From: Candidatus Magnetominusculus sp. LBB02 | GTDB lineage: Bacteria > Nitrospirota > Thermodesulfovibrionia > Thermodesulfovibrionales > Magnetobacteriaceae | Assembly (NCBI GenBank): GCA_022321325.1 | Contig: JAKOEO010000012.1 | Span: 1 to 61,654 of the forward strand | Direction: 5' to 3' | DNA: 61,654 nt | In this document: one piece after another, positions 1 to 61,654 of the stretch | Layout: each line of letters starts with the position of its first letter | Position numbering within the stretch: the first letter of the stretch is position 1 | The notes under the pieces: model-generated | Seen by the model: only the letters and a program-made list of their open reading frames with translations | Told to the model about the DNA's origin: nothing | Databases searched by the model: none | Translations under genes and position numbers: made by a program

Positions 1-98
1 CCAACATGGGCGGCAGCCTCAAGGCGCGCAATGTTGACGGCGGCGCTGAGTTTGTGATAGCTTTGGGTATAAGAGCTGGTGACAATGAAAGCAGATGA
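1..98 (+). CDS. 3' end of a sensor histidine kinase (truncated by window edge)
   Basis: Frame from position 3 reads NMGGSLKARNVDGGAEFVIALGIRAGDNESR*, a typical HATPase C-terminal strand. Confidence 0.75.
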   Translation, partial: NMGGSLKARNVDGGAEFVIALGIRAGDNESR

Positions 99-2280
99 TA
101 AAATAAACAAACTCCTGGATGATTTGCGTAAAGCAAATGAGCAGTGTGACAAAACAAACGAGGAACTGAAAAGAGAGAAATCAGATCGTCAGCGGGCAGA
201 GGCTGAGACTGCGGCACTGTTAAAAGGTACGAGGGCGGTTTTAGAGTTTAACGACTTTGCACAATCAGCAAGAAAAATATTTGATGCGTGTAAGGATATT
301 ATAGGGGCAACTGCCGGATATGTAGCGTTACTGACCCCTGATGGCAGTGAAAACGAAGTGCTTTTTTTGGAGGCGGGGGGACTGCCATGTACTGTGGATC
401 CGAATTTGCCAATGCCGATAAGAGGATTGCGTGAGGTCTCTTATAGAACAGGCAAGGCTGTATATGATAACGATTTTCATAACAGTGCATGGATGGATTT
501 CATGCCTGATGGTCATGTTCGACTTATCAATGTCATGTTTTCACCCCTGATTTTGGACAAAAAGGCGGTTGGTTTAATAGGGTTAGCAAATAAAGCAGGA
601 GATTTTACCGATAGAGATGCCGACTTGGCAATGGCTTTTGGTGAATACGCTGCAATAGCACTGCTGAACAGCAGAGCCAGGGAGTTACTTGAAATCAATG
701 AGAAGAAACTACAATCTATAGTGAATACTGCTGCCGACGCCATAATAACGATAGATACCAATCACCGTATAATATATTGGAACAAAGCATCAGAAACTAT
801 ATTTGGTTACTCTGCATCAGAGGCACTTAACAAAGACATATCGGTAATAATCCCCGAAAGATATAAGCAGAAGCACAAAGAAGGAGTAAAAAGAGTAATC
901 GAAACAGGGCAGTCGAATTTGGTTGGCAAGACATTTGAGATGTCAGGACTAAGGAAAAATGGTGATGAGTTTCCTGTGGAAATATCTCTTGCTATGTGGA
1001 AGGTGAAAAAAGACTACTACTACACAGGTATTATAAGAGATATAACTGGACGTAAGAATGCTGAGGAGCAGATACGCAAGGCAAAAGACAATTTGGAAGT
1101 TTTAGTCCAGGTCCGTACTGACGAACTCTCAAAGGCAGTTGTGGCTCTTCAGGAAAGCGAAGAGAGGTACAGGGGTATTTTCAACTATACACAAACAGCG
1201 ATTTTGATATTCGACCCTGAAACACTGCAAGTAGCAGAGGCAAATGATCGGGCATGTTCTTTTTATGGCTATACGAAGGATGAGTTCTCTCAAAAGAAGA
1301 TATCGGATATACACACTCTCTCAAAAGAACAGCTACGTATCACCATTGAAGATGTAAAACATAATAGAAGAAGTAATATAGTAACCCGGCATCGTCTGTC
1401 TTCAGGGGAAATCAAAGATGTAGAAATATATGCAAGTCCAATTAAGATACAAGGGAAAATGCTTGTTTGTTCAATAGTTCACGATATAACTGAACGCAGG
1501 CGCTTGGAAGAAGAAATAAAGACAATCAATCTTAATTTAAAAGAAAGGGTAGAGGATGAGGTTGCAAAGAACCGCGCAAAGGATCAACTGATGTACGAGC
1601 ATTCCCGGAACATATCAATGGGCGAGTTACTGGTTAATATATCACACCATTGGAGGCAGCCACTTTGTGGGATAGCAGTTTACATTCAGGACATCAAGGA
1701 TGCCTATCGGTATAATGAATTAGATGAGCCATACCTAAATAAAAATATAGCACTCGCCATGTCAGAATTAAAGATGTTATCGGACACTATTGATGCTTTT
1801 AGCAATTTCTATGTCCAGGATAAAGAGCAGCAGGAGTTCTATATCTCATCCGAGATAAACAGGGCAGATACCCTTATCTCAGAGTATGTCAAAGATAAAG
1901 CCATAGTCATTGACAAAGATATGGACAACTCTTTAACGGTTCGGGGATATCCTCACGAGTTTGCCCATGTTATTCTAAGCGTGCTAACCAATGCCAAGGA
2001 CAAATTTGAACAAAAAAATATCACAGGTGGTATGATTAAGATAAGATCATATAATGACGATACCACTGGCAGGAAAATTATCACCATAGCTGATAACGGC
2101 GGCGCTATCCCGGATGAGATAATAAATAAGGTGTTTGATCCATATTTCACTACCAAGGACAAATCACGTGGAACCGGTATGGGGCTGTATATGGCAAAGG
2201 TAATAATTGAGAAGATTATGGGCGGCGCCATATCAATCGGAAATACTGCTGGTTGGTGCGTAGTGAGGATAGAGCTGTGA
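79..2280 (+). CDS. GAF-PAS-PAS sensor histidine kinase
   Basis: GAF, two PAS domains, H-box ISHHWRQP, G boxes DNGGAI/FDPYFTTK/GTGMGL; ATG at 85 is an alternative start. Confidence 0.93.
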   Translation: MTMKADDKINKLLDDLRKANEQCDKTNEELKREKSDRQRAEAETAALLKGTRAVLEFNDFAQSARKIFDACKDIIGATAGYVALLTPDGSENEVLFLEAGGLPCTVDPNLPMPIRGLREVSYRTGKAVYDNDFHNSAWMDFMPDGHVRLINVMFSPLILDKKAVGLIGLANKAGDFTDRDADLAMAFGEYAAIALLNSRARELLEINEKKLQSIVNTAADAIITIDTNHRIIYWNKASETIFGYSASEALNKDISVIIPERYKQKHKEGVKRVIETGQSNLVGKTFEMSGLRKNGDEFPVEISLAMWKVKKDYYYTGIIRDITGRKNAEEQIRKAKDNLEVLVQVRTDELSKAVVALQESEERYRGIFNYTQTAILIFDPETLQVAEANDRACSFYGYTKDEFSQKKISDIHTLSKEQLRITIEDVKHNRRSNIVTRHRLSSGEIKDVEIYASPIKIQGKMLVCSIVHDITERRRLEEEIKTINLNLKERVEDEVAKNRAKDQLMYEHSRNISMGELLVNISHHWRQPLCGIAVYIQDIKDAYRYNELDEPYLNKNIALAMSELKMLSDTIDAFSNFYVQDKEQQEFYISSEINRADTLISEYVKDKAIVIDKDMDNSLTVRGYPHEFAHVILSVLTNAKDKFEQKNITGGMIKIRSYNDDTTGRKIITIADNGGAIPDEIINKVFDPYFTTKDKSRGTGMGLYMAKVIIEKIMGGAISIGNTAGWCVVRIEL

Positions 2281-2373
2281 AGGATGAGCTGCAATAGTTA
2301 CAACTTAATCGGATAAGCTGGTACAATAACTCCATTATAAAGAACATGGGTTTTCTGGCGTGGTGGAGACAGA

Positions 2374-2459
2374 CCAACATGGGCGGCAGCCTTGAGGCGC
2401 GCAATGTTGACGGCGGAGCGGAGTTTATTATTACATTAGGCGCTGCCGGTATTTGCTGA
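2374..2459 (+). pseudogene. Orphan histidine kinase 3' fragment; direct repeat of 1-53
   Basis: 2374-2426 matches 1-53 at 49/53 nt; reads NMGGSLEARNVDGGAEFIITLGAAGIC*. Confidence 0.75.
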
Positions 2460-2516
2460 AATTATAGAATTTTATTGCGGACAATGCCGTTTCTATGATA
2501 ATATTGTGCCAGTGCT

Positions 2517-2960
2517 ATGGAAAGAGTAAATGGCAAAGAAGATGAGCTTCAGGGCGCTATTACCGAAAACCGCTTTCTGAAAGAGACTATTGACGCAATG
2601 CGCAAGCAGCTTGAGTTCATGCAATTTGACAAAGAGGACGCTGTCAGAAAGGCAGCCGTGGCAGCCAACGCCGAACTCTCGCAGCTTCAGGCCACTATCG
2701 TAGAGCTAAGAAAAGAACTCCAGCGCTGCGGCCTTGAAAAGGACGAGGCTGTTCAGAAGACCGCCGCCTCGATGGCTGACGAGGTAAAGCAGATTAAGGC
2801 AGTGGCCGCCGCCCTTCGCCGCGAGATGGAGACCATGCGGTTTGCCTTCGATAAACGCCTCGATGATGAGCGCGCCTCACATCGCAGCGAAATTGGGCAG
2901 TTACAGAAAACCATACAGGCGCTTAGACAGAGTTTAGAGGATAAGGCGGTACATAAGTGA
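2517..2960 (+). CDS. Coiled-coil repeat protein coupled to the cyclase
   Basis: Helical protein with about three ~36-aa repeats (EKDEAV.K...E..Q....LR); stop overlaps the next start. Confidence 0.8.
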   Translation: MERVNGKEDELQGAITENRFLKETIDAMRKQLEFMQFDKEDAVRKAAVAANAELSQLQATIVELRKELQRCGLEKDEAVQKTAASMADEVKQIKAVAAALRREMETMRFAFDKRLDDERASHRSEIGQLQKTIQALRQSLEDKAVHK

Positions 2961-5254
2961 CAAAGAAGTCAGACAACTCATCCAATGCCCAGGACTCTGT
3001 TCAGAGTAAGCTCCATGAGCTTGAAAGCAGTGTCCGGCAGGCCGAGATGCTGCTTAGCATATCGCATAAACTTGCCGCTATAGACTCGCTCGATGAGATT
3101 TTAGAGGTGTTTGTCAACATGGCCATCTCAGAGCTTACAGCAGAGCGCGGCTCTATTTTCCTCAATGACGCAAGTACGGGCGAGTTATATTCCATCGTGG
3201 CCCAGGGCGGGTTTAAGCGCCAGCTTAGATTTCTCAACACAAGCGGCATCGCGGGCGACGTCTTTAAAATGGCCAAAGGCGTCATCGTCAACGATGTCTA
3301 CAAGGACAAGCGCTTTAATCGCGAAATTGATCAGCAGACCGGCTATAAGACCAGAACGATGGTGTGCGTTCCCATAGTGACGGGCAAGGCCGAGGTGCTT
3401 GGCGTCGTGCAGATTCTCAATAAGAAACAGGGGAAGTTCTCCCCCGACGACATGAACCTGCTTCAGGCAATGACAACGCAGGCGGCAATAGTGCTTCAAA
3501 CCGCTCAGTTTGTCGAGCAGATGCAAATCTCGCGCGCCCAGGAGCTGGAGTTTCTTGACATCGTAGCAGACATCACATCGGAGATTGAGCTTAGCACGCT
3601 TTTGCAGAAGGTGATGAGCGAGGCCACGAAGATGCTCCATGCCGAGCGCTCTACGCTTTTTATTAATGACGAGAAGACCAACGAGCTGTGGTCAATGGTA
3701 GGCGAGGGCATTGACGCCACCCAGATACGCTTCCCCAATCATTTGGGCATAGCTGGGGCGGTATTTACAAGCGGCAAGTCTGTAAACATCCCATACGCAT
3801 ATGCGGATTTGCGTTTTAATCCGGCGTTTGATTATAAGACAGGATTTTTCACGCGCTCCATACTCTGTACCCCCGTAGTAAACAAGCAGGGCAAGATAAT
3901 AGGCGTAACGCAGGTGCTGAATAAGCGCGGCGGCCCGTTTACCGATGAGGATGAGTCGCGGCTGAAGGCATTCACCGCCCAGATTTCCATTGCCCTTGAA
4001 AATGCCAAACTATTTAATGACATTCAGAATATGAAAAACTATAACGAAAGCATGCTCCAAAGTATGAGTAACGGCGTCATAACGCTCGATGAGGAAGGAA
4101 AGATAATCACATGTAACGCCTCTGGGCAGCGCATATTAAAGACCAACATTCAGGAGATAATAGGCAAAGAGACGGGCAGTTTCTTCTCGGGGCAGAATGC
4201 GTGGATTCTTGATAAGATAAGGCAGGTAGAACTAAGCCGAAGCGCTGAGATAACAATGGATGCCGTGCTGATATTTAACAGGGAGAGCGTCTCGGCCAAC
4301 GTAACGGTGCTGCCTTTGGTAAGCGGCGAGGGCAAGAAACTTGGAAACATGATAATACTTGAGGACATCTCCGGCGAAAAGCGTATGAAATCCACGATGT
4401 CGCGCTACATGGACCCGGCCCTGGCAGACCAGCTCCTGGCCGGTGGAGATGACATACTTGGCGGCAAGAGCACTGTTGCTACGGTGCTGTTTTCAGACAT
4501 TCGAGGCTTCACCACATTTACCGAGGAACTTGGGGCGCACGGCACAGTGAGCCTGCTAAATGAGTATTTCACGCTGATGATGGAGTGTATTCAGGCCGAG
4601 GGCGGTATGTTGGATAAGTTCATTGGAGATGCCATAATGGCGGGCTTTGGGGTGCCTATCCCGTATGAAGATAATGAGGACAGGGCGGTGCGCTCCGCTA
4701 TAGCGATGCTCAAGTCCCTGTCACAGTGGAATGTCAAACGCGCTGCTGACAAGAAAAAACCAGTAGACATAGGCATCGGCCTAAACACAGACACCGTGGT
4801 CTCAGGTAATATCGGCTCGCCAAAGCGCATGGATTTTACGATGATAGGCGACGGCGTCAACCTGGCCTCAAGGCTTGAGTCGGCGTGTAAGCAGTATGGC
4901 GCCAGGATTCTCATCTCTGAAAACACATACCACAAACTGCGCGGCATATATCAGGTCAGAGACATTGACGATGTCATAGTAAAGGGAAAGACGAAGGCCG
5001 TGAGGATATACGAAGTCCTTGATTACTATACAGAGGAGACATTCCCCTGTCTGATGGAGGTAGCGGGCTATTTCAAAGAGGGGCGCAAGTTTTATCAGTC
5101 AGGGGACTGGGAGCGCGCGGCAAAGGCATTTAAAGAATCGCTGAAGCTGCACTCAGGCGACAAGCTCTCGCAGATGTATATAGAGCGTTGCGAACACTTA
5201 AAGGCCGCCCCGCCCGCCGAATGGGATGGCGTGTGGAAGATGACCTCGAAATAG
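2957..5254 (+). CDS. Class III adenylate cyclase, GAF-GAF-PAS-CYC with TPR-like tail (CyaB-like)
   Basis: VLFSDIRGFT, LDKFIGDAIM, DFTMIGDGVNLASRLE; two GAFs with NK..F..D motifs. Confidence 0.93.
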   Translation: MTKKSDNSSNAQDSVQSKLHELESSVRQAEMLLSISHKLAAIDSLDEILEVFVNMAISELTAERGSIFLNDASTGELYSIVAQGGFKRQLRFLNTSGIAGDVFKMAKGVIVNDVYKDKRFNREIDQQTGYKTRTMVCVPIVTGKAEVLGVVQILNKKQGKFSPDDMNLLQAMTTQAAIVLQTAQFVEQMQISRAQELEFLDIVADITSEIELSTLLQKVMSEATKMLHAERSTLFINDEKTNELWSMVGEGIDATQIRFPNHLGIAGAVFTSGKSVNIPYAYADLRFNPAFDYKTGFFTRSILCTPVVNKQGKIIGVTQVLNKRGGPFTDEDESRLKAFTAQISIALENAKLFNDIQNMKNYNESMLQSMSNGVITLDEEGKIITCNASGQRILKTNIQEIIGKETGSFFSGQNAWILDKIRQVELSRSAEITMDAVLIFNRESVSANVTVLPLVSGEGKKLGNMIILEDISGEKRMKSTMSRYMDPALADQLLAGGDDILGGKSTVATVLFSDIRGFTTFTEELGAHGTVSLLNEYFTLMMECIQAEGGMLDKFIGDAIMAGFGVPIPYEDNEDRAVRSAIAMLKSLSQWNVKRAADKKKPVDIGIGLNTDTVVSGNIGSPKRMDFTMIGDGVNLASRLESACKQYGARILISENTYHKLRGIYQVRDIDDVIVKGKTKAVRIYEVLDYYTEETFPCLMEVAGYFKEGRKFYQSGDWERAAKAFKESLKLHSGDKLSQMYIERCEHLKAAPPAEWDGVWKMTSK

Positions 5255-5385
5255 ATGTGCCTGTAAGAATTAAGGCGGTTGATATGCTTGATAACGCTAT
5301 CAGCGGGAATGCAAACTATACAAAAACCACACAATCTGGTAAATGACTAACTTGTACAACCTCTGCAAGCCCGCCTATTTACTGA

Positions 5386-5458
5386 TAGGCACGGGGGGTA
5401 TCGAACCCCCGACCTCTACCGTGTCAAGGTAGCGCTCTAACCACTGAGCTACGCGCCT
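5386..5458 (-). tRNA. tRNA-Val(GAC), CCA not encoded
   Basis: Minus strand AGGCGCG..TAGCTCAGTGGTTAGAGC..CTACC-TTGACAC-GGTAG..GGTTCGATAC..CGTGCCTA cloverleaf. Confidence 0.96.
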
Positions 5459-5520
5459 TCATGCAGCGTTATCCCACCCTTGATTTAACACTTTTACGCT
5501 CTAAATTGTCAATAGCAAAT

Positions 5521-5607
5521 GATGACGGCCTAAAAATGCCGTGTTATCTCACCCTGATATGGGCTATGATTATTAACGGAATAGGACATTTCTACTTTGG
5601 TGCAACA
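5521..5607 (+). mobile_element. Eroded right end of an IS1202/ISNCY-like element
   Basis: 87 bp matching the reverse complement of 17681-17768 with 5 substitutions and 1 indel; ends GGACATTTCTACTTTGGTGCAACA. Confidence 0.8.
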
Positions 5608-5623
5608 TTTTGCAAATTAGCGC

Positions 5624-5653
5624 TTGCCTATTTATGAAATATTGATTTATAAT
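5624..5653 (+). promoter_or_regulatory. sigma70 promoter of the rpmI operon
   Basis: TTGCCT-18bp-TATAAT upstream of an AGGAGG RBS. Confidence 0.7.
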
Positions 5654-5697
5654 TACTGCTTGACTGCGGTTTTTAAGAAATAGGAGGTTTAGAAGAT

Positions 5698-5895
5698 ATG
5701 CCAAAATTAAAGACGCACAGAGGGGCAGCGAAACGGTTTAAGAAGACCGGTACCGGCAAAATAAAGAGAAACCGGGCATATAAGAGCCACATGATGACCG
5801 GCAAACCGTCAAAAAGGACGCGTAGGCTGAGGACATCAACAACGGTTGACGCCACTCAGCAGAGAAACATATCGCGGCTTATTCCGTATCTGTAA
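5698..5895 (+). CDS. rpmI: 50S ribosomal protein L35
   Basis: [21 protein letters not shown] signature. Confidence 0.98.
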
Positions 5896-5940
5896 TAATA
5901 AAAATTATGCCGGGTGAGCCGGTTTTTGGAGGATTGAGCA

Positions 5941-6297
5941 ATGCCCAGAGCAAAAGGTGGATTTAAGACAAGAAGAAGAAGGAAGAAGATACTAAGAAAG
6001 GCGCGTGGCTACTATGGCGGCAGGAGTAAACTCTTCAGGGTGGCCTCTGAGGCGGTTGACCATGCCCTCTTACACGCATATGATGACAGGAAGAACAAAA
6101 AACGCGACTTCAGACGCCTCTGGATAATCAGAATCAATGCTGCGGCACGGGCGGTCGGCCTCACCTACAGCCGCTTTATGCAGGGCCTGAAAACCGCGGG
6201 TATTGTTCTTGACAGAAGGGCGCTTGCCGAGTTGGCCGTAAGCAATGTCGCTCAGTTCAACCAATTGGCAGAAAGCGTAAAACAACAGACTGCGTGA
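5941..6297 (+). CDS. rplT: 50S ribosomal protein L20
   Basis: [25 protein letters not shown]. Confidence 0.98.
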
Positions 6298-7325
6298 CGA
6301 CGCTTGAATCTTTTTTATCAGAGCTTGAGGCGGTTGCCACAACGGCCGCCTTGCGCGAGCTTCGATCGAAATATTTAGGGAAAAAGGGTGTTCTCACAGA
6401 GCAACTGAAAACGCTTCCCAGTCTTGATCCCCATCATAGGGCAGTCTTTGGAGCATCGATAAACGAAACCAAGAAATACATCGAAGAACGCCTTAAAGAA
6501 CACGAAAAGCAGCTCACATCGAAAGAAATCAAGGCAAAACTCTCAAAAGAAAAAATAGATATTACGCTTCCCGGCTATTACAAAAAACCAGGCGGCAGAC
6601 ATCCCGTTACTATCATTCTTGCCGAGATAACCGACATATTCGTCTCAATGGGCTTCAGCATAGAGGAAGGCCCTGAGGTGGAGAGCGATTATTATAATTT
6701 CGAGGCATTAAACATCCCGCAAAATCATCCCGCCCGCGATATGCAGGATACGTTTTATATTGACAGCAATGTCGGCAGCAATAGATCCGGCGATGACGCC
6801 TTCGTTCTCAGGACGCATACCTCGCCAGTGCAGATAAGGGTTATGAAGAACAGCTCCCCGCCGCTTAGGTTTATCGCCCCGGGGAAGGTCTATCGCTGCG
6901 ACTCGGACATATCCCACAGCCCGATGTTTCACCAGATTGAGGGCCTTGTGGTGGATAAAGACATATCGTTTGCCAATCTGAAGGGGCTGCTTGAAGGGTT
7001 TTTAAGGAAGGTCTTCGGCCCGGATGTGCCGGTTCGTCTGAGGCCAAGTTTTTTCCCGTTTACCGAGCCGTCGGCAGAGGTTGACATGGGCTGTTATTTC
7101 TGTAAGGGCAGCGGCTGCCGGGTCTGTAAAGGTACGGGATGGATAGAGATAATGGGGGCGGGAATGGTTGACCCCAGAGTATTCAACAATGTCGGCTATG
7201 ACACTAATCAATACAGCGGGTTTGCCTTTGGGATGGGCATAGAGCGCATCGCCTCTTTAAAATATGGCATTGACGACATCAGGCTCTACTATGAGGGCGA
7301 CCTGAGATTTCTAAGGCAATTCTAA
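6294..7325 (+). CDS. pheS: Phenylalanine-tRNA ligase alpha subunit
   Basis: [36 protein letters not shown]. Confidence 0.98.
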
Positions 7326-7326
7326 A

Positions 7327-9381
7327 ATGCTTATATCATATAATTGGCTAAAAGACTATATAGACTTCGATAACTCCGCCGGGGAGATTGCCGAAATATT
7401 GACGATGTCCGGCCTTGAGGTTGAGTCGTTTAATCGCCAGGACAACGGCGATGTCATCATGGAATTAAATGTAACCCCTAACAGGGCGGACTGTTTGAGC
7501 GTTATAGGGGTTGCCCGCGATGTGGCGGCAATACTTAAGAAGACGTTAAAACTTCCGGAAACGGGGGATTTTGGAAACGCCACAGATACAGGGTTCAAGG
7601 TTGAAATCATTGACGCGGCTCTCTGCCATCGCTACTGCGGCATTGTAATCAGTGGCGTGAAGGTTACCCCGTCGCCAGAATGGATGAGGGACAGGCTTGA
7701 GCACTCCGGTATCAGGCCGATTAACAATATCGTTGACATAACGAACTATGTGCTGTTGGAGTTTGGCCAGCCGCTTCATGCCTTCGATTTGTCAAGGCTG
7801 AAAGGTAATAAGATTATCGTCAAGGCCGCTGATAGGCCACAGATGATCGCCACGCTTGACGGCATTGAACGCACTGTCGCCGCCGGTACGCTTCTGATTT
7901 GTGACGCTGACGGGCCAGTTGCCCTTGCAGGCGTAATGGGCGGGAAAGACTCCGCCGTTACTGAAACCACTACAGACATCCTTTTAGAGAGCGCGTGGTT
8001 TTCCCCTGCCTCGATACGTGTAACTTCAAAGCTGACAGGGCTAAGGTCTGAGTCCTCATTCAGATTTGAACGGACGACAGACATTGATGGCGTAAAAAAT
8101 GCCGCATTGAGGGCTGCCTCATTGATGGCTGCTCACTCTGGAGGGCTTATTTCAGAGGTCATTGACAATTATCCAAATCGCTACGCTGCACGGCCAATTG
8201 CCATGAGCTGCGAAAATGTTCAAAAATTATTGGGCGTTAAAATTCCAGAAGGCCAGATAGTGGATATTCTTAGCCGCCTTGGTTTTACAGTAGAAAGACT
8301 GCCGCAGAACTTGCTTATCACGCCGCCGTCTTTCAGGCGTGATATAGAGCTGGAGGCAGACCTCATCGAGGAGATAGCGCGTATCTATGGCTATAACAAC
8401 ATCCCCGCGGTAATGCCGCAGTTGTCCCTTGCTATAAATAATGTCAGCGACAAGCACAAGAAACTTGCCGAGCTAAGGCATTCTCTACGATACGCCGGGT
8501 TTACCGAGACGATTAATTATAGTTTTACATCGAAGGATGACCTTACTCTGCTTAACATACCTGAAGGCGACCAGAGGAGAGCCGCCGTTACCGTAAAAAA
8601 TCCCCTGCAAAAAGATTATAATATTCTCAGGACGTTTCTACTGCCATCCCTTTTGAAAAATCTGAAGCATAACATTGCCGTTGGCGCAAAAGAGGTCAAC
8701 ATCTATGAGATAGGCACAGTGTTTTTCGACACAGGGGATGAGTTTCCGAAAGAGCGGCTCAAACTTGCCGTGTTGTCATATTCAGGCAAAGGCAAAAGGC
8801 TCTACAATGAGCCTGCCTCGCAATTTTATAGTATGAAAGGGCTGCTTGAGACCATTTCCTCTGTGAATTATGAGCTGAGACAATCGAACGAGGCGTTTTT
8901 AGATGACGGCCAATCGGCTGACATTTGTATTGGCGGCGGCAATGAGAAGGTGGGGTTTTTAGGGCAGGTATCTGCTGAGATTGCCGCAAGGCTCGATATG
9001 ATTGTTGATAGACCTGAAATCGCTGTTTTGGAGATGTTTATTGAGCATGAAGAGACTAAACCCATGTTTAAAACAAGCATTATTACTAAATACCCGCCGA
9101 TTGAGCGCGATATAGCAATTGTCGTTGACGACTCCTGCCAGTCCTGCGACATAATCAATCTTATAAAAGACAAACGGCTTGACCCTGGGCGCCTTGTGGA
9201 GTTCGTAGAAATATTCGATCTCTACAAAGGCAAAAACATCCCTGATGGCAAGAAGAGCCTTGCCTATCATATCGTGTATAGGTCAAAAGAGCGGACGCTG
9301 CTTGAGAGCGAAGTTGACGCGCTCCATGCTGAAATAGTTAATCATGTAATAGGTAAGACCGGCGGTGCGCTGAGGGCATAG
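7327..9381 (+). CDS. pheT: Phenylalanine-tRNA ligase beta subunit (short form, no B2 OB domain)
   Basis: TPNRADCLS, NNIVDITNY, DLIEEIARIYGY, C-terminal FDX-ACB domain; 684 aa. Confidence 0.96.
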   Translation: MLISYNWLKDYIDFDNSAGEIAEILTMSGLEVESFNRQDNGDVIMELNVTPNRADCLSVIGVARDVAAILKKTLKLPETGDFGNATDTGFKVEIIDAALCHRYCGIVISGVKVTPSPEWMRDRLEHSGIRPINNIVDITNYVLLEFGQPLHAFDLSRLKGNKIIVKAADRPQMIATLDGIERTVAAGTLLICDADGPVALAGVMGGKDSAVTETTTDILLESAWFSPASIRVTSKLTGLRSESSFRFERTTDIDGVKNAALRAASLMAAHSGGLISEVIDNYPNRYAARPIAMSCENVQKLLGVKIPEGQIVDILSRLGFTVERLPQNLLITPPSFRRDIELEADLIEEIARIYGYNNIPAVMPQLSLAINNVSDKHKKLAELRHSLRYAGFTETINYSFTSKDDLTLLNIPEGDQRRAAVTVKNPLQKDYNILRTFLLPSLLKNLKHNIAVGAKEVNIYEIGTVFFDTGDEFPKERLKLAVLSYSGKGKRLYNEPASQFYSMKGLLETISSVNYELRQSNEAFLDDGQSADICIGGGNEKVGFLGQVSAEIAARLDMIVDRPEIAVLEMFIEHEETKPMFKTSIITKYPPIERDIAIVVDDSCQSCDIINLIKDKRLDPGRLVEFVEIFDLYKGKNIPDGKKSLAYHIVYRSKERTLLESEVDALHAEIVNHVIGKTGGALRA

Positions 9382-9457
9382 GCGGCCACTTCCGGCTTTA
9401 AAATAATTTATTGATTTTGATTTGCACAAAATTGTATTATCAGCCGGAGGGTGCGTT

Positions 9458-10213
9458 ATGAAAACGGCAAAAATCATTGCAATAACCAATCAAAAAGGCG
9501 GAGTTGGCAAGACTACCACGGCGGTTAACCTTACCGCGGGGCTAATCAAAAATGGCTATAAGACCCTGCTTATTGACCTTGATTCTCAGGGAAACGCCTC
9601 GGCCTCTCTGGGGTTAATCATCGAAGATGCCACAAGGACAGTTAAAGACCTGCTTCTGCACCAAAAAGGCCCGCGTGATTTTATTGCTAAGGCCGATACG
9701 ATAGAGCTAATCCCGTCTAATAATTCACTGAAAGACATAGAAGACACGCTGCTTAGCGACAAGAAATTCGATACGCTTAAACATTCCATAGCGCCGCTTG
9801 CAAACGACTACGACTATATCATCATAGACTGTCCGCCAAGCATAAACGTGTTTACGAAAAATGCGCTGAGGGCGGCAAATGAGATAATTGTCCCTGTAGA
9901 TGTTGGGTATTTCTCGCTTCTGGGCATTAAGCAGCTGCTTGAGGAGATAGAGCATTTCAAAAAGGAGTTAAACCCGCGGCTGACGATACGCGGCGTCCTT
10001 GCCTGCAAATATGACAGACGCACATCGCTGTCAGCGCAGATTTATGAGGCGCTCAGGCAGAGTTTTCCAGATAAATTATTTAAAACCCATATTCGCCTGA
10101 GCATAGACATTGTGCGCGCTCAAATCGCCCAAAAGGACATTTACAGTTATAATCGCAGGGCTGCCGCCGCAGAGGACTACAATGCCCTGACTGAGGAGAT
10201 AATCAATGGCTAA
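9458..10213 (+). CDS. ParA/Soj-family ATPase (orphan)
   Basis: NQKGGVGKTT, IDLDSQGNA, IIIDCPPS; ATG 9458 follows GGAGG. Confidence 0.92.
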   Translation: MKTAKIIAITNQKGGVGKTTTAVNLTAGLIKNGYKTLLIDLDSQGNASASLGLIIEDATRTVKDLLLHQKGPRDFIAKADTIELIPSNNSLKDIEDTLLSDKKFDTLKHSIAPLANDYDYIIIDCPPSINVFTKNALRAANEIIVPVDVGYFSLLGIKQLLEEIEHFKKELNPRLTIRGVLACKYDRRTSLSAQIYEALRQSFPDKLFKTHIRLSIDIVRAQIAQKDIYSYNRRAAAAEDYNALTEEIING

Positions 10214-10715
10214 TAAAAAGCAGATAATGGACAAGTTGAGCGCCCTGAATCTTGCCACACCGACAAAGACGCGCACCCATGAGGCCGCTGCCCCGGCAGG
10301 GTCTCAAACGCCTGAACCACCTCAAAAAGCCAAAACACACAGAGCGGCAGTTGTAGAGGCAAAACAGGCTAAGCCCTCGCCGCCTGCCCCGCCTGATTCT
10401 GGCGGCAGGATAGAGACCGGCGATTTTACATTGTTTGTAGACAGCGCCGGGCAGACTATGGCAGTTGCCGAGATTAATCAGCCCATTTTCAGCGGCCCTT
10501 CAGGGGTATGCACATTTACGCTGTTTGTTGATAACATCACAGCCCTTATGAAGATAAGCGAAGAGTTTCAAAATAATCTCCTCAGTATTAACTCGATGAT
10601 GATTGACAGCTACAGGAGGACATTGACAATAACATTTGACACAATGATACACACCTATGGACAGTTCGTTGAGAGTTTGAAGGATATGATACCATCGGCT
10701 CTCAAACAAAGATAG
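10206..10715 (+). CDS. Hypothetical ParA partner protein
   Basis: Overlaps the ParA stop; basic N-terminus, Pro/Ala linker, amphipathic helical C-terminus. Confidence 0.75.
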   Translation: MANKKQIMDKLSALNLATPTKTRTHEAAAPAGSQTPEPPQKAKTHRAAVVEAKQAKPSPPAPPDSGGRIETGDFTLFVDSAGQTMAVAEINQPIFSGPSGVCTFTLFVDNITALMKISEEFQNNLLSINSMMIDSYRRTLTITFDTMIHTYGQFVESLKDMIPSALKQR

Positions 10716-10731
10716 AGAATGTTATAAGCGT

Positions 10732-11124
10732 AGGAGCAGGCCATGCGGCCGCCCCTGTTGACGGTATACACGCCGCCTATAGGGGAGGAAAGTCCGAGCT
10801 CCGCATGGGCAGGACGGCTGCTAACGGCAGCCGGGGGCGACCCCAGGGAAAGTGCAACAGAAATTATACCGCCGCGCGCCGCACAGCGCGTGGTAAGGGT
10901 GAAATGGTGAGGTAAGAGCTCACCGCCTCCTGCGGCAACGTGGAAGGCAGGTAAACCCCGTCCGGAGAAAGGTTGAATATGTCCCGCTTTTCGGGCTGCC
11001 CGCCCGATACCTTGCGCGTAGAGCGCTGGGAGGCGGGACGGGTACTAACCGCATAAGGCGGCAAGCAATTGTCGTCTCAGATGAATGGCCGCGCAACACA
11101 GAACTCGGCTTACGGCCTGCTCTT
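10732..11124 (+). ncRNA. rnpB: RNase P RNA (bacterial type A)
   Basis: GAGGAAAGTCCGAGC, GAAAGTGCAACAG, AGGGTGAAATGGTGAGGTAAGAGC, ACAGAACTCGGCTTA; P1 GGAGCAGGCC/GGCCTGCTCT. Confidence 0.96.
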
Positions 11125-11185
11125 ATTTATTTTATTTACTGGGGGCGTCAATCTTGGGAGCGCCTGCCGCCAACCATTTGTCTCT

Positions 11186-11515
11186 TTATTTAATTATGGC
11201 CAGACCATCGAGGATTTTTTCAGTTTTAGACATATCGCCTATGAAATGCACAACTGGCAGGGGGTTTTGTTTTACCAGCATCGGCGTTGCTAAAACACCT
11301 TGCCGCCGCGCAAGTGACGGCCTGTTATATATATCTATTATCTCAAGGTCATAATGTCCTTCGATATACCGCTCGCAAATCTTCTTTATATTCTCTATCG
11401 CACGCATTGACAGAAGCGTCTGGCCTGTCACATAGAGCTTCAGGATAATGGCGCTTTTATCAGACTTATCAATAGAATTACCGCTCATCCTGTCTTTTCC
11501 TCGCTCCATGGTCAC
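11186..11515 (-). CDS. kaiB: KaiB-family protein (second copy, divergent)
   Basis: LKLYVTGQT..S.RAI..NI..IC, IIDIY..P.LA, ATP.L.K..P.P, IGDMS; true start may be ATG 11488. Confidence 0.88.
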   Translation of the reverse strand: MTMERGKDRMSGNSIDKSDKSAIILKLYVTGQTLLSMRAIENIKKICERYIEGHYDLEIIDIYNRPSLARRQGVLATPMLVKQNPLPVVHFIGDMSKTEKILDGLAIIK

Positions 11516-11578
11516 ACTGTTTTAGAACGGCCGCTGATAGCATAACCGGAATTGATATCTACCCTGCTAAACAGGGTA

Positions 11579-13264
11579 TTAAGGAACTCTCTTCTTTGAA
11601 ATATCGAAGCTAATCCTGGCGTTGATGTCTGTCCTTAGTCTTTCCTGTGACAATATTAAATCAATCTCAGCCTGGTCATTGGCAATGGCAGCCTGCAATG
11701 CCTCTATGCGAACCTCGGCCTCTTTTCGTTTTGATTCTAATTCACGCAGCCTGCGCTCAACCTCTTGTTTCATAGCAAAGTCCTCTGCCCTGTCTTTTGC
11801 CTCCTGCACGATGCGGGCAGTCCCTGTAAGAACCATGCCTGCACCGGTGTATGCCTCAAGGAGCTGCACTCCATTACTGGCAATAATGAACTCGCTTATC
11901 TGGTTTGAATGAGACATTCCCCTTGACTTTATAACATACAGCCCTCTTGTACGCTCTCCGTTATATTCTATCGTCTTCAGCACTATCCATGTGTCCATCA
12001 GCGATGAGATTCCTACGTCCGTATTGTCAATGTATTCACTTGATGTGGTAAGAGTGGTAAAAAGCGATGTGATATCGCGGGATTTCATCAGGTCAACAAG
12101 CCGCATCATCAGTGTCTTTACCTCATCTGAACCTCCAATATCACTATAATTCGTAATCGGGTCCAATATGCACACAGAGGGATTGAATTCGTTAATCAGT
12201 TTGTGGATTGTAACAAGATGGGTCTCTATGCCGAAGGAAGTCGGCCTGGCCGCGTTGAACCTGAGAAGACCCTGTTCAATAAAAGGCGCCAGATCAATGC
12301 CTATAGACCTGCCGTTTCTGATTATCTGATGCTGTGATTCCTCTGACGCTATATAGAGACAGCGCTGCCCTCGTTCGCATGTCGCTTTAGCAAGGTGTAC
12401 GGCTAAGCTTGTCTTTCCTGTGCCTGCCGTGCCGGATACCAATATCGAACTGCCCACGTAATAGCCCTTGCCGTCCATCATTGCGTCGAGATGGGCGATG
12501 CCGGTTGAAATATGCTCGGTCAAGGCCTTATGCTCAAGGCCCAATGATGTTATTGGCAGTACAGATATGCCGGTTGTATCTATAAGAAAGGGATACTCAT
12601 TTGCGCCGTGGGCAGAGCCGCGATACTTGACAACACGCAGGCGGCGGGTGGTACGCTGCCCTTCTACCCTGTGGTCAAGCAGAACTACGCAATCGGCGAC
12701 ATACTCTTCTATCCCGTGGCGGGTCAGTGCGCCGTCGCCTCTTTCTGCGGTGATGACGGCTGTTATTTCATTTTCCTTTATCCATCTGAACAGCCTTCTT
12801 AACTCCGCCCTTAGAATGTGGTGGTCTTGCATGCCGGCAAATAACGTCTCGATGGTATCGAGGACTAGTCTCTTTGCACCGATCGACTTCATTGCGTGCT
12901 CAAGCCTGACAAACAGACCTTCAAGGTCATAGTCTCCCGTTACTGTAAAATCGTCGCGGTCTATATAGATATGATCTAGCAAAATCTTTTTCATTTTTAT
13001 CATGCCGGAAATATCAAAACCAAGAGATTCAACGTTCATAATCAGGTCTTTTTCCGACTCGTCAAAAGAGATAAACACACCCGGCTCATCATATTCATTA
13101 GCGCCATGAACAAGGAACTCCATTGCCAGAAGGGTCTTGCCACACCCTGCATTTCCGCATACTAAAGTTGGACGCCCCTTTGGCAGCCCGCCGGTAATCT
13201 CGTCAAGCCCATGAATCCCTGTTAAACACTTCTGCAATTTATTGTTGATAATTTTCTTGCTCAT
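11579..13264 (-). CDS. kaiC: KaiC-family double ATPase, SS-type with C-terminal coiled coil (KaiC2-like)
   Basis: Two P-loops (GNAGCGKT, GTAGTGKT), EEYVADCV, GISSLMDTW, KSRG, ~70-aa coiled-coil tail. Confidence 0.92.
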   Translation of the reverse strand: MSKKIINNKLQKCLTGIHGLDEITGGLPKGRPTLVCGNAGCGKTLLAMEFLVHGANEYDEPGVFISFDESEKDLIMNVESLGFDISGMIKMKKILLDHIYIDRDDFTVTGDYDLEGLFVRLEHAMKSIGAKRLVLDTIETLFAGMQDHHILRAELRRLFRWIKENEITAVITAERGDGALTRHGIEEYVADCVVLLDHRVEGQRTTRRLRVVKYRGSAHGANEYPFLIDTTGISVLPITSLGLEHKALTEHISTGIAHLDAMMDGKGYYVGSSILVSGTAGTGKTSLAVHLAKATCERGQRCLYIASEESQHQIIRNGRSIGIDLAPFIEQGLLRFNAARPTSFGIETHLVTIHKLINEFNPSVCILDPITNYSDIGGSDEVKTLMMRLVDLMKSRDITSLFTTLTTSSEYIDNTDVGISSLMDTWIVLKTIEYNGERTRGLYVIKSRGMSHSNQISEFIIASNGVQLLEAYTGAGMVLTGTARIVQEAKDRAEDFAMKQEVERRLRELESKRKEAEVRIEALQAAIANDQAEIDLILSQERLRTDINARISFDISKKRVP

Positions 13265-13296
13265 CCCGATACCTCCACGGCTTATCTGACATGACC

Positions 13297-14892
13297 TCAG
13301 TCCTCAACAATCAGCGATTCCTGTTCGTCAACCTTTGGCAGTATGATGGTAAACTCTGCTCCCTTGCCTGTGTTATTGGCATATAGCCTGCCGCCCATGC
13401 TGGTCTCTATTATAGTTTTCGACATGTAGAGGCCAATGCCGGTGCCCTTGCTTCCTTTGGTAGTAACGTATGGGTCGAATAGCGTATTGAGTATGTCGGC
13501 GGGAATGCCTCCGGCGTTATCTTTAATCACAACAGCAATATTGTCATCGTTCTTTATCGTATAAATCTCTATCAAGCCAAATTTGCCACGAAGAGCGCCC
13601 TTTGACTTTGCTGTAAGGATTGCGTCCTTGGCGTTTACTATGATATTTAACAGCACCTGCTTAATTTCGTTGGGGTAACCGACGATATATAGGAATCCAA
13701 ATTCGCAGCCCTTGAGACTCTTGCAGTCCTCTAAGTCAATTTCATGCGTAGCGCACTTGCAGGCGTGCTTAATGTGAATTTGCATGTTTTTCATCTCAGC
13801 GCACAGGATAGACAGCACAGAGTTGATTATCATATTTACGTCAATTCGTATCTTTCTTTTGGTCGGCTTAAAGAAGTCGCTGAAATCGGTGATGGTATCA
13901 GACATATAGTTAATGAGATTCATTCCGGAGTTGACCGCCTCGTCAATATATTGCGTGTCTATTTGATTGAACTGATGTGCGTCCTGCAAGTCTTGGATAA
14001 TCAGGCCGAGGCTGTTAAGGGGCTGCCTCCACTGGTGGGCGATAGAGCCTATCATCTCGCCAAGGGCTGCCATCTTGGACTTTTGAATCAACATGTCCTC
14101 CTGAAGCTGGCACTTGTGAACCTCTTCCATTACCCTTCGCTCCAGATTTATATTCAGGTCGGTAATTTTGGCGATTAACTTTTTCCTCTCCGTTACATCT
14201 CTCAGAGAGGCCAGAATATGCGCCTCCCCTTCCCATTCTATATCCACAACTCGCAGTTCAACCGAAACTGCCACACCGTCCGCCCCTATGATTTCTATCT
14301 CGGTTTTGTCGGCGTTTATAACGGGCATGCCAAGATACTCGCCTACTAAATGGCCTGATTGCTTGCCAAATAGGAGCTCGGCGGCGGGATTTGCAAAACG
14401 AATCCACCCCTCAATATCAAGTATCAATATACCGTCGGCGTTTTTCTCTATCATATGGTAGAAACGCGACTCGCTTGACTGCTTCAGCGCCAAAATCAAA
14501 CGGTTGCGCTCGATGGCATATTGAATAGAGCGGCATAGCGCCGTGCCGGTAATCTCGCTCTTGGCGATATAGTCCTGCGCCCCGCACCTTGCCGCCATCA
14601 TTGTTGAATCCGAATCTTCCTCGTCAGATATGCCCAGCACCGGAATGTCCCCCGCCATCTTCTTAAAGCTTGTCAGGATATCGCAGCCATAAGGCTCTGA
14701 CAGCTCAATGCTTATCAAAAGCACATCAATTGGATGAGGCGGATTAGAAAGATAACCAGGCAGCATTGAGACATCTTCTATGCTGTCTATGGCAAAATCC
14801 ACATGTGGGACCTCAGCGAGGATACCGCTGATATATTGGACATCCTCGCTGCTATCCCCTACAAACAGACATCTTATCATCCTTTCAGCCAT
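13297..14892 (-). CDS. Pseudo-receiver-PAS histidine kinase within the kai operon
   Basis: REC-like N-terminus with Ser where the phospho-Asp is expected (IDVLLIS), PAS, IAHQWRQPLN, HATPase. Confidence 0.9.
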   Translation of the reverse strand: MAERMIRCLFVGDSSEDVQYISGILAEVPHVDFAIDSIEDVSMLPGYLSNPPHPIDVLLISIELSEPYGCDILTSFKKMAGDIPVLGISDEEDSDSTMMAARCGAQDYIAKSEITGTALCRSIQYAIERNRLILALKQSSESRFYHMIEKNADGILILDIEGWIRFANPAAELLFGKQSGHLVGEYLGMPVINADKTEIEIIGADGVAVSVELRVVDIEWEGEAHILASLRDVTERKKLIAKITDLNINLERRVMEEVHKCQLQEDMLIQKSKMAALGEMIGSIAHQWRQPLNSLGLIIQDLQDAHQFNQIDTQYIDEAVNSGMNLINYMSDTITDFSDFFKPTKRKIRIDVNMIINSVLSILCAEMKNMQIHIKHACKCATHEIDLEDCKSLKGCEFGFLYIVGYPNEIKQVLLNIIVNAKDAILTAKSKGALRGKFGLIEIYTIKNDDNIAVVIKDNAGGIPADILNTLFDPYVTTKGSKGTGIGLYMSKTIIETSMGGRLYANNTGKGAEFTIILPKVDEQESLIVED

Positions 14893-14901
14893 ATAGAGTC
14901 A

Positions 14902-16422
14902 TCACCTGTCTTTAAACAACTCATCTGTACGATATACCTCGGCAGAGGAAATCTGTACAGGATTGCCGGAGAGTATTCCCACCACGTTTCTAAATGGTTT
15001 GCCTATGTGCATCCCTGTGCCGTCAATCTGGAACTCGCGAATCTCCTTGTCGTGCGTGGAGCCGCGCATCTTTAAAACCGTGATGCCGCGCCTGGTCTCG
15101 CCGAAGATTTCGACATAACGCAACAGTATAATCGTATCTGTAATTGTGGAGATATGAGTCTCGGTGATGGACGTACCGCCTAAGAGAGTCGGCGTTGTCG
15201 AGGTGAAAAATCCCGCAATTTCCTTATGTTTAATAAACGATGTAATGCTTATCACAAACTCCCTGAAACTCCTTATTGTTGATACCCTCTCCAGCGCCGA
15301 GAGGCTGTCAACAGCGATTCTGTTAGGTTTATATGCGTCTATCGTCTTTTTCATCTTAATAAGATGGTCTTCAAGCGAGGCGGTCTCAGGGTATTCGCAT
15401 ACTACCATTAACCGTCCTTCGTTTTCCATCTTTTCGTAGTCAACCCCCCAGCCTATGGCGTTTCTGAAAAGCTGTTCACGGCTTTCCTCAAAGGCAAATA
15501 TCAGGCATCTCTCGTTATCGGCAGCGCCGCCGGCGATGAAGTGTGTAACCATAAGGGTCTTGCCGTTTCCAGTTGCGCCGGAGACAAGGATTATGGAATC
15601 CCTATAAAAACCTCCCGCACACATGTTGTCAAGCTCAGTGCAGCCTGAGGTGATTCTCACAACCGAGGACTTCTGTTTAAGCTCTATGGCAGAGAGCGGG
15701 ATGATAATTATCCCCTCCCCCGGTATAATAGTAAAGGGAAATTCGCCCTTATAATGGTCAGTGCCGCGAAACTTCAATATCTCGATAGTGCGGCGTCTTC
15801 TTTCGTCCTCAAGGGAGTTTCTCAATATAACTACATTGTCGGCGACAAACTCCTCAACGTCAAATCTGGCAATGCTGCCCTTTTCGTCAATGCGCTCTGC
15901 CGTTATAATGCTGGTAACGTTCATTTTTCTAAGGGCATGGGTTATGCGGAATATCTCGCGCCTGACTGTGGCCCTGTCTGAAAACTGGCTGAAAAACGCG
16001 CCAAGCGAATCAAACGATACCCTTGTAGCCCCGACTTTTTTAACCGCGTGTTCTATGCGCGCCAAAAGGCCGCCCATATCATATGCGCCGGCCTCCACCA
16101 CTTCTGTCTCAGGCTGAGGAGAGGCGTCTATAAATACCCACATGCCGTCGGCCTCAAACTGCTTAATATCCCAGCCGAAGCTGATCATATTTTTTCTTAT
16201 CTCATCGGGGGATTCCTCAAATGTGACAAATAGACCCGTTTCTTTATTATTCCTTATGCCTTCAACCAAAAACTGCGTGGCAAAAACGGTCTTCGAACTT
16301 CCCGCCGTACCGGAAAGAAGCGTTGAGCGGTGCTTAGGAAACCCGCCCTTTGCTATCCAGTCAAAACCCGGCACATGCGTCGGCAGCTTTTCCAGACCTT
16401 TATTGTTATTATTCACATCCAT
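14902..16422 (-). CDS. kaiC: KaiC circadian ATPase/kinase, ST-type (KaiC1/KaiC3-like)
   Basis: GTAGSSKT, VEEFVADNV, GATGNGKT, HISTITDTIILLRYVE, KMRGSTHDKEIREF, A-loop-like ILSGNPVQI. Confidence 0.95.
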   Translation of the reverse strand: MDVNNNNKGLEKLPTHVPGFDWIAKGGFPKHRSTLLSGTAGSSKTVFATQFLVEGIRNNKETGLFVTFEESPDEIRKNMISFGWDIKQFEADGMWVFIDASPQPETEVVEAGAYDMGGLLARIEHAVKKVGATRVSFDSLGAFFSQFSDRATVRREIFRITHALRKMNVTSIITAERIDEKGSIARFDVEEFVADNVVILRNSLEDERRRRTIEILKFRGTDHYKGEFPFTIIPGEGIIIIPLSAIELKQKSSVVRITSGCTELDNMCAGGFYRDSIILVSGATGNGKTLMVTHFIAGGAADNERCLIFAFEESREQLFRNAIGWGVDYEKMENEGRLMVVCEYPETASLEDHLIKMKKTIDAYKPNRIAVDSLSALERVSTIRSFREFVISITSFIKHKEIAGFFTSTTPTLLGGTSITETHISTITDTIILLRYVEIFGETRRGITVLKMRGSTHDKEIREFQIDGTGMHIGKPFRNVVGILSGNPVQISSAEVYRTDELFKDR

Positions 16423-16727
16423 TAGGCATCCCCTCCTTCATCTTTCTTTCTCATACACGGTTGTAAATCAAGACCCACAAGGACTTTGTCTGTATCAGAG
16501 AGGTCGCCTATTACGCGCCTGATAGGAAGCGGCAGCACCTTTATCAATGTCGGCGTGGCGAGGATCTTTTCGTCCTCCGCTAGCTGCGGTCTTTCAAGGA
16601 TGTCTATTACAACCATCTCATATTGACTTTGAAGTTCATGTGTGCATATATTTTGCAGGTTGGCAATAGCCCGTTCCGACTTGGGCGTCTTACCGGTTAT
16701 GTAGAGTTTTAACAAATAATTGTTCAT
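16422..16727 (-). CDS. kaiB: KaiB protein
   Basis: [50 protein letters not shown]. Confidence 0.95.
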
Positions 16728-16751
16728 TAAGGACCTCCCTATTTACTTATA

Positions 16752-17621
16752 TCAATTTTTTCTGAATACGATGAAATAATTTAGATAGTATGTGACAAGA
16801 TTCCCCATCAGCTCCAACACTATAAAGCGTCCCTCTTCCAGGTATAGCTGCGCCTTCGCCATATTGACCTCGTTGAGTTTCAACTTGAGCGACTCGGAAT
16901 GAATCTCAACCACATCCCTTGGGCCGGACTTGAGAAAGCCAAGCTGTTCTGACAAGGAAAGCAGGTCGTCCTGTATCTGATTTTCAGTCTTATATATTCT
17001 TTGTTCTACGGCGGCGTCAAGAATCTCACAATACTTAGTTACGAAATTGTTGAATGTCTCCACACTGCTTTCGCGCAGAGACGACTTGCCCAACATTTGA
17101 GATGTAATCGCCGACCTTGAACTTCCAGAAAGACGCTCTAAAGACTTTAACTCCAAGCTGTGGCCGTGTTCATATTGGATTTTAAGCATATCCATGCGCA
17201 ATCTGTTTCGTTCTATGGCATAGAGCAGAGACCGCAGCAATGAATGCCCATCAAAAGTCCCCTTGGCAAGACAATCCTGAGCGCCCATAGATACTGCCGT
17301 TTGTGCAACGAAATCATCGTCTTCGGCTTTTGAAAGTATGACAATAGGTTTTTCGGGTATCAGGAATTGGACAATAGAGTATGTATTGAGAAGTTCGCTG
17401 TCAGGCAGCATCAAATCAAGGAGCACTATATCTACGCTGCATTGCGATAATTTAAGAGAAGCCTGCGAGAAACTGTCCGCGTGGTCAACTTTGATATTAA
17501 CGCTTGCCTTCTCGGCAAGAAGCGCCTCTATGCGGGCTGCCTCTTTTGCGTCAGCCTCAATTATAAGAAGATTTATGGTCTTTTCCTGTTCTTGTTCCAA
17601 GCCAACCCCTGATGAAGCCAA
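16752..17621 (-). CDS. Receiver domain fused to a KaiA-like C-terminal domain (KaiA3-like)
   Basis: REC with VLLD..S..K; C-terminal LGFLKSGPRDVVEIH..EEGRFIVLELMGNLVTYY resembles the KaiA C-domain (VVEIH..EGR..L..Y); first gene of the kaiB-kaiC operon. Confidence 0.8.
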   Translation of the reverse strand: MASSGVGLEQEQEKTINLLIIEADAKEAARIEALLAEKASVNIKVDHADSFSQASLKLSQCSVDIVLLDLMLPDSELLNTYSIVQFLIPEKPIVILSKAEDDDFVAQTAVSMGAQDCLAKGTFDGHSLLRSLLYAIERNRLRMDMLKIQYEHGHSLELKSLERLSGSSRSAITSQMLGKSSLRESSVETFNNFVTKYCEILDAAVEQRIYKTENQIQDDLLSLSEQLGFLKSGPRDVVEIHSESLKLKLNEVNMAKAQLYLEEGRFIVLELMGNLVTYYLNYFIVFRKN

Positions 17622-17634
17622 TTACTGAAGACTA

Positions 17635-17664
17635 ATTATAATATAAGTCGCCGATAAATGTCAA
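17635..17664 (-). promoter_or_regulatory. sigma70 promoter of the kai operon
   Basis: Minus strand TTGACA(17664-17659)-18bp-TATAAT(17640-17635). Confidence 0.8.
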
Positions 17665-17680
17665 ATGGCCATGATCTTTT

Positions 17681-17960
17681 TGTTGCACCAAAATAGAAAT
17701 GTCCTATTCTGTTAATAATCATAGCCCATATCTGGGTGAGATGACAAGGCATTTTTTAGGCCGTCATCCTTTTCCATTGTTTTATGTCTGGTCATGTAAG
17801 CTTTACCTTGCATTACACATTTCTGTATGCCATTTCTCCATGGGTGGTCGTGCGCTGGTTTATGAATCATTTTCACCTTCGATCGCTGTGCGTTTTGCCT
17901 TTAAGATATTGGCAATGTGCCGTCAAGCCATTTTTCCACTATGACTTGAGCTGGCTGCCC
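17681..17960 (-). mobile_element. Truncated IS1202/ISNCY-like element: transposase 3' remnant plus right end
   Basis: Minus strand reads QVIVEKWLDGTL, then after a frameshift HKPAHDHPWR..GYDY*, followed by AGGACATTTCTATTTTGGTGCAACA. Confidence 0.8.
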
Positions 17961-17977
17961 GGTTCTATTGGCAAATA

Positions 17978-18496
17978 TCAGGCTCTTCTGTGAACTATGT
18001 CGTAGAGCATGGCGATGGCTGTCCTTGTGGTTTCGAATCTCACTCTGTGGCGGCTGCCGGTGAAATTGCATTGTTTAACATGTTCGACCTCTGCGGGGCC
18101 TTTGAGCGCTATATAAACAAGTCCAACTGGTTTTCCGGGCGTACCTCCTTTGGGGCCGGCGATACCCGTTACGGCAACGCCAATGTCGGCGCCGGTTGCC
18201 TGCCTTATCCCGCGTGCCATTTCAAGGGCTGTCTGCTCGCTTACCGCCCCATACTTGTGAAGCGTTACAGGAGATACTCCTAAGAATTTTTCCTTTATCG
18301 CATTGCTATATGTAACCGCCCCGCCCCAAAACACTGCGGAGCTCCCATCAACAGAGGTGATAAAGCCAGATATCATGCCGCCCGTGCATGACTCCGCCGT
18401 TGCGATAAGCAGATTGTTCTTAGCGGCGGTCTCAACTACGCGCTGTGTCAGCGTGTACAGCTCTTCAATCTCTTCCCTTTTAATATCAAGCAGCAT
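17978..18496 (-). CDS. pncC: NMN deamidase (CinA C-terminal domain)
   Basis: IATAESCTGG, YGAVSEQTALEMA, VTGIAGP; likely start ATG 18496. Confidence 0.92.
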   Translation of the reverse strand: MLLDIKREEIEELYTLTQRVVETAAKNNLLIATAESCTGGMISGFITSVDGSSAVFWGGAVTYSNAIKEKFLGVSPVTLHKYGAVSEQTALEMARGIRQATGADIGVAVTGIAGPKGGTPGKPVGLVYIALKGPAEVEHVKQCNFTGSRHRVRFETTRTAIAMLYDIVHRRA

Positions 18497-18515
18497 GGCG
18501 GCTGTGGGGGTCTCC

Positions 18516-18671
18516 TTAGATGGTCTTGTAGCCGGGGCAGCCTTCAAATCCCTTGCAGCCGCCCTTTCTTAGTTTACAGTCCCTGTTGATACAAACAGCC
18601 TTTTCCTCTTTTAGCGGCCGCCTGGTCTGTCTTTTAGGGTTATCGCTTGTGTCTTTTTTTGATGTGCTCAT
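18516..18671 (-). CDS. 51-aa Cys-rich small protein (absent from ORF track)
   Basis: MSTSKKDTSDNPKRQTRRPLKEEKAVCINRDCKLRKGGCKGFEGCPGYKTI*; ATGA overlap with the rluD stop. Confidence 0.7.
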   Translation of the reverse strand: MSTSKKDTSDNPKRQTRRPLKEEKAVCINRDCKLRKGGCKGFEGCPGYKTI

Positions 18672-19603
18672 CCGCTATTATAACACTCCGCTTCGAGCAA
18701 GGAACAGATATATTCCATATCGGCGGGCAGCTTACTTTCAAATTCGAGATATTGCCCCGTAACCGGATGTATAAATCCAAGCGATGCGGCGTGGAGCATC
18801 TGCCTGGCCACAGCAATCTTATCGCGTGTGGCGTGTGTCTTCAGGCCGTAGGTCCTGTCGCCCAGTACTGGATGGCCTAAGGCTGAGAAATGCACCCGTA
18901 TCTGGTGTGTCCTGCCGGTTGACAGAACCGCCTCAACAAGCGAGGCGCCTTTGAATTGCCTCAGCGTCTGCCATGCCGTAACGGCGGGCTTGGTGCGGTC
19001 TGAAACGGTGGACATCTTTTTCCTGTCTGTTTTTGAGCGTCCTATGGGCAGGGTTATCTGCCCCTCTGGTGTCTTCATTGAGCCGTAAATCAGCGCAAGA
19101 TACCTTCTTTTAATCGTACGGCGTTTAAACTGCTCAACCAAATCGTAGTATGAAGCGTCGTCAAGGGCAACTACGACAAGGCCGGAGGTGTCCTTATCTA
19201 TTCTATGGACAACGCCGGGGCGAAGCGGCCCGCCTATAGCGGCCAGCGAAGCAGCCCGGTATCTGACCGCATTCATCAGCGTACCGCCGTTGTGTCCTGC
19301 CCCCGGGTACATGGGCAAACCAGCCGGCTTGTCCACAACTATCAGGTGGGCGTCCTCATAGGGGACATTAATTGTGATTTCCTCAGGCGTCAGTTCGCAG
19401 CCCTCCGGCTGCTGAGTTTCCACAATGGCCATGTCGCCGACACGTATTTTATAGCCCTGGCCCACAACTTGACCATTTAGCAAAACATGCCCGTCTTTGA
19501 TGAGTTTATTGACCTGTGAGCGAGTGAGCCTTGTCGTTGACGCCAGATATACATCAAGCCTCTGCCCCTTATCTGGTTCAGTTACAAGAAACTCAACGGC
19601 CAT
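18668..19603 (-). CDS. rluD: 23S rRNA pseudouridine synthase RluD family
   Basis: S4 domain, VVHRIDKDTSGL, TGRTHQIRVH, GHPVLGD. Confidence 0.93.
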   Translation of the reverse strand: MAVEFLVTEPDKGQRLDVYLASTTRLTRSQVNKLIKDGHVLLNGQVVGQGYKIRVGDMAIVETQQPEGCELTPEEITINVPYEDAHLIVVDKPAGLPMYPGAGHNGGTLMNAVRYRAASLAAIGGPLRPGVVHRIDKDTSGLVVVALDDASYYDLVEQFKRRTIKRRYLALIYGSMKTPEGQITLPIGRSKTDRKKMSTVSDRTKPAVTAWQTLRQFKGASLVEAVLSTGRTHQIRVHFSALGHPVLGDRTYGLKTHATRDKIAVARQMLHAASLGFIHPVTGQYLEFESKLPADMEYICSLLEAECYNSG

Positions 19604-19609
19604 AAGCGC

Positions 19610-20143
19610 TTACTGAAGCAACAGGAGTTCTTTAAGACGGCGCAGGGCCTCAATGGCAGCCCCAACGCGCCTGAAGAGTTTGTGGACTATCTCGTTGCGG
19701 CTTATCCTGTTTAACAGCGAGATAAGTTTTATCTTTGTTGCTATGACATACTCTTCGTCCTTTGCAATACTGCAAAAGACCGCCATTGACTGCGGCCCCA
19801 TCTTCAGAAACGCATCCATAAAGTCTTTGTTCTTTTCAGACAGTGATTCAATTGCCCGCAGGCAGTCAAGGCTGATGTTATTTTTAAGCAGGATACTGAG
19901 GCTCTCCCGCATCTGTGGAGTCAGGCTGTCAACTGATGGTTCTATTGGCGTCTCTTTCTTATCAAATTTATCGGAGAGCGCAGCCCATGAGGTATTTTCC
20001 TGGGGCTGCGGCTGCTCTATTTCATTTTTTTCTATTTGCGGCGCTACAGGGGCTGCGGCTGCCTGTCCTTTATTTTTTTTAGATTGGCGCTTTTCGAGGC
20101 GCGAACGCCCCCCTGCCATCAGATTTTTTATTTTATTTGACAA
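19610..20143 (-). CDS. Hypothetical ParA partner protein
   Basis: Overlaps the ParA stop; basic N-terminus, low-complexity linker, helical C-domain. Confidence 0.75.
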   Translation of the reverse strand: MSNKIKNLMAGGRSRLEKRQSKKNKGQAAAAPVAPQIEKNEIEQPQPQENTSWAALSDKFDKKETPIEPSVDSLTPQMRESLSILLKNNISLDCLRAIESLSEKNKDFMDAFLKMGPQSMAVFCSIAKDEEYVIATKIKLISLLNRISRNEIVHKLFRRVGAAIEALRRLKELLLLQ

Positions 20144-20895
20144 CGCGTTGCAACCTCCTTGCCGAACTTGGAGAAATTCTCAGAGGCCAGCTGCCCTCTG
20201 GGAAAGTCGAATACCGAAATCCCGGCTATTTGCGCCTGATTAATGGATTCTCTTTCATATATCTTAGTCTTAAAAATTCTGCTGCGATACTCGTCCAGTT
20301 TATCGTCAATTGCCTCGTTTGTCAGTCGGGCAGATTTTTTGACCCTTGACAGCACTATATTCCAGCGGTCATCGAGTGCGCCCTCTCTGACGTCCTTCAA
20401 TTTAATGATAAAATCCGCAAGCCCGTCTATCGAGCGGCTTGACGGCTCGCATGGTATAAAACAATAATCTGCAACCATCAGCGTGTTTTCTACCAGAGGG
20501 CCTAACGACGGCGGACAGTCAATGATAACCAAGCCATAGGCCTTGTCCCTGTATATCTTCTCCATAGATTTCATAAGACGGCGTTCCCGCTTAAACGAAT
20601 TATACAATGTCTCGTTTACAAGGCTGAGCCTGATATTGGACGGGGCAACGTCAAGTCCCTTTATAGGCGAATTTGTAATAATTGTGGCAATCTCTTCCTG
20701 ATTTGCCAGGACATCCGCTATAGAACGGTCATTATAGCCCACATCTATGCCAAGCCCAGGGGCCACATGCCCTTGCGGGTCCATGTCAACAATCAGCGTC
20801 TTAACCTTTTTCTTTGCAAAATATGTCCCCATATTAATGCAAATTGAGGTCTTGCCGGTGCCGCCCTTATGGTTTGCCAGACAGATAGTTACCAC
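20128..20895 (-). CDS. ParA/Soj-family ATPase (orphan)
   Basis: NHKGGTGKTS, VDMDPQGH, IIDCPPSLG; AAGGAGG RBS. Confidence 0.92.
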   Translation of the reverse strand: MVTICLANHKGGTGKTSICINMGTYFAKKKVKTLIVDMDPQGHVAPGLGIDVGYNDRSIADVLANQEEIATIITNSPIKGLDVAPSNIRLSLVNETLYNSFKRERRLMKSMEKIYRDKAYGLVIIDCPPSLGPLVENTLMVADYCFIPCEPSSRSIDGLADFIIKLKDVREGALDDRWNIVLSRVKKSARLTNEAIDDKLDEYRSRIFKTKIYERESINQAQIAGISVFDFPRGQLASENFSKFGKEVATRCQIK

Positions 20896-21029
20896 AACAA
20901 AACCCTCCTTATGCCGCTTTGCCGTCTAATCTAACAGATGTCATCTAAAAGTGTCAACTGACGCAGAGATAATTAGTGAGGTGTAAAGACAGACGGCCTA
21001 AAGGAAAGCCCATGTTTATGGATGATAGG

Positions 21030-21398
21030 TCAACCCAATAACTTAGTAACAATTTGTAACAGTTGGTCCGGCTTAAAAGGCTTTATTATCCAGCCTGTAG
21101 CCCCTGCTATCCGACCCTCCTGCCTCTTTGAGGTATGCGACTCGGTAGTAAGCATAACAATCGGCGTATAACGGCAGACAGGCAGCTGCCGTGCCTGTTT
21201 GACAAACTCAAGGCCGTCCATTCGAGGCATGTTAACGTCAACAAACATCATCTCAGGCCTTGTGTCATTTAACTTTTCAAGCGCATCAAGGCCGTCAACC
21301 GCCTCCACTACCTCATGACCGGCATTTCTAAGCGTCAGACCTACAAGACCCCTCATACTGGCAGAGTCGTCAACTATCAGAAACAATCTACCCATCAC
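21030..21398 (-). CDS. Single-domain CheY-like response regulator
   Basis: IVDDSASMR, FVDVNMPRMDG, MLTTES, GWIIKPF. Confidence 0.92.
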   Translation of the reverse strand: MMGRLFLIVDDSASMRGLVGLTLRNAGHEVVEAVDGLDALEKLNDTRPEMMFVDVNMPRMDGLEFVKQARQLPVCRYTPIVMLTTESHTSKRQEGRIAGATGWIIKPFKPDQLLQIVTKLLG

Positions 21399-21771
21399 AC
21401 ATGTACATTATACACTAACAAAAAAAAAAAGTAAAGTATTTATACGTAAGCCGCAGCAATTCTCAATGAACGGGCAAAAGGCAGGTGCATGCTGTAATCT
21501 TTGCTTTGGGAGCTGGCTATGAACGGAATTTTGCACAAAATGAGAAAAGTTTTTACTTTCTGCTTCCTTAAATGAGCAGGAATTGGGTAAACGACAGGGA
21601 CAAATCTGCAACAATGACGCACCCCCCGCTGTATCTTCCCAGCTCATAGCCACTTGTCCCGTCACCGGCTACCCCCCACCTAATGCCCCACCCTTCAAAT
21701 TACTTTGACGCTGCCGCGGCCCCACATTAACGCCATTTGAAAAGATACGGCGTTTCGTGATACAATGGTTG

Positions 21772-22281
21772 ATGAGGAAATTCATCCCTGTTGTTTTGAT
21801 AATTGCGGCGACGTTTTTGTTTGTATACTATACAAGCCAGGATATATATAGTCTGAAAAAGCTCTCTGTTGTCCCCGGCAGTTCATATCTGCAAGACGTG
21901 AAAATAACACACTCAATCGAATCTACGGTGAAGTGGAAGGCGGTGATTGATAAAATCGCCATAGTAAAAATCGGCGAGACCGCGGAGCTTTCCAACATAC
22001 AATTCTTCGTCCCGGAAAAGGAAATAACCCTGAAGTCGGCACAGGGCGCCTATGACATCAAAAACAACGCCATAGCCATGGCCGGCGAGGTTACGGCCTT
22101 CAACAAGGACTATGAAATAAAATCTAAGGATATCAAATGGGATTTCAAGTCCGAGACCCTGAAGTCGGCCAATGAGGTTGTCCTCACAGGCAAGGATGTC
22201 AGAGTGCGGGCTGACTCAATTGAAACTTTCGGCAAAGAAAAGCTAAAATTGTCGGGCAATGTTAAAGTCATTTACAATTAA
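21772..22281 (+). CDS. lptC: LPS export protein LptC
   Basis: N-terminal TM plus beta-jellyroll; upstream of lptA-lptB. Confidence 0.8.
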   Translation: MRKFIPVVLIIAATFLFVYYTSQDIYSLKKLSVVPGSSYLQDVKITHSIESTVKWKAVIDKIAIVKIGETAELSNIQFFVPEKEITLKSAQGAYDIKNNAIAMAGEVTAFNKDYEIKSKDIKWDFKSETLKSANEVVLTGKDVRVRADSIETFGKEKLKLSGNVKVIYN

Positions 22282-22296
22282 AGGGGGTAGTTTATA

Positions 22297-22839
22297 GTGA
22301 AGCCACATTGCATGGCGGTGATTACTTGCGTTTTAGCGGTCGTAATAGCGGCGCGCGTCCCGGTCTTCGGCCAGTCAAACGCGTCTGCGCCTAAGACGGC
22401 TGCCGCAGAGCCTCAGTCAACAGGCGGTCCATCATTTAAGAAATCCCTCAAAGGCGACAATAACACGCCCCTCATCATTACCAGCAGCACCCTGCTTGCC
22501 GACAATAAAAAACGCACGGCAGAGTTTAACGGCGCCGTAAAGGCGGTAAAAGGCAATGTTACGTTCTATGCGGACAACATGGTTGTCTTTTACACAGAGA
22601 ACAAAAGCCAGCAGATAGACCACATAAACGCTAAGGGCAATATCAGGCTCATCCAGGACAATAAGACAATTACATCCGAACAGGCCGTTTACTACGGCGC
22701 TAACGAGCGCGTCATATTTACGGGAAGGCCGGTGGCCAAAGAGGGAAAGAATATCGTAACCGGTACAAAGATAGAGTACTTCTTCGATACAGACGTATCC
22801 TACGTGGAAAATAGCCGCGTCCATCTTGAGGATAAGTAG
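22297..22839 (+). CDS. lptA: LPS transport periplasmic protein LptA
   Basis: Signal peptide, OstA-like jellyroll; synteny. Confidence 0.88.
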   Translation: MKPHCMAVITCVLAVVIAARVPVFGQSNASAPKTAAAEPQSTGGPSFKKSLKGDNNTPLIITSSTLLADNKKRTAEFNGAVKAVKGNVTFYADNMVVFYTENKSQQIDHINAKGNIRLIQDNKTITSEQAVYYGANERVIFTGRPVAKEGKNIVTGTKIEYFFDTDVSYVENSRVHLEDK

Positions 22840-22844
22840 CCCCG

Positions 22845-23591
22845 ATGAGCGATATTCAGATGAGCACCTTAACCGCCGCAGGGATATCAAAACGATATGG
22901 GAAAAAGCTCGTAGTTGACAACCTCAGCCTGACTATAAATACTGGTGAGATTGTGGGGCTTTTAGGGCCAAACGGCGCGGGTAAGACCACGTCTTTCTAT
23001 ATGGTCACAGGCATTGTAAGGCATGGAAGCGGCACTATAACCCTTAACGGGCAAGACATAGGCGGCATTCCGATGTATATGCGGGCAAGAAAGGGTATTG
23101 CCTATCTGCCTCAGGAGGCCTCCATATTCAGAAAGCTGACAGTGTGGCAGAACATTGCGGCAGTGCTCGAACTTGCAGACGGCACGCGGCGCTCTAAGAC
23201 AGAGATTGCGGCAACGGTTGACAGGGTGCTTAAGGAATTCAATATAGAGCATATCGCCTCAAGCGTAGGCTATACCCTGTCCGGCGGCGAAAGGAGAAGG
23301 ACAGAGATAGCAAGGGCAATTGCAATGGCCCCTGTGTTCATCCTGTTTGACGAGCCTTTTACCGGTATAGACCCGATAGCCATTATTGATCTGAAAAAGA
23401 TGCTTACATATCTGAAGAACAAGGGAATAGGCATTCTGATAACTGACCACAATGTGCGCGATACGCTGTCAATCACCGACAGGGCATATATAATAAATCA
23501 TGGACGGCTGCTTGATGCGGGCACGCCGGAGAAGATTATATCTAACTATGCCGTAAAGAAGGCATATCTGGGGGAGGATTTCACACTGTAA
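22845..23591 (+). CDS. lptB: LPS export ABC ATPase LptB
   Basis: GPNGAGKTT, YLPQEASIFRKL, LSGGERRR, ITDHNVR. Confidence 0.96.
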   Translation: MSDIQMSTLTAAGISKRYGKKLVVDNLSLTINTGEIVGLLGPNGAGKTTSFYMVTGIVRHGSGTITLNGQDIGGIPMYMRARKGIAYLPQEASIFRKLTVWQNIAAVLELADGTRRSKTEIAATVDRVLKEFNIEHIASSVGYTLSGGERRRTEIARAIAMAPVFILFDEPFTGIDPIAIIDLKKMLTYLKNKGIGILITDHNVRDTLSITDRAYIINHGRLLDAGTPEKIISNYAVKKAYLGEDFTL

Positions 23592-25039
23592 TGGCGCTTG
23601 AGACACGGTTAGAGGTTAAGCTATCGCAAAAGCTCATACTGACGCCCCAGCTTCAGCAGGCCATAAAACTCCTGCAAATGCCGCAGCTTGAGCTTTCGCA
23701 GGCCATCAACCAGGAGCTGGTGGAAAACCCGTTTCTTGAAGAGCTTTCTGAAGAGACACAGGATGTATCAATGGAAGAGGCCAATAACGACGGCGAGGCC
23801 CCGGCAAGCAATGGCGATGTCGAGGGCGATGTTCAGATGTCAGACACCATAAGCACATATGCGGTGGACGATTATTTTGATGAACGGGGAAGCGATGGCA
23901 GGGATTTAGGGTATTTTAACTCCGGCTTTGTCGAAAAACCCGGCGCTGAGACCTTCCTGACCACAACAACAGGGCTGCCGGAGCATCTGCAATGGCAGCT
24001 TGATATGACTAACGCCTCGGAAGAGATAAAAGAGGCGGCAGAGATGATAATCGGTAACATAGACGAAAACGGTTATCTGCAGGCCACACCAGAGGAACTT
24101 GTTAATATTCTGGGGATGCCGGAGGAAACTGTGCTGAGGGCCATTTCTCTTGTGCAGAGGTTTGATCCTATGGGCGTATGCGCGCGCGACATTAAAGAAT
24201 GTCTGCTTATTCAGGTAAAGGCTCTGGGACTTAAAGATACGCTGGTTGAAAAGATAATCCAAAACAATCTCGAAGACCTCGAAAAGAACAGACTGCCGGC
24301 CATTGCCAAACAGTACAACGCGACGATTGAGGAAGTTCATGCCGCCATTGCCATAATCGGGGGACTTGAGCCAAAACCCGGCAGAAAATTCTCAAACGTG
24401 CAGGTCTCCTATGTCGTGCCGGACGTATATATCGAGAAAATTGACGACGAGTACCGTATTTTCTTAAACGACGAGAGCATCCCGCGTCTGCGCATAAGCA
24501 GCATGTACAAGGAACTTCTCACGCAGAAAAACACATTCGACAAGACTGACAAGCAATACCTGATAGACAAATATAAATCGGCCATGTGGCTTTTAAGAAG
24601 CCTCGACGAAAGAAACAAGACCATATACAGGGTAACCGAGAGCATTATGAAATACCAGATGGACTTTTTTGAAAAGGGGGTAGAATTTCTGAGGCCGCTG
24701 AATCTAAGGATAATCTCCGAGGAGATAGGCATTCACGAAAGCAACATCAGCCGCGTAACCTCAAACAAGTTCATATCCTGCTCTCATGGGATGTTCCCTC
24801 TGAAATACTTCTTCAGCAGCTCGCTCTCATCAGATGAGGGCAGCGTGTCCTCAACAAGCGTCAAAGACCTGATTAAGACGATAGTTGACGAGGAGGACAG
24901 CTCAAACCCCTTGACCGATCAAAAGATAGTGGAAATCTGTAAGAGCAAGAACATCAACATAGCAAGGAGGACGCTTGCCAAATACCGTGAAGAACTGAAG
25001 ATTCCACCTCATACAAAGAGGAAGAGACAGCACCTATAA
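23591..25039 (+). CDS. rpoN: RNA polymerase sigma-54 factor
   Basis: LTPQLQQAIKLLQ, RpoN box ARRTLAKYRE. Confidence 0.97.
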   Translation: MALETRLEVKLSQKLILTPQLQQAIKLLQMPQLELSQAINQELVENPFLEELSEETQDVSMEEANNDGEAPASNGDVEGDVQMSDTISTYAVDDYFDERGSDGRDLGYFNSGFVEKPGAETFLTTTTGLPEHLQWQLDMTNASEEIKEAAEMIIGNIDENGYLQATPEELVNILGMPEETVLRAISLVQRFDPMGVCARDIKECLLIQVKALGLKDTLVEKIIQNNLEDLEKNRLPAIAKQYNATIEEVHAAIAIIGGLEPKPGRKFSNVQVSYVVPDVYIEKIDDEYRIFLNDESIPRLRISSMYKELLTQKNTFDKTDKQYLIDKYKSAMWLLRSLDERNKTIYRVTESIMKYQMDFFEKGVEFLRPLNLRIISEEIGIHESNISRVTSNKFISCSHGMFPLKYFFSSSLSSDEGSVSSTSVKDLIKTIVDEEDSSNPLTDQKIVEICKSKNINIARRTLAKYREELKIPPHTKRKRQHL

Positions 25040-25068
25040 AGCAACTACAACACACAGGAGGGTTATTT

Positions 25069-25587
25069 ATGACTATTACGCTAACGGGCAGGAATTTTGA
25101 CATTACCGACCCAATAAAGAAATATGCCGAGGGGAAGTTAAAGAAATTCGGTAAATTTTTAAGCGACGACTCTGACGCGGCGGTTATCCTATCAGTGGAG
25201 AAATACAGGCACAAAGTCGAGGTAGTGATTAAATCAAACGGGATACAAATTCAGGCGGAGGCAGTCACCGGCGAGATATATGCCTCCATAGACGAGGTTA
25301 TAGAAAAACTCGACAGGCAAATAAAAAAACATAAAGAAAAGACAACCTCTAAACGCAAGGGCAGCCCCAAGGGCGCGTCTTTGGAAACCACTCCATCCAC
25401 GGCGGAGCGCGTAAGCGTCATTAAGAAAAAGACATTTGACATGAAGCCCATGTCCGCCGAGGACGCCGCCATGAACATGGATCTGATTGGTAAGGATTTC
25501 TACGTGTTTACAAATGAGCAAAACGGCAAAATAAATGTAATCTATAAGATAGCGGACGGGGATTTAGGTCTTATAGAGCAGGCATAA
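25069..25587 (+). CDS. hpf: Ribosome hibernation factor (long HPF)
   Basis: YASIDEVIEKLDRQIKKHK, KPMSAEDA, FYVFTN. Confidence 0.94.
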   Translation: MTITLTGRNFDITDPIKKYAEGKLKKFGKFLSDDSDAAVILSVEKYRHKVEVVIKSNGIQIQAEAVTGEIYASIDEVIEKLDRQIKKHKEKTTSKRKGSPKGASLETTPSTAERVSVIKKKTFDMKPMSAEDAAMNMDLIGKDFYVFTNEQNGKINVIYKIADGDLGLIEQA

Positions 25588-26432
25588 TGAAGCCGTCGCT
25601 GGTCATTGTTACGGGACTTTCCGGCGCGGGCAAGACCGTTATGCTTAGGGCGCTTGAGGACGCGGGGTATTTCTGCGTTGACAATCTGCCGTCTTCGCTT
25701 ATCTATAGTTTTGTAAAGCTAAGCGCCCTGCGTTCGGAGAAAATTGCCGTAGGGATAGACATCAGGGAAAAGAGTTTTCTAAAAGGCATAGAGAAGGTAA
25801 TACGCAAGCTCAGAGACAACTTTAGCCTCAACTTGGTATATCTTGAGGCCGAGACAGATGTCGTCATCATGAGATATAAGGAGACCAGAAGGCCGCATCC
25901 ACTGTCTGCCGCGGCCAAGGGCAATTTTGAAAAGGCCATTGATATGGAGCATAAAATGCTCAAGTTTCTCAGGGACGAGGCCGACTCAATCATAGACACG
26001 TCATACTTCAGCCCGCACCGACTGAGGCAGCATATTACGGCGGCCTTTGGCGGCCTGAGCGCAGATTATTTTAAGTTCACCATCATATCGTTTGGTTTTA
26101 AGTTTGGCATTCCACAGCACCTTGACATGCTGTTAGATGTGCGCTTTCTGCCAAACCCTCACTTTGTAGATGAGCTGCGGCCATTTACCGGGCTATTCGA
26201 GCCTGTCAGGAATTATATATTTAACAGCCCTGTTACGGCGGAGTTTGTCACTAAGATTGAAGACCTCATGGACTTCCTTATCCCGCTATACAAAAAAGAA
26301 GGGAAGTCGTCCTTTACCCTTGGCATAGGATGTACCGGAGGGCGGCACCGTTCGCCTGCAATAGTAGAAAGGGCTGCCGAGTTCTCAAAGAAATATGATA
26401 TATCAATAGAGGTTATTCACAGAGAAATCTGA
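25587..26432 (+). CDS. rapZ: RNase adapter RapZ
   Basis: TGLSGAGKT, CVDNLP, DVRFLPNP, GCTGGRHRS. Confidence 0.96.
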   Translation: MKPSLVIVTGLSGAGKTVMLRALEDAGYFCVDNLPSSLIYSFVKLSALRSEKIAVGIDIREKSFLKGIEKVIRKLRDNFSLNLVYLEAETDVVIMRYKETRRPHPLSAAAKGNFEKAIDMEHKMLKFLRDEADSIIDTSYFSPHRLRQHITAAFGGLSADYFKFTIISFGFKFGIPQHLDMLLDVRFLPNPHFVDELRPFTGLFEPVRNYIFNSPVTAEFVTKIEDLMDFLIPLYKKEGKSSFTLGIGCTGGRHRSPAIVERAAEFSKKYDISIEVIHREI

Positions 26433-26446
26433 AGGAGACCCTGATT

Positions 26447-26911
26447 ATGGATAAGAGGATGAGCGATTATATGAACGACTTCATGTATTTTATCGTGAGG
26501 CCGTTTGAGGATGCGGCGATGATGTATTGTTCTGGAGTGAACATATCGCGTTTTACGCCGTTAACTGCGGGCAAACACCGCCTTGGACAAAATATCGTGA
26601 TGAAGGGGCTTCAGTCGTCAAACATAGAACTGCGCTCGTTTATATTATCGCGCGGAGGGCAGCCTAAGACTATCAGAGGTGGCAGCTGCGACGGGGAACA
26701 GCCCCGCAGCCATGATGACCTTTGGAACTCAGAGTCTTTATTGATAGAAAATATACCGGCGGATTTAACCGCAGCAGAGGTGGTAATGTTTTCTGTTCAG
26801 AATTTTCTGAAAATAGTCCTGCCACAGTGCGTGCCGCCTGAGGAAATTCCAAAAGATGTGACAGTACCGGCAAACCTTCAGTCATGGCTTGATTCTCTCT
26901 GTAAGCGATAG
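26447..26911 (+). CDS. Hypothetical protein
   Basis: AAGGAG RBS; operonic with rapZ; no family recognised. Confidence 0.75.
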   Translation: MDKRMSDYMNDFMYFIVRPFEDAAMMYCSGVNISRFTPLTAGKHRLGQNIVMKGLQSSNIELRSFILSRGGQPKTIRGGSCDGEQPRSHDDLWNSESLLIENIPADLTAAEVVMFSVQNFLKIVLPQCVPPEEIPKDVTVPANLQSWLDSLCKR

Positions 26912-27013
26912 TTACCGTCGGCAGGGCGATTGACAAAAGACAGCGCAATCCGATATGCTATAACACTGCCGGGCACAGTGGCAAGGGAGGGCATAACAAA
27001 GGGAGGGCGTATA

Positions 27014-27481
27014 ATGATAGCGGCACTTACTGCAGTGCATGTCGTAGCCGTCGTAGTGTGGATTGGAGGCGTTGTATTTGTTACTACCGTGGTGTTCCCC
27101 ATGATAATGCGCATGGAGGATTCTATGGAAAAGGTCATCTTTTTTCAGGGCACAGAGCGCCGCTTTGCTAAGATTGCAAAGATATGCGTTGTGATAGCGG
27201 GAATAACGGGCGCGCTGCTGCTACAGCTTGAGCACCGCTGGAGTTCCCTGTTTTCATTGGACGGCATCGGGCCAACGTTAATGCTGCTTCTGTGGACGAT
27301 GTTTGTGTTTATGCTGCTTTTTGAAGCGGAGGTGTTCAATTTTCTTTTTAGCGGTTCGGCCCAGCATGATACAAAGAAGATATTTCGCAAACTCACCGTT
27401 GCCCATTGGGTTATAATGCTTGTCAGCCTGACGGTGATTGCCGTAGGGATTTTAGCCAATCACCTGAAGTTAATGAAGTAA
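27014..27481 (+). CDS. 4-TM membrane protein (CopD-like)
   Basis: HVVAVVVWIGG motif, four hydrophobic segments; GGAGG RBS before ATG 27014. Confidence 0.75.
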   Translation: MIAALTAVHVVAVVVWIGGVVFVTTVVFPMIMRMEDSMEKVIFFQGTERRFAKIAKICVVIAGITGALLLQLEHRWSSLFSLDGIGPTLMLLLWTMFVFMLLFEAEVFNFLFSGSAQHDTKKIFRKLTVAHWVIMLVSLTVIAVGILANHLKLMK

Positions 27482-27486
27482 AACGC

Positions 27487-28035
27487 CTACATCTGTTTCA
27501 TTATGGCATATATTTCCATGCTGACCATTATCTCAACCGGGTTTAAGAAGTTTATTGCCCTGGCGTCCATTTTCTTTATAAAAAAGATGGGTTTTTTTGT
27601 CTCTATATCGTAAATAACATCGTTTAGTACGGCAATAGACGGCAGATTCGTATCAAGTTCTATGTTTATCACCTGAAACGGGGGTTTATTCTCGGACGGC
27701 TTTACGTTCATTCTCATAATGCTGCCGCCTGCCGATGTGATAATAGGCTGGATTATTTTTTGTATATCGGCTGCGGCTAACGACGAAGTCTTTGCCTCTA
27801 CCGTGACGGCCTTGATTTGATATTCCCTGTCTTTATTGGCGATGACGGCTTTTTCTATCTCATCCTTTTGAGCAATTACGGTTTTATATTTTTTGAGGGT
27901 TTTGATGCGCAATTCCATGCCTTGCTGCTGCTCCTCTTTTTTTTCCTGAAGGCTTTTATAAAAGGAATCATAACAGACCAGAAGCAGAAGCACCCCGGCT
28001 ACCCAAACCATGGTCTTTAGTTTCTTGTTTTTCAT
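27487..28035 (-). CDS. gspM: T2SS GspM/PilO-like protein
   Basis: TM, coiled coil and ferredoxin-like fold; follows the gspL-like gene. Confidence 0.7.
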   Translation of the reverse strand: MKNKKLKTMVWVAGVLLLLVCYDSFYKSLQEKKEEQQQGMELRIKTLKKYKTVIAQKDEIEKAVIANKDREYQIKAVTVEAKTSSLAAADIQKIIQPIITSAGGSIMRMNVKPSENKPPFQVINIELDTNLPSIAVLNDVIYDIETKKPIFFIKKMDARAINFLNPVEIMVSMEIYAIMKQM

Positions 28036-29465
28036 TGTTTCATCGCCGCCTTAATCTGGAAACGTTCCTTGCCCATTCGCGCGTCCTTAAATGTTGTAGA
28101 GGCGGTGCCGACATCCTTAAAAAACTTAGAGTTCTCAAGCATACCTATCAGGGCGGAGGCGTTGACGGCGTAGCCTTCGATGTTGATGTCTTTCTCTGTG
28201 GATACAATTCTGGCAAGCCATGTGTCCTGAGGAAGGGTTACTGTGAGTTCTCTAAGAAGCTCCAGCATTAAAACCCTTTTTGATAGCATTGAGTTGAGCA
28301 CAGTCAGGTCGTCATCTATTTTCTTTGTATCCTTCTGCAAAGCTGAGAGCCGCTCATACTCCGGTTTCAGCGCCTTGATCTGTTTGTCCATGGCGGCGCC
28401 TTCCCGCTGCCCATTCCATATAGGGATGTAAAGCGAAATGCTGAACATGGCTATCACGGCTATTGAAAGAATAATTGTAAGGGCCATAGGCAGGGACTTT
28501 CTTTGTGTCTGTCCCATGGAAAGCATGTTGATACACTTTGTCTTTGTCCTTGAGATGGCAATGGCCGCTGCGGCAGCCAGAGTATAATCGGCGTCGTCGT
28601 TTAGGGCGGGCAGGACTTCTTTCAGCTCATGGCATGTGAGGACGGCCTTTAACTCTCTGGTTAGATCTTCATTTTGGCAGTTGATTATGACCGAGATTTC
28701 AGCGATATCTATTGATGATATTGCCTTAACTATATTGTCAACGATGCTTTTTACCTTGTATACCTCTGTGACGACGCCACGCTGCGCCAGCGCCAACTCT
28801 GTGTGCGAATCTTTGACGTTAACGAGGACAATTATATCTGAAAGCGCGGGTACCTGCCCTAGCAGACTTATTAAAGAGGCTGGAGAAAGAGTCATGGACT
28901 CAACTGTGAAGCCGCCATGCTCAAGCGCCTTTATATATGGCTCTACCGCCTGTCTTTTGACTGCGTAAATTACTGTATGGAGCTTGCCGCCTTCACGTTT
29001 TGCTATCTGAAAATCATAGTACACGTCGGCGGCGGCAAAAGGTGTCAAATCCGGTATCTGAAAGGCAATCGCCGAGGAGATATTATCTATGGCGATCTCC
29101 GGAAACTCCGCCATTCTGATAACGCACCATTCTTTAGGGACGCTCAGAATTGTTTTAAGCGAAGAGGCAGACCCTCCCGCCGCCATTACAGTCAACAGCG
29201 AGACCAACTCATCAGGGGTCGGCAGCGTATCTGCGAAGGCGTTTTTACTGATGACCTTATGCCCGGACGATGACATCTTTATCATGCAGACCGAGGCGGA
29301 GTCTTTATCAACTACGATGGAAAGATATTTCTGATTATAAAGCAGCTTGTCAAAGGGGGAATAAAAGAGCGCCCTCTTTGCCGACGATACGAAATTCGCG
29401 GCGGCGCTGCCGCTTAGGGAGACGGCCTTTGCCGCGCGCCCTGCATATGAAGTAAGATTGGCCAT
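28032..29465 (-). CDS. gspL: T2SS GspL (PilM/PilN-like fusion)
   Basis: Actin-like cytoplasmic domain, TM, PilN domain (LRELTVTLPQDTWL, IEGYA). Confidence 0.8.
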   Translation of the reverse strand: MANLTSYAGRAAKAVSLSGSAAANFVSSAKRALFYSPFDKLLYNQKYLSIVVDKDSASVCMIKMSSSGHKVISKNAFADTLPTPDELVSLLTVMAAGGSASSLKTILSVPKEWCVIRMAEFPEIAIDNISSAIAFQIPDLTPFAAADVYYDFQIAKREGGKLHTVIYAVKRQAVEPYIKALEHGGFTVESMTLSPASLISLLGQVPALSDIIVLVNVKDSHTELALAQRGVVTEVYKVKSIVDNIVKAISSIDIAEISVIINCQNEDLTRELKAVLTCHELKEVLPALNDDADYTLAAAAAIAISRTKTKCINMLSMGQTQRKSLPMALTIILSIAVIAMFSISLYIPIWNGQREGAAMDKQIKALKPEYERLSALQKDTKKIDDDLTVLNSMLSKRVLMLELLRELTVTLPQDTWLARIVSTEKDINIEGYAVNASALIGMLENSKFFKDVGTASTTFKDARMGKERFQIKAAMKQ

Positions 29466-29511
29466 GTTATTTCGGAAGCATACACTCGAAAATGTATAAC
29501 AATCCTAAGTC

Positions 29512-30066
29512 TCACGCAACACGATAGTGTCCCGTTAGTTCTAATTTATCTTTATATTCCGATTCAATCTCTCTCATGATCCTGGCCTTCTCATCAACAA
29601 TCGCTATCACTCGAAACAAGCGGAATGGTGAAAGAAGAAATTGAAATATTCGCTGTATAATTTTGAAAATGCGTAACTGCTTATTAAATATATAGTCAAT
29701 TATGTAATAATAGTTGTGAGCTATCTCTTTAAGTCTTGCATCACGATGATCTATCCTTCTAAGAATAGAATTAATATCATCCTGTAATTGGTTGTCTTGA
29801 TGAATTTTGACAACAAATCTTAGAAAATCAATAATGCTGAACTGATCCATGATTTTTATAGAATCGTTCAACATTCTCATAAAAGTCTTATATTCGATTT
29901 CATTTTCCTTCACCACGCCCTGCATTGCTAATAAAGCCAAATCATCACGCAAAGAAAATAATCTGAACCGAAGCTTGTTTAAGCGAGCAACTCTTAAAAA
30001 ATTATAATTTAAATACATTGCTATCCAGATGCAGGCGATGATTAATATAATATTGAATCCAAGCAT
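29512..30066 (-). CDS. Hypothetical membrane-anchored helical protein (AT-rich cassette)
   Basis: AGGAGG RBS, N-terminal TM, low GC. Confidence 0.8.
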   Translation of the reverse strand: MLGFNIILIIACIWIAMYLNYNFLRVARLNKLRFRLFSLRDDLALLAMQGVVKENEIEYKTFMRMLNDSIKIMDQFSIIDFLRFVVKIHQDNQLQDDINSILRRIDHRDARLKEIAHNYYYIIDYIFNKQLRIFKIIQRIFQFLLSPFRLFRVIAIVDEKARIMREIESEYKDKLELTGHYRVA

Positions 30067-30079
30067 ATCTTACCTCCTA

Positions 30080-30499
30080 TTACGTTTCTTCTATATTAAA
30101 ATCAATAGAAGTATGTTCTTGAAGAGTAGTAAGTTCTCCTGTTTCTCTGCCATGTATTATAGTACTTCTAAGATCAGTCAATCTCTTTATCTCCAATTTA
30201 TAGATTTTTCTTTGATATATATTGATAGAAACACTAAAAAGGAGCAACATAAATAAAGGGATCATATAGAACTTTTCGGAAGCTAAAAGAGCAATCATGG
30301 CTCGCACATGCTCATTTATGCTATCTGATGAGAGCTTGTATAATATAAAAAGAAGTATTACAACAGCAATACCTATAATGTTGCCACTGTTAATAAGATC
30401 GTAGGTCTTATCTGTAAGGTTAATTAAAAAATCGTACATATTCGTATTTTTTCCCTGAGTTTTTCGCTTTTTCGCTGACTTTTTAGATTCTTCTCCCAA
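30080..30499 (-). CDS. Hypothetical 2-TM protein (AT-rich cassette)
   Basis: Two hydrophobic segments; own TTGACA-18-TAGGGT promoter at 30561-30532. Confidence 0.75.
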   Translation of the reverse strand: MGEESKKSAKKRKTQGKNTNMYDFLINLTDKTYDLINSGNIIGIAVVILLFILYKLSSDSINEHVRAMIALLASEKFYMIPLFMLLLFSVSINIYQRKIYKLEIKRLTDLRSTIIHGRETGELTTLQEHTSIDFNIEET

Positions 30500-30683
30500 A
30501 TCTACCTTCCGCTATTTATTTTAACTGCTAAACCCTACATGAATCTGGAGCTTGTTGTCAAGAATTATTTCCTATTTAACGCTTGGAATTGAAGAGCCGC
30601 GCAACCCGCCATGAGAATTCTTCGACTTACCTGCTTATATGATAAAACATATAGTTGAATTTAGTAAAGCATAAAATTTATCG

Positions 30684-31664
30684 TTATTTTATCTTCTTTA
30701 TAACGTCTTTCTTTGGTTGACTGCCTTCTTTTTTTACCGCCTGAAAATCATAGGTCTCAGGGGTCTTATAGTAATAGCATTTATAGTCGGCGCTTGTAAC
30801 TGCGGCTACAGCCCTTATCCCTGACGCCGCGTTATTTAAAATGCCCACTGATTCGATAGTATATACGTCGCCTTCGTTTAAATCAATATAATTTATCGCC
30901 GTCTGGTAGGCCCCCGGTATTACCGCCTTTATCTCATCATTGGTTTTAAATAAGTTCTGGCTCCTGTATTCGATAATGGCCTTGGCGTATTGTTCGCCCA
31001 GGTCAGGGATGGACATCAGGACTTCCAACGGGGCGGCATTGATGTTTATCTTTGTGGATTTGCTGTAGACGGTGATGAGCTCTCTAAGCCCTTTTTGCGT
31101 GTCAGTGCCGTAGAATATGTCCTGAGTCACGCCTCTTACAAACAATAGTTCCTCAACTGAGTCGAAGCTGCCGTTTTTTGCCTTATACGGCTCGTCAAGC
31201 GACATGTAGTAGTCGCTTTCAGCCCCGTGAAGCCGCGTAAGGTCGTCCTCGTCCTTCCAGTCCATGATTGAATCCACAATTATATCCTGAGTATCGGGCT
31301 CAACGTTAAGCGTTTTCAGAAGCCCTCTGATGAGCTTTTCGTCTGCCGCATTAAGGTCTATCTTTGCCGTTGCCGGCATTATGCGCACAATGTATGAGCC
31401 GCCGCCAAATGCCTCTGACTTAAACAGACCGTCAGCCTGCCATGCGTCCACATCGTCAGGCTTAGCTTTCTTGTATTGTAGTTCAACAATCGCCCTGTTT
31501 ATCCCCGCCTCCGCAATGAACGCCGCCTTTGTCAGCTCCCTCGATGTGGTCGAGCTGCGAAAGGCAACTTTCGCCATGTACGAAAAAGACAGTGACAAGG
31601 CAATAAGAATGGCCATTATCCATAACACCATTATGAGGGCAAAGCCGCGCCGGTTATCTATCAT
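30684..31664 (-). CDS. gspK: T2SS minor pseudopilin GspK
   Basis: RRGFALIMVLW, KIDLNAA, DWKDEDD, ININAAPLEVL; start ATG 31664. Confidence 0.92.
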   Translation of the reverse strand: MIDNRRGFALIMVLWIMAILIALSLSFSYMAKVAFRSSTTSRELTKAAFIAEAGINRAIVELQYKKAKPDDVDAWQADGLFKSEAFGGGSYIVRIMPATAKIDLNAADEKLIRGLLKTLNVEPDTQDIIVDSIMDWKDEDDLTRLHGAESDYYMSLDEPYKAKNGSFDSVEELLFVRGVTQDIFYGTDTQKGLRELITVYSKSTKININAAPLEVLMSIPDLGEQYAKAIIEYRSQNLFKTNDEIKAVIPGAYQTAINYIDLNEGDVYTIESVGILNNAASGIRAVAAVTSADYKCYYYKTPETYDFQAVKKEGSQPKKDVIKKIK

Positions 31665-31665
31665 A

Positions 31666-32295
31666 TCACTGAAATATCGCCGGGTCAAACATAGCGGCCT
31701 TTGAAGCCGCCGTGGCTGAGGTTTGCAGGATATCCCGGGCCGCAATAGGGATGTGTATTGCTTTTCCAAATATGGGGCTGTCTATTTCTACATACTCAGG
31801 CATGGTGTCGGTTTTATCCACATCTGCCTCTGTCTGGGCCTCAACGTTCTCAGTCCGGTGGACAGTGCTTTTAAACGATGCGCCCTTCATGTTTGCCAAT
31901 AAAACGGCGCTTCGCTTGTTATTTTTAAACATATCCCACTCGGTTACCATGAGACTGCCGCTGCCATCTATTTCATATTTCACGGCAACAATACCTCTGT
32001 CTCTGCCCCATGCCGAAACGTTGGACACAAATACAAGACTGTCATCGCTGCCCTTAAAATAATAATATTTCTTTGTCGAGCCGTTATCGCTATACATCAT
32101 CGGCACGGCTGACTGAATCTGTGACTGCAAGAGATTCACCGCGGCACGCAGCCTCTCTGTGGACTGCGCCTTTGCGTCTCCCTTGTCAACGCTTCTAAGG
32201 CAAAGTTTCACCGTTGCGGCCATGATGACGGCTATAATGGCGAAGATTGTAATGGCAATCAATGTCTCCATCAATGTAAAGCCTGATTTGTTCAT
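31666..32295 (-). CDS. gspJ: T2SS pseudopilin GspJ-like
   Basis: Prepilin motif GFTLMETL; position between gspI and gspK. Confidence 0.8.
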   Translation of the reverse strand: MNKSGFTLMETLIAITIFAIIAVIMAATVKLCLRSVDKGDAKAQSTERLRAAVNLLQSQIQSAVPMMYSDNGSTKKYYYFKGSDDSLVFVSNVSAWGRDRGIVAVKYEIDGSGSLMVTEWDMFKNNKRSAVLLANMKGASFKSTVHRTENVEAQTEADVDKTDTMPEYVEIDSPIFGKAIHIPIAARDILQTSATAASKAAMFDPAIFQ

Positions 32296-32699
32296 TTGGA
32301 TGTTGTGGCCACAGTGGATTTCTTCCTTGCGGCAAGGGTTTTCAATGTATATGTTTTTGACTTGCGGCCTGCGTTATAGTTCATAGTAAGCGTTACTGAA
32401 AATAACTCGTATTGGAGATAGTCCGTCTTTTCCTTGTTAATGCGTTCGATAGCAATGTCGTAGGTGTAGCCGTTTTCAGAGTGTTTGGTGTAGGAATCCT
32501 CCTTGAGGGTCTGCTCGCTGATGACATTTCTCATCTCGGACTCAGCGGCAACTGCGGCCTTTGTGTGGCTCTCTGCGTATCCAATGGAGCGTAAGGATCC
32601 GCCGAATAGCTCAATCAGCGCGGTAATCCCGATAGCAAGGATAGCTATGGCCGCCATTACTTCGATAAGAGTAAATCCTTTTTCCTTTATCTTTGCCAC
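32292..32699 (-). CDS. gspI: T2SS pseudopilin GspI-like
   Basis: Prepilin motif KGFTLIEVM. Confidence 0.8.
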   Translation of the reverse strand: MAKIKEKGFTLIEVMAAIAILAIGITALIELFGGSLRSIGYAESHTKAAVAAESEMRNVISEQTLKEDSYTKHSENGYTYDIAIERINKEKTDYLQYELFSVTLTMNYNAGRKSKTYTLKTLAARKKSTVATTSK

Positions 32700-32804
32700 C
32701 CTGCCTATTTTATCATATTGGCGGTACGCTTAACATCGTATTTTAATTATGATACCTTTGTGACAAATATTTCTTGTATCTGCTATAATCGTAGCATAAG
32801 GACC

Positions 32805-33713
32805 ATGGATGTGAAAGAAGATATAATGACTGCAAAAATAGTCTCTTACAAGGAAATAGTAAGAGACCATGTGGTGCTGACTAAGCCGGGGATTGTGCTC
32901 CTTGTGTTGATTACCACGCTGGGCGGGATGTACATGGGGCAAAGGGAGCTGCCCGGGCAGATGCTCATCTTGCTTACGCTGCTGCCTGTGGGCCTTGCTA
33001 CGGCAGGGTCTGCCGTGCTTAATAATTTCTTTGACAGAGACATAGACGTTCTCATGGGCCGGACGCTGAGAAGGCCGCTCCCACAGGGGCGTATCTACCC
33101 TATGAACGCGCTTATATTTGGAGTTTCCCTTATATTAGTTTCATTATTCGTCCTTTTGTTTGTCAATGCAATTACGGCTTTCCTTACAGCCGTAAGCGCG
33201 TTTGTCTACATTGTTCCATATACGCTTTTGATGAAGAGGAGGACTCATCTTGTTACCCATGTGGGAAGCATTACAGGGGCGTTGCCTCCTGTAATCGGCT
33301 ACGCCGCAGTCAGAGGGACAGTGGGGCTAGAGGCGATGGTGTTATTTGCGATAATGTTTATCTGGCAGCACCCGCACTTCTGGGCATACTCTCTAAAGTA
33401 TAAGGACGATTATTCTCGGGCCGGCATTCCCGTACTGCCGCTGTCAAAGGGTATAAAGGGGACGAAGTTGAGGACGCTGATTTACACGGCGGCGCTTTTT
33501 CCTGTCAGCATTATGCCGTATTTTTTAAAGATGTCCGGCGTGTACTATCTCGCCCTTGCCACAGTGCTTGGTCTAATCTATCTTGTCCTTGCGCTGAAGG
33601 CGTATCTGTCTGAAAAAGGGACAGGCCGAATGCTGTTTGTCTATTCCCTCGTGTATATCTCGCTTCTTTTCACCGGATTGGTGGCGGATATGGTAAGAAA
33701 CGCCGGAGGTTAA
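32805..33713 (+). CDS. ctaB: Protoheme IX farnesyltransferase (heme O synthase)
   Basis: LTKPGI, NNFFDRDID..M.RT..RPLP, WQHPHFW, DDYSRAGIPVLP. Confidence 0.95.
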   Translation: MDVKEDIMTAKIVSYKEIVRDHVVLTKPGIVLLVLITTLGGMYMGQRELPGQMLILLTLLPVGLATAGSAVLNNFFDRDIDVLMGRTLRRPLPQGRIYPMNALIFGVSLILVSLFVLLFVNAITAFLTAVSAFVYIVPYTLLMKRRTHLVTHVGSITGALPPVIGYAAVRGTVGLEAMVLFAIMFIWQHPHFWAYSLKYKDDYSRAGIPVLPLSKGIKGTKLRTLIYTAALFPVSIMPYFLKMSGVYYLALATVLGLIYLVLALKAYLSEKGTGRMLFVYSLVYISLLFTGLVADMVRNAGG

Positions 33714-33726
33714 CGGCCTCTGGCGG

Positions 33727-35640
33727 CTATTTCAGATATAGGAAGTTCTTAGCGCTCTCGTCATATGTGATGACAATACTGTCTTTTGCATTGAGCTGCT
33801 TTTTCACCTCTATCTCGCTTCGTTTTTCCGGAAACAGGGTCTCTTCTATCTTAAATTTTATGTCGGACTCTTCAGGGTTAATCATCACCTCGTCATATAC
33901 GAAAATGGCCGAGTCCCTTCTGATGCCGCGTGGATTGAACACCTTTGAGTACACCTGTTTCTGGTTGACGGTTATGTCTACCTTTATTGGCGAACGCGCA
34001 CTGGCCACCGATGGGGTTGACCTGTACTTGAATGACAGGACGATGGCGCTTTTGTCTGTCGGGTAAAATGCCATCTTAAAGTCAGTCAGAGGAAAAAGCA
34101 GGACAACCGGTATAAGAAGCACAATTGCAGAGACGGCATAGTTGAGTTTTTTAAGCCCTCTTACTGCGACAGTTTCCGACTTGCCGCCGCCTGTTACGTC
34201 TTTTATAAATGCGTTGAGCTGCTGGGTTATGTCTGTATTGGATGTTACCATCAATATCCTGATCTTCGATGGGTCAACGTTTTGGTTAAGATAGGGCTTT
34301 CTCTGCCTATTATATCTGGCGACAGCCCACTTGCCGCCTTCTCTGTAATGACAGTCATCCTGTTCACAACCAACAAGCATGACGCCCTTTACCCCTGTGG
34401 CAAGTATGTCTCTGGGGAAATTTGGATGAACTGAGCCAATGCACGGGACGGTGTATGTAAAAACATCGTTTCTTTCTGGCGGCGTGGCCGTGCTCGTGCA
34501 CCTTAACAGCACAAATTCCGGAGACCTCTCCTTTATCTCATCTAACATCGCCTGCCACTGAAAACCCGGCATAGTAATCGCTTTAAAGCTGCATGACCCT
34601 ATACATATGGCGCAGCTTGCGCATTTGTTTTCATTAAGCACGGCCTTCTTCTTTCCCTCAAACGTCCTTTGCATGATTACCGCCTCATATGGGCAGTCCA
34701 TGTAGCAGCGTTCGCAGCCGACGCACTTGTCCTTGTCTATTGTCACCACAGCCGCCCTCAATCCCCTGATTATCCACGGGAAAAGACATATTACAAGCGT
34801 ACCGACGCTTACCAGAAGCCACATCGTTGATAGCGGCATGAGCTTCATAAGCGGATAGACAAAGAAATACGCCCAGTCTAAAGAGATATTAAACGGCAGC
34901 TTAGAAAGGCTTGCCTCAGGGTTGCTTTTTGCAGAGAGAAATATGCTTAAAAGCACAAAATACACTGTAAGGCTTGCCCACAGATACTTAGGCGGTATAA
35001 TCCGCGGCCTTGCGTTTCTCAGGACATGTATCCACAATACAAATACGATAGCAAGGGTAATTGCAACATGAAAATAGAGAATCATTCTGAACATCCCGCC
35101 AAGCAGCTTAATGTCGGCGCCAAAAAATGTGCTCATTATAGAATGTCCAAACACGGGCAGGTACGAAAGAAACTTGCCCGAAAGTATCCCTATAAGCTGC
35201 GCCTTAGCGTCCCAGACAAGTATATAGCCCGATATCCCTATGGCAAGAAACATGCCAAGCCCTAACAGCCCGGTAATCCATGCCACCCACCTGTAGCTGC
35301 GAAACCTGTCGGTAACAAGCACATGGACCATGTGGGCAATGGCTATAAAAATGATGCCGGCAGAGGTATATCTGTGCAGCCCGCGCATGAGGTTTCCTAA
35401 GAAAGACGAGGAAATCGCCGCTACAGAGGAGTAGCAATAACGCGGGTCTATCTTGTAAAATATATAGAGATAAATCCCTGAGATTACATCGAGGACAAGC
35501 AGAAATATTGCAATAGCGCCAAGCCAGTAAAGCGGATTAAGCTCATACGAAAACGCCCTGCTGAAGGTGGAGGAAAGTCTGTGGAATAGTCCCTGAAGCA
35601 TTGCCGGCTGCTGATGAGGTTGTTTATTTAATTTATCCAT
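33727..35640 (-). CDS. Cytochrome b + 2x[4Fe-4S] ferredoxin + MvhD/FlpD-like [2Fe-2S] fusion membrane protein
   Basis: RGLHRY, AHMVHV, YFHV, WIHV heme His; CVGCERCYMDCP and CASCAICIGSC; VPCIG..GCEQDDCHYREG; start uncertain. Confidence 0.88.
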   Translation of the reverse strand: MDKLNKQPHQQPAMLQGLFHRLSSTFSRAFSYELNPLYWLGAIAIFLLVLDVISGIYLYIFYKIDPRYCYSSVAAISSSFLGNLMRGLHRYTSAGIIFIAIAHMVHVLVTDRFRSYRWVAWITGLLGLGMFLAIGISGYILVWDAKAQLIGILSGKFLSYLPVFGHSIMSTFFGADIKLLGGMFRMILYFHVAITLAIVFVLWIHVLRNARPRIIPPKYLWASLTVYFVLLSIFLSAKSNPEASLSKLPFNISLDWAYFFVYPLMKLMPLSTMWLLVSVGTLVICLFPWIIRGLRAAVVTIDKDKCVGCERCYMDCPYEAVIMQRTFEGKKKAVLNENKCASCAICIGSCSFKAITMPGFQWQAMLDEIKERSPEFVLLRCTSTATPPERNDVFTYTVPCIGSVHPNFPRDILATGVKGVMLVGCEQDDCHYREGGKWAVARYNRQRKPYLNQNVDPSKIRILMVTSNTDITQQLNAFIKDVTGGGKSETVAVRGLKKLNYAVSAIVLLIPVVLLFPLTDFKMAFYPTDKSAIVLSFKYRSTPSVASARSPIKVDITVNQKQVYSKVFNPRGIRRDSAIFVYDEVMINPEESDIKFKIEETLFPEKRSEIEVKKQLNAKDSIVITYDESAKNFLYLK

Positions 35641-35675
35641 GCCTTTATAATACGTATGATATATGCCATAATGCA

Positions 35676-35689
35676 ATGATATAAATCAT
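35676..35689. promoter_or_regulatory. CRP/FNR-family palindromic site
   Basis: ATGAT-ATAA-ATCAT centred at about -41.5 from minus-strand TATTAT (35653-35648). Confidence 0.6.
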
Positions 35690-35722
35690 AAGAGGGGGCT
35701 GCCCCCTAAGGAGGCAATCACA

Positions 35723-37402
35723 ATGAAGGCATCATCGCTAAGGGTACGCATAATTATCGCAGCCGCCGTCATATTCTGTCTGTTTGGCTTATGCCGCGCC
35801 GCAACGCTTTCCATAGTTCACATCAATGACACGCATGGACATCTGGAGCCGTCCAACGTGCCCATCGCGTATAACGGGCGTTCGTTTGCCGTGCGCGCAG
35901 GCGGGTTTCCCTGGATTACAGCTTCTGTTTACGCACTGAGGCAGTCTAATCCTGACTTATTGTTTCTTCACGCGGGGGATGTCTTTACCGGGACAGTGTA
36001 TTTCTCAAAATACCGCGGGCTTGCCGATGTGGATTTCTTAAATTCGATGGGGCTTGACGCAATGACCCCCGGCAATCATGAATTTGACAAGGGGCCTTCT
36101 GTCTTTGCCGAATTTATCAAAAAGGCGGCCTTCCCTGTTGTATCGGCAAATATCGAAGTGGCCGCAGACTCTCCACTTTACGGCCTGATCAAACCATACA
36201 CAATAATAGAGAAAAATGGGCTCAGAATAGGCATTGTGGGCCTTACGACAACTGAAACTCCGGACATCTCCAAGCCCGGCGATACAGTAAGATTTAACGA
36301 TGTTATAGAGGCGGCAAGAGACGCCGCCAACGCCCTCAACCGCCAGGGCGTCAACATTATAATTGTCCTGTCACACATAGGCTATGAAAATGACCTTGAA
36401 CTTGCCCGCAAAGTTGCCGGTGTGGCCGTTATCGTAGGCGGGCACTCGCATACGCTGCTCGGCGATAACCTACCCGGCCATCAGCCGGTTGGCCCCTATC
36501 CCACAGAGGTGCGCGGCGTGGATAACTCCACAGTGCTGGTGGTCTCGGCATGGGAGTTTGGAAAGATTCTCGGCCTTATTGATATTGACTTCGATGATGA
36601 TGGCAGGGTTGTCGCCTACCGTGCGAAACAGACCGTAATACTGCCGCAGGAGCAGGTGCATCCGCCTGATGCGGAGGAGTTTTATCAGGCAGTTGCAGGC
36701 GGGAAGTTTACTCTGGGAAACCCAGATTTTCAGATAGTCAGGGCTGAGCCCAGAGCTGCGCTGAAACTCGATAACTATACCGCCCCAATCAAGGAGTTTA
36801 TGAGTGAGAAAATTGCCTATGCGCAAGTGCCGCTCATACGCGGCAATAATCAGGGGCCTGGGCCTATAATTACAGACAGTATGCTTCAAAAAACCGTCGG
36901 CATGGGCGCCGAAATTGCCATTATGAACTCCGGCGGCGTACGCATTGACCTTCTAAAAGGCGATGTTACAATTGCCGACGCCAGCTCCCTTATGCCCTTT
37001 AACAATACGATATATGTCCTGAGCCTCAAAGGATGTCAGATAAAAGACGCCATAGAGTCAACCGTGGAGTTTCAGATAAATAAAATGAAAAAGCCACCGT
37101 TTATATATGTCTCCGGTCTTAAATTTACGCTTGACCTGACAAAGCCAAAGGGTCAGCGCGTTAAAGACATGGAAACTCAGGCACAGGCCGTTAAAATGAA
37201 CTCATTTTACAAAATAGCCGTCAGCGAATACATCGCAAAAGGCGGCGATAATTTTATTGTATCGCAGGGGACATCGCCGCTTGCGGCGGCAAGTTCGGCT
37301 GTGGATACCGGCTTTGTAGACTCAGAGGTCTTTATGGAATATATCAAATCGCTAAAGACACTGAAAAATCCAGCCGCAAAGCGTATTCTCATGGTTCAGT
37401 GA
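35723..37402 (+). CDS. Periplasmic 5'-nucleotidase (UshA/NadN family)
   Basis: HINDTHGH, AGDVFTG, GNHEFD, VGGHSH, NSGGVR, MPFNN; signal peptide. Confidence 0.94.
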   Translation: MKASSLRVRIIIAAAVIFCLFGLCRAATLSIVHINDTHGHLEPSNVPIAYNGRSFAVRAGGFPWITASVYALRQSNPDLLFLHAGDVFTGTVYFSKYRGLADVDFLNSMGLDAMTPGNHEFDKGPSVFAEFIKKAAFPVVSANIEVAADSPLYGLIKPYTIIEKNGLRIGIVGLTTTETPDISKPGDTVRFNDVIEAARDAANALNRQGVNIIIVLSHIGYENDLELARKVAGVAVIVGGHSHTLLGDNLPGHQPVGPYPTEVRGVDNSTVLVVSAWEFGKILGLIDIDFDDDGRVVAYRAKQTVILPQEQVHPPDAEEFYQAVAGGKFTLGNPDFQIVRAEPRAALKLDNYTAPIKEFMSEKIAYAQVPLIRGNNQGPGPIITDSMLQKTVGMGAEIAIMNSGGVRIDLLKGDVTIADASSLMPFNNTIYVLSLKGCQIKDAIESTVEFQINKMKKPPFIYVSGLKFTLDLTKPKGQRVKDMETQAQAVKMNSFYKIAVSEYIAKGGDNFIVSQGTSPLAAASSAVDTGFVDSEVFMEYIKSLKTLKNPAAKRILMVQ

Positions 37403-37447
37403 CTCGGAGACTGCGCTATGACCGCCTGAGCCGCATGCCTCAAAAGC

Positions 37448-37461
37448 ATGACATATATCAT
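37448..37461. promoter_or_regulatory. CRP/FNR-family palindromic site
   Basis: ATGA-CATATA-TCAT centred about -42.5 from TACAAT (37485-37490). Confidence 0.55.
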
Positions 37462-37795
37462 TGTAATTTCATAATCATGCCCTATACAATTACGTGCGCC
37501 TGAGCTTCGCCGATATCGGGAGTCATGGGTGTGAAATATTTTTTATTTTTTTTAGAGTGAATTAGTGATATTAGTTACTGCATAACGTGGAAATCCGCAT
37601 GATGTCAGGGTTGGTAGCGTGTTTGTGAGGTGTAGTGTTTTATGTGTAAGTAGTTGATTTTACAAGTGGCTGCCGTATATAATTGTTGTGATTTTATTTA
37701 CAGCAGCAGCGGAGGGAGGGTTGGATGTTGAGGTTATGGCAATATGGTTGTATGGTGCTGTCAAAATTTATTCCCACGTTTAAGGAGGACATTTA

Positions 37796-38557
37796 ATGAA
37801 AGGGAAAGTCGTAGCGTTTGTAGCAGTATTCATTGTGTTAGCGGTCTTTGCAATGGGCGAGAGTTTTGCCGCATCCGAGGCCGACGTAGGGCAAAAGGTA
37901 TTTGAGAGGAGATGCGCATTTTGCCATGGGCTTAACGGCGACGGCAATGGGATGGCGGAGTTTGTCTATAAGAAAGACAAGGGCAAGATCTGGAAGCTGT
38001 ATCCGCGTGATTTTACACAGGGCGTTTTCAGGTTCAGGTCAACTCCTACCGGAAGCCTTCCTACTGACGAAGACCTGACGCGCATATTGGTCAGAGGTAT
38101 TCCACGCTCAAGCATGCCGACTACGAAAGACCTGTCGGACGAGGAGAGAAGGGCGGTTATTGCGTATATCAAGACGCTCTCAAAGAGGTGGAAAGACGAA
38201 CAGCCCGGAATTGCGATTCACCCGGGGGACAAACCTGCATGGGTTGGCACTCCTGAATCGGTTGAAAAGGGCGCTCAGGTGTGGAAGGAAATGAAGTGCT
38301 GGGAATGCCACGGTGAAAAGGGAAGGGGCGACGGCCCTAAGTCCAACGATATTAAAGACGACCAGAAAAGGCCAATTCTGCCGTTTGACTTCACAATTGG
38401 CGCTCTGAAAAGAGGCACGGAAGACGAAGATATCTATATGACGTACACGACCGGCCTTGATGGCACGGGAATGCCTTCGTATGAGGATTCGCTTAACGAG
38501 GAGCAGCGCTGGCATCTGGTATCGTTCACGAAAAAACTGATGGGAAAGATAAAATAA
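37796..38557 (+). CDS. Diheme cytochrome c
   Basis: Signal peptide, CAFCH and CWECH, PRDFT..FRSTPTGSLPTDEDL, two MP distal Met motifs. Confidence 0.92.
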   Translation: MKGKVVAFVAVFIVLAVFAMGESFAASEADVGQKVFERRCAFCHGLNGDGNGMAEFVYKKDKGKIWKLYPRDFTQGVFRFRSTPTGSLPTDEDLTRILVRGIPRSSMPTTKDLSDEERRAVIAYIKTLSKRWKDEQPGIAIHPGDKPAWVGTPESVEKGAQVWKEMKCWECHGEKGRGDGPKSNDIKDDQKRPILPFDFTIGALKRGTEDEDIYMTYTTGLDGTGMPSYEDSLNEEQRWHLVSFTKKLMGKIK

Positions 38558-38566
38558 GGACGGGAG

Positions 38567-38749
38567 GTGAAACTTATGTCGGAAGAACAGGCAGGATTTA
38601 TAGAGAAATTAATGGATAATCCCATAGGGCTGTTGGTGCTTTCAAATGGGGTGTTGCTGGTGGTTTATTTTCTGTGGGGATTATTTGAGATAGAAACTAT
38701 AGCCCCAATCCCTGATGCGCTTAAAGCAATTATCTTAGGAGGTAAATAA
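38567..38749 (+). CDS. Small single-TM subunit of the heme-copper enzyme
   Basis: One TM (LMDNPIGLL..YFLWGL); directly before subunit II. Confidence 0.75.
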   Translation: MKLMSEEQAGFIEKLMDNPIGLLVLSNGVLLVVYFLWGLFEIETIAPIPDALKAIILGGK

Positions 38750-38750
38750 A

Positions 38751-39281
38751 ATGGCGATTCTTGCACCAGAAAAAGGATGGTGGCAAAAGAAGGTAGCCAG
38801 CGACGAAAAGACGTGGATTATGTTTGCGGCAGTCGTCGCTCTGGCCCTCTTTGTGCTAATGGTTGGGTGGCATTTGCTGGGAAAACAAAACCCATCATAT
38901 ATCGTCTATTCAACGTCACCCGACGAGTTTTATAAACTTGCCCAGGCAAATTGGGCGAAATACAAGGTTGGCGAAGAGGCCGGCATCCCTGTTGTACAGC
39001 CGCCCCCGGACGCCGATGTGTTTGTTCTTGCCTCTACGTGGAAATGGGAACCTGTCTTAGTTCTCAAAAAGGGTGCGAATTACAAATTTCATGTATCGTC
39101 TATGGACCTGCTTCATGGCTTTTCCATACAGCCTGTGAACATGAACTTCGCAATCCATCCGGGGTATGACTATGTTCTAACATTTAAACCGACATCCGCC
39201 GGTGATTTCAGGCTTATGTGCAACGAGTACTGCGGCCCTGGGCATCATACGATGATTGGAAAAATAAAAGTTGAAGACTAA
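38751..39281 (+). CDS. Heme-copper oxidoreductase subunit II (CuA, B-family-like)
   Basis: One TM; DLLHGF and CNEYCGPGHHTM. Confidence 0.93.
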   Translation: MAILAPEKGWWQKKVASDEKTWIMFAAVVALALFVLMVGWHLLGKQNPSYIVYSTSPDEFYKLAQANWAKYKVGEEAGIPVVQPPPDADVFVLASTWKWEPVLVLKKGANYKFHVSSMDLLHGFSIQPVNMNFAIHPGYDYVLTFKPTSAGDFRLMCNEYCGPGHHTMIGKIKVED

Positions 39282-39298
39282 GACGAAGGAGGATTAAG

Positions 39299-40978
39299 AT
39301 GTCTTTTTTAAAGTGCGATATCACTGGGTTTAACGTAGATAAGCGAGTGTTGCCCTTGATAAAAGCAAACGCGGTGGTCTCTGTGGTTTCCCTTCTTTTG
39401 GCCATACTTACCGCCATACTGGTGCTTTTTACAAGGTGGCAGGTCGTCCATCTGCTCCCGGTTGACTGGTATTACAGGATACTTACGCTGCATGGGTTGG
39501 TGGCGCTTGTTGTGTGGATAGTGTTTTGGGAGATGGCCGGGCTTTATTTCGGTTCAACTGTGGTGTTAAACGCCCGACAAATTGCGCCGGGGCTTGGCTG
39601 GATTGCCTTCTTGCTCATGGTCGTGGGAACTGCGCTGGTTGCCTTTGCCGTTTTGACAGGCAGGGCGGATGTTCTTTTCACCTCTTATGTGCCGCTTAAG
39701 GCCAATCCTATACATTATCTTGGGATAATCCTCTTTGCCGTTGGCGCCCTTATCGTTTGCGGGTTGTTTTTGGCCAATATCATAGTGGCAAAGAAAGAGA
39801 AGACTTACGGCGGCGGGCCGCTTCCTCTTTTCACCTTTGGTCTGCTTACGGCGACAATATTGGCTATCGGCACCCTTCTTTCCGGCGCGGCTATTTATGT
39901 CCCTGTATTTCTGTGGTCATTGGGATTAATACAGTCTGTTGACAGCATTGTTTACAGACTGGTGTTCTGGGGTTTTGGTCATTCAGCCCAGCAGGTTAAC
40001 GTGGCCGCGATGATATCAATATGGTATCTCGGCGCGTTCTTAACTGTCGGCGGCACGTCAATAAACGAGAGAATCAGCAGAATGGCGTTTTTGTTCTACA
40101 TGATCGGCATTAACCTTGCCTCTGCCCACCATCTGCTTGTTGACCCGATTCCGTCTCCAGCGTGGAAGATAGTAAACACCAGTTATTTTATGTACCTGGC
40201 CGTGTTGGCCTCTATGATTCACGCCTTTGCCGTTCCATCGGCGATTGAGGTAGCCCAGAGAAGGCGCGGCTATACGAAGGGGCTTTTTGACTGGCTCAAG
40301 AACTGCCCGTGGGGAAATCCTGCGTTTGTCTCGGTGTTTTTGGCCGTTGTCACCTTTGGATTTATCGGCGGCATTACCGGCGTTATCAACGGCATGGAAC
40401 AGACCAATATGATCGTACACAATACGCTGGCCCTTCCCGGACACTTCAAGGGCACGGTCGTCAGTGGAACGACACTTACGTTTATGGGCGCCACGTACTA
40501 CCTGATACCGCTTATATTCAGGAAGAAGATATCCTTCTTCGGCGCGGCTAAGGCTGCCCCGTGGCTGTTTGCAATCGGCATAGTGCTGCTTTCAGCCGGT
40601 CTTTCCACGCTGGGTTATCTTGGCGTACCGAGAAGACACTGGGATATTACGTATGCCGGAGGGCCGTTTACCTACACGTATCCTCCTATTGCAGACCTTC
40701 TGTGGGTTGTTGCCGTTCTGGGTGGAACGATAGCGTTTATCGGCGCTCTTATATGGATTTTGGTCGTGGTGATCTCCGTATTCTTTGGAAAGCCTATGAC
40801 AGGGCCGGCAGATTTTCAGCTTCCTCTGGCATCGCCGCTTCCTCCGGAGAGCAAAGAGCACGATTCAAAGTTCGTCGCCCCCGGCACTTTTGCGCTTACT
40901 ATTATCTGGATGTTGGCGTTTTTGATCTTTGCAACTATAAGCTGGGGCTGGCTCAGCATGATGTGGGAGGTCAAATAG
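39299..40978 (+). CDS. Heme-copper superfamily subunit I, eNOR-type nitric oxide reductase
   Basis: LTLHG, WGFGHSAQQVN (Gln where the crosslinked Tyr normally lies), SAHHLL, PGHFKG. Confidence 0.82.
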   Translation: MSFLKCDITGFNVDKRVLPLIKANAVVSVVSLLLAILTAILVLFTRWQVVHLLPVDWYYRILTLHGLVALVVWIVFWEMAGLYFGSTVVLNARQIAPGLGWIAFLLMVVGTALVAFAVLTGRADVLFTSYVPLKANPIHYLGIILFAVGALIVCGLFLANIIVAKKEKTYGGGPLPLFTFGLLTATILAIGTLLSGAAIYVPVFLWSLGLIQSVDSIVYRLVFWGFGHSAQQVNVAAMISIWYLGAFLTVGGTSINERISRMAFLFYMIGINLASAHHLLVDPIPSPAWKIVNTSYFMYLAVLASMIHAFAVPSAIEVAQRRRGYTKGLFDWLKNCPWGNPAFVSVFLAVVTFGFIGGITGVINGMEQTNMIVHNTLALPGHFKGTVVSGTTLTFMGATYYLIPLIFRKKISFFGAAKAAPWLFAIGIVLLSAGLSTLGYLGVPRRHWDITYAGGPFTYTYPPIADLLWVVAVLGGTIAFIGALIWILVVVISVFFGKPMTGPADFQLPLASPLPPESKEHDSKFVAPGTFALTIIWMLAFLIFATISWGWLSMMWEVK

Positions 40979-40982
40979 GCCG

Positions 40983-41804
40983 TTGAAGCAATATCTGCTC
41001 TTTCTCTGTTCGGCGGCGGCGTTTGTAGTATTTGTCTGCGGCACATGCGCAGGCGATGATAAACTAACGTCGCCCAACGAGAAAGAGACCTTGGGCAAGG
41101 CCGTACCCAACGTCAAACTGTTTGATTCATACGGCAAGGACCGCACCATGTCTGACATAATAGGGGGTAAACCCCTCATTATGAGTATCATCTACACAAG
41201 GTGCGAAACGGCCTGTATCATTATCACAGACGGCCTGACGGAGGTTGTCAAAAAGATGGGGGATGCGGGGAAAGACTATAATGTCCTCACGCTGTCGTTT
41301 GACCCTTCGGACACGCCAGAGAGGCTTGCAAAGTTCAGGACGCAGTGGGGGCTTGACGGCCCCGGCTGGGTGGTGGCCTCAGGCGAGGACGCCGACCTTA
41401 AAAAGTTGCTTAGTGCGATAGGATTTTCGTATAAACTTGACAAGGAGACAGGTGAGTTCATTCATCCCAATCTCCTTGTCATTCTTACCCCTGACGGCAG
41501 GATTTCAAGATATGTCTACGGCGTTAATTACGACGACAATAATCTGAAATTGAGTCTGCTTGACGCAAAAAGGGGCACTTCCACGTTGAGCGTTATGGAG
41601 GGGGTGCTGCTGTGGTGTTATCAATATGACCCTGTTACAGGTTCGTACAGGTTTGACTATGCGTTCCTGCTTGAGGTCATAAGCGGGCTTGCCTTTTTTA
41701 TTTCCCTGTTGTTCTTTTTCTTTGCGAAGAAAGTAATCGCCTGTCTGCGCACGTTTGCCGGTTCAGTCAATGTAGGACAGACCTTGCCGGCAGATAAGAA
41801 TTAA
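40983..41804 (+). CDS. SCO/SenC copper chaperone
   Basis: YTRCETAC (CxxxC), FIHP, C-terminal TM. Confidence 0.9.
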   Translation: MKQYLLFLCSAAAFVVFVCGTCAGDDKLTSPNEKETLGKAVPNVKLFDSYGKDRTMSDIIGGKPLIMSIIYTRCETACIIITDGLTEVVKKMGDAGKDYNVLTLSFDPSDTPERLAKFRTQWGLDGPGWVVASGEDADLKKLLSAIGFSYKLDKETGEFIHPNLLVILTPDGRISRYVYGVNYDDNNLKLSLLDAKRGTSTLSVMEGVLLWCYQYDPVTGSYRFDYAFLLEVISGLAFFISLLFFFFAKKVIACLRTFAGSVNVGQTLPADKN

Positions 41805-41976
41805 CGCTTACTGCCAAGCTTATTTCATATTACTTCAAAAAAATTAAACAGGGTGACTGTGGTCACTGCTTTGTTTGTGGTATTAATGCTTTGATAATTC
41901 CATATTTGTTGTCTGTGACAAATTACACGAGGGGGCCTGCCGTTGGTGGGCTATATTTTATAGAGAGGAGAGGGAT

Positions 41977-42744
41977 ATGGGCTATAATTGGAAGACTAAA
42001 ACCTTCATTGAGGAAAGGAAGTTTGTAGTCTTATTGTTTTTAATATCCTCAATTTTGGGCCTTGCTCTGACGGGTCATGCGGAGGAAGCTGCCATGGACG
42101 GTAAGGAGACTTACAAGAAGCACTGCGCGCCATGCCACGGTTTTGAAGGCAAAGGGGACGGGCCGGTGGCAAAGGCGGTATTTCCAAAACCGAGGGATTT
42201 AACCTCTGGATCATATAAGATTCGCTCCACACCAAGCGGGTCTCTTCCTACGGACGAGGACATCCTGCACACGTTAAAAAATGGGATGCCGGGGACGAGT
42301 ATGATTCCGTGGGACATCTTAGGCGACGATGTTCTTAAGTCGCTGGTTGAGACAGTAAAGGGTTTCGCACCTTTTTTCAAGGATGAAAAGCCTGACCATC
42401 CTGTAAAGATAGCTGACAAGACATCATCATCGCCGGAGACCATAGCGCTAGGGAAGAAGGTCTATATGGATAACGGATGCTGGAAGTGCCACGGGCAAGA
42501 GGGAAGAGGCGACGGGCCAAGCTCTGACAGGTTGAAGGACGATTCAGGTAAACCGATAACGCCGTATGACTTTACAAAAGGCGATAACCTCAAGGGCGGC
42601 AATACGGATGTGGATATATTTCTTAGGTTTACCACCGGTATGACCGGCACCCCTATGCCGTCGTATGAGGATACGATAGATGCGGCTAAGAGATGGGCGC
42701 TTGTCCACTACGTCAGAACGCTGATGAGACCAGCACAAAAGTAG
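41977..42744 (+). CDS. Diheme cytochrome c (paralogue of 37796-38557)
   Basis: CAPCH and CWKCH, PRDLT..RSTPSGSLPTDED. Confidence 0.92.
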   Translation: MGYNWKTKTFIEERKFVVLLFLISSILGLALTGHAEEAAMDGKETYKKHCAPCHGFEGKGDGPVAKAVFPKPRDLTSGSYKIRSTPSGSLPTDEDILHTLKNGMPGTSMIPWDILGDDVLKSLVETVKGFAPFFKDEKPDHPVKIADKTSSSPETIALGKKVYMDNGCWKCHGQEGRGDGPSSDRLKDDSGKPITPYDFTKGDNLKGGNTDVDIFLRFTTGMTGTPMPSYEDTIDAAKRWALVHYVRTLMRPAQK

Positions 42745-42787
42745 TTATTATATGATAACTATTATCGCCGAAAAGGAGATTTGAGAT

Positions 42788-44500
42788 ATGAGAAATCTTG
42801 GATGTAAAAAAGTGGCGGCATGCTTAATCGTTCTGGCGATTACGATGTGCCTTGCGTTGCCTGTCTTTGCAAAGGACTCCGGCAATATTGAAGATACGCC
42901 CAAATTCACGAACATCTACGAGGGGCTGCCGGATAAATACAGGGATATGTATGAAAAACACACAGGATTAAGCGTCGGCGCCGGCCCGTGGGGCACTTAT
43001 TTTCCAGTGCCGAAGCTCCACATGTACTGGTCGCCTGAGAAGCACTACGAGCCTTCTAATAAGATAGACCATACGATCTTTATCGAGAAGAACAGGACTG
43101 AGTTGTGCGTAAAGTGCCACGAGGGGATAAATGTCGGGACGGTGCGCGACTGGCAGAACTCCGCCCACTTCAATCCTAACAAGACACAATTTACCGCGAT
43201 GAGGACCAAGCAGATTGAGGCAGACCTCGGCAGGAAGATTGAACAGGTAACCTGCTTCGACTGCCACGTCAATGCGGAGAAAAAGATCATCAGGATGCCG
43301 TCGGCCAATGTTTGCGGGCAGTGCCACGGGCAGCAAGTGCAAGAACTTATGCAGGAAAGAGACCATGGTCGTCCCAATCATATTCAAGGCTGGGAGTCAA
43401 ACGTTGTGCCGCCGTGGTACGGCGAGGCCGGAAGGAGAGGGCAGATAATCGGCATGGTCGGCTGCGATATGTGCCACGCCGCTACAGAAAAATGCGACGG
43501 CTGCCACACGCGCCACACATTCAGCGCCACAGAGGCAAGAAAGCCAGAGGCTTGTATGTCCTGCCACATGGGGCCTGATCATCCCGATGCAGAGACTTAC
43601 AGAGAATCGAAACACGGCATGATCTATGAGATGGAAAAAGAGCATTTCGATTTCACCAAACCGCTTAGCCAGGTACAAATCGGCAAGGACTACCGCACCC
43701 CGACGTGCCAGCTATGCCACATGTATCAGGGAAGCGGCAGGTTTTCGCATAACTTTGTCGCAAAGGGCATATGGCGTATGGGAACCGTCCCGCCGAAACA
43801 GATAGACTTTCAATCCTCGCTGAAGGACTATCCTTACGGGATTAAGATAATACCGCCAAAGATAGACCTGAAATCGCCCGATAATATCGAAAAGAGAGCG
43901 AAGTGGATAGAGTTGTGCTCGAAATGCCACGGCCCCCGATTTGCCGAAATCTATCTTGAGACCCTGGATGACTATATGATTCAGGCATTTAAGATGACAG
44001 ACGAGGCGCAGTTAATAATTGACAACCTGTTCAGGGACAATATGATATATCCCTCTGTGCCCGACAGAGATATCTATCCAATGGGTGACCATGCGGCGGA
44101 CGTGTTCGGGAAGGAACTTCTTGGCGAAGGAGTCTATAATGCATTCAAACTAACCGGCGGCAAGATACCTGTAGTCGGGCCTATACTAGGCGTCTATGGG
44201 TTATTTTATCAGGGTATAAATAACCCGTCAGAGATAGAAAACACATACGCAAAGATGTGGTTCTTCTACAAGAATCAGGGATATAAGGGCACTGCCCATG
44301 CCCAGCAGGACTACTCGTGGTGGTGGGGCCAGGCTCCGATGCTTCATTCGCTTGGGTCAATCAGGTCTGAAGACCAAAGGCTTCGCAGAATAGCAGCCGA
44401 TGAGGCGAAGTACAAGCTAAGATCAGTCATAGTCCTGTCCACATTAGCTATTTTAATCATAGCGGTTGTGATACTGTGGATAAGGAGACGGAAGGACTAA
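42788..44500 (+). CDS. Octaheme hydroxylamine oxidoreductase-family protein, membrane-anchored, reductive type
   Basis: Eight CxxCH; CHTRHTFS..EARKPEAC..CHMGPDHP..ESKHG; AHAQQDYSWWWG; C-terminal TM. Confidence 0.9.
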   Translation: MRNLGCKKVAACLIVLAITMCLALPVFAKDSGNIEDTPKFTNIYEGLPDKYRDMYEKHTGLSVGAGPWGTYFPVPKLHMYWSPEKHYEPSNKIDHTIFIEKNRTELCVKCHEGINVGTVRDWQNSAHFNPNKTQFTAMRTKQIEADLGRKIEQVTCFDCHVNAEKKIIRMPSANVCGQCHGQQVQELMQERDHGRPNHIQGWESNVVPPWYGEAGRRGQIIGMVGCDMCHAATEKCDGCHTRHTFSATEARKPEACMSCHMGPDHPDAETYRESKHGMIYEMEKEHFDFTKPLSQVQIGKDYRTPTCQLCHMYQGSGRFSHNFVAKGIWRMGTVPPKQIDFQSSLKDYPYGIKIIPPKIDLKSPDNIEKRAKWIELCSKCHGPRFAEIYLETLDDYMIQAFKMTDEAQLIIDNLFRDNMIYPSVPDRDIYPMGDHAADVFGKELLGEGVYNAFKLTGGKIPVVGPILGVYGLFYQGINNPSEIENTYAKMWFFYKNQGYKGTAHAQQDYSWWWGQAPMLHSLGSIRSEDQRLRRIAADEAKYKLRSVIVLSTLAILIIAVVILWIRRRKD

Positions 44501-44524
44501 GTTTCGCTTTTAGAGTTTTTTGCC

Positions 44525-44559
44525 AAAAGGGATTCCTGCTAAGTTGGGAGTCCCTTTTT
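44525..44559 (+). terminator. Intrinsic terminator
   Basis: AAAAGGGATTCC..GGAGTCCCTTTTT hairpin with U tract. Confidence 0.85.
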
Positions 44560-44644
44560 ATTTGTCATCCCTTGTGCATTAATATTTTGTTTTTAAGGGC
44601 GTTTCGTATATAATACCCCTTGTCATGATAAAAACCAGAAACAG

Positions 44645-45598
44645 TTGCCGGTTCATGCCGTGCAAGCTCTAAGAGTTGGCCTAGCCGGGCTTGGCTATTT
44701 CGGCAAGCACCACGGGCGCATTGTCTCGGAACTGGATGAGGCCGTCCTTGCGGCGGTATGCGATACGGACTTCTCAAAGGCAGAGGATGCGGCAAAGAAA
44801 TATAACTGTAAGGCATTTACCCAAATAGAGGAGATGCTTCCGTTTGCCGATGCCTTTATCATTGCCACCCCTACGCAGACGCACAGCGCCGCAGCGCTTA
44901 AGTGCCTGAGAGCTGGTAAGCATGTGTTTGTTGAAAAACCCATCACCGGCGATGTTGATGAGGCGCAGCAATTGATAGACGAGGCCAATAAGCGCGGCCT
45001 TATCCTTCAGGTCGGCCATGTGGAAAGATTTAACCCCGGCCTCCAGGCTCTTTTTACGTTGCTTGACCAACCGATATATATCGAGACGCGGCGGGTGTCG
45101 CCGCTTATCGAGCGTGCGGCAGGAATTGACGTTACCCTTGATCTGATGATTCATGATATTGACATCGTGCTTTCAATTTCCAAATCTCCTGTAAAGACGA
45201 TAAGCGCCGCGGGGGCGCGCGTTTTGACCGGCTGCATAGACACGGCAAAGGCGTGGATTGAGTTTGAAAGCGGCCTGAAGGCGTTCTTAACGGCAGGTAG
45301 GCTTTCCGACGACAAAAGCCGGACAATAACGGTGTCGCAAAAAAACGAACAGTTATCGCTTGACTATCAAAGCGGCGCAATAACGAAATATGTACGAAAC
45401 GGCTCTGCAATGAAGGCAATAGCGCTGGATAAACCGCCTGCGGCTGAGCCTCTGAAAGAGGAGCTGCGTGGCTTTATCGAAAGCGTTCAAACTGGGAAAA
45501 TGCCTTTGGTAACCGGAGAGTGCGGCAGGAGGGCCTTGAGCCTTGCCCTTACTATAGGAACAATAATAAAAGAGGGTGCAAGCGGTGTGATGATATGA
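44645..45598 (+). CDS. gnnA: Gfo/Idh/MocA oxidoreductase, GnnA-like
   Basis: GLGYFG, HVFVEKP, GHVERFNP, DLMIHDID; upstream of an aminotransferase and lpxB. Confidence 0.75.
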   Translation: MPVHAVQALRVGLAGLGYFGKHHGRIVSELDEAVLAAVCDTDFSKAEDAAKKYNCKAFTQIEEMLPFADAFIIATPTQTHSAAALKCLRAGKHVFVEKPITGDVDEAQQLIDEANKRGLILQVGHVERFNPGLQALFTLLDQPIYIETRRVSPLIERAAGIDVTLDLMIHDIDIVLSISKSPVKTISAAGARVLTGCIDTAKAWIEFESGLKAFLTAGRLSDDKSRTITVSQKNEQLSLDYQSGAITKYVRNGSAMKAIALDKPPAAEPLKEELRGFIESVQTGKMPLVTGECGRRALSLALTIGTIIKEGASGVMI

Positions 45599-46686
45599 TT
45601 CCGATGTTGGATTTAAGAAAGGAGTTCCTCGATATCGAGGACGAGGTCGCAGCCTCAGTAATTGAGGTGCTAAAGAGTACAAGGTATATCTTAGGGCCTC
45701 ATGTTGAGGCATTTGAGGCGCAGTTGGCCAAATATCACGGGCTTGGGTTCGGGGCAGGCGTTGGCTCTGGCACGGGGGCGCTGTTTTTGAGCCTTGCCTC
45801 GCTGCCAATATCAGCCGGGGATGAGGTAATTACAACGCCATTTACGTTTTTTGCCACCGCAGAGAGCATTCTCTACGTAGGCGCAAAGCCCGTATTTGTT
45901 GATATTGACCCTGTCACGCTCAATATGGATATAGATTTAATCGAAGAGAAGATTACAGAAAAGACCAAGGCAATACTGCCCGTACATCTTTTTGGCCTGC
46001 CATGCGATATGAAACGCATAATGGCGCTGGCAAAAAAATACAATCTGCATGTTGTTGAGGACTGCGCCCAGTCGTTCGGTTCGTCAATTGACGGAAAACT
46101 CACCGGCACGTTTGGAAGCGCCGGGTGCTTTAGTTTTTATCCCAGTAAGAATCTGGGCTGCTACGGCGACGGCGGTGCGGTTGTTACAGATGACCGGCAA
46201 ATGTATGAAAATATTCTGGCGCTGAGAAATCACGGCTCGCGTGGCAATTACATTCACGACGTAGTTGGCTTTAACAGCAGGCTTGATGAGATTCAGGCTG
46301 CCATTCTGCTGATAAAACTAAAGAAGGTTGAGCATTACAATGCCATTAGAAGAGAAAATGCCGCCATCTATACGTCCCTTCTTAGCGGCGCAGTGGTGTG
46401 TCCCCATATCCCGGATGGATATACGTCCAACTACCACCAGTACACGATACGCTCTGCCCACAGAGATAAGATAAAGGACGCCCTCGCAGCCTCTGATATC
46501 TCATCGGTGGTCTATTACCCGCTGCCTATTCACCTGCAAAAGCCGCTTGAGCAGTTTGGATTTAAAAGAGGGAACTTCCCTGTTGCCGAGGCGGCCTCTA
46601 AAGAGGTCTTATCGCTTCCCGTCTATCCCGGCCTTCCAAAAGAAGAGATTGAAAGGATTGCAGAGATTATAAAGAGATGCCTGTAA
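45595..46686 (+). CDS. gnnB: DegT/DnrJ aminotransferase, GnnB-like
   Basis: VEDCAQS, SFYPSKNLG, NSRLDEIQAA; ATGA overlap with gnnA. Confidence 0.75.
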   Translation: MIPMLDLRKEFLDIEDEVAASVIEVLKSTRYILGPHVEAFEAQLAKYHGLGFGAGVGSGTGALFLSLASLPISAGDEVITTPFTFFATAESILYVGAKPVFVDIDPVTLNMDIDLIEEKITEKTKAILPVHLFGLPCDMKRIMALAKKYNLHVVEDCAQSFGSSIDGKLTGTFGSAGCFSFYPSKNLGCYGDGGAVVTDDRQMYENILALRNHGSRGNYIHDVVGFNSRLDEIQAAILLIKLKKVEHYNAIRRENAAIYTSLLSGAVVCPHIPDGYTSNYHQYTIRSAHRDKIKDALAASDISSVVYYPLPIHLQKPLEQFGFKRGNFPVAEAASKEVLSLPVYPGLPKEEIERIAEIIKRCL

Positions 46687-47810
46687 GGGTTATGATTATC
46701 GCTGGGGAGGCCTCCGGCGAGCTGTATGGGGCGATGCTTGCAGTTAGACTGAAAGAGATGTGGCCCGGCCTCTTGTTGCTTGGCATAGGCGGGGAGAAAA
46801 TGGAGGCCGTCGGCGTGGAGCTTCTAAGCGGCATAAACAGCGCCTTTGGCGGCGTGGGAGCGTTGTCGTCTGTCAGACATCTGATAGCCTCTTACAGGAA
46901 AGTTAAGGATGTCTTCAGGACTGTCCGCGTTGATGTTGTAGTGTTGATAGACTTCCCTGATTTTAACCTCAAGGTGGCAAAGGCCGCAAAAAAATGCGGC
47001 ATCAAGGTCCTCTACTACGTAAGCCCTCAGGTATGGGCATGGCGAATGGGCAGGATAAAAAAAGTAGCGCGGCGAAGCGATATAATTGCCGCCATACTTC
47101 CCTTTGAGCCAGAGATTTACGCAAAGGAAAACGTATATTGCGAATTCGTAGGCCACCCTATCGCAGAGGAACTGAAAAACCATCCAGTTGACAAGGCCGC
47201 TGTCAGAAGAGAGTTTTCTATTGATGGCAGCCGCCCCGTTGTGGGGATACTTCCCGGAAGCAGGGGCAGCGAACTTCGCAGACACCTTCCTGTGCTGATA
47301 GACGCCGTAAAGATATTGAAGGTGCGCCATCCCGAATTTCAGTACCTGATGCCGATTGCCCCAAATCTGGCTGTTGATACGTTTGGGGCGATGCTTGTTG
47401 AGTTGGAGTCTCTGGGTGTAAAATTTACAGACGGGCGGGCGGTTGAGGTGTTGTCGGTTTGTAATCTCGCCGTAGTGAAATCGGGGACGGCGGCGTTTCA
47501 GGCGGCACTTATTGGAGTGCCGGTAGTGGTTATATATAAAATGGCGGCGCTGGATTATAATATAATTAAGAGGATTATAGAGGTGAAATATATAAACCTT
47601 GTCAATCTTATCTACGATGCCCCGGTGGTCAAGGAACTGATTCAGGATATGGCAGTGCCGGAGGCTGTGGCGGGGGAACTGATTAAGCTATACGAAGACG
47701 AAGATTTGCGAAATGAAACGCTTGAGAAGTTCAGACGCCTGAGGGAGATATTCGACCAGAAAAACCCGACAAACCGCGTAGCTGAAATGGTTGCGCAGTT
47801 AACCGCCTGA
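46677..47810 (+). CDS. lpxB: Lipid-A-disaccharide synthase
   Basis: AGEASGE, IDFPDFN, YYVSPQVWAWR, FVGHP, LPGSR. Confidence 0.96.
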   Translation: MPVRVMIIAGEASGELYGAMLAVRLKEMWPGLLLLGIGGEKMEAVGVELLSGINSAFGGVGALSSVRHLIASYRKVKDVFRTVRVDVVVLIDFPDFNLKVAKAAKKCGIKVLYYVSPQVWAWRMGRIKKVARRSDIIAAILPFEPEIYAKENVYCEFVGHPIAEELKNHPVDKAAVRREFSIDGSRPVVGILPGSRGSELRRHLPVLIDAVKILKVRHPEFQYLMPIAPNLAVDTFGAMLVELESLGVKFTDGRAVEVLSVCNLAVVKSGTAAFQAALIGVPVVVIYKMAALDYNIIKRIIEVKYINLVNLIYDAPVVKELIQDMAVPEAVAGELIKLYEDEDLRNETLEKFRRLREIFDQKNPTNRVAEMVAQLTA

Positions 47811-47813
47811 GCT

Positions 47814-49061
47814 GTGGCGTTAATCTACCGCATATTATATCTACTTGCCCTTATGGCCATAGTGCCCGCCGAGTATTTTAAGAGGCCTAAGGAATTAAGA
47901 AGACGCTGGTTTTTAGAAAGGTCTGGTGTCTTACCGGATGAGACCGGTACTTCTCCAACCGTCTGGATTCACGCAGTATCAGTGGGCGAGGCCATAAGCG
48001 CCATACCCCTGATACGCCGTATCGCAGCCGAGATTACCCCGCACATTGTCCTGTCAACCGTTACCGACACAGGGCAGCAGACAGCACGGGAGAAACTCCC
48101 TGATGACATCAGGATAGTCTATGTGCCGTTTGACACATCCGCGGCGGTAAGTCGGGCTATCAAGGCGGTCAACCCGCGCGTATTTATCGTCATGGAGACG
48201 GAGCTGTGGCCGTGCATAATTGATCAGATGCACAGGCGCAACATTCCTGTTGTGATACTCAATGGCCGCATATCTGAAAAATCCTTCAAAGGTTACAGGA
48301 AAATCAGGTTTTTTATGAAAAATGTCTTGCGAAACGTAACGCTCTTTGGAATGCAGGACGCGGTATATTCAGAGAGAATCATAGAGATGGGCGCTGACAA
48401 GAATACCGTGAAGACACTGGGGAATTTCAAATTTGACGCCGTACCGCCTGCCACAGCGCCGCAGTGGGCGCTTGTACTGACACATCCTGTAATAGTCATA
48501 GGCAGCACTCACGAAAAGGAAGAGGCCATTATCCTAAGCGTGATAAAGAGGCTTATGGCAGAGTTTGAAACGCTCTGCGTTGTGTTGGCCCCGCGCCATC
48601 CAGCACGTTTTGATGAGGCCGCCTCGATATTAAACTCTTTCGATATGCCATTTATAAGGAGGAGCGAAATTGCGCATATGCCAAAGGCCGCCGACCATGG
48701 CATGGTCGTCCTGCTTGATACAATAGGCGAACTTGCGTCAGTTTATGGGGCGGCGGATGTATGCGTAATGGGCGGGAGCTTTGTGCCAAAGGGCGGGCAT
48801 AATCTGCTTGAGCCGGCCTACTGGGGAAAGCCCATCGTGTGCGGCCCGCATATGGAGAATTTTCCTATGACAGGGGAGTTTCTGGCTGCCCACGCAGCCG
48901 TTAGCGCAGGCTCTGATGACCTGTACGACATACTTTCAGAGCTTCTCTCAAACGAGGCAAAAAGGGCTGAGATGGGCAGACAGGCGCAGGCTCTTTATAG
49001 AAAAAACTCCGGGGCCATTGACAGTGCCGTCAGAGAGTTAAAGACTATAATGGGCGTCTGA
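47814..49061 (+). CDS. waaA: Kdo transferase
   Basis: WIHAVSVGE, ETELWP, APRHPARF, GGHNLLEP. Confidence 0.96.
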   Translation: MALIYRILYLLALMAIVPAEYFKRPKELRRRWFLERSGVLPDETGTSPTVWIHAVSVGEAISAIPLIRRIAAEITPHIVLSTVTDTGQQTAREKLPDDIRIVYVPFDTSAAVSRAIKAVNPRVFIVMETELWPCIIDQMHRRNIPVVILNGRISEKSFKGYRKIRFFMKNVLRNVTLFGMQDAVYSERIIEMGADKNTVKTLGNFKFDAVPPATAPQWALVLTHPVIVIGSTHEKEEAIILSVIKRLMAEFETLCVVLAPRHPARFDEAASILNSFDMPFIRRSEIAHMPKAADHGMVVLLDTIGELASVYGAADVCVMGGSFVPKGGHNLLEPAYWGKPIVCGPHMENFPMTGEFLAAHAAVSAGSDDLYDILSELLSNEAKRAEMGRQAQALYRKNSGAIDSAVRELKTIMGV

Positions 49062-49064
49062 CAA

Positions 49065-49075
49065 TTGGTGCAACA
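49065..49075 (+). repeat. Minimal tip of the IS1202-like right end
   Basis: TTGGTGCAACA, 17 bp before TTGACC-18-TATAGT. Confidence 0.55.
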
Positions 49076-49147
49076 TGAGGCAATTAGGCCGCTTGACCTG
49101 AGAGAGACAGTTTAGTTATAGTAACTTGCAGAAATACAAGGAGGATT

Positions 49148-52177
<3,030 letters not shown>

Positions 52178-52294
52178 ATCATCTGTATGATAACGCAACA
52201 GGAGGGAAAAGATACATTATGCCGCATGTTTTTTAACTGCGCACTACTACAATATGCTGCATTACCGCTATTACAAAAAAAATAATAATTACTA

Positions 52295-52323
52295 TTGACA
52301 ACTAATATATTATGTGTTATATT
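52295..52323 (+). promoter_or_regulatory. Strong PR-like promoter
   Basis: TTGACA-17bp-TATATT with TGn extension; ATG at 52329 about at the TSS. Confidence 0.75.
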
Positions 52324-52328
52324 AGTTT

Positions 52329-52802
52329 ATGAAGCGTGGTTTTACAAGGTCGTGGCGCAGGGAGCTGACCAGCAATGTCTGGGCAATGCCTCCAATGTAT
52401 CACAGGGTGTTTTATTGGCTCAGGCAGAAGGCTAAGTGGAAACCAGACCTTGTGCCCACTGACAGGGGCCTGGGCATCTGGCTTGACCCAGGTATGCTCA
52501 TTACCAGCTATCAGATTATTGCCGAGGGTGTGGCGTATCTTGACATGGGCATAGTACGGCAGCCCTCTAAAAAGACAATTGGCAAAATTCTCAAATGGCT
52601 GCAAATAAATGAGCAGATTCAGCTTATCGCAGGCCATTACGGCACGACGATTAAAATATCTAACTGGGACAAGTATCAAAATGCCGTGGCTGCTCCCCTA
52701 CAAACTAAGGGCGGAGGCCGCGGCAAAAGGCGCAAGCCTGACCCATATGCCCACCTTTATATCAAGACTGTAAACAGACGCGCTGAGGCATACCATGACT
52801 GA
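52329..52802 (+). CDS. Phage-type replication initiator / replisome organizer N-terminal domain
   Basis: G.....R......W, PGMLITSY..IA, GTTIKISNWDKYQ pattern of phage replication proteins; upstream of a DnaC-like gene. Confidence 0.7.
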   Translation: MKRGFTRSWRRELTSNVWAMPPMYHRVFYWLRQKAKWKPDLVPTDRGLGIWLDPGMLITSYQIIAEGVAYLDMGIVRQPSKKTIGKILKWLQINEQIQLIAGHYGTTIKISNWDKYQNAVAAPLQTKGGGRGKRRKPDPYAHLYIKTVNRRAEAYHD

Positions 52803-53526
52803 TAACGGCTGCTTGCACATGATCCCGCGCACGGGGGCGGTTGAGATTGAGCGCCAACGGGCGCGGTTAAAATGGAAGGACACCATAAGGAAAAAGATAA
52901 CAGAGATTATGTGCAGGTGCGGCGTACCGGTAAAGTTCTCCGATGCGGAGCAGCGCTCAATAAGCGCAGACATTTTGCAGATGGCTGCGTGTGTGTTTAA
53001 CAATGAGGGATTATTTATTTTTGGCCGCCCCGGCGTTGGAAAGACGCATGTTGCCGCACTCTGCGTAAGGGGTTTTATATTGGCTATGGAGCCTGTGTTC
53101 AGGCAGGAACATGGCACCGTGCCGCAGGAGGTTGGCTATCCGGCCTTCAGCACAGTGGCCGATATGCTTTTGGCCGTAAGGGATTCATTTCGTCAAAAGG
53201 AGTTTTCTGAAAACGACATCCTGAAAAAGTATTCAAGCGCGCCGCTTGTCGTGTTAGACGACTTAGGGGCGGAGAAAGTAACCGAATGGTCTGCAAAGAC
53301 GCTCTACTCGGTAATCAACAGAAGATATGCCGACAATCTGCCGCTTATTATCACAAGCGCTATGAATCTGAAGGAACTTGAGGACAGATATAATGCGGCC
53401 AGCCCAGGCATTGGCAGCGCTATAGCGGTAAGAATTAGTGAGACGAGCAAAATATTGAGCCTTCATGCGGCTCGAAAGAAAGCGGCCTCAGGCCGTAAAA
53501 GGAGGAGGACAGATGAGAGAGTATAA
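52795..53526 (+). CDS. DnaC/IstB-like AAA+ helicase loader
   Basis: GRPGVGKTH, VVLDDLGAE, INRRY...LPLIITS. Confidence 0.88.
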   Translation: MTDNGCLHMIPRTGAVEIERQRARLKWKDTIRKKITEIMCRCGVPVKFSDAEQRSISADILQMAACVFNNEGLFIFGRPGVGKTHVAALCVRGFILAMEPVFRQEHGTVPQEVGYPAFSTVADMLLAVRDSFRQKEFSENDILKKYSSAPLVVLDDLGAEKVTEWSAKTLYSVINRRYADNLPLIITSAMNLKELEDRYNAASPGIGSAIAVRISETSKILSLHAARKKAASGRKRRRTDERV

Positions 53527-53890
53527 TTTTGCAAGAAATGAGGTTTCTCTGGTAACATCATGTATGCGGTGCAAAAAGTACATAACCTGTGAAGAGACAT
53601 GCGTATATGTTGACATGCTGCTACCGGTAAACACGTATTCGCCGGAGATAACCGCAGACGACAATGTGCTGACGGCAGACTACAAGGAAGTCCTGAACGA
53701 ACTCAGAGAAGGCAGGGAGCAGCTCAAAAAAGTCAACATTGGAAAAATCAGACGAATAAAAGACGTCAGGCTTCGCGCGATAGCCGGGATGATATACAGC
53801 AGGGTCAGTATATTTGAGATTGCCGCCCTGCTTGATAAGTCAGTATCTCAGATATACAGAATAGTCAGCAGGGGGCAGTCACAGATTTGA
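53513..53890 (+). CDS. Cys-cluster plus C-terminal HTH regulator
   Basis: GGAGG RBS; CMRC..C..C; SIFEIAALLDKSVSQIYRIV. Confidence 0.75.
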   Translation: MREYNFARNEVSLVTSCMRCKKYITCEETCVYVDMLLPVNTYSPEITADDNVLTADYKEVLNELREGREQLKKVNIGKIRRIKDVRLRAIAGMIYSRVSIFEIAALLDKSVSQIYRIVSRGQSQI

Positions 53891-54151
53891 GATGCTGCGG
53901 GGTTTCTTCAGGAAGGTCCTGCATGATGGATAGTCGGAACAGCGGAATCTAATGATGTCCTCTTGTTTCATGTACAGGTGCATGGGCCTTCCGCAGACGG
54001 GGCAATTTGGCCTGCCCTGCCGTCTCCCGCCAATTGAAAACTGCCTCCCGCAGACCAGACACAAGCGGCGTCGTTTGCCGCTTTTTGTTGTCCCGTATTT
54101 ATAGGACGCATCAAGTCCGCATACAGGGCATTTTTCTTGTGTATCATCCAC
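53879..54151 (-). CDS. Double zinc-ribbon protein
   Basis: CPVC..KYG..GKRRRLCLVC (InsA-like) and CPVCG..M..CSDYPSC (topoisomerase-type). Confidence 0.8.
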   Translation of the reverse strand: MDDTQEKCPVCGLDASYKYGTTKSGKRRRLCLVCGRQFSIGGRRQGRPNCPVCGRPMHLYMKQEDIIRFRCSDYPSCRTFLKKPRSISNL

Positions 54152-54333
54152 CGTTGTCCCCCGCCCGCCAGATTATAACATAATACGGATAGAAAAAAGT
54201 TTACCCGCCGGGGGTGCTTGACAACTCGCCTGCAATAGATGTATTGTTATCAATCCGCTGGAAGGCAGAAGGCTCTGTCTGCCGCGAGGAAGGGGCATTA
54301 AAATGTGTTTTAATAATTCCCGCGAATTTGAAA

Positions 54334-55146
54334 ATGGCTGAAGAGAAGATTTCACCGCAGCAGGTGAAAGACCCTTTGCGGGTTTCTTTTATCATCCCGA
54401 ACTGGAACCATAGACAACTCCTTGACGAATGCATCTCGTCAATAAAGCAATTGACCGGCGGCTTTGAAAAGGAGATAGTCGTCGTTGACAATGCCTCCAC
54501 AGACGGCAGCGCCGAATATGTCAAAAACACCCATCCCGATGTGATTTGCCATTGCAATGCCGAAAATGCAGGTTACGCAAAGGCGACCAATCAGGGTGTG
54601 TCTATGTCAAGCGGACAGATGCTTTTTTTATTGAATAACGATGTCAGGCTCTTTGCCGACTGTCTTGAGGAGCTTGTTAAATGCCTGAACAGAGGCCCTC
54701 GCATTGGCGCTGCTGCCCCGTTGCTATACTATCCGAACGGCAGATTTCAGATCTCATGCCGGCGTTTCCCAACCCCTGCGGCATTGGCCCTGGAGCAGTT
54801 TGGGGTGTTTCGACTGGGCGGCTACAGGAAATGGAAGCTGACTGAACAGGAACATCGCCTCTATTGCGAGGCGCTTCAGCCTATGGCCTCGGCGCTTCTG
54901 ATAAAGCGGGAGTGCTGGGATGAGGTAGGCCCCTTGGACGAAAGATTCCCTATCTTTTTTAACGATGTTGACTGGTGCTACCGTCTGTATAGATATACGA
55001 ACTTTAAGATTGCCATATGCCATGCCGCAGGGGCCTGCCACCATGAGGGAGTATCTGTAAACCGCCTTGGATTTCGGAAGAAGATTAATTTTTACAGGGG
55101 TCTTTTCGATTTCTACAAGAAACACTACCTCAGACGATATATTTAA
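54334..55146 (+). CDS. GT2 glycosyltransferase
   Basis: SFIIPNWN, VVDNASTDGS, LLNND, FNDVDWC. Confidence 0.92.
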   Translation: MAEEKISPQQVKDPLRVSFIIPNWNHRQLLDECISSIKQLTGGFEKEIVVVDNASTDGSAEYVKNTHPDVICHCNAENAGYAKATNQGVSMSSGQMLFLLNNDVRLFADCLEELVKCLNRGPRIGAAAPLLYYPNGRFQISCRRFPTPAALALEQFGVFRLGGYRKWKLTEQEHRLYCEALQPMASALLIKRECWDEVGPLDERFPIFFNDVDWCYRLYRYTNFKIAICHAAGACHHEGVSVNRLGFRKKINFYRGLFDFYKKHYLRRYI

Positions 55147-55147
55147 C

Positions 55148-55172
55148 AGGACATTTCTACTTTGGTGCAACA
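55148..55172 (+). repeat. Terminal repeat of the IS1202-like right end
   Basis: 25-bp exact match to 5583-5607 (AGGACATTTCTACTTTGGTGCAACA); 16 bp before TTGACA. Confidence 0.8.
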
Positions 55173-55246
55173 CGCCGGTCTTCCATATTTGACAAAACAG
55201 TGCCAAATATCACATTATCTATCGCCAGAAAAATTAAAAGGGGGTA

Positions 55247-55759
55247 ATGATGAGAAGATGGTTTGTAGCAGCGGTAAGTTCAATTTGTTTGTTGGCATTT
55301 AGTGCAAGTGCGTTTGCCGCATTTGGATGGGAACAGTTTAAGGACAGGAGCTATGGGTTTTCGATGCTTGTGCCTAAGGGTGCCAGGCAGATACCATTAA
55401 AAGAAGGCAAGGGCTGGACGGGTGTGCAGTTTGACGTCAGCAAGGACACCCAGATATGGGTCTATGCTAAGCAGGGAGATTTTTACGCAACACCGGAAGA
55501 GCTTAGGAAATTTGCTGTTAAGGCGTCTGATATTCCGGCCAACAACTGGACGCCGATTAAGGAGATGACCGGGAAAAATATTAGCGGCTTTAAATGGCTC
55601 GAAAGCTATCATGCCTCTGGAAACAGCCATTGGGTTATTGCGATGTTAGGGGTTGGGCCAAAGGGCGATTTCGTAATCTTCCTTGGCTCAAACGACGCCG
55701 AGTACCACGCATATGAGGCCGACTTTGAGAAGTGGTTCTCAAGTATCAAGGTTTTCTAA
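55247..55759 (+). CDS. Secreted protein (PsbP-like fold possible)
   Basis: Signal peptide (AFA), W..F.D..YGFS..VP.G, ends FFSSIK-like WFSSIKVF. Confidence 0.8.
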   Translation: MMRRWFVAAVSSICLLAFSASAFAAFGWEQFKDRSYGFSMLVPKGARQIPLKEGKGWTGVQFDVSKDTQIWVYAKQGDFYATPEELRKFAVKASDIPANNWTPIKEMTGKNISGFKWLESYHASGNSHWVIAMLGVGPKGDFVIFLGSNDAEYHAYEADFEKWFSSIKVF

Positions 55760-55793
55760 GTTGCGCCTTGCGTCTTAGTACGCCGCGCTAATC

Positions 55794-55828
55794 AAGCCGC
55801 GGGGTGTTTAATCACTCTGCGGTTTTTT
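55794..55828 (+). terminator. Intrinsic terminator
   Basis: AAGCCGCGGGGTG..CACTCTGCGGTTTTTT. Confidence 0.8.
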
Positions 55829-56172
55829 CATTGCCGCTTGCGTCGGCGACTCTCGATGGAAAGAGAAGGTGTCAGTCAAAATTTCCATAAAGCGTTAAGA
55901 TAATGACACTATATTTTATGCATATCGTTTATTTATGAAGAAAAAAAGACATCTGTCCTTTGGCGTTTTAATGGAAGCGTTTTCCTCTATATTGGGTGGG
56001 ATTGAAGATTACTAATGATAAACTAAAAACTCGTCTCATTTTGTGTAAAATTCCGTTCATCCCCACCTCCACAGCAAAGATTACAGCATACATTTGCCCT
56101 TTCGCCGTTCATTGAGAATTGCTGTAGAAAAAGGGATTGAGTTTAATTTCCCTTCTGTGTTATTTTTTAGTG

Positions 56173-56661
56173 ATGGATGCACTTAGCGGGCTGTTTTCCC
56201 TGATTGACCGGCGGCTTTCGTACATGAAGGCCGTAGCGGCCTATAAGTGGTCGGAGGGGCTTCCTATTGACGACGCTACGCGCGAGGACATCGTGCTGCG
56301 CGACTCCCTTTCCGCATCCAGGGACATGGGCCTCGACGTTGAATCTATGAGAGAGTTTTTCCTCTTGCAGATTCAGATAGCAAAACAGGTGCAGACTGCA
56401 TGGCACAATAAGTGGAAGTCAGAGGGGGTTGGCCGCAAGAGCCTGCCAAATGCTGACCTTCAGGCGCAAATCCGCCCTGCGCTTATAGAGGTCGGCACCG
56501 ATATTGTGAGAAAAATCAAGGAAGCGCTTCCTCTCTTGCAAGATAATGGCTGCCGGGCGCTCTGCACGGAATCAATCCGCGCCGAGCTTAAGACCGAACT
56601 CATTGAAGACGAAATGAAACTAAAGCTGCTTGAGTCGCTATCGCGCATAAAGACCGCCTGA
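56173..56661 (+). CDS. Chorismate mutase, AroQ gamma type
   Basis: LIDRRLSYMKAVAAYKW..PIDD..RE, QIQIAKQVQ, DL...IRPAL. Confidence 0.88.
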   Translation: MDALSGLFSLIDRRLSYMKAVAAYKWSEGLPIDDATREDIVLRDSLSASRDMGLDVESMREFFLLQIQIAKQVQTAWHNKWKSEGVGRKSLPNADLQAQIRPALIEVGTDIVRKIKEALPLLQDNGCRALCTESIRAELKTELIEDEMKLKLLESLSRIKTA

Positions 56662-56674
56662 TCTGACATGAAAT

Positions 56675-58147
56675 TCACTTACTCCGGCTAAACGATGAGA
56701 CAAGGACAACAATCCTGTCCTGTATGTCCTTGATGTAAGACGGGTCGCCTATAAAATCCTCCATCATTATGGCAAAGGCCACAGGGTCGCCGTCCTGTGT
56801 TTCCGTATAACCGGCAATAGTGCTGACGCTTGTGTGCAGGCCGGTCTTTGCCCTTACTCTGCCCTCTGCCGGGGTGCTTTTCATGCGTGATTTCAACGTG
56901 CCGTCAACGCCTGCTATAGAGAGGGATTCGACGAATGTCTCCCTTAGCCTGTCGTTTTGATAGATGCCCGTAAGCAGGCTGACCAACTGCGAAGGGCTTA
57001 CAAGATTATAACTCGATACCCCGGAGCCATCGGCAATTACAAGTCTGGCAGTGTCAATGCCCATTCCTTTCAGAAACTCCTTAATCGCGGCAATCCCTTT
57101 TTCAGCCGTACCCGGAGGGGACTGAAGCTCTGCCCCAAGGGCTTTCATCAGCAGCTCGGCATAGAGGTTGATGCTCTTTTTGTTTATCTCTTTGATTATC
57201 TCAGAAAGCGGCGAAGACGAATGTCTAAGCAGCTCCGGCGCGTCATTTGGGACGGCGCCCTCTTTTACTTCACCGGCGACAGAGATATTATTGGCCGCAA
57301 GCAGCTCTGAAAAAAGGCGGCATGTATAGCTTGCAGGATTAGTTATCTCAATAGAGAAGTTTCTCTGTGGCCGGCCAACGGCAATATCTCCGGTTACGGC
57401 AATGACGTTTTGGCGCTGCCGCCATTTTCTCTCGGCCTTTACGTCGCCCTCCTCTTGCGATGAGATGGTTATGGCGGCGTTTTCAATAGTAATATATGCA
57501 GTCTTAGGTTCGGTGACGACAACGGCGGGCATACCAGCTCTGAACGCCGGTCTTATCCTTACGGTAACGCAGTTGTTGTTTACGGTAAGCCCCCCTATGG
57601 GCGCGAAGAAGCATGAGGATGCGTCATCCCACATCCAGCCCTTGCCGTAGTGCCAGTCGTCAAGATAGGTCTCGTCGCAGATGAGGCTGCCGCTTATGCG
57701 CTCTACGCCTTTGGCCTTTAACTCCGCAGCAAACCATGACAGCGACTCAGTGGTGAGCGTTGGGTCGGCGCTGCCCCTGAGGTAGAGATTGCCGGTTAAT
57801 GCGCCGTCTCTTATATCTGATGAGTTGGCGTAGATGGCGGTATTAAATCTGAAACCCTCGCCGAGGGCTGAAAGGGCTGCTGCGGTAGTGAATAGTTTCA
57901 GCGTTGAGGCCGGTTGAGTCAATAGCTTGTCGTCTTTGGCATATAGAACCTCGCCGGTCTTGAGGGAGACGATTTTAACTCCTGCATGGCTTTGCGAAAG
58001 GGCAGTGCTTTTCAGCAGTGTATCAATCTTTTGGCGAAGGTCGGCAACGGCGGGCGATGGCGGGGCTGCCGCCACAGTGGAGACTGTTACAAAAAGCCAT
58101 AAAAAGACGGCAGCGGCATATCTACGGGCAGCCATATGAAGTTCCAT
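56675..58147 (-). CDS. dacB: D-Ala-D-Ala carboxypeptidase/endopeptidase PBP4
   Basis: PASTLK, KKSIN, DGSGVS, GVDGTL, KTG. Confidence 0.95.
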   Translation of the reverse strand: MELHMAARRYAAAVFLWLFVTVSTVAAAPPSPAVADLRQKIDTLLKSTALSQSHAGVKIVSLKTGEVLYAKDDKLLTQPASTLKLFTTAAALSALGEGFRFNTAIYANSSDIRDGALTGNLYLRGSADPTLTTESLSWFAAELKAKGVERISGSLICDETYLDDWHYGKGWMWDDASSCFFAPIGGLTVNNNCVTVRIRPAFRAGMPAVVVTEPKTAYITIENAAITISSQEEGDVKAERKWRQRQNVIAVTGDIAVGRPQRNFSIEITNPASYTCRLFSELLAANNISVAGEVKEGAVPNDAPELLRHSSSPLSEIIKEINKKSINLYAELLMKALGAELQSPPGTAEKGIAAIKEFLKGMGIDTARLVIADGSGVSSYNLVSPSQLVSLLTGIYQNDRLRETFVESLSIAGVDGTLKSRMKSTPAEGRVRAKTGLHTSVSTIAGYTETQDGDPVAFAIMMEDFIGDPSYIKDIQDRIVVLVSSFSRSK

Positions 58148-58207
58148 GCGGCATGATAACGCTTATTCTTTAGAAATTACAACAGTCACCGCGCTTTTGT
58201 CATAGCC

Positions 58208-58708
58208 TTAGAAGAGCCTGTCAGCGCACCTGCGAATGTTTAAATCTTTATTGGTGAAATTATATGTAACCTCATCCTGGTCAAAATTTTTACCGTCGTC
58301 TATGACTTCTCCTTTATCGTCAATAGTGTCCTGTTCCATCTTTAAACTAAATTTCATTGTTACATTGTCTAATTTAACACCCGGACGAGTCTTTATTACC
58401 ACGAAATCATCGTAGAAAAATTTTTTGTCAAAGCCGCAGGGGCCGCCCGGGCAAAAGGCGTCGTAGTTTCCATGGTAGTTCTTATTATTCTCTACAGCAA
58501 ATCCCATTGACGGCATTTCTGGTATGCGGTGTATTTTGGCATTAGTTACGTCAAACTCGAAGCCGCGAACCCGGCGAAATACCTTGTTGGGTTTGGTAAA
58601 CTTCTTCAACGAAACGCAGTAGAGGCCATCACCCCCCTCAACAAAAGAGAAGGCGAACAGGACTATTGCCAACATGATTAATGTCTTCGTGGTTTTTTTG
58701 GGAAGCAT
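58208..58708 (-). CDS. Secreted protein, tandem paralogue 3
   Basis: Signal peptide; RVRGFEF..I..IP.MP and terminal Cys shared with neighbours. Confidence 0.8.
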   Translation of the reverse strand: MLPKKTTKTLIMLAIVLFAFSFVEGGDGLYCVSLKKFTKPNKVFRRVRGFEFDVTNAKIHRIPEMPSMGFAVENNKNYHGNYDAFCPGGPCGFDKKFFYDDFVVIKTRPGVKLDNVTMKFSLKMEQDTIDDKGEVIDDGKNFDQDEVTYNFTNKDLNIRRCADRLF

Positions 58709-59187
58709 TTGTCTATCTTTTTTACATCAAAAGGAGATGTATGTATTGATAATGAGTCTAATACGGAAGCATGTGTTCTGCTAATGCCTTCTTTGTCAAT
58801 ATATATGGCGATAAATTGTATCATTATTTTATATCCAGACATATCTTTAGGTTGTCTAAGAATAGCAAATTTCTCCAGGTCTTTATAGCTGATAGCATCG
58901 TCATCCGACTTTGCCGCGGCGGTGACCGTAGTAATATCCCCATCATTATTATCATAAATATATTCCCATGAAGATGGAAAATTGGGAAGATCATATATAT
59001 AAGCGAAGGAAACGGAGATTTCAAATGCCCTAAGTCTTCGTGTTGCAAAATAGTGGCTGTCACCAAACAAGGCATAATAATACGTATCTTCACATTTGGC
59101 CGCAACCGAAACATCGGCGGCGGTAAATATCATCAGCGCCAATACTGCCAGCAAAACCGCAAGTCTACTCATCAGGTTAATCATCAT
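58678..59187 (-). CDS. Secreted protein, tandem paralogue 2
   Basis: Signal peptide; KC..YY, RLRAFE, IYDLPNFPSSW, KKIDKC. Confidence 0.8.
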   Translation of the reverse strand: MMINLMSRLAVLLAVLALMIFTAADVSVAAKCEDTYYYALFGDSHYFATRRLRAFEISVSFAYIYDLPNFPSSWEYIYDNNDGDITTVTAAAKSDDDAISYKDLEKFAILRQPKDMSGYKIMIQFIAIYIDKEGISRTHASVLDSLSIHTSPFDVKKIDKCFPKKPRRH

Positions 59188-59635
59188 GGACCTTCAGGCA
59201 TTTATGAATTTTCTTAATAACAAAGTCTTTCGTGCCAAGGACTCTGAGTTCAGAGATTCCATTGGGTTTAATATAAATCAGTTTCATAGTAACATACCGT
59301 TTGTTACCTCTTATATATGGTGTTATAATAAGTGTGAAAAAGTCCTTAAAATACTTTATATCTACAGCATCTTTGTCTGAATAAGATGTTGCCATTACAT
59401 ATAATGTGTTCTCATTAAAGTCATAACGCCAACCATCGGGTATTTTGGGTATGCCATATATAGCATAGCCTGTATCAAAAAAGAATGCCCTAACTTTATA
59501 ATTCTTCTTAAGGTATGAGTTTTTTAATGAGATAGTATAAAACTTGTTCTTGCATTTACCTGCATGTACAGTCTTGGGTGAGAATACCGCCAACGAAATA
59601 ATCAACAAGACAGCTAATCTCACATACAACGACAT
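59177..59635 (-). CDS. Secreted protein, tandem paralogue 1
   Basis: Signal peptide; KC..FY, KVRAFF, IYGIPKIPDGW, KKIHKC. Confidence 0.8.
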   Translation of the reverse strand: MSLYVRLAVLLIISLAVFSPKTVHAGKCKNKFYTISLKNSYLKKNYKVRAFFFDTGYAIYGIPKIPDGWRYDFNENTLYVMATSYSDKDAVDIKYFKDFFTLIITPYIRGNKRYVTMKLIYIKPNGISELRVLGTKDFVIKKIHKCLKVHDD

Positions 59636-59682
59636 ATGTTAAACTCCCGCTCTGATTGTCTATCATTGTTCGGGCCACAGCG

Positions 59683-59819
59683 TTAGTAAAGACTGCTGCT
59701 GCAACGATGTATGTTCAAATCTTTATTCGTAAAGGTGTATTGCCTTTCGTCGTCTTCTGACTTTGTATCTTTACCATAAAGACCAGTCCCATTAGCTTAA
59801 ACTCTAAATGCAATTTTAT
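59683..59819 (-). pseudogene. 3' remnant of a fourth paralogue, truncated by IS1380 and frameshifted
   Basis: Reads QYTFTNKDLNIHRCSSSLY*, matching TYNFTNKDLNIRRCADRLF* of 58208-58708. Confidence 0.8.
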
Positions 59820-61296
59820 CCCAGATTGTCCATTAGGGGAAAGAGTCTAATGGCCGCCATTAGGAAAATAGAGCAAAAAACAGAGGAAAAACAGTAAGAT
59901 AAGGGTTGCTATATGTTATTATCGAGGCAAAAAAGGAAAGTAAGGAGAGCTTACATGAAAGAAATACAGTTGAGTTTCACAGAAAAGGAGATAACCCCGT
60001 GGGGAGGGATGGGGCTGATGAGACGAATGTTGAGCAAAATGGATTTTCGGGAGAGCATTTCTGGGATGAGTTTACCCGATCAAGGGTCGAATCGAGGGTA
60101 TGCGCCGGAGCAGCTGATAGAGCAGTTTATGCTTGGGGTGTGGTGTGGAGCAAACCGGTTTGAGCACATGGAGGTTACGCGCCATGACGATGTACTTAGG
60201 CGCATATTTGGGTATAAGCGAATGGCGGGACATAAAGCATTTATGAGGTACTTCAGCAAGTTTGACCAAGGGACAAATCAGCGGGTATTTCAGGCAATGT
60301 ACATGTGGTTTTTTGACCAATTACGATTTGACAACTTCACGGTGGATATGGATTCCACGGTAATGAGCCGGTACGGGCAACAGGAGGGAGCCAGACGAGG
60401 GTACAATCCCCATAAGCCCGGCAGGAATTCACATCATCCATTATTGGCGTTTATTGCGGATTGCCGGATGGTGGCCAACTGTTGGTTAAGATCTGGAGAT
60501 GCATATACATCAAACAACTTTCAAGGTTTTCTTGAAGACACCCTGGATAAATTGACTGGCAAGAAAGTAGGGCTGTTGAGGGCAGACAGCGGCTTTTACA
60601 GCAGGGAGATATTAGAGTATCTGGAAAGGGGCGAAAGACCAATACCGTATATAATTGCGGTGCGACTGTATCCGGCAATACAGCGAATGCTGTCTGGACA
60701 CCGGCAGTGGATACAACTTGGAGATGGAGTGGAGGTAGCCGACAGCTATTATGAAAGTCCTGGGTGGGGTAAAGCGCGCAGAATGATAATGGTGCGGCAA
60801 AAGATTTCAGTTCGTCCCAAGGCAACAGGAAAGTCTTTGAGGCTTTTCCCCGATGACGATCTCTATGGAGACTACCGCTATGGTTGTTTTGTTACAAGTC
60901 TTGAGCTTCCTGCCGGGGTAGTATGGAAAATCTACCGCATGAGGGCTGACGCCGAAAACCGGATCAAGGAGTTGAAGTATGACTTTGGAGCCGGCAGCTT
61001 TAACGTAAGGCAGTTCAGTGCCACGGAGGCAGCTATGAACTTCGTAATGCTGGCCTACAATCTGATGAGCCTGTTCAGACAGATAGTTCTTAGCGGCAAG
61101 GTGCAGCCCACATTAAAAACAATGAGATACAAACTATTCTCTATCGCCGGATATCTGACCAAAGAGGGAAGTGCCCGTATTTTGAAACTCTCGCTTGCTA
61201 TGAAACGACGCGAATGGTTCACTGGCCTTTGGAACAAATCAAGGTCTTTTGACCTCCCGATTCAGTTCGCTTCTCATCTCTAATGGACAATCTGGG
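59820..61296 (+). mobile_element. IS1380-family insertion sequence
   Basis: Perfect 17-bp terminal IRs CCCAGATTGTCCATTAG / CTAATGGACAATCTGGG; flanks TTAT vs TTAA (no exact TSD). Confidence 0.92.
59913..61283 (+). CDS. IS1380-family DDE transposase
   Basis: TPWGG, VDMDST, YGQQEGA..GYN, RADSGF, YR.RADAENRIKELK. Confidence 0.94.
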   Translation: MLLSRQKRKVRRAYMKEIQLSFTEKEITPWGGMGLMRRMLSKMDFRESISGMSLPDQGSNRGYAPEQLIEQFMLGVWCGANRFEHMEVTRHDDVLRRIFGYKRMAGHKAFMRYFSKFDQGTNQRVFQAMYMWFFDQLRFDNFTVDMDSTVMSRYGQQEGARRGYNPHKPGRNSHHPLLAFIADCRMVANCWLRSGDAYTSNNFQGFLEDTLDKLTGKKVGLLRADSGFYSREILEYLERGERPIPYIIAVRLYPAIQRMLSGHRQWIQLGDGVEVADSYYESPGWGKARRMIMVRQKISVRPKATGKSLRLFPDDDLYGDYRYGCFVTSLELPAGVVWKIYRMRADAENRIKELKYDFGAGSFNVRQFSATEAAMNFVMLAYNLMSLFRQIVLSGKVQPTLKTMRYKLFSIAGYLTKEGSARILKLSLAMKRREWFTGLWNKSRSFDLPIQFASHL

Positions 61297-61325
61297 TTAA
61301 CTCTTTGTTTTTACGCAATATTAAT

Positions 61326-61654
61326 TCATAACACTGTCCTATATCTCAAACTTCCATGTGCATTGTTCTGATGTATTTCAAGTCCGTCAAGCAGCCAGTT
61401 TAGTTCTCTGCTCCCTATCTCCAAAGTCTTCTCTTTAGTGTCTGGCCACTTGAACCTATCCTTCTCAAGACGCTTCTGCCACAGACAGAAACCGTTTCTC
61501 TCCCAATAAAGTACTTTCACTATGTTTCTCCTGCGATTGCTGAATACAAACAGATACCCTGAAAATGGATCAAGCTCCAGTGCCCCCTCTACAAGCATAG
61601 ATAGCCCATTTATCGATTTCCTCATATCCGTGCTGCCTCCCGCCAGATACACAC
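61326..61654 (-). CDS. tnpB: IS66 accessory protein TnpB (5' end beyond window)
   Basis: TDMRKSINGL, LFVFSNRRR..VKVLYW, KRLEKDRFKWP. Confidence 0.93.
   Translation of the reverse strand, partial: VYLAGGSTDMRKSINGLSMLVEGALELDPFSGYLFVFSNRRRNIVKVLYWERNGFCLWQKRLEKDRFKWPDTKEKTLEIGSRELNWLLDGLEIHQNNAHGSLRYRTVL

Follow-up and report, generated by a model that had tools for sequence, protein, structure and literature searches.

The IS1202 family of insertion sequences (IS) includes an ISTde1 subgroup with target duplications (DRs) of 15–17 bp and an IS1202 subgroup with DRs of 27–28 bp (Siguier et al., bioRxiv 10.1101/2022.12.17.520857; PMC10132070). For the elements with long duplications, Harmer, Pong and Hall found no conserved target (PMC10132070), and a target for the long-DR subgroups is given by neither Siguier et al. 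(10.1101/2022.12.17.520857) nor Harmer et al. (PMC10132070). Oriented insertion 15–17 bp upstream of sigma-A −35 boxes was described by Guerillot et al. (2014, PMC3942029) for the TnGBS ICEs, the ISLre2 family (p-MULT 3) and the ISKra4 group (p-MULT 4), and these elements were proposed to contact the initiation complex of RNA polymerase (PMC3942029).

The window analysed here, a stretch of 61,654 nucleotides, contains four exact matches to TTGGTGCAACA, ending at positions 5607 (+), 17681 (−), 49075 (+), and 55172 (+), and none of 100 dinucleotide-shuffled windows contains any. As the original prediction had it, each copy points into a promoter: −35-like hexamers (TTGCCT, TTGACA, TTGACC, and TTGACA, in the order above) follow after spacers of 16, 16, 17, and 16 bp, and −10 elements (TATAAT, TATAAT, TATAGT, and a weak CATTAT) follow at an 18-bp spacer, promoters here and in the relatives below being called from consensus. 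Genome-wide, the motif has seven exact copies against 0.46 expected from a 5th-order Markov model, and rather than the random spacing that would have spoken against the prediction, all seven have a TTG-type hexamer 14–17 bp out (random rate, 5.3% per site).

The copies are remnants of graded size. An internally deleted one of about 267 bp (17947–17681, minus strand) contains a broken transposase 3′ end (VIVEKWLDG...KPAHDHPWR) and the right inverted repeat (IRR); its blocks are 86–92% identical to an intact parent IS, and its peptide aligns to residues 351–418 of the parent transposase (56% identity, E = 8e-23), so that the transposase tail reported earlier is real and the HPWR remnant does not lack transposase homology. 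It is followed on the minus strand by a putative 16-bp duplication copy (17665–17680; taken as a DR by comparison with relatives) and by the host promoter TTGACA-N18-TATAAT (17635–17664) before a response-regulator-like gene, kaiB, and kaiC. The remnant at 5510–5607 (+) is 98 bp long, ends in a 24-bp IRR, and is 84% identical to the parent right end over 95 bp; its left boundary is a TTGACA (5507–5512) on the side of a divergent tRNA-Val (5386–5458, minus strand, ARAGORN). Beyond it are 16 bp of host DNA (5608–5623, +), judged from intact relatives to be the surviving duplication copy, then the promoter TTGCCT-N18-TATAAT (5624–5653, +) and rpmI (5698–5895, TIGR00001). The 28-bp IRR tip at 55145–55172 (+), where a glycosyltransferase-like gene has its stop codon, is 89% identical to the parent end and precedes a probable 16-bp duplication copy with TTGACA and the weak −10 (55173–55218, +); the ORF downstream (55247–55759) has no NCBIfam family and, by eye, a signal-peptide-like start. 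The last tip, 11 bp at 49065–49075 (+), follows a Kdo-transferase-like gene, 3 bp past its stop codon, and precedes a probable 17-bp duplication copy and the fmdB-ligA host promoter TTGACC-N18-TATAGT (49076–49122, +); taken alone it is the weakest copy, its position lending support. The sizes first reported (280, 87, 25, and 11 bp) hold for the shortest copy and for the gradation, and the other three are now put at the lengths given here.

Relatives of the host genome bear on the ownership of the promoters. The rpmI promoter is kept in 5/5 relatives, and two IS-free ones (G005 and G008) have a similar 16 bp before the same −35, the similarity ending at the IS end; the fmdB-ligA promoter is kept without the tip in 7/7 relatives with a match. 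In the two cases checked, therefore, the −35 boxes belong to the host, as had been proposed, and the further suggestion that the tips were exapted as upstream elements finds no support, the orthologous promoters being intact without them.

The intact parent (L003), from a genome of the same genus, is a 1,705-bp IS with TGT...ACA ends and a 421-aa DDE transposase that scores 377.9 bits against NF033594 (cut-off 250), and lies within the size range of the IS1202 family (1,320–1,990 bp, one transposase ORF of 400–500 aa). It has imperfect 24–26 bp terminal inverted repeats starting with TGT and internal repeats corresponding to a second internal binding site. Residues D149, D170-D171, D209, E256, and Q263 of P0001 represent the DDE triad, an extra DD pair, and a Q seven residues after the E; the segment that separates the second D from the E, where an indel of 5–10 aa characterizes the ISTde1 subgroup, is variable in our alignment (A1), which has no ISAba32 rows for comparison. 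N-terminal HTH domains are present (Pfam HTH_23/28/29), and the AlphaFold model of a relative (L048, mean pLDDT 82) matches IstA, CAST TnsB, and MuA, in agreement with the HTH N-terminus, RNase H core, and TnsB/MuA-like beta-barrel of the family; a PDB sequence search gave only weak IstA matches, and the Mutator/IS256 family is absent among the profile matches of the element. The window tips match the parent right end. Judged by sequence, the window motifs are thus right ends of an IS1202-family IS, as first proposed.

Because the left end is lost in every window copy, their DRs have to be inferred, and L003 itself has no DR, so that duplication length is seen in relatives. An element with a 75% identical transposase (L006) has a 15-bp DR of the ISTde1 type, and 15–17 bp accounts for 93 of 99 long DRs among relatives, elements with such DRs being spread over several deep branches of quick trees. 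Since the long DRs of intact relatives mostly end at the −35 edge, the 16–17 bp spacers of the window copies are, on this comparison, the target duplication, in line with the original prediction.

The landing rule was examined in unique intact insertions with a DR of at least 12 bp (n = 100; 99 after dropping one miscalled xrs element, with DRs of 15–29 bp), counting as a hit a TTG or a TTGACA with one mismatch at offset 0. A −35 box starts at the first base beyond the DR in 84 of the 100 insertions, compared with 0–9 per 100 at other offsets from −8 to +12 and 1–3 at those adjacent to 0. The predicted fixed offset and orientation to promoters hence describe 84 of the 99 insertions, 46 right-facing and 38 left-facing, the remainder comprising 3 tandem copies and 12 without a −35. 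A −10 (TAnnnT at 16–18 bp) is found in 58/81 promoter flanks vs 5/81 opposite flanks; it is in register at 31 of the 44 sites with TTGAC (23% for intergenic TTGAC in G000, the one genome from which the background was taken) and at 27 of 37 non-TTGAC hexamers, against 8.3%. Among the 12 insertions without a −35, five nonetheless show an in-register −10 (background 8.4%), and 7/99 insertions have neither box. In a test set retrieved only once the rule had been settled, four of six have a −35 and the other two an in-register −10 alone.

The rule is followed by 34/38 long-DR transposase clusters at 70% identity (8/9 at 50%), by 33 of the 40 right ends from five genomes with multiple copies, the other seven including four tandem and one left-facing, and by 14/16 right-end tips in G000. 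Within the DR, no base preference was found except at the base adjoining the −35, and no A-tract or UP-like bias was seen; an open-frame test of the flanks (39 vs 38 of 78) was uninformative. These counts describe surviving insertions, in which related copies are not independent, and three Bradyrhizobium sites have a near-identical promoter sequence in common.

Both long-DR subgroups, with DRs of 15–19 bp and 26–29 bp, follow the −35-edge rule, including three of four copies with 26–29 bp DRs from the IS1202 subgroup proper, and whether the right or the left end faces the promoter is set by lineage. Some lineages obey weakly or not at all: among five DR copies in the loose lineage of G869, one has a −35, one only a −10, and three neither; in G673 (DRs of 4–7 bp) a −35-like hexamer lies at the exact edge in 1/11 DR copies and, by eye, one base off in two more; and in the G1243 lineage (7-bp DR) 0/7 are at promoters. 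The lineage with 4–7 bp DRs is nested inside the 16-bp clade, and elements with sister transposases in G670 and G677, representing the 16-bp and the 5–7 bp types, have inserted at the same promoter. A search of the phylum to which G317 (Chitinophagaceae) belongs, meant as a test on host-specific promoters, yielded the family in 2/301 genomes, with no usable DR. Short-DR controls of the ISAba32 type (e.g., L168, L169, and L263) adjoin xrs sites, as published; the window copies and their clade are flanked by promoters, not by xrs with the 5–6 bp DR and left-end orientation of that group. As to whether promoter targeting might be ancestral and xrs targeting derived, the xrs group is nested in quick trees with two promoter-abutting elements (SH-aLRT 97), but an AU test does not reject the alternative (p = 0.32).

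The HPW tail is dispensable and was rejected as a targeting motif: a clade without it (0/43) still adjoins promoters in 36/43 insertions, and "HPW", earlier described as a known trait of IS1202 C-termini, occurs in neither IS1202 paper. We also discarded a circle-junction promoter with a 3-bp spacer between a TTGACA right end and a GATAAT left end, as no junction of about 3 bp was found; clear right-end/left-end junctions have spacers of 15–17 bp or 5 bp, and ISKpn21 circles have a spacer of DR length (Siguier et al., bioRxiv 10.1101/2022.12.17.520857).

Taken together, we propose, with a rough probability of 0.7, that the window motifs derive from an IS1202-family element, as its eroded right ends, and that its long-DR kin insert with the DR ending at the −35, likely through docking on RNA polymerase. 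The transposase complex would dock against promoter-bound RNA polymerase holoenzyme, a contact that we infer, and the landmark could be region 4 of sigma or else the alpha-CTD next to it, analogous to the XerC proposed for the sister ISAba32 group. From standard DDE 5′-staggered chemistry, the invariant cut would break the template strand at the bond immediately upstream of the −35, and the other would fall on the non-template strand, 15–19 or 26–29 nt upstream (4–7 nt in one lineage), so that the far cut would shift by roughly one helical turn at a time. Since neither the promoter nor the 16 bp upstream of it is disrupted, insertion is likely near-neutral, and later deletions would eat into the IS from the end away from the promoter, halting short of the promoter to leave graded tips. 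It is tentatively possible, at slightly less than even odds, that this extends to the whole family, i.e., that a TnsB-like transposase, acting alone, sets one of its active sites against the margin of a host protein bound to DNA (in most branches sigma region 4 of RNA polymerase, XerC in one) and makes its other cut further off by zero, one, or two helical turns. If so, it would explain the 5/16/27-bp duplication series of IS1202, and promoter docking would be a second, independent invention besides that of Mutator-type elements.

Other explanations have to be weighed against docking. The transposase might depend on RNA polymerase through no protein-protein contact, sensing the bent or wrapped upstream DNA made by the bound holoenzyme; this would suit a rule that spans distant phyla and transposases only about 30% identical, with no common C-terminal motif, and a far cut that shifts by helical turns. 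We nevertheless consider it unlikely, as a base-exact near cut across 15–19 and 26–29 bp DRs is simpler with a fixed protein landmark, and the sister group was proposed to contact XerC (PMC10132070). Direct reading of the −35 hexamer, with selection leaving mostly copies at real promoters, is suggested by the nearly invariant TTG at the edge (81/84 −35 sites), by TTGACA as the commonest hexamer (33/84), and by the TTGACA that terminates many right ends. It is rather improbable, however, since the −10 register is equal for poor hexamers and TTGAC, far above background in both, and persists in insertions without a −35, and since lineages without TTGACA ends, including that of the window, obey the rule.

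Every datum is a surviving insertion and some lineages are loose, as would be expected had insertion been random and only copies upstream of promoters survived; selection would allow many upstream positions, however, whereas the signal is one base wide, oriented, and moves with the edge of the DR, not with the end of the IS. The one-base peak already contradicts this explanation, to which we give very little credence. It is similarly most improbable that the motif in the window is a site for a transcription factor of the host or an exapted upstream element: four promoters do have it in the same orientation and at the same distance, and the 11-bp copy has no further IS sequence, but the other three copies run on into intact-IS sequence, one of them into transposase codons, and the orthologous rpmI and fmdB promoters lack the tip.

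Insertion at the −35 edge supplies a target for the long-duplication groups, which the two papers defining the family were unable to find, and ties their unusual duplication lengths to a single geometry, in which one cut is fixed where a host-protein site has its edge and a second steps by about 11 bp. It makes RNA polymerase-guided transposition at promoters, a long-open proposal, directly testable with a single-protein element. In uncultured bacteria, insertions and leftover tips could pinpoint primary-sigma promoters with single-base accuracy, and such an element could serve as a tool for promoter mapping or gene-sparing integration. The safe-harbour strategy, first put forward as undescribed, is published for TnGBS, ISLre2, and ISKra4 at 15–17 bp (PMC3942029); the landing rule is therefore known for an unrelated transposon group, and its use by IS1202 appears to be undescribed, no report having been found in the literature, although subscription journals, the table of 229 flanks of Siguier et al., and TnPedia could hold one.

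In common with the published ISTde1 and IS1202 subgroups, the elements here have their size, single 400–500 aa DDE transposase, Q seven residues after the E, TGT ends accompanied by a second, internal binding site, and DR lengths; what differs is that the DR adjoins a sigma70 −35 in both. With the ISAba32/ISAjo2 subgroup they have in common the family, oriented insertion with the DR directly at the binding site of a host protein, and repeated insertions that give tandem copies one DR apart; however, the landmark of that subgroup is the XerC arm of dif/pdif, its DR is 5–6 bp, and the left end always faces, whereas our elements use a promoter as landmark, toward which the right or the left end points depending on the lineage. 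The insertion behaviour of TnGBS, ISLre2, and ISKra4 is reproduced by our elements, as is the right end toward the promoter, and their more symmetric-ended elements likewise go both ways. By contrast, those are Mutator-type transposases acting on ends with a terminal C, with 8–9 bp DRs and hence neither cut at the −35, whereas here a TnsB/IstA/MuA-like transposase acts on TGT ends, the DR (15–29 bp) spans the whole gap, and one cut falls at the −35 edge, and the likeness between the two is likely convergent.

The 11-mer that forms the tip of the right end was found at exactly four places in the window, ending at 5607 (+), 17681 (-), 49075 (+) and 55172 (+), and in none of 100 shuffles. Positions and strands agree with the original prediction, as does the spacing of 16–17 bp, measured as 16, 16, 17 and 16 bp to TTGCCT, TTGACA, TTGACC and TTGACA, respectively. 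These -35 hexamers are followed 18 bp on by TATAAT, TATAAT, TATAGT and a weak CATTAT, and the genes 3' of the tips are rpmI, a response-regulator-like gene ahead of a kaiB-kaiC pair (14902–17621, minus strand), fmdB-ligA, and an unassigned ORF. The copies are eroded, as had been proposed, with measured sizes of about 267, 98, 28 and 11 bp instead of about 280, 87, 25 and 11 bp; the longest retains broken transposase codons, the predicted transposase tail, and the upstream limit of every tip is a stop codon or a divergent promoter. At rpmI, the TTGACA of a divergent tRNA-Val touches the left edge of the remnant, and the DNA 5' of the promoter (5300–5607) varies among relatives (L446–L450), which may reflect rearrangement after insertion.

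An intact parent insertion sequence (IS), L003, is present in a same-genus genome (G003:C222). It is 1,705 bp long, with TGT...ACA ends and an internal repeat, and its 421-aa transposase ends in HKPAHDHPWR, passes the ISNCY model NF033594, consistent with the proposed IS1202/ISNCY affiliation, and carries the IS1202 signature (D149, D170-D171, D209, E256, Q263). The structure model of a relative's transposase matches IstA, CAST TnsB and MuA. Judged from sequence, the window motifs are the right end of an L003-type IS1202-family element.

The 3.47-Mb genome to which the window belongs (G000) contains seven exact 11-mer copies, where 0.46 are expected, and all seven have a TTG-type hexamer 14–17 bp out (5.3% at random). 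A right-end weight matrix gave 18 matches in this genome and four in the reversed-genome control; two of the 18 are a left end and an inner repeat, and of the 16 tips that remain, 14 have the hexamer at 14–17 bp. One tip (G000:C129:1297–1348) itself finishes in TTGACA, with no host -35 beyond and TATCAT 18 bp on, and is possibly a hybrid promoter built with the IS end. A degenerate near-full copy (G000:C48:44117–45283) has both types of end, is interrupted by internal stops and lacks a matching target duplication (DR); GTGACA-N17-TATAAT lies 16 bp downstream, and the next gene start resembles, by eye, a leuC-type dehydratase.

Intact relatives were sampled from the window's phylum, metagenomes, named genomes, viral contigs and plasmids, and their IS ends and DRs were called without reference to promoters. 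The collection holds 434 transposase matches, for 304 of which no DR was called, from taxa including Nitrospira, Bradyrhizobium, Rhodopila, Magnetococcales, Longimicrobiales and Clostridium estertheticum. With a -35-like hexamer defined as TTG or a one-mismatch TTGACA starting immediately after the last DR base (offset 0), 84 of 100 unique insertions (DR at least 12 bp) have one at this offset, as against 0–9 per 100 at other offsets from -8 to +12, bearing out the fixed offset to promoters. Removal of L421, a miscalled 5-bp element of the kind inserted at XerC/XerD-type (xrs) sites, takes this long-DR set to 99, with DRs of 15–19 bp (95) or 26–29 bp (4), as expected if the 16–17 bp is the target duplication. 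The -35 position follows the DR edge, not the IS end. Of the 99, 46 insertions point their right end at the promoter and 38 their left end, three have a tandem IS copy next to them, and 12 lack a -35. Apart from C/G beside the -35, the DR sequence has no base preference. When the long-DR elements are clustered by amino acid identity to reduce kinship, 34 of 38 clusters formed at 70% and 8 of 9 formed at 50% have at least one promoter-abutting copy, with L421 included among the misses. For ends without a DR, TTG lies at 15–17 bp from 59/74 right ends vs. 8/60 left ends; in five multi-copy genomes it does so for 33/40 right ends, the others including four tandem and one left-facing. We regard promoter-abutting insertion by IS1202 elements as a real and strong observation.

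The targets appear to be real promoters, more than a bare hexamer. A -10 (TAnnnT, 16–18 bp past the -35) is present in 58 of 81 promoter flanks, most commonly at 17 bp, but in only five of the 81 opposite flanks. It is in register for 31/44 TTGAC sites (23% in the G000 intergenic background), for 27/37 other hexamers (8.3%), and even for 5/12 insertions without a -35 (8.4%). In a held-out set gathered later (n = 6), four insertions have a -35 and the remaining two a -10 alone in register. The rpmI promoter is kept without the tip in 5/5 relatives and the fmdB promoter in 7/7, from which it follows that these promoters are older than the insertions; the tips are not conserved, and the -35 boxes at these two loci belong to the host, as originally held.

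Which end faces the promoter depends on the clade: in that of the window element it is the right end in 36 cases and the left in two, and in a clade about 34% identical, without the HPW tail, mostly the left. In the IS1202 subgroup proper (26–29 bp DR), three of four copies abut promoters, one of them TTGACA-17-TATAAT on a Clostridium plasmid; two copies without a DR have TTGACA 26–27 bp outside the left end, and nothing clear was seen at three more. One sub-lineage, nested in the 16-bp clade, has 4–7 bp DRs (G673 and G677: L184, L384, L389, L393–L410). Two G677 copies abut TTGACA, and in G673 the exact -35 edge is found in only one of 11 copies, with two more one base off. The same promoter sequence flanks L410 (6-bp DR, G677) and its sister L367 (16-bp DR, G670), a natural system for finding what sets DR length. 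Like G673, G869 goes against the rule, with one -35 site and one -10-only site in its five copies. A G1243 element with 7–8 bp DRs has promoters at none of seven copies (L494, L511, L517, L518, L528–L530); by eye, five of these have, no more than about 40 bp away, a repeated motif resembling CATTTTCGTACCAAT, perhaps a third kind of target, either xrs-like or part of a repeat family. In a Bradyrhizobium chromosome (G320), five of six copies (L331, L335, L343, L346, L412) precede near-identical TTGACACGTCGGGCAA, and some flanks carry multiplied DR units. Right end-DR-left end junctions of 15–17 bp (L031, L053, L054, L063, L064, L133, L140, L146, L157, L160) represent either tandem reinsertion at one promoter or, on IS-sized contigs, circle junctions. 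In the phylum of G317, the family was detected in only 2/301 genomes (21/98, 25/301 and 21/251 in three other groups, at differing thresholds); a differing primary-sigma consensus there may account for the scarcity.

DDE transposases cut with a 5' stagger. From this chemistry, the template strand would be cut at a constant position, the bond immediately 5' of the -35, and the non-template strand at a variable distance upstream, about 5, 16 or 27 nt, with one helical turn between successive values. Since the position follows the two-part promoter even with a poor -35, the landmark is likely the promoter-bound holoenzyme, a protein contact that we infer from the positions of the insertions. The surface nearest the -35 edge is sigma region 4 or the adjacent alpha-CTD (class II activator geometry). 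Insertion spares the promoter and its upstream DNA, and would presumably be neutral; the same site stays open to further insertion, giving tandem copies, and later deletion would trim the IS body from the far side, the probable path of erosion.

In the accessible parts of the literature, IS1202 subgroups are distinguished by DRs of 5–6, 15–17 and 27–28 bp, with a target stated for the 5–6 bp subgroup only (Siguier et al., bioRxiv 10.1101/2022.12.17.520857), and no conserved target is given for the long-duplication groups (Harmer et al., PMC10132070); IS1202 itself is placed at the pneumococcal capsule locus, with no promoter relation drawn in the portion available (PMC3541774). Literature searches, with supplements and subscription papers outside their scope, found no report of promoter targeting by IS1202. 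The original prediction had taken the strategy to be undescribed; the strategy itself is known, as TnGBS, ISLre2 and ISKra4 make oriented insertions 15–17 bp upstream of sigma-A promoters with DRs of 8–9 bp, in a paper that also cites the proposal that the initiation complex is contacted (Guerillot et al., PMC3942029), whereas its use by IS1202 appears new. The element here resembles ISLre2 and TnGBS in how it works, yet belongs to IS1202. Within that family, the ISAba32 group has the same layout as the promoter-abutting elements, with XerC as the landmark. What appears to be new is promoter targeting in IS1202, with the DR ending on the -35, and a geometry common with XerC targeting.

Follow-up and report, generated by a model that had tools for sequence, protein, structure and literature searches.

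The locus analyzed here raises the question of whether a bacterium without apparent phototrophy carries a KaiA-dependent timer beside a KaiA-independent one, and whether the two work together. It lies in a window of 61,654 nucleotides (contig JAKOEO010000012.1, positions 1 to 61,654) from Candidatus Magnetominusculus sp. LBB02. The host is a Magnetominusculus-like member of the Nitrospirota, likely a magnetotactic sediment bacterium. Neither reaction-centre nor phytochrome domains were found in its genome, which is 91.6% complete, in agreement with the initial annotation of the window, which had proposed a probably non-phototrophic organism.

Organization and transcription of the cluster

Six open reading frames, all on the minus strand, follow one consensus promoter in the order REC-X, kaiB, kaiC, kinase, kaiC, and kaiB (Table 1), just as first annotated. 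The successive intergenic gaps are 24, −1, 9, 32, and 63 bp, a spacing from which we infer that the six genes are co-transcribed. Among 18 promoter-like sites (shuffled mean, 12.2 sites), the one at 17664–17635 was the only 12/12 match, and a homologous site, TTGACA-18-TACTAT (10/12), was observed in the equivalent position of the related genome G008. Because of the location of this promoter, TTG 17600 is the likelier start of the first gene, as in P0001. A promoter-like site upstream of kaiC2 (13436–13409, 10/12) was dropped as a sign of separate transcription, since it falls in codons for the G2 box of the kinase, and a nearly identical sequence occurs in the kinase of G008, where no kaiC2 follows. 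No terminator was found 3′ of kaiB′ (z −0.13), and the single DNA sequencing run consisted of short pieces, none of which bridged the operon junctions.

Table 1. Features of the kai cluster and its boundaries in the window.
Feature	Position	Strand	Basis
Sigma-70 consensus promoter TTGACA-18-TATAAT	17635..17664	-	12/12 match, predicted
kaiA3: receiver domain, helical linker, KaiA-like C-domain	16752..17621	-	likely start TTG 17600, 282 aa
KaiA-like four-helix C-domain of KaiA3	16752..17108	-	model pLDDT 91, fold matches, Sll0485 identity
kaiB3	16422..16727	-	PF07689; K57/G88/D90 equivalents present
kaiC3	14902..16422	-	S425/T426, both P-loops, both EE pairs, R-linker, short tail
Hybrid histidine kinase, REC(degenerate)-PAS-HisKA-HATPase	13297..14892	-	domain matches
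kaiC2: S420/S421, coiled-coil-type tail	11579..13264	-	619 bits to 8DBA; clade
63-bp gap; relatives have Rhodobacter-type kaiB there	11516..11578	-	comparison with G004, G005, G008
kaiB′, second-paralogue KaiB	11186..11515	-	PF07689; likely start ATG 11488
RNase P RNA gene (rnpB), convergent, cluster boundary	10733..11127	+	277.6 bits

The KaiA3, KaiB3, and KaiC3 proteins and the kinase

The first gene, initially described as a REC-KaiA-like protein, is kaiA3, as indicated by the identity of its C-domain, its fold, the predicted tail binding, and its position before kaiB3 and kaiC3. The N-terminal receiver matched PF00072 (40.9 bits, cut-off 30.2) and was modelled as a (beta/alpha)5 fold. The C-domain is identical to that of Synechocystis KaiA3 (Sll0485) in 42 of 107 positions, without gaps, as counted by eye on the sequence in the published supplement. 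The helical bundle anticipated for this domain was recovered when its model was compared by VIA with 48161 entries, among which KaiA chains took ranks 1, 2, and 4 (Z 10.8, 10.6, and 10.3; rmsd 2.4, 3.6, and 2.2; 90, 105, and 96 residues aligned), values that for a helical bundle lie under the tool's caution level of about 13. The best match was Anabaena KaiA (1r5q), tied with the stressosome sensor domain 3zta (Z 10.6, rmsd 2.8, 108 aligned), and RsbU-N was absent from the best 50 of the 48161. Foldseek also ranked a KaiA (1q6a) first, with E-values of 0.085 or weaker. Identity to canonical KaiA is only 11–18%, and the C-domain sequence searched directly against the PDB and Pfam gave no KaiA match; receiver domains took up the lists both of the PDB profile search and of Foldseek run on the full-length model. 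Pfam KaiA was matched by six of the 81 KaiA3 family members, the protein of the window not among them, and RsbU_N by nine. One family paralogue (L033:2521-3357), which aligns end to end with the family profile, passed the Pfam KaiA cut-off (24.7 vs 22.2).

In multimer modelling, KaiA3 was predicted to grip the tail of the adjacent KaiC3 with a score of 0.68, compared with 0.01 for the best of three controls, a pass that may stem from the predictor's memory, as a KaiA-KaiC peptide complex has been solved (5C5E). Of the solved complexes, 116 of 157 pass the mark used for binding, as do 2 of 215 mismatched pairs, rates that apply only roughly to KaiA3-KaiC3. The runs agreed in at least 62% of the contacts (partner pLDDT 51–62) and placed KaiC3 residues 495–503 in the groove of the KaiA3 dimer (P234, R235, H241, R265), at conserved columns in both proteins.

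Both receivers of the cluster look degenerate in sequence. That of KaiA3 has D69 (the phospho-Asp), S97, and K120, with A23 in place of a near-invariant Asp, which is found in 78 of the 81 family rows, and L77 in place of a Gly. The Asp replaced by A23 is presumably a Mg-binding residue, as in CheY. In the kinase, H286 is kept and Ser61 stands where the phospho-Asp of the receiver is expected. This decay was seen in the window and in the named record L002, of the genus that acquired KaiC2, and not in the other aligned genera. Among published KaiA3 members, the receiver is phosphorylatable in most, not all.

The first KaiC is a double-domain KaiC3 (group III) and falls outside the KaiC2 clade; as the tree was built without the Synechocystis KaiC3 sequence, the label is based on motifs, synteny, and clade. 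HISTIT begins at residue 423, giving the phosphosites S425/T426, and the short tail has the invariant R498 and F503. Among solved structures, it matches the reconstructed ancestor KaiC-beta best (703 bits, vs 581 for cyanobacterial KaiC1). Both KaiCs of the window passed NF006799 and only the ST-type passed TIGR02655 (625, cut-off 546), while both KaiBs passed PF07689. KaiB3 keeps the equivalents of K57, G88, and D90, residues of a type that excerpts of PMC5520375 tie to fold switching, and the clock motifs are intact in KaiC3 and KaiB3. Across the family, orthologues of the kinase come after kaiC3.

The KaiA3 (Sll0485)-KaiB3-KaiC3 system of Synechocystis sp. PCC 6803, with the orthologues listed for it (Koebler et al. 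2024, PMC11372060), resembles that of the window in its receiver plus KaiA-like domain, gene order, ST sites, and short KaiC tail. The window, however, belongs to the Nitrospirota, which are not in the orthologue table of that paper; its receiver lacks the pocket Asp; a hybrid kinase and kaiC2-kaiB′ lie downstream on the same strand; and no KaiA1B1C1 system was detected in the host genome. With canonical KaiABC of Synechococcus elongatus, the window shares the KaiA C-domain fold, the predicted tail binding, the ST sites, and the fold-switch KaiB motifs, and differs in the low C-domain identity, the unmatched Pfam KaiA, and the group III KaiC. Its KaiA3 and S. elongatus KaiA possibly drifted in parallel to pseudo-receivers. 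KaiA3 outside cyanobacteria has already been published. In vitro, the rhythm of Synechocystis KaiA3B3C3 was damped in one study, and that of two cyanobacterial sets was self-sustained in another; the group III KaiC of R. rubrum did not oscillate when tested, only with Synechococcus KaiA.

KaiC2 and the two classes of KaiB

From its SS sites, a tail extension of about 50 residues, and its clade, the second KaiC is assigned to KaiC2 (group IV, Rhodobacter type). GISSLMD begins at residue 418, giving S420/S421; the protein aligned with Rhodobacter KaiC across residues 12–541 and grouped with C. sphaeroides KaiC (support 0.96). The two KaiCs of the window are 33% identical and belong to separate deep clades, which upholds the two different types initially annotated and rules out a recent kaiC duplication inside the operon. 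As in the KaiB-KaiC hourglass of Cereibacter (Rhodobacter) sphaeroides (Pitsawong et al. 2023, PMC10076222; PDB 8DBA, 8FWJ), KaiC2 has SS sites, an extended A-loop region, and a long helical tail, with 50% identity overall; its tail, however, is shorter and just 22% identical over 51 residues, and its CI has DE in place of EE. The kinase gene is upstream in the window and downstream in C. sphaeroides, and no reaction-centre genes were found in the window host.

The initial reading of an hourglass KaiBC of Rhodobacter type does not hold for the adjacent kaiB, which by its sequence is a fast-evolving second KaiB paralogue. This kaiB′ is without the K57 and D90 equivalents (dN/dS 0.28–0.41), lies apart from the C. 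sphaeroides clade in the KaiB tree (0.985), and clusters with the G008 gene and the second of the two in G004 (0.96). It is 38% identical to C. sphaeroides KaiB, vs 55–57% for the Rhodobacter-type kaiB found on contig C109 and the first kaiB of G004, and both the tree and the relic in relatives indicate that it is not the KaiB-RS orthologue. In the gap position between kaiC2 and kaiB′, a Rhodobacter-type kaiB is intact in G004 and is an internally deleted relic in G008 and G005, and no relic was detected in the 63 bp of the window; by this comparison, the gene was deleted from the spot beside kaiC2. No close solved structure was found for this second KaiB class of kaiC2 operons.

All six genes are under purifying selection, with dN/dS against G008 of 0.06–0.14, and 0.41 for kaiB′. 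The dN/dS of kaiC2 is 0.10–0.12, and its conservation of 79–81% compares with 70% for PheT in the same genomes. Two of the four KaiC2 orthologues (G004 and G005) contain stop codons, which in draft assemblies may be errors.

Distribution and probable working of the cluster

The full tandem was present in one of the nine genomes of the genus, and in part in one more, and was absent from 29 informative metagenome loci and 12 other KaiC3-bearing Nitrospirota genomes. The phylum search scored at most three candidates per genome, and the tandem test is based on the fetched loci, of which those of G009 and G018 stop 2–4 kb beyond the kinase or kaiC3. Across four genera, kaiA3B3C3 was found in eight of the 22 family genomes (a KaiC match in 11); kaiA3 was followed by kaiB in 64 of the 66 metagenome loci with room for it and by kaiC3 in 27 of 29. 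With the query used, kaiA3 was not found in G002–G005 and G007. Close KaiC2 orthologues were restricted to four of nine genomes, in one genus, and were not found in G001, G016, G017, and G018, all of which keep kaiA3B3C3. In G008, both halves of the tandem occur, but on separate contigs, the break lying at the kinase/kaiC2 junction. The DNA of this junction is 76% alike over 2999 bp in G004 (75% complete, upstream genes unassembled), which is not the sister of the host genome, G000 (support 97/93), in a four-gene tree that left out eight of the 22 family genomes and has several within-genus nodes at 36–65% bootstrap. A single-gene PheT tree, rooted on an odd long branch, was set aside in its favor. 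From these comparisons, the tandem is probably old in the genus, yet dispensable. Lateral exchange could mimic such an ancestry.

On balance, we lean towards a slow phosphorylation timer, formed by KaiA3, KaiB3, KaiC3, and the kinase, followed by a separate, KaiA-independent ATP/ADP sensor formed by KaiC2 and the divergent KaiB. By analogy with Synechocystis KaiA3B3C3, the KaiA3 dimer would grip the C-terminal tail of KaiC3 and promote autophosphorylation of S425/T426; the fold-switching KaiB3 would then bind the CI ring and oppose KaiA3, giving a slow, probably damped cycle that the neighbouring kinase would read out. As the KaiA3 receiver lacks the pocket Asp and the kinase receiver the phospho-Asp, an allosteric input is likelier than phosphotransfer. 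KaiC2 would assemble through its tails into a dodecamer, phosphorylated at S420/S421 without KaiA, that tracks the ATP/ADP ratio; since the Rhodobacter-type kaiB beside it is deleted, it would use KaiB′ or the KaiB of C109. Historically, kaiA3B3C3 and the kinase would be ancestral in the family, a kaiC2-kaiB-kaiB′ operon would have joined behind the kinase early in the genus, and later lineages would have separated this operon, eroded it, or lost the entire locus. On this history, the shared promoter would more probably be an inherited layout than a sign that coupling is needed. Selection for coupling could explain why G000 has retained the tandem, if the genus started out with it.

A KaiA3B3C3 timer inherited in the family, to which a KaiC2 module reporting the energy state was appended, is our preferred reading over a coupled double clock. 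In the latter, which we regard as unlikely, KaiC2 would read the energy or redox state and entrain or gate KaiA3B3C3 through KaiB cross-binding or the shared kinase, in anticipation of the daily movement of the oxic-anoxic interface, and the lost receiver phospho-pockets would reflect kinase input replaced by KaiC2 input. The single consensus promoter with gaps of at most 63 bp, the intact and selected state of both halves, the junction common to the non-sister G004, the confinement of receiver decay, among the genera aligned, to the one that gained KaiC2, and the two interlocked Kai systems of Synechocystis described in excerpts of PMC11372060 are consistent with coupling. Nevertheless, the halves are separated in G008, four genomes keep kaiA3B3C3 with no close KaiC2 found, two KaiC2 orthologues have stop codons, the tandem was absent from the 29 informative metagenome loci and the 12 other KaiC3-bearing Nitrospirota genomes, and Synechocystis KaiA3 showed no KaiC2 interaction in the portion of the literature consulted. 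A stronger version, in which one promoter drives a two-tier daily timer of a magnetotactic bacterium blind to light, is quite improbable: a KaiA3B3C3 oscillator, its pseudo-receivers decayed in parallel to canonical KaiA, would be entrained by a co-transcribed KaiC2 dodecamer that conveys ATP/ADP by way of an uncharacterised class of KaiB paralogue, and daily oxic-anoxic shifts would be anticipated. If true, it would join the two branches of Kai evolution, hourglass and oscillator, in a physical link.

It is also doubtful that the cluster is no clock at all, the helical domain of KaiA3 being an output module that links sensors to a KaiBC ATPase switch and on to histidine kinases, for stress or redox responses on a non-24 h scale. 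Such a role would fit the fusion of the C-domain to PAS, MASE3-PAS, and protoglobin sensors in other genomes, the three sets in tandem in G014 and the orphan kaiA3 in G009, G011, and G015, the patchy occurrence of the module amid two-component genes, the lack of a detected phytochrome domain, and the 0% of group IV (KaiC2-type) sets that were rhythmic in vitro. Both KaiA3B3C3 sets tested with their own KaiA3 cycled, however, and the intact motifs of KaiC3 and KaiB3 and the closeness of KaiC3 to KaiC-beta argue for timekeeping. It seems very improbable that kaiC2-kaiB′ is a passenger in decay, with KaiA3B3C3 the sole part that matters. In favor of this view, G000, G005, and G008 have a deletion of the Rhodobacter-type kaiB, half of the KaiC2 orthologues have stops, and selection on kaiB′ is relaxed, but the kaiC2 of the window is intact, constrained, and more conserved than PheT, and the stops may be assembly errors.

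The KaiC3 and KaiC2 pairing is rare, and timekeeping by either set is our proposal. In magnetotactic Nitrospirota, several kaiC copies in different clades were reported, including in Ca. Magnetominusculus xianensis (Zhao et al. 2023, PMC10278575). The excerpts of that paper class the systems as "kaiBC-based", in its supplement the gene preceding kaiB is listed simply as a REC domain, with kaiA never named, and no KaiC3 and KaiC2 operon was found described in them. Neither this tandem nor a KaiA3 of magnetotactic bacteria was encountered in a literature search outside subscription papers, and the kaiA survey of Dvornyk and Mei (ref. 43 of PMC11372060) could list Nitrospirota; nor did the accessible literature show a self-sustained Kai oscillator in a non-phototroph. 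The operon combines a KaiC2 set with a full, native KaiA3B3C3 set of the same cell, as soluble, easily expressed proteins, making KaiA3 oscillation outside cyanobacteria and hourglass/oscillator cross-talk testable in vitro. It also suggests that kaiC2 operons harbour a second class of KaiB. The presence of kaiA3B3C3 in eight of the 22 family genomes would correct the "kaiBC only" label of magnetotactic Nitrospirota.

Layout of the cluster and its two KaiC types

As described in the initial annotation, the six genes kaiA3, kaiB3, kaiC3, a hybrid histidine kinase, kaiC2 and kaiB' lie in this order on the minus strand, here with cinA at one end and a convergent RNase P RNA gene at the other. Successive intergenic gaps are 24, -1, 9, 32 and 63 bp, and the one promoter proposed ahead of the cluster was recovered as a perfect sigma-70 consensus, with a homologous site in the relative G008. 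From the sequence, a single transcript for all six genes is plausible. The region is flanked by two ParA-family ATPase genes, and behind each comes a small ORF that matched nothing in Pfam; the examined loci of relatives did not show the pheT-adjacent pair next to pheT. About 6 kb away lie genes for a histidine kinase (GAF-PAS) and an adenylate/guanylate cyclase (GAF-GAF-PAS).

The ST-type KaiC3 scores above the TIGR02655 cut-off, retains every catalytic motif and has the reconstructed ancestor KaiC-beta as its closest match; the SS-type KaiC2 is closest to Rhodobacter KaiC, in an alignment covering most of the tail. The two proteins are 33% identical. In a tree of 46 KaiC sequences, without cyanobacterial reference, they occupy separate deep clades, the SS protein with that of C. 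sphaeroides (support 0.96). Together, this identity and these clades rule out a recent kaiC duplication inside the cluster.

Of the hourglass KaiBC also proposed, kaiC2 is indeed Rhodobacter-type, but the last kaiB, by the KaiB tree, is not the Rhodobacter-type partner. The relative G004 has the order kinase-kaiC2-kaiB-kaiB', its first kaiB grouping with C. sphaeroides KaiB (support 0.985) and its second with kaiB' of the window (0.96). Between kaiC2 and kaiB', G008 and G005 retain a remnant of the first kaiB with an internal deletion (score matched by 0 of 300 shuffles); none was detected in the window's 63 bp. KaiB' is the fastest-evolving gene (dN/dS 0.28-0.41) and lacks equivalents of K57 and D90, KaiB motif residues interpreted here according to PMC5520375.

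Coordinates of the features (positions in the window unless a locus is named)
Feature	Location	Strand	Remark
Sigma-70 promoter consensus	17664-17635	minus	single perfect match ahead of cluster
ParA-family ATPase genes	9422-10715; 19610-20895
Histidine kinase and cyclase	79-5254
KaiC2/kaiB/PAS kinase cluster	L001:7337-10653		contig C109 of G000, the window's genome
531-aa ORF	L001:10831-12426		beside C109 kaiC
Frameshift-split kaiA3	L004:9453-10360; L155:7625-8532
KaiA3 C-domain sensor fusions	P0095; P0081; P0096; P0097; L149:6090-8060; L150:6426-7892; L087:7725-9428
Orphan kaiA3-like genes	L145:9772-10701; L146:9222-10121; L147:6981-7514; L148:2384-3169		G011, G015, G009

Identity and predicted binding of KaiA3

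The first gene, initially called KaiA-like, is KaiA3 on four agreeing lines: the Synechocystis match, the fold model, a Pfam-passing paralogue and synteny. Direct profile searches with it did not recover KaiA, and 6 of its 81 homologues matched Pfam KaiA weakly; a KaiA3-like paralogue in G014 lies above the cut-off. Its C-domain is identical to that of Synechocystis KaiA3 at 42 of 107 gap-free positions, counted by eye (sequence from PMC11372060, supplement 4). Among 48161 chains searched with the C-domain model (pLDDT 91), KaiA took ranks 1, 2 and 4 (Z 10.8, 10.6 and 10.3; rmsd 2.4 over 90 aligned residues for the first), a stressosome sensor domain tying with them at Z 10.6 and all values lying below the caution level for helical bundles. 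Foldseek also placed KaiA first, with a weak E-value. In 80 metagenome loci kept from 123 found, near-duplicates included, kaiB follows kaiA3 in 64 of the 66 with room, and an ST-type kaiC comes after them in 27 of 29. Two loci carry a split kaiA3, whether genuine or an assembly error.

In both KaiA3 and the kinase, the receiver appears degenerate. At a position that is Asp in 78 of 81 homologues, KaiA3 carries Ala, a change common to the window protein and P0002 (the only other change there is in P0010), and in the kinase the phospho-Asp is replaced by Ser; going by CheY chemistry, effects on phosphorylation would be expected.

Multimer modelling with the KaiC tail, also suggested initially, predicts binding of the KaiA3 C-domain dimer to the last 35 KaiC3 residues, with a score of 0.68 against 0.01 for the best control; the pass mark was attained for 116 of 157 solved pairs and for 2 of 215 mismatched ones, figures that apply only roughly to this case. 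Contact agreement between runs is at least 62% (partner pLDDT 51-62), and the predicted contacts join P234, R235, H241, R265 and G273, all conserved KaiA3 columns, to the conserved E495, R498 and F503 of KaiC3. This pass may be owed to the model's memory of solved KaiA-KaiC peptide complexes.

Distribution and probable history of the tandem

The kaiA3B3C3-kaiC2 tandem is rare. Of 22 family genomes, 8 hold kaiA3B3C3. Close KaiC2 orthologues were found in this genus only, in 4 of its 9 genomes and in two cases with stop codons, and the complete run in G000 only. G004, whose contig begins within the kinase, shares the kinase/kaiC2 junction with the window (76% over 2999 bp); in G008 the halves lie on two contigs separated at that junction, and the named record L002, being the same first half, was not counted separately. 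Because G000 branches outside the group containing G004 (support 97/93), the genus probably inherited the junction from its ancestor, unless it was moved laterally. KaiC2 was not found in any of the 80 metagenome kaiA3 loci, 29 of which reach far enough to show it, or in the surroundings of KaiC3 in 12 further genomes of Nitrospirota. Synonymous distances to G008 fall into two levels, 0.7-0.9 over window positions 14500-17621 (kaiA3, kaiB3, kaiC3 and the receiver part of the kinase) and 1.6-2.0 in pheT and the remainder of the kinase; the lower level could reflect a more recent exchange of this block or codon bias.

Within about 35 kb, contig C74 of G014 (L031-L033) holds three kaiA3-like/kaiB/kaiC(ST) sets, with a separate KaiA3-like gene in every set; the one that passes Pfam KaiA belongs to a divergent clade. 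Doubled sets of a similar kind are seen in L050, L063 and L093. Elsewhere, the KaiA3 C-domain is fused to protoglobin, PAS, MASE3-PAS or REC-PAS-PAS sensors, and the protoglobin is a possible oxygen input. Around the orphan kaiA3-like genes, kaiB and kaiC were absent within the fetched loci, and neither G011 nor G015 gave a KaiC match.

Host and possible working

The nearest named protein comes from Ca. Magnetominusculus xianensis (81%), with other Nitrospirota next. In G000 (3.47 Mb; completeness 91.6%), two magnetochrome domains score above the cut-off; across the family, 21 of 22 genomes give a match. Searches of G000 with positive controls found neither type I/II reaction centres nor a phytochrome PHY domain, in line with the non-phototrophic host first supposed; judged from its genes, the host likely lives in sediment and is magnetotactic and non-phototrophic. 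It carries one kaiA3, three kaiC and three kaiB, the third pair (C109) comprising a tail-less KaiC2 and a Rhodobacter-type kaiB with a PAS kinase, a cluster also present in G003. This cluster and the window's kaiC2-kaiB' look like the products of a duplicated kaiC2-kaiB-kaiB' operon whose copies lost genes reciprocally. By eye, the neighbouring 531-aa ORF resembles a fusion of a RuBisCO-like protein with a cupin domain.

KaiA3B3C3 outside cyanobacteria has been published for five genera, and in PMC10278575 the kaiBC copies of magnetotactic Nitrospirota are called 'kaiBC-based', the upstream gene being listed as REC domain only. Within the literature searched, KaiA3 in magnetotactic bacteria is new (the supplementary tree of PMC12081879 may include Nitrospirota, and Dvornyk and Mei's kaiA survey lies outside this scope), as are the run of KaiC3 and KaiC2 from a single promoter, the disappearance of the Rhodobacter-type kaiB from the cluster and the apparent decay of both receivers.

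By analogy, precedent for timekeeping is mixed. In one study the KaiA3B3C3 set of Synechocystis cycled with a period of roughly 24 h, temperature-compensated but damped; another found self-sustained cycling for two cyanobacterial sets, failure of R. rubrum KaiC with foreign KaiA and no rhythm in any group IV set (the KaiC2 group). We hold it unlikely that the cluster serves non-clock signalling, and equally unlikely that its two halves form a coupled double timer. Purifying selection was detected on the cluster genes. That the kaiC2-kaiB' half is a decaying passenger appears very improbable. Rhodobacter KaiC autophosphorylates through its exposed A-loop, not its coiled coil, which accelerates dephosphorylation.

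We lean towards two modules working side by side. KaiA3 would stimulate KaiC3, KaiB3 would oppose this stimulation and the adjacent kinase would read out the slow cycle, while KaiC2 would be a separate, KaiA-independent ATP/ADP reporter, acting via KaiB' or the C109 KaiB.

Follow-up and report, generated by a model that had tools for sequence, protein, structure and literature searches.

The locus considered here raises the question of which enzyme carries a lysine where the second histidine ligand of a low-spin heme would be expected, and what role this lysine has. It is found in a 61,654 nt stretch of DNA (the window) from Candidatus Magnetominusculus sp. LBB02. The original prediction interpreted the change from HFH to HFK as His/Lys ligation of the heme in a subunit I and as a possible new subfamily. 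The reading that we hold with considerable confidence is that of an eNOR-family enzyme, a likely NO-to-N2O reductase, in which Lys384 is the predicted low-spin axial ligand. Ligation and activity are judged here from residue positions and by homology with the R. marinus enzyme, which has been assayed. The relevant positions in the subunit I gene are listed below.

39299..40978, plus strand: putative eNOR subunit I, 559 aa, PF00115 COX1, with a ba3-like fold
39491..39493, plus strand: His65, position of the other low-spin heme ligand (ba3 H72), intact
39503..39505, plus strand: Ala69, one helical turn after His65
39980..39994, plus strand: His228 to Gln232, a non-heme metal ligand position and the eNOR signature Gln that replaces the cross-linked Tyr
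40025..40027, plus strand: Tyr243 of the K-channel, corresponding by spacing to R. marinus Y256
40127..40132, plus strand: His277-His278, non-heme metal ligand positions
40211..40222, plus strand: Ser305 and His308 of the K-channel, corresponding by spacing to R. marinus S318 and H321
40430..40432, plus strand: Ala378, a small residue in Lys-type rows and Arg in His-type rows
40439..40453, plus strand: G-H-F-K-G motif where predicted helix X begins, with H382 at the high-spin heme ligand position
40448..40450, plus strand: codon AAG of Lys384, which aligns with the second ligand of the low-spin heme (ba3 H386)

The 559 aa open reading frame matches PF00115 COX1 with 198.8 bits. The best solved relatives by sequence, as determined by phmmer, are T. 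thermophilus ba3 (E 2e-49) and then 7deg (E 2e-40). Positions 40439..40453 on the plus strand read GGA CAC TTC AAG GGC, i.e., G381, H382, F383, K384 and G385. The segment PGHFK aligns with PGHFH of ba3 in a gapless block, which places H382 on H384 and K384 on H386; the ba3 residue numbers were counted along the printed alignment with a 6-residue tag allowed for. We take ba3 H384 to be the high-spin heme ligand and ba3 H386 to be the low-spin heme ligand. The His ligand positions 65, 228, 277, 278 and 382 are all occupied by His, in agreement with the original prediction that the other metal ligands are intact. The position of the cross-linked Tyr is occupied by Gln232, a point that was not spelled out there. 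An AlphaFold model of subunit I, made from a 53-row alignment and containing no heme, has a pLDDT of 88.5 and a pTM of 0.90. Residues 378–407 form a single helix in this model, and comparison with ba3 gives a TM score of 0.76–0.80 at approximately 27% identity.

The gene at 39299..40978 likely encodes subunit I of an eNOR-family nitric oxide reductase, as judged from its sequence. The segment H228-x3-Q232 aligns on H233-x3-Y237 of ba3, with Gln four residues after the first non-heme-metal His, and the three non-heme-metal His residues (H228, H277 and H278) and the high-spin heme His (H382) are present. Gln is used as a diagnostic site for eNOR (PMC8756737, accessible text). The eNOR residues that match the ba3 K-channel are given for R. 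marinus as Q245, Y256, S318, H321 and E(II)21 (PMC11214002, Dataset S1, accessible part). The spacing of Q232, Y243, S305 and H308 (11, 73 and 3) is the R. marinus spacing calculated from these published numbers; Y243, S305 and H308 lie 11, 73 and 76 residues past the Gln. Subunit II, with a complete CuA motif, adjoins subunit I; its Glu19 precedes the membrane helix and may correspond to R. marinus E(II)21.

The sequence of the R. marinus eNOR, WP_012842681.1, is absent among the named homologues listed. The 11 reference eNORs in Dataset S4 of PMC11214002 (accessible part) include KJU81997.1 from Ca. Magnetobacterium bavaricum. The window protein is 85% identical to KJU81997.1 (474/559; P0246 in our set), which reads PGHFKGT, and an IQ-TREE phylogeny places the two as sisters with support of 100/97. 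The same tree separates the Tyr-type outgroup from the full set of 36 eNOR-side rows, His- and Lys-type together, at 99/99. HFK is also the reading of a Hydrogenobacter thermophilus protein (P0017); this protein is from the same species as another reference eNOR but has a different accession. The assignment to eNOR in the original prediction is thus upheld by Gln232, by the K-channel spacing and by the 85% identity to a reference member.

Comparison with known enzymes places the window protein further. KJU81997.1, a His/Lys eNOR, has the same HFK, Gln, channel residues and length, and the differences represent ordinary between-genus divergence. The R. marinus eNOR, the assayed NO reductase of the family, has Q, Y, S and H at the same spacing and a CuA-type subunit II as here, but it has heme As at both sites, which is unlikely for the window genome in view of its heme synthesis genes (see below). 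The ba3 oxidase of T. thermophilus is the best solved-structure match by sequence and by fold and has a common K-channel layout; however, it has the cross-linked Tyr237 and a bis-His low-spin heme in place of Gln232 and Lys384. A B-family O2 reductase is rejected on the same basis, as the cross-linked helix VI Tyr is absent and Gln232 is present instead. The nNOR enzymes resemble the window protein in being B-family-derived NO reductases with a non-His second low-spin ligand. They have Glu at the Tyr position (E242) and a Met low-spin ligand, whereas Gln232 and Lys384 are found here, and nNOR is rejected as well.

Two other variants of the heme motif were observed. In five distant Tyr-type representatives (P0304, P0331, P0362, P0377 and P0409), the place of the high-spin heme His is taken by Tyr (YxH). 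A divergent COX1-like protein encoded in the window genome (L003:1259-2656, minus strand; G000:C65) has HYH at the heme motif and a weak PF00115 match of 49 bits; Met or Phe is found in the Tyr/Gln column, and there is no NCBIfam oxidase match to this protein. Similar proteins are present in several relatives (L013-L016, L018 and L020-L022).

The Lys form is not limited to the window family. Among 80 named genome loci, 23 have HFK (Aquificota, Nitrospirota, Bacteroidota and HR21) and 57 have HFH. A pooled alignment of 364 rows has 350 rows with Gln, consisting of 171 Lys-type and 179 His-type rows; the 14 non-eNOR rows were left out, and because the alignment is redundant and shaped by two seed searches, these counts are no estimate of frequency. 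In a set of 150 representatives at 50% identity, the site is covered by 105, with 88 His, 2 Lys and 15 other letters or gaps. One of the two Lys representatives is a doubtful fragment, and the 15 others are mostly fragments that appear frameshifted or cut. This set likely undercounts the Lys forms, which can join His-led clusters.

Phylogenetic analysis with the Lys column removed shows that the Lys rows form one clade. The support is 100 with FastTree (23 Lys rows of 50) and 100/99 with IQ-TREE under LG+G4 (23 Lys rows of 44). The Lys rows were thinned for both trees; for the IQ-TREE set six long outgroup branches were also dropped, and a long-branch warning in the outgroup remained. The position of the Lys clade inside the eNOR side, with the Tyr-type sequences as outgroup, implies one change from His to Lys. 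HFK therefore defines a clade, a point that the original prediction had proposed to settle by alignment.

Forty-nine positions, Lys384 included, separate Lys-type from His-type rows. Three of these lie near the low-spin ligands in the primary sequence. Position 69 is Ala in 161/171 Lys-type rows and Met in 178/179 His-type rows; position 378 is Ala, Ser or Gly in 169/171 Lys-type rows and Arg in 176/179 His-type rows; and position 385 is Gly in 170/171 Lys-type rows and mostly Ala, Val or Thr in His-type rows. The smaller residues may accommodate the greater length of the Lys side chain, with the caveat that differences found clade-wide also co-vary by descent and that Ala69 or Gly385 is present in some divergent His-type and Tyr-type rows. 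A search for His, Met, Cys and Lys residues kept in more than 90% of the Lys-type rows gives K384 and M366 as the clear new ones relative to the His-type rows; K410 merely replaces Arg or Lys. M366 aligns beside the high-spin/catalytic loop of ba3, and for this reason it is unlikely to be a substitute ligand.

The Lys-type carriers differ in their heme synthesis genes. A match to heme a synthase CtaA (PF02628) was not found in any of the nine Nitrospirota carriers that were searched (G000, which is the window genome, G001, G005, G009, G015-G018 and G043), one of which is a single-contig genome. These are eight genomes of the window family (the window genome and seven relatives) and one other Nitrospirota; they represent kin and not independent cases. 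A CtaA match is present in 22/22 of the other, non-Nitrospirota Lys-type genomes and in 46/50 His-type genomes (these 50 covering 50 of the 57 His-type loci). The 22/22 result rules out Lys as a general stand-in for the loss of heme a. Heme As is described as the eNOR cofactor, and "many", not all, eNOR operons are said to have CtaA (PMC11214002, accessible text). The window genome has a heme o synthase, CtaB, and no detectable CtaA, which makes heme As unlikely there. The Nitrospirota Lys-type lineage probably cannot make the heme As of the R. marinus eNOR, and the heme-copper enzymes of the nine carriers likely use heme b/o.

The position of Lys384 predicts that it is the second axial ligand of the low-spin heme, on the opposite side from His65. 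The published statement that some eNORs ligate this heme by His and Lys (PMC11214002, accessible text) agrees with the predicted His/Lys ligation of the original note. Alternatively, Lys384 may be conserved but off the iron, with a heme that is five-coordinate or water-ligated, or with the Lys bonded to a heme side group, e.g., the formyl of heme a. Our literature search found no measurement of the ligation, and variants of cytochrome c swap Lys for water near pH 6.5 and for Met on reduction (PMC12188557, accessible text), both of which leave room for such an arrangement. However, the Lys takes precisely the place of an axial ligand, and it is fixed throughout a single clade. The formyl partner is likely missing in the Nitrospirota carriers, as heme a synthase is undetected in the eight family genomes and in the one other. 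Ligation of the iron by Lys384 is preferred, and a Lys that is off the iron appears unlikely.

If the heme is ligated by His and Lys, an altered redox potential is plausible, as was originally proposed, and the change may be in either direction. The His/Lys pair has been likened to His/Met, where the Met reportedly shifts the potential upwards by approximately 150 mV (PMC11214002, accessible text), but Lys-ligated conformers of cytochrome c were measured at about -137 to -145 mV (PMC12188557, accessible text). These values, i.e., an increase of about 150 mV with Met and potentials near -140 mV with Lys, imply that the two effects need not match. For a heme buried in the membrane, the behaviour may differ from both.

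The genes that surround subunit I suggest the context in which such a heme would function.

32718..33713, plus strand: heme o synthase CtaB/CyoE, which scores above the cut-off of TIGR01473 and lies some 5.6 kb upstream of the subunit I gene
33727-35676, minus strand: 649-aa fusion of cytochrome b, 4Fe-4S dicluster and MvhD/FlpD-like domain, located between the heme o synthase gene and the eNOR genes
37796..38557, plus strand: di-heme cytochrome c (two CxxCH), upstream of subunit II
38567..38749, plus strand: 60-aa single-helix membrane ORF, which has a strong ribosome-binding site and immediately precedes subunit II
38751..39281, plus strand: subunit II, 176 aa, a cupredoxin with the full CuA motif (H...CxExCxxxHxxM) and Glu19; PF00116 is weak, just under the cut-off
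40983..41804, plus strand: SCO1/SenC copper chaperone, downstream of subunit I with a gap of 4 bases
41977-42744: second di-heme cytochrome c, upstream of the octaheme protein
42788-44500, plus strand: 570-aa octaheme (eight CxxCH) HAO-family protein, PF13447, with a weak hydrazine dehydrogenase match far under the cut-off

The 60-aa ORF has no Pfam match and is possibly a small subunit such as IIa of ba3. The octaheme HAO-family protein is a possible NO- or nitrite-handling partner in a genome where neither nirS nor nirK was found. In Ferrigenium, a similar set of genes has been described that comprises eNOR II, eNOR I, heme o synthase, sco1 and cytochrome b/Fe-S proteins (10.64898/2026.01.22.701106, accessible part).

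In the proposed mechanism, electrons would pass from the di-heme cytochrome c, the likely donor, to CuA of subunit II and from there to the His65/Lys384 low-spin heme. They would then be transferred to the high-spin heme (His382) and the non-heme metal (His228, His277 and His278), and two NO would be coupled at this site. Protons would be taken from the cytoplasm by the K-channel residues Tyr243, Ser305 and His308. Gln232 implies that the Tyr cross-link needed for O2 reduction is lacking.

The reading as an NO reductase is backed by the presence of NosZ (above cut-off) in the window genome, which is 91.6% complete and also has an A-family oxidase subunit I, and by a full-length cytochrome cd1 match in 6/9 Nitrospirota carriers. 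Neither nirS nor nirK was found in the 91.6% complete window genome, and full-length nirS was not found in G005 or in the single-contig G016, which leaves an in-cell source of NO without gene support in 3/9 carriers. This absence would fit a different role for the Lys branch, in which the eNOR scaffold serves another function (detoxification of NO alone, use of a different acceptor, or some remaining O2 reduction) and Lys tunes the heme for it. The 49 positions that separate Lys- and His-type rows include A309 and A311, which are close to H308 of the channel, and a divergent or generalized role is considered possible for eNOR homologues (PMC8756737, accessible text). However, the active-site and channel residues are identical to those of His-type eNORs, with Q232, H228, H277, H278, Y243, S305 and H308 present in 171/171 Lys-type rows. 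O2 reduction is not expected without the Tyr (PMC11214002, accessible text), and the NosZ gene also argues against another role. A different role of this kind is therefore considered improbable, more so than a Lys that does not ligate the iron, and reduction of NO to N2O is the preferred activity.

Conservation of the residue bears on the last alternative. Among the best 120 of 8000 scored homologues, Lys is found in 113 (112 HFK and 1 HIK) and His (HFH) in 7; these 7 are the lowest-scoring rows among the best 120, at 54–57% identity. The nearest named relatives of subunit I are from Ca. Magnetobacterium and Ca. Magnetomonas. An orthologue is present in 7/40 related genomes, all of the same family as the window, with identities of 81–95%. 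Lys is kept in all seven, with the codon AAA in six and AAG in one, and this synonymous change at a fixed Lys points to selection and not to error. A sequencing or assembly error, or a gene in decay, has a negligible probability given the Lys in 7/7 orthologues by two different codons, in 113 of the best 120 homologues from several phyla, and in a full-length, stop-free ORF within an intact gene cluster. The original prediction had considered a single sequencing error unlikely since two positions separate AAG from the His codons; that codon comparison is correct (the first and third positions differ in both cases), and none of the close orthologues has HFH.

The suggestion of a possible new subfamily does not hold. 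The Lys-for-His variant is already known, both in print and in a reference sequence. The His/Lys ligation of some eNORs is given as a one-sentence remark, with no data alongside it in the accessible text, by Murali et al. 2024 (PMC11214002), and the same remark is in the accessible text of a 2021 preprint (10.1101/2021.10.15.464467). One of the 11 reference eNORs, KJU81997.1, has HFK. This is the case that the original prediction had named as refuting its proposal, namely HFK being already common among described eNORs, and a subfamily new to the literature is thereby ruled out. A literature search, which covered mostly papers outside subscription journals, found no Lys-type eNOR for which a structure, a spectrum or an assay is given, and there was nothing relevant among the Hydrogenobacter expression datasets listed. 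What is added here is that the Lys forms represent one clade, the residues that co-vary with the Lys, and the distribution of heme a synthase.

The substitution itself adds little, since it is published, but the Lys-type eNOR is still a good biochemical target. The Lys branch is widespread in Nitrospirota, Aquificota and Bacteroidota, and includes Hydrogenobacter thermophilus and Hydrogenivirga caldilitoris (Aquificota). Most of the named Lys-type eNOR subunit I sequences (among P0002-P0121) bear the database name "cbb3-type cytochrome c oxidase subunit I" despite their lack of the catalytic Tyr. This oxidase label implies that a capacity to produce N2O is likely hidden in the databases. A further reading, which we offer tentatively and judge possible but somewhat short of an even chance, is that the Nitrospirota Lys-type eNOR is an NO reductase with heme b/o, a true His/Lys heme and a remodelled pocket (M69A, R378A and G385). 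If this is true, a heme b/o eNOR would mature without O2 and would be an exception to the view of eNOR users as obligate aerobic denitrifiers. It would also provide a natural test of the effect of an amine ligand on electron transfer in a heme-copper enzyme.
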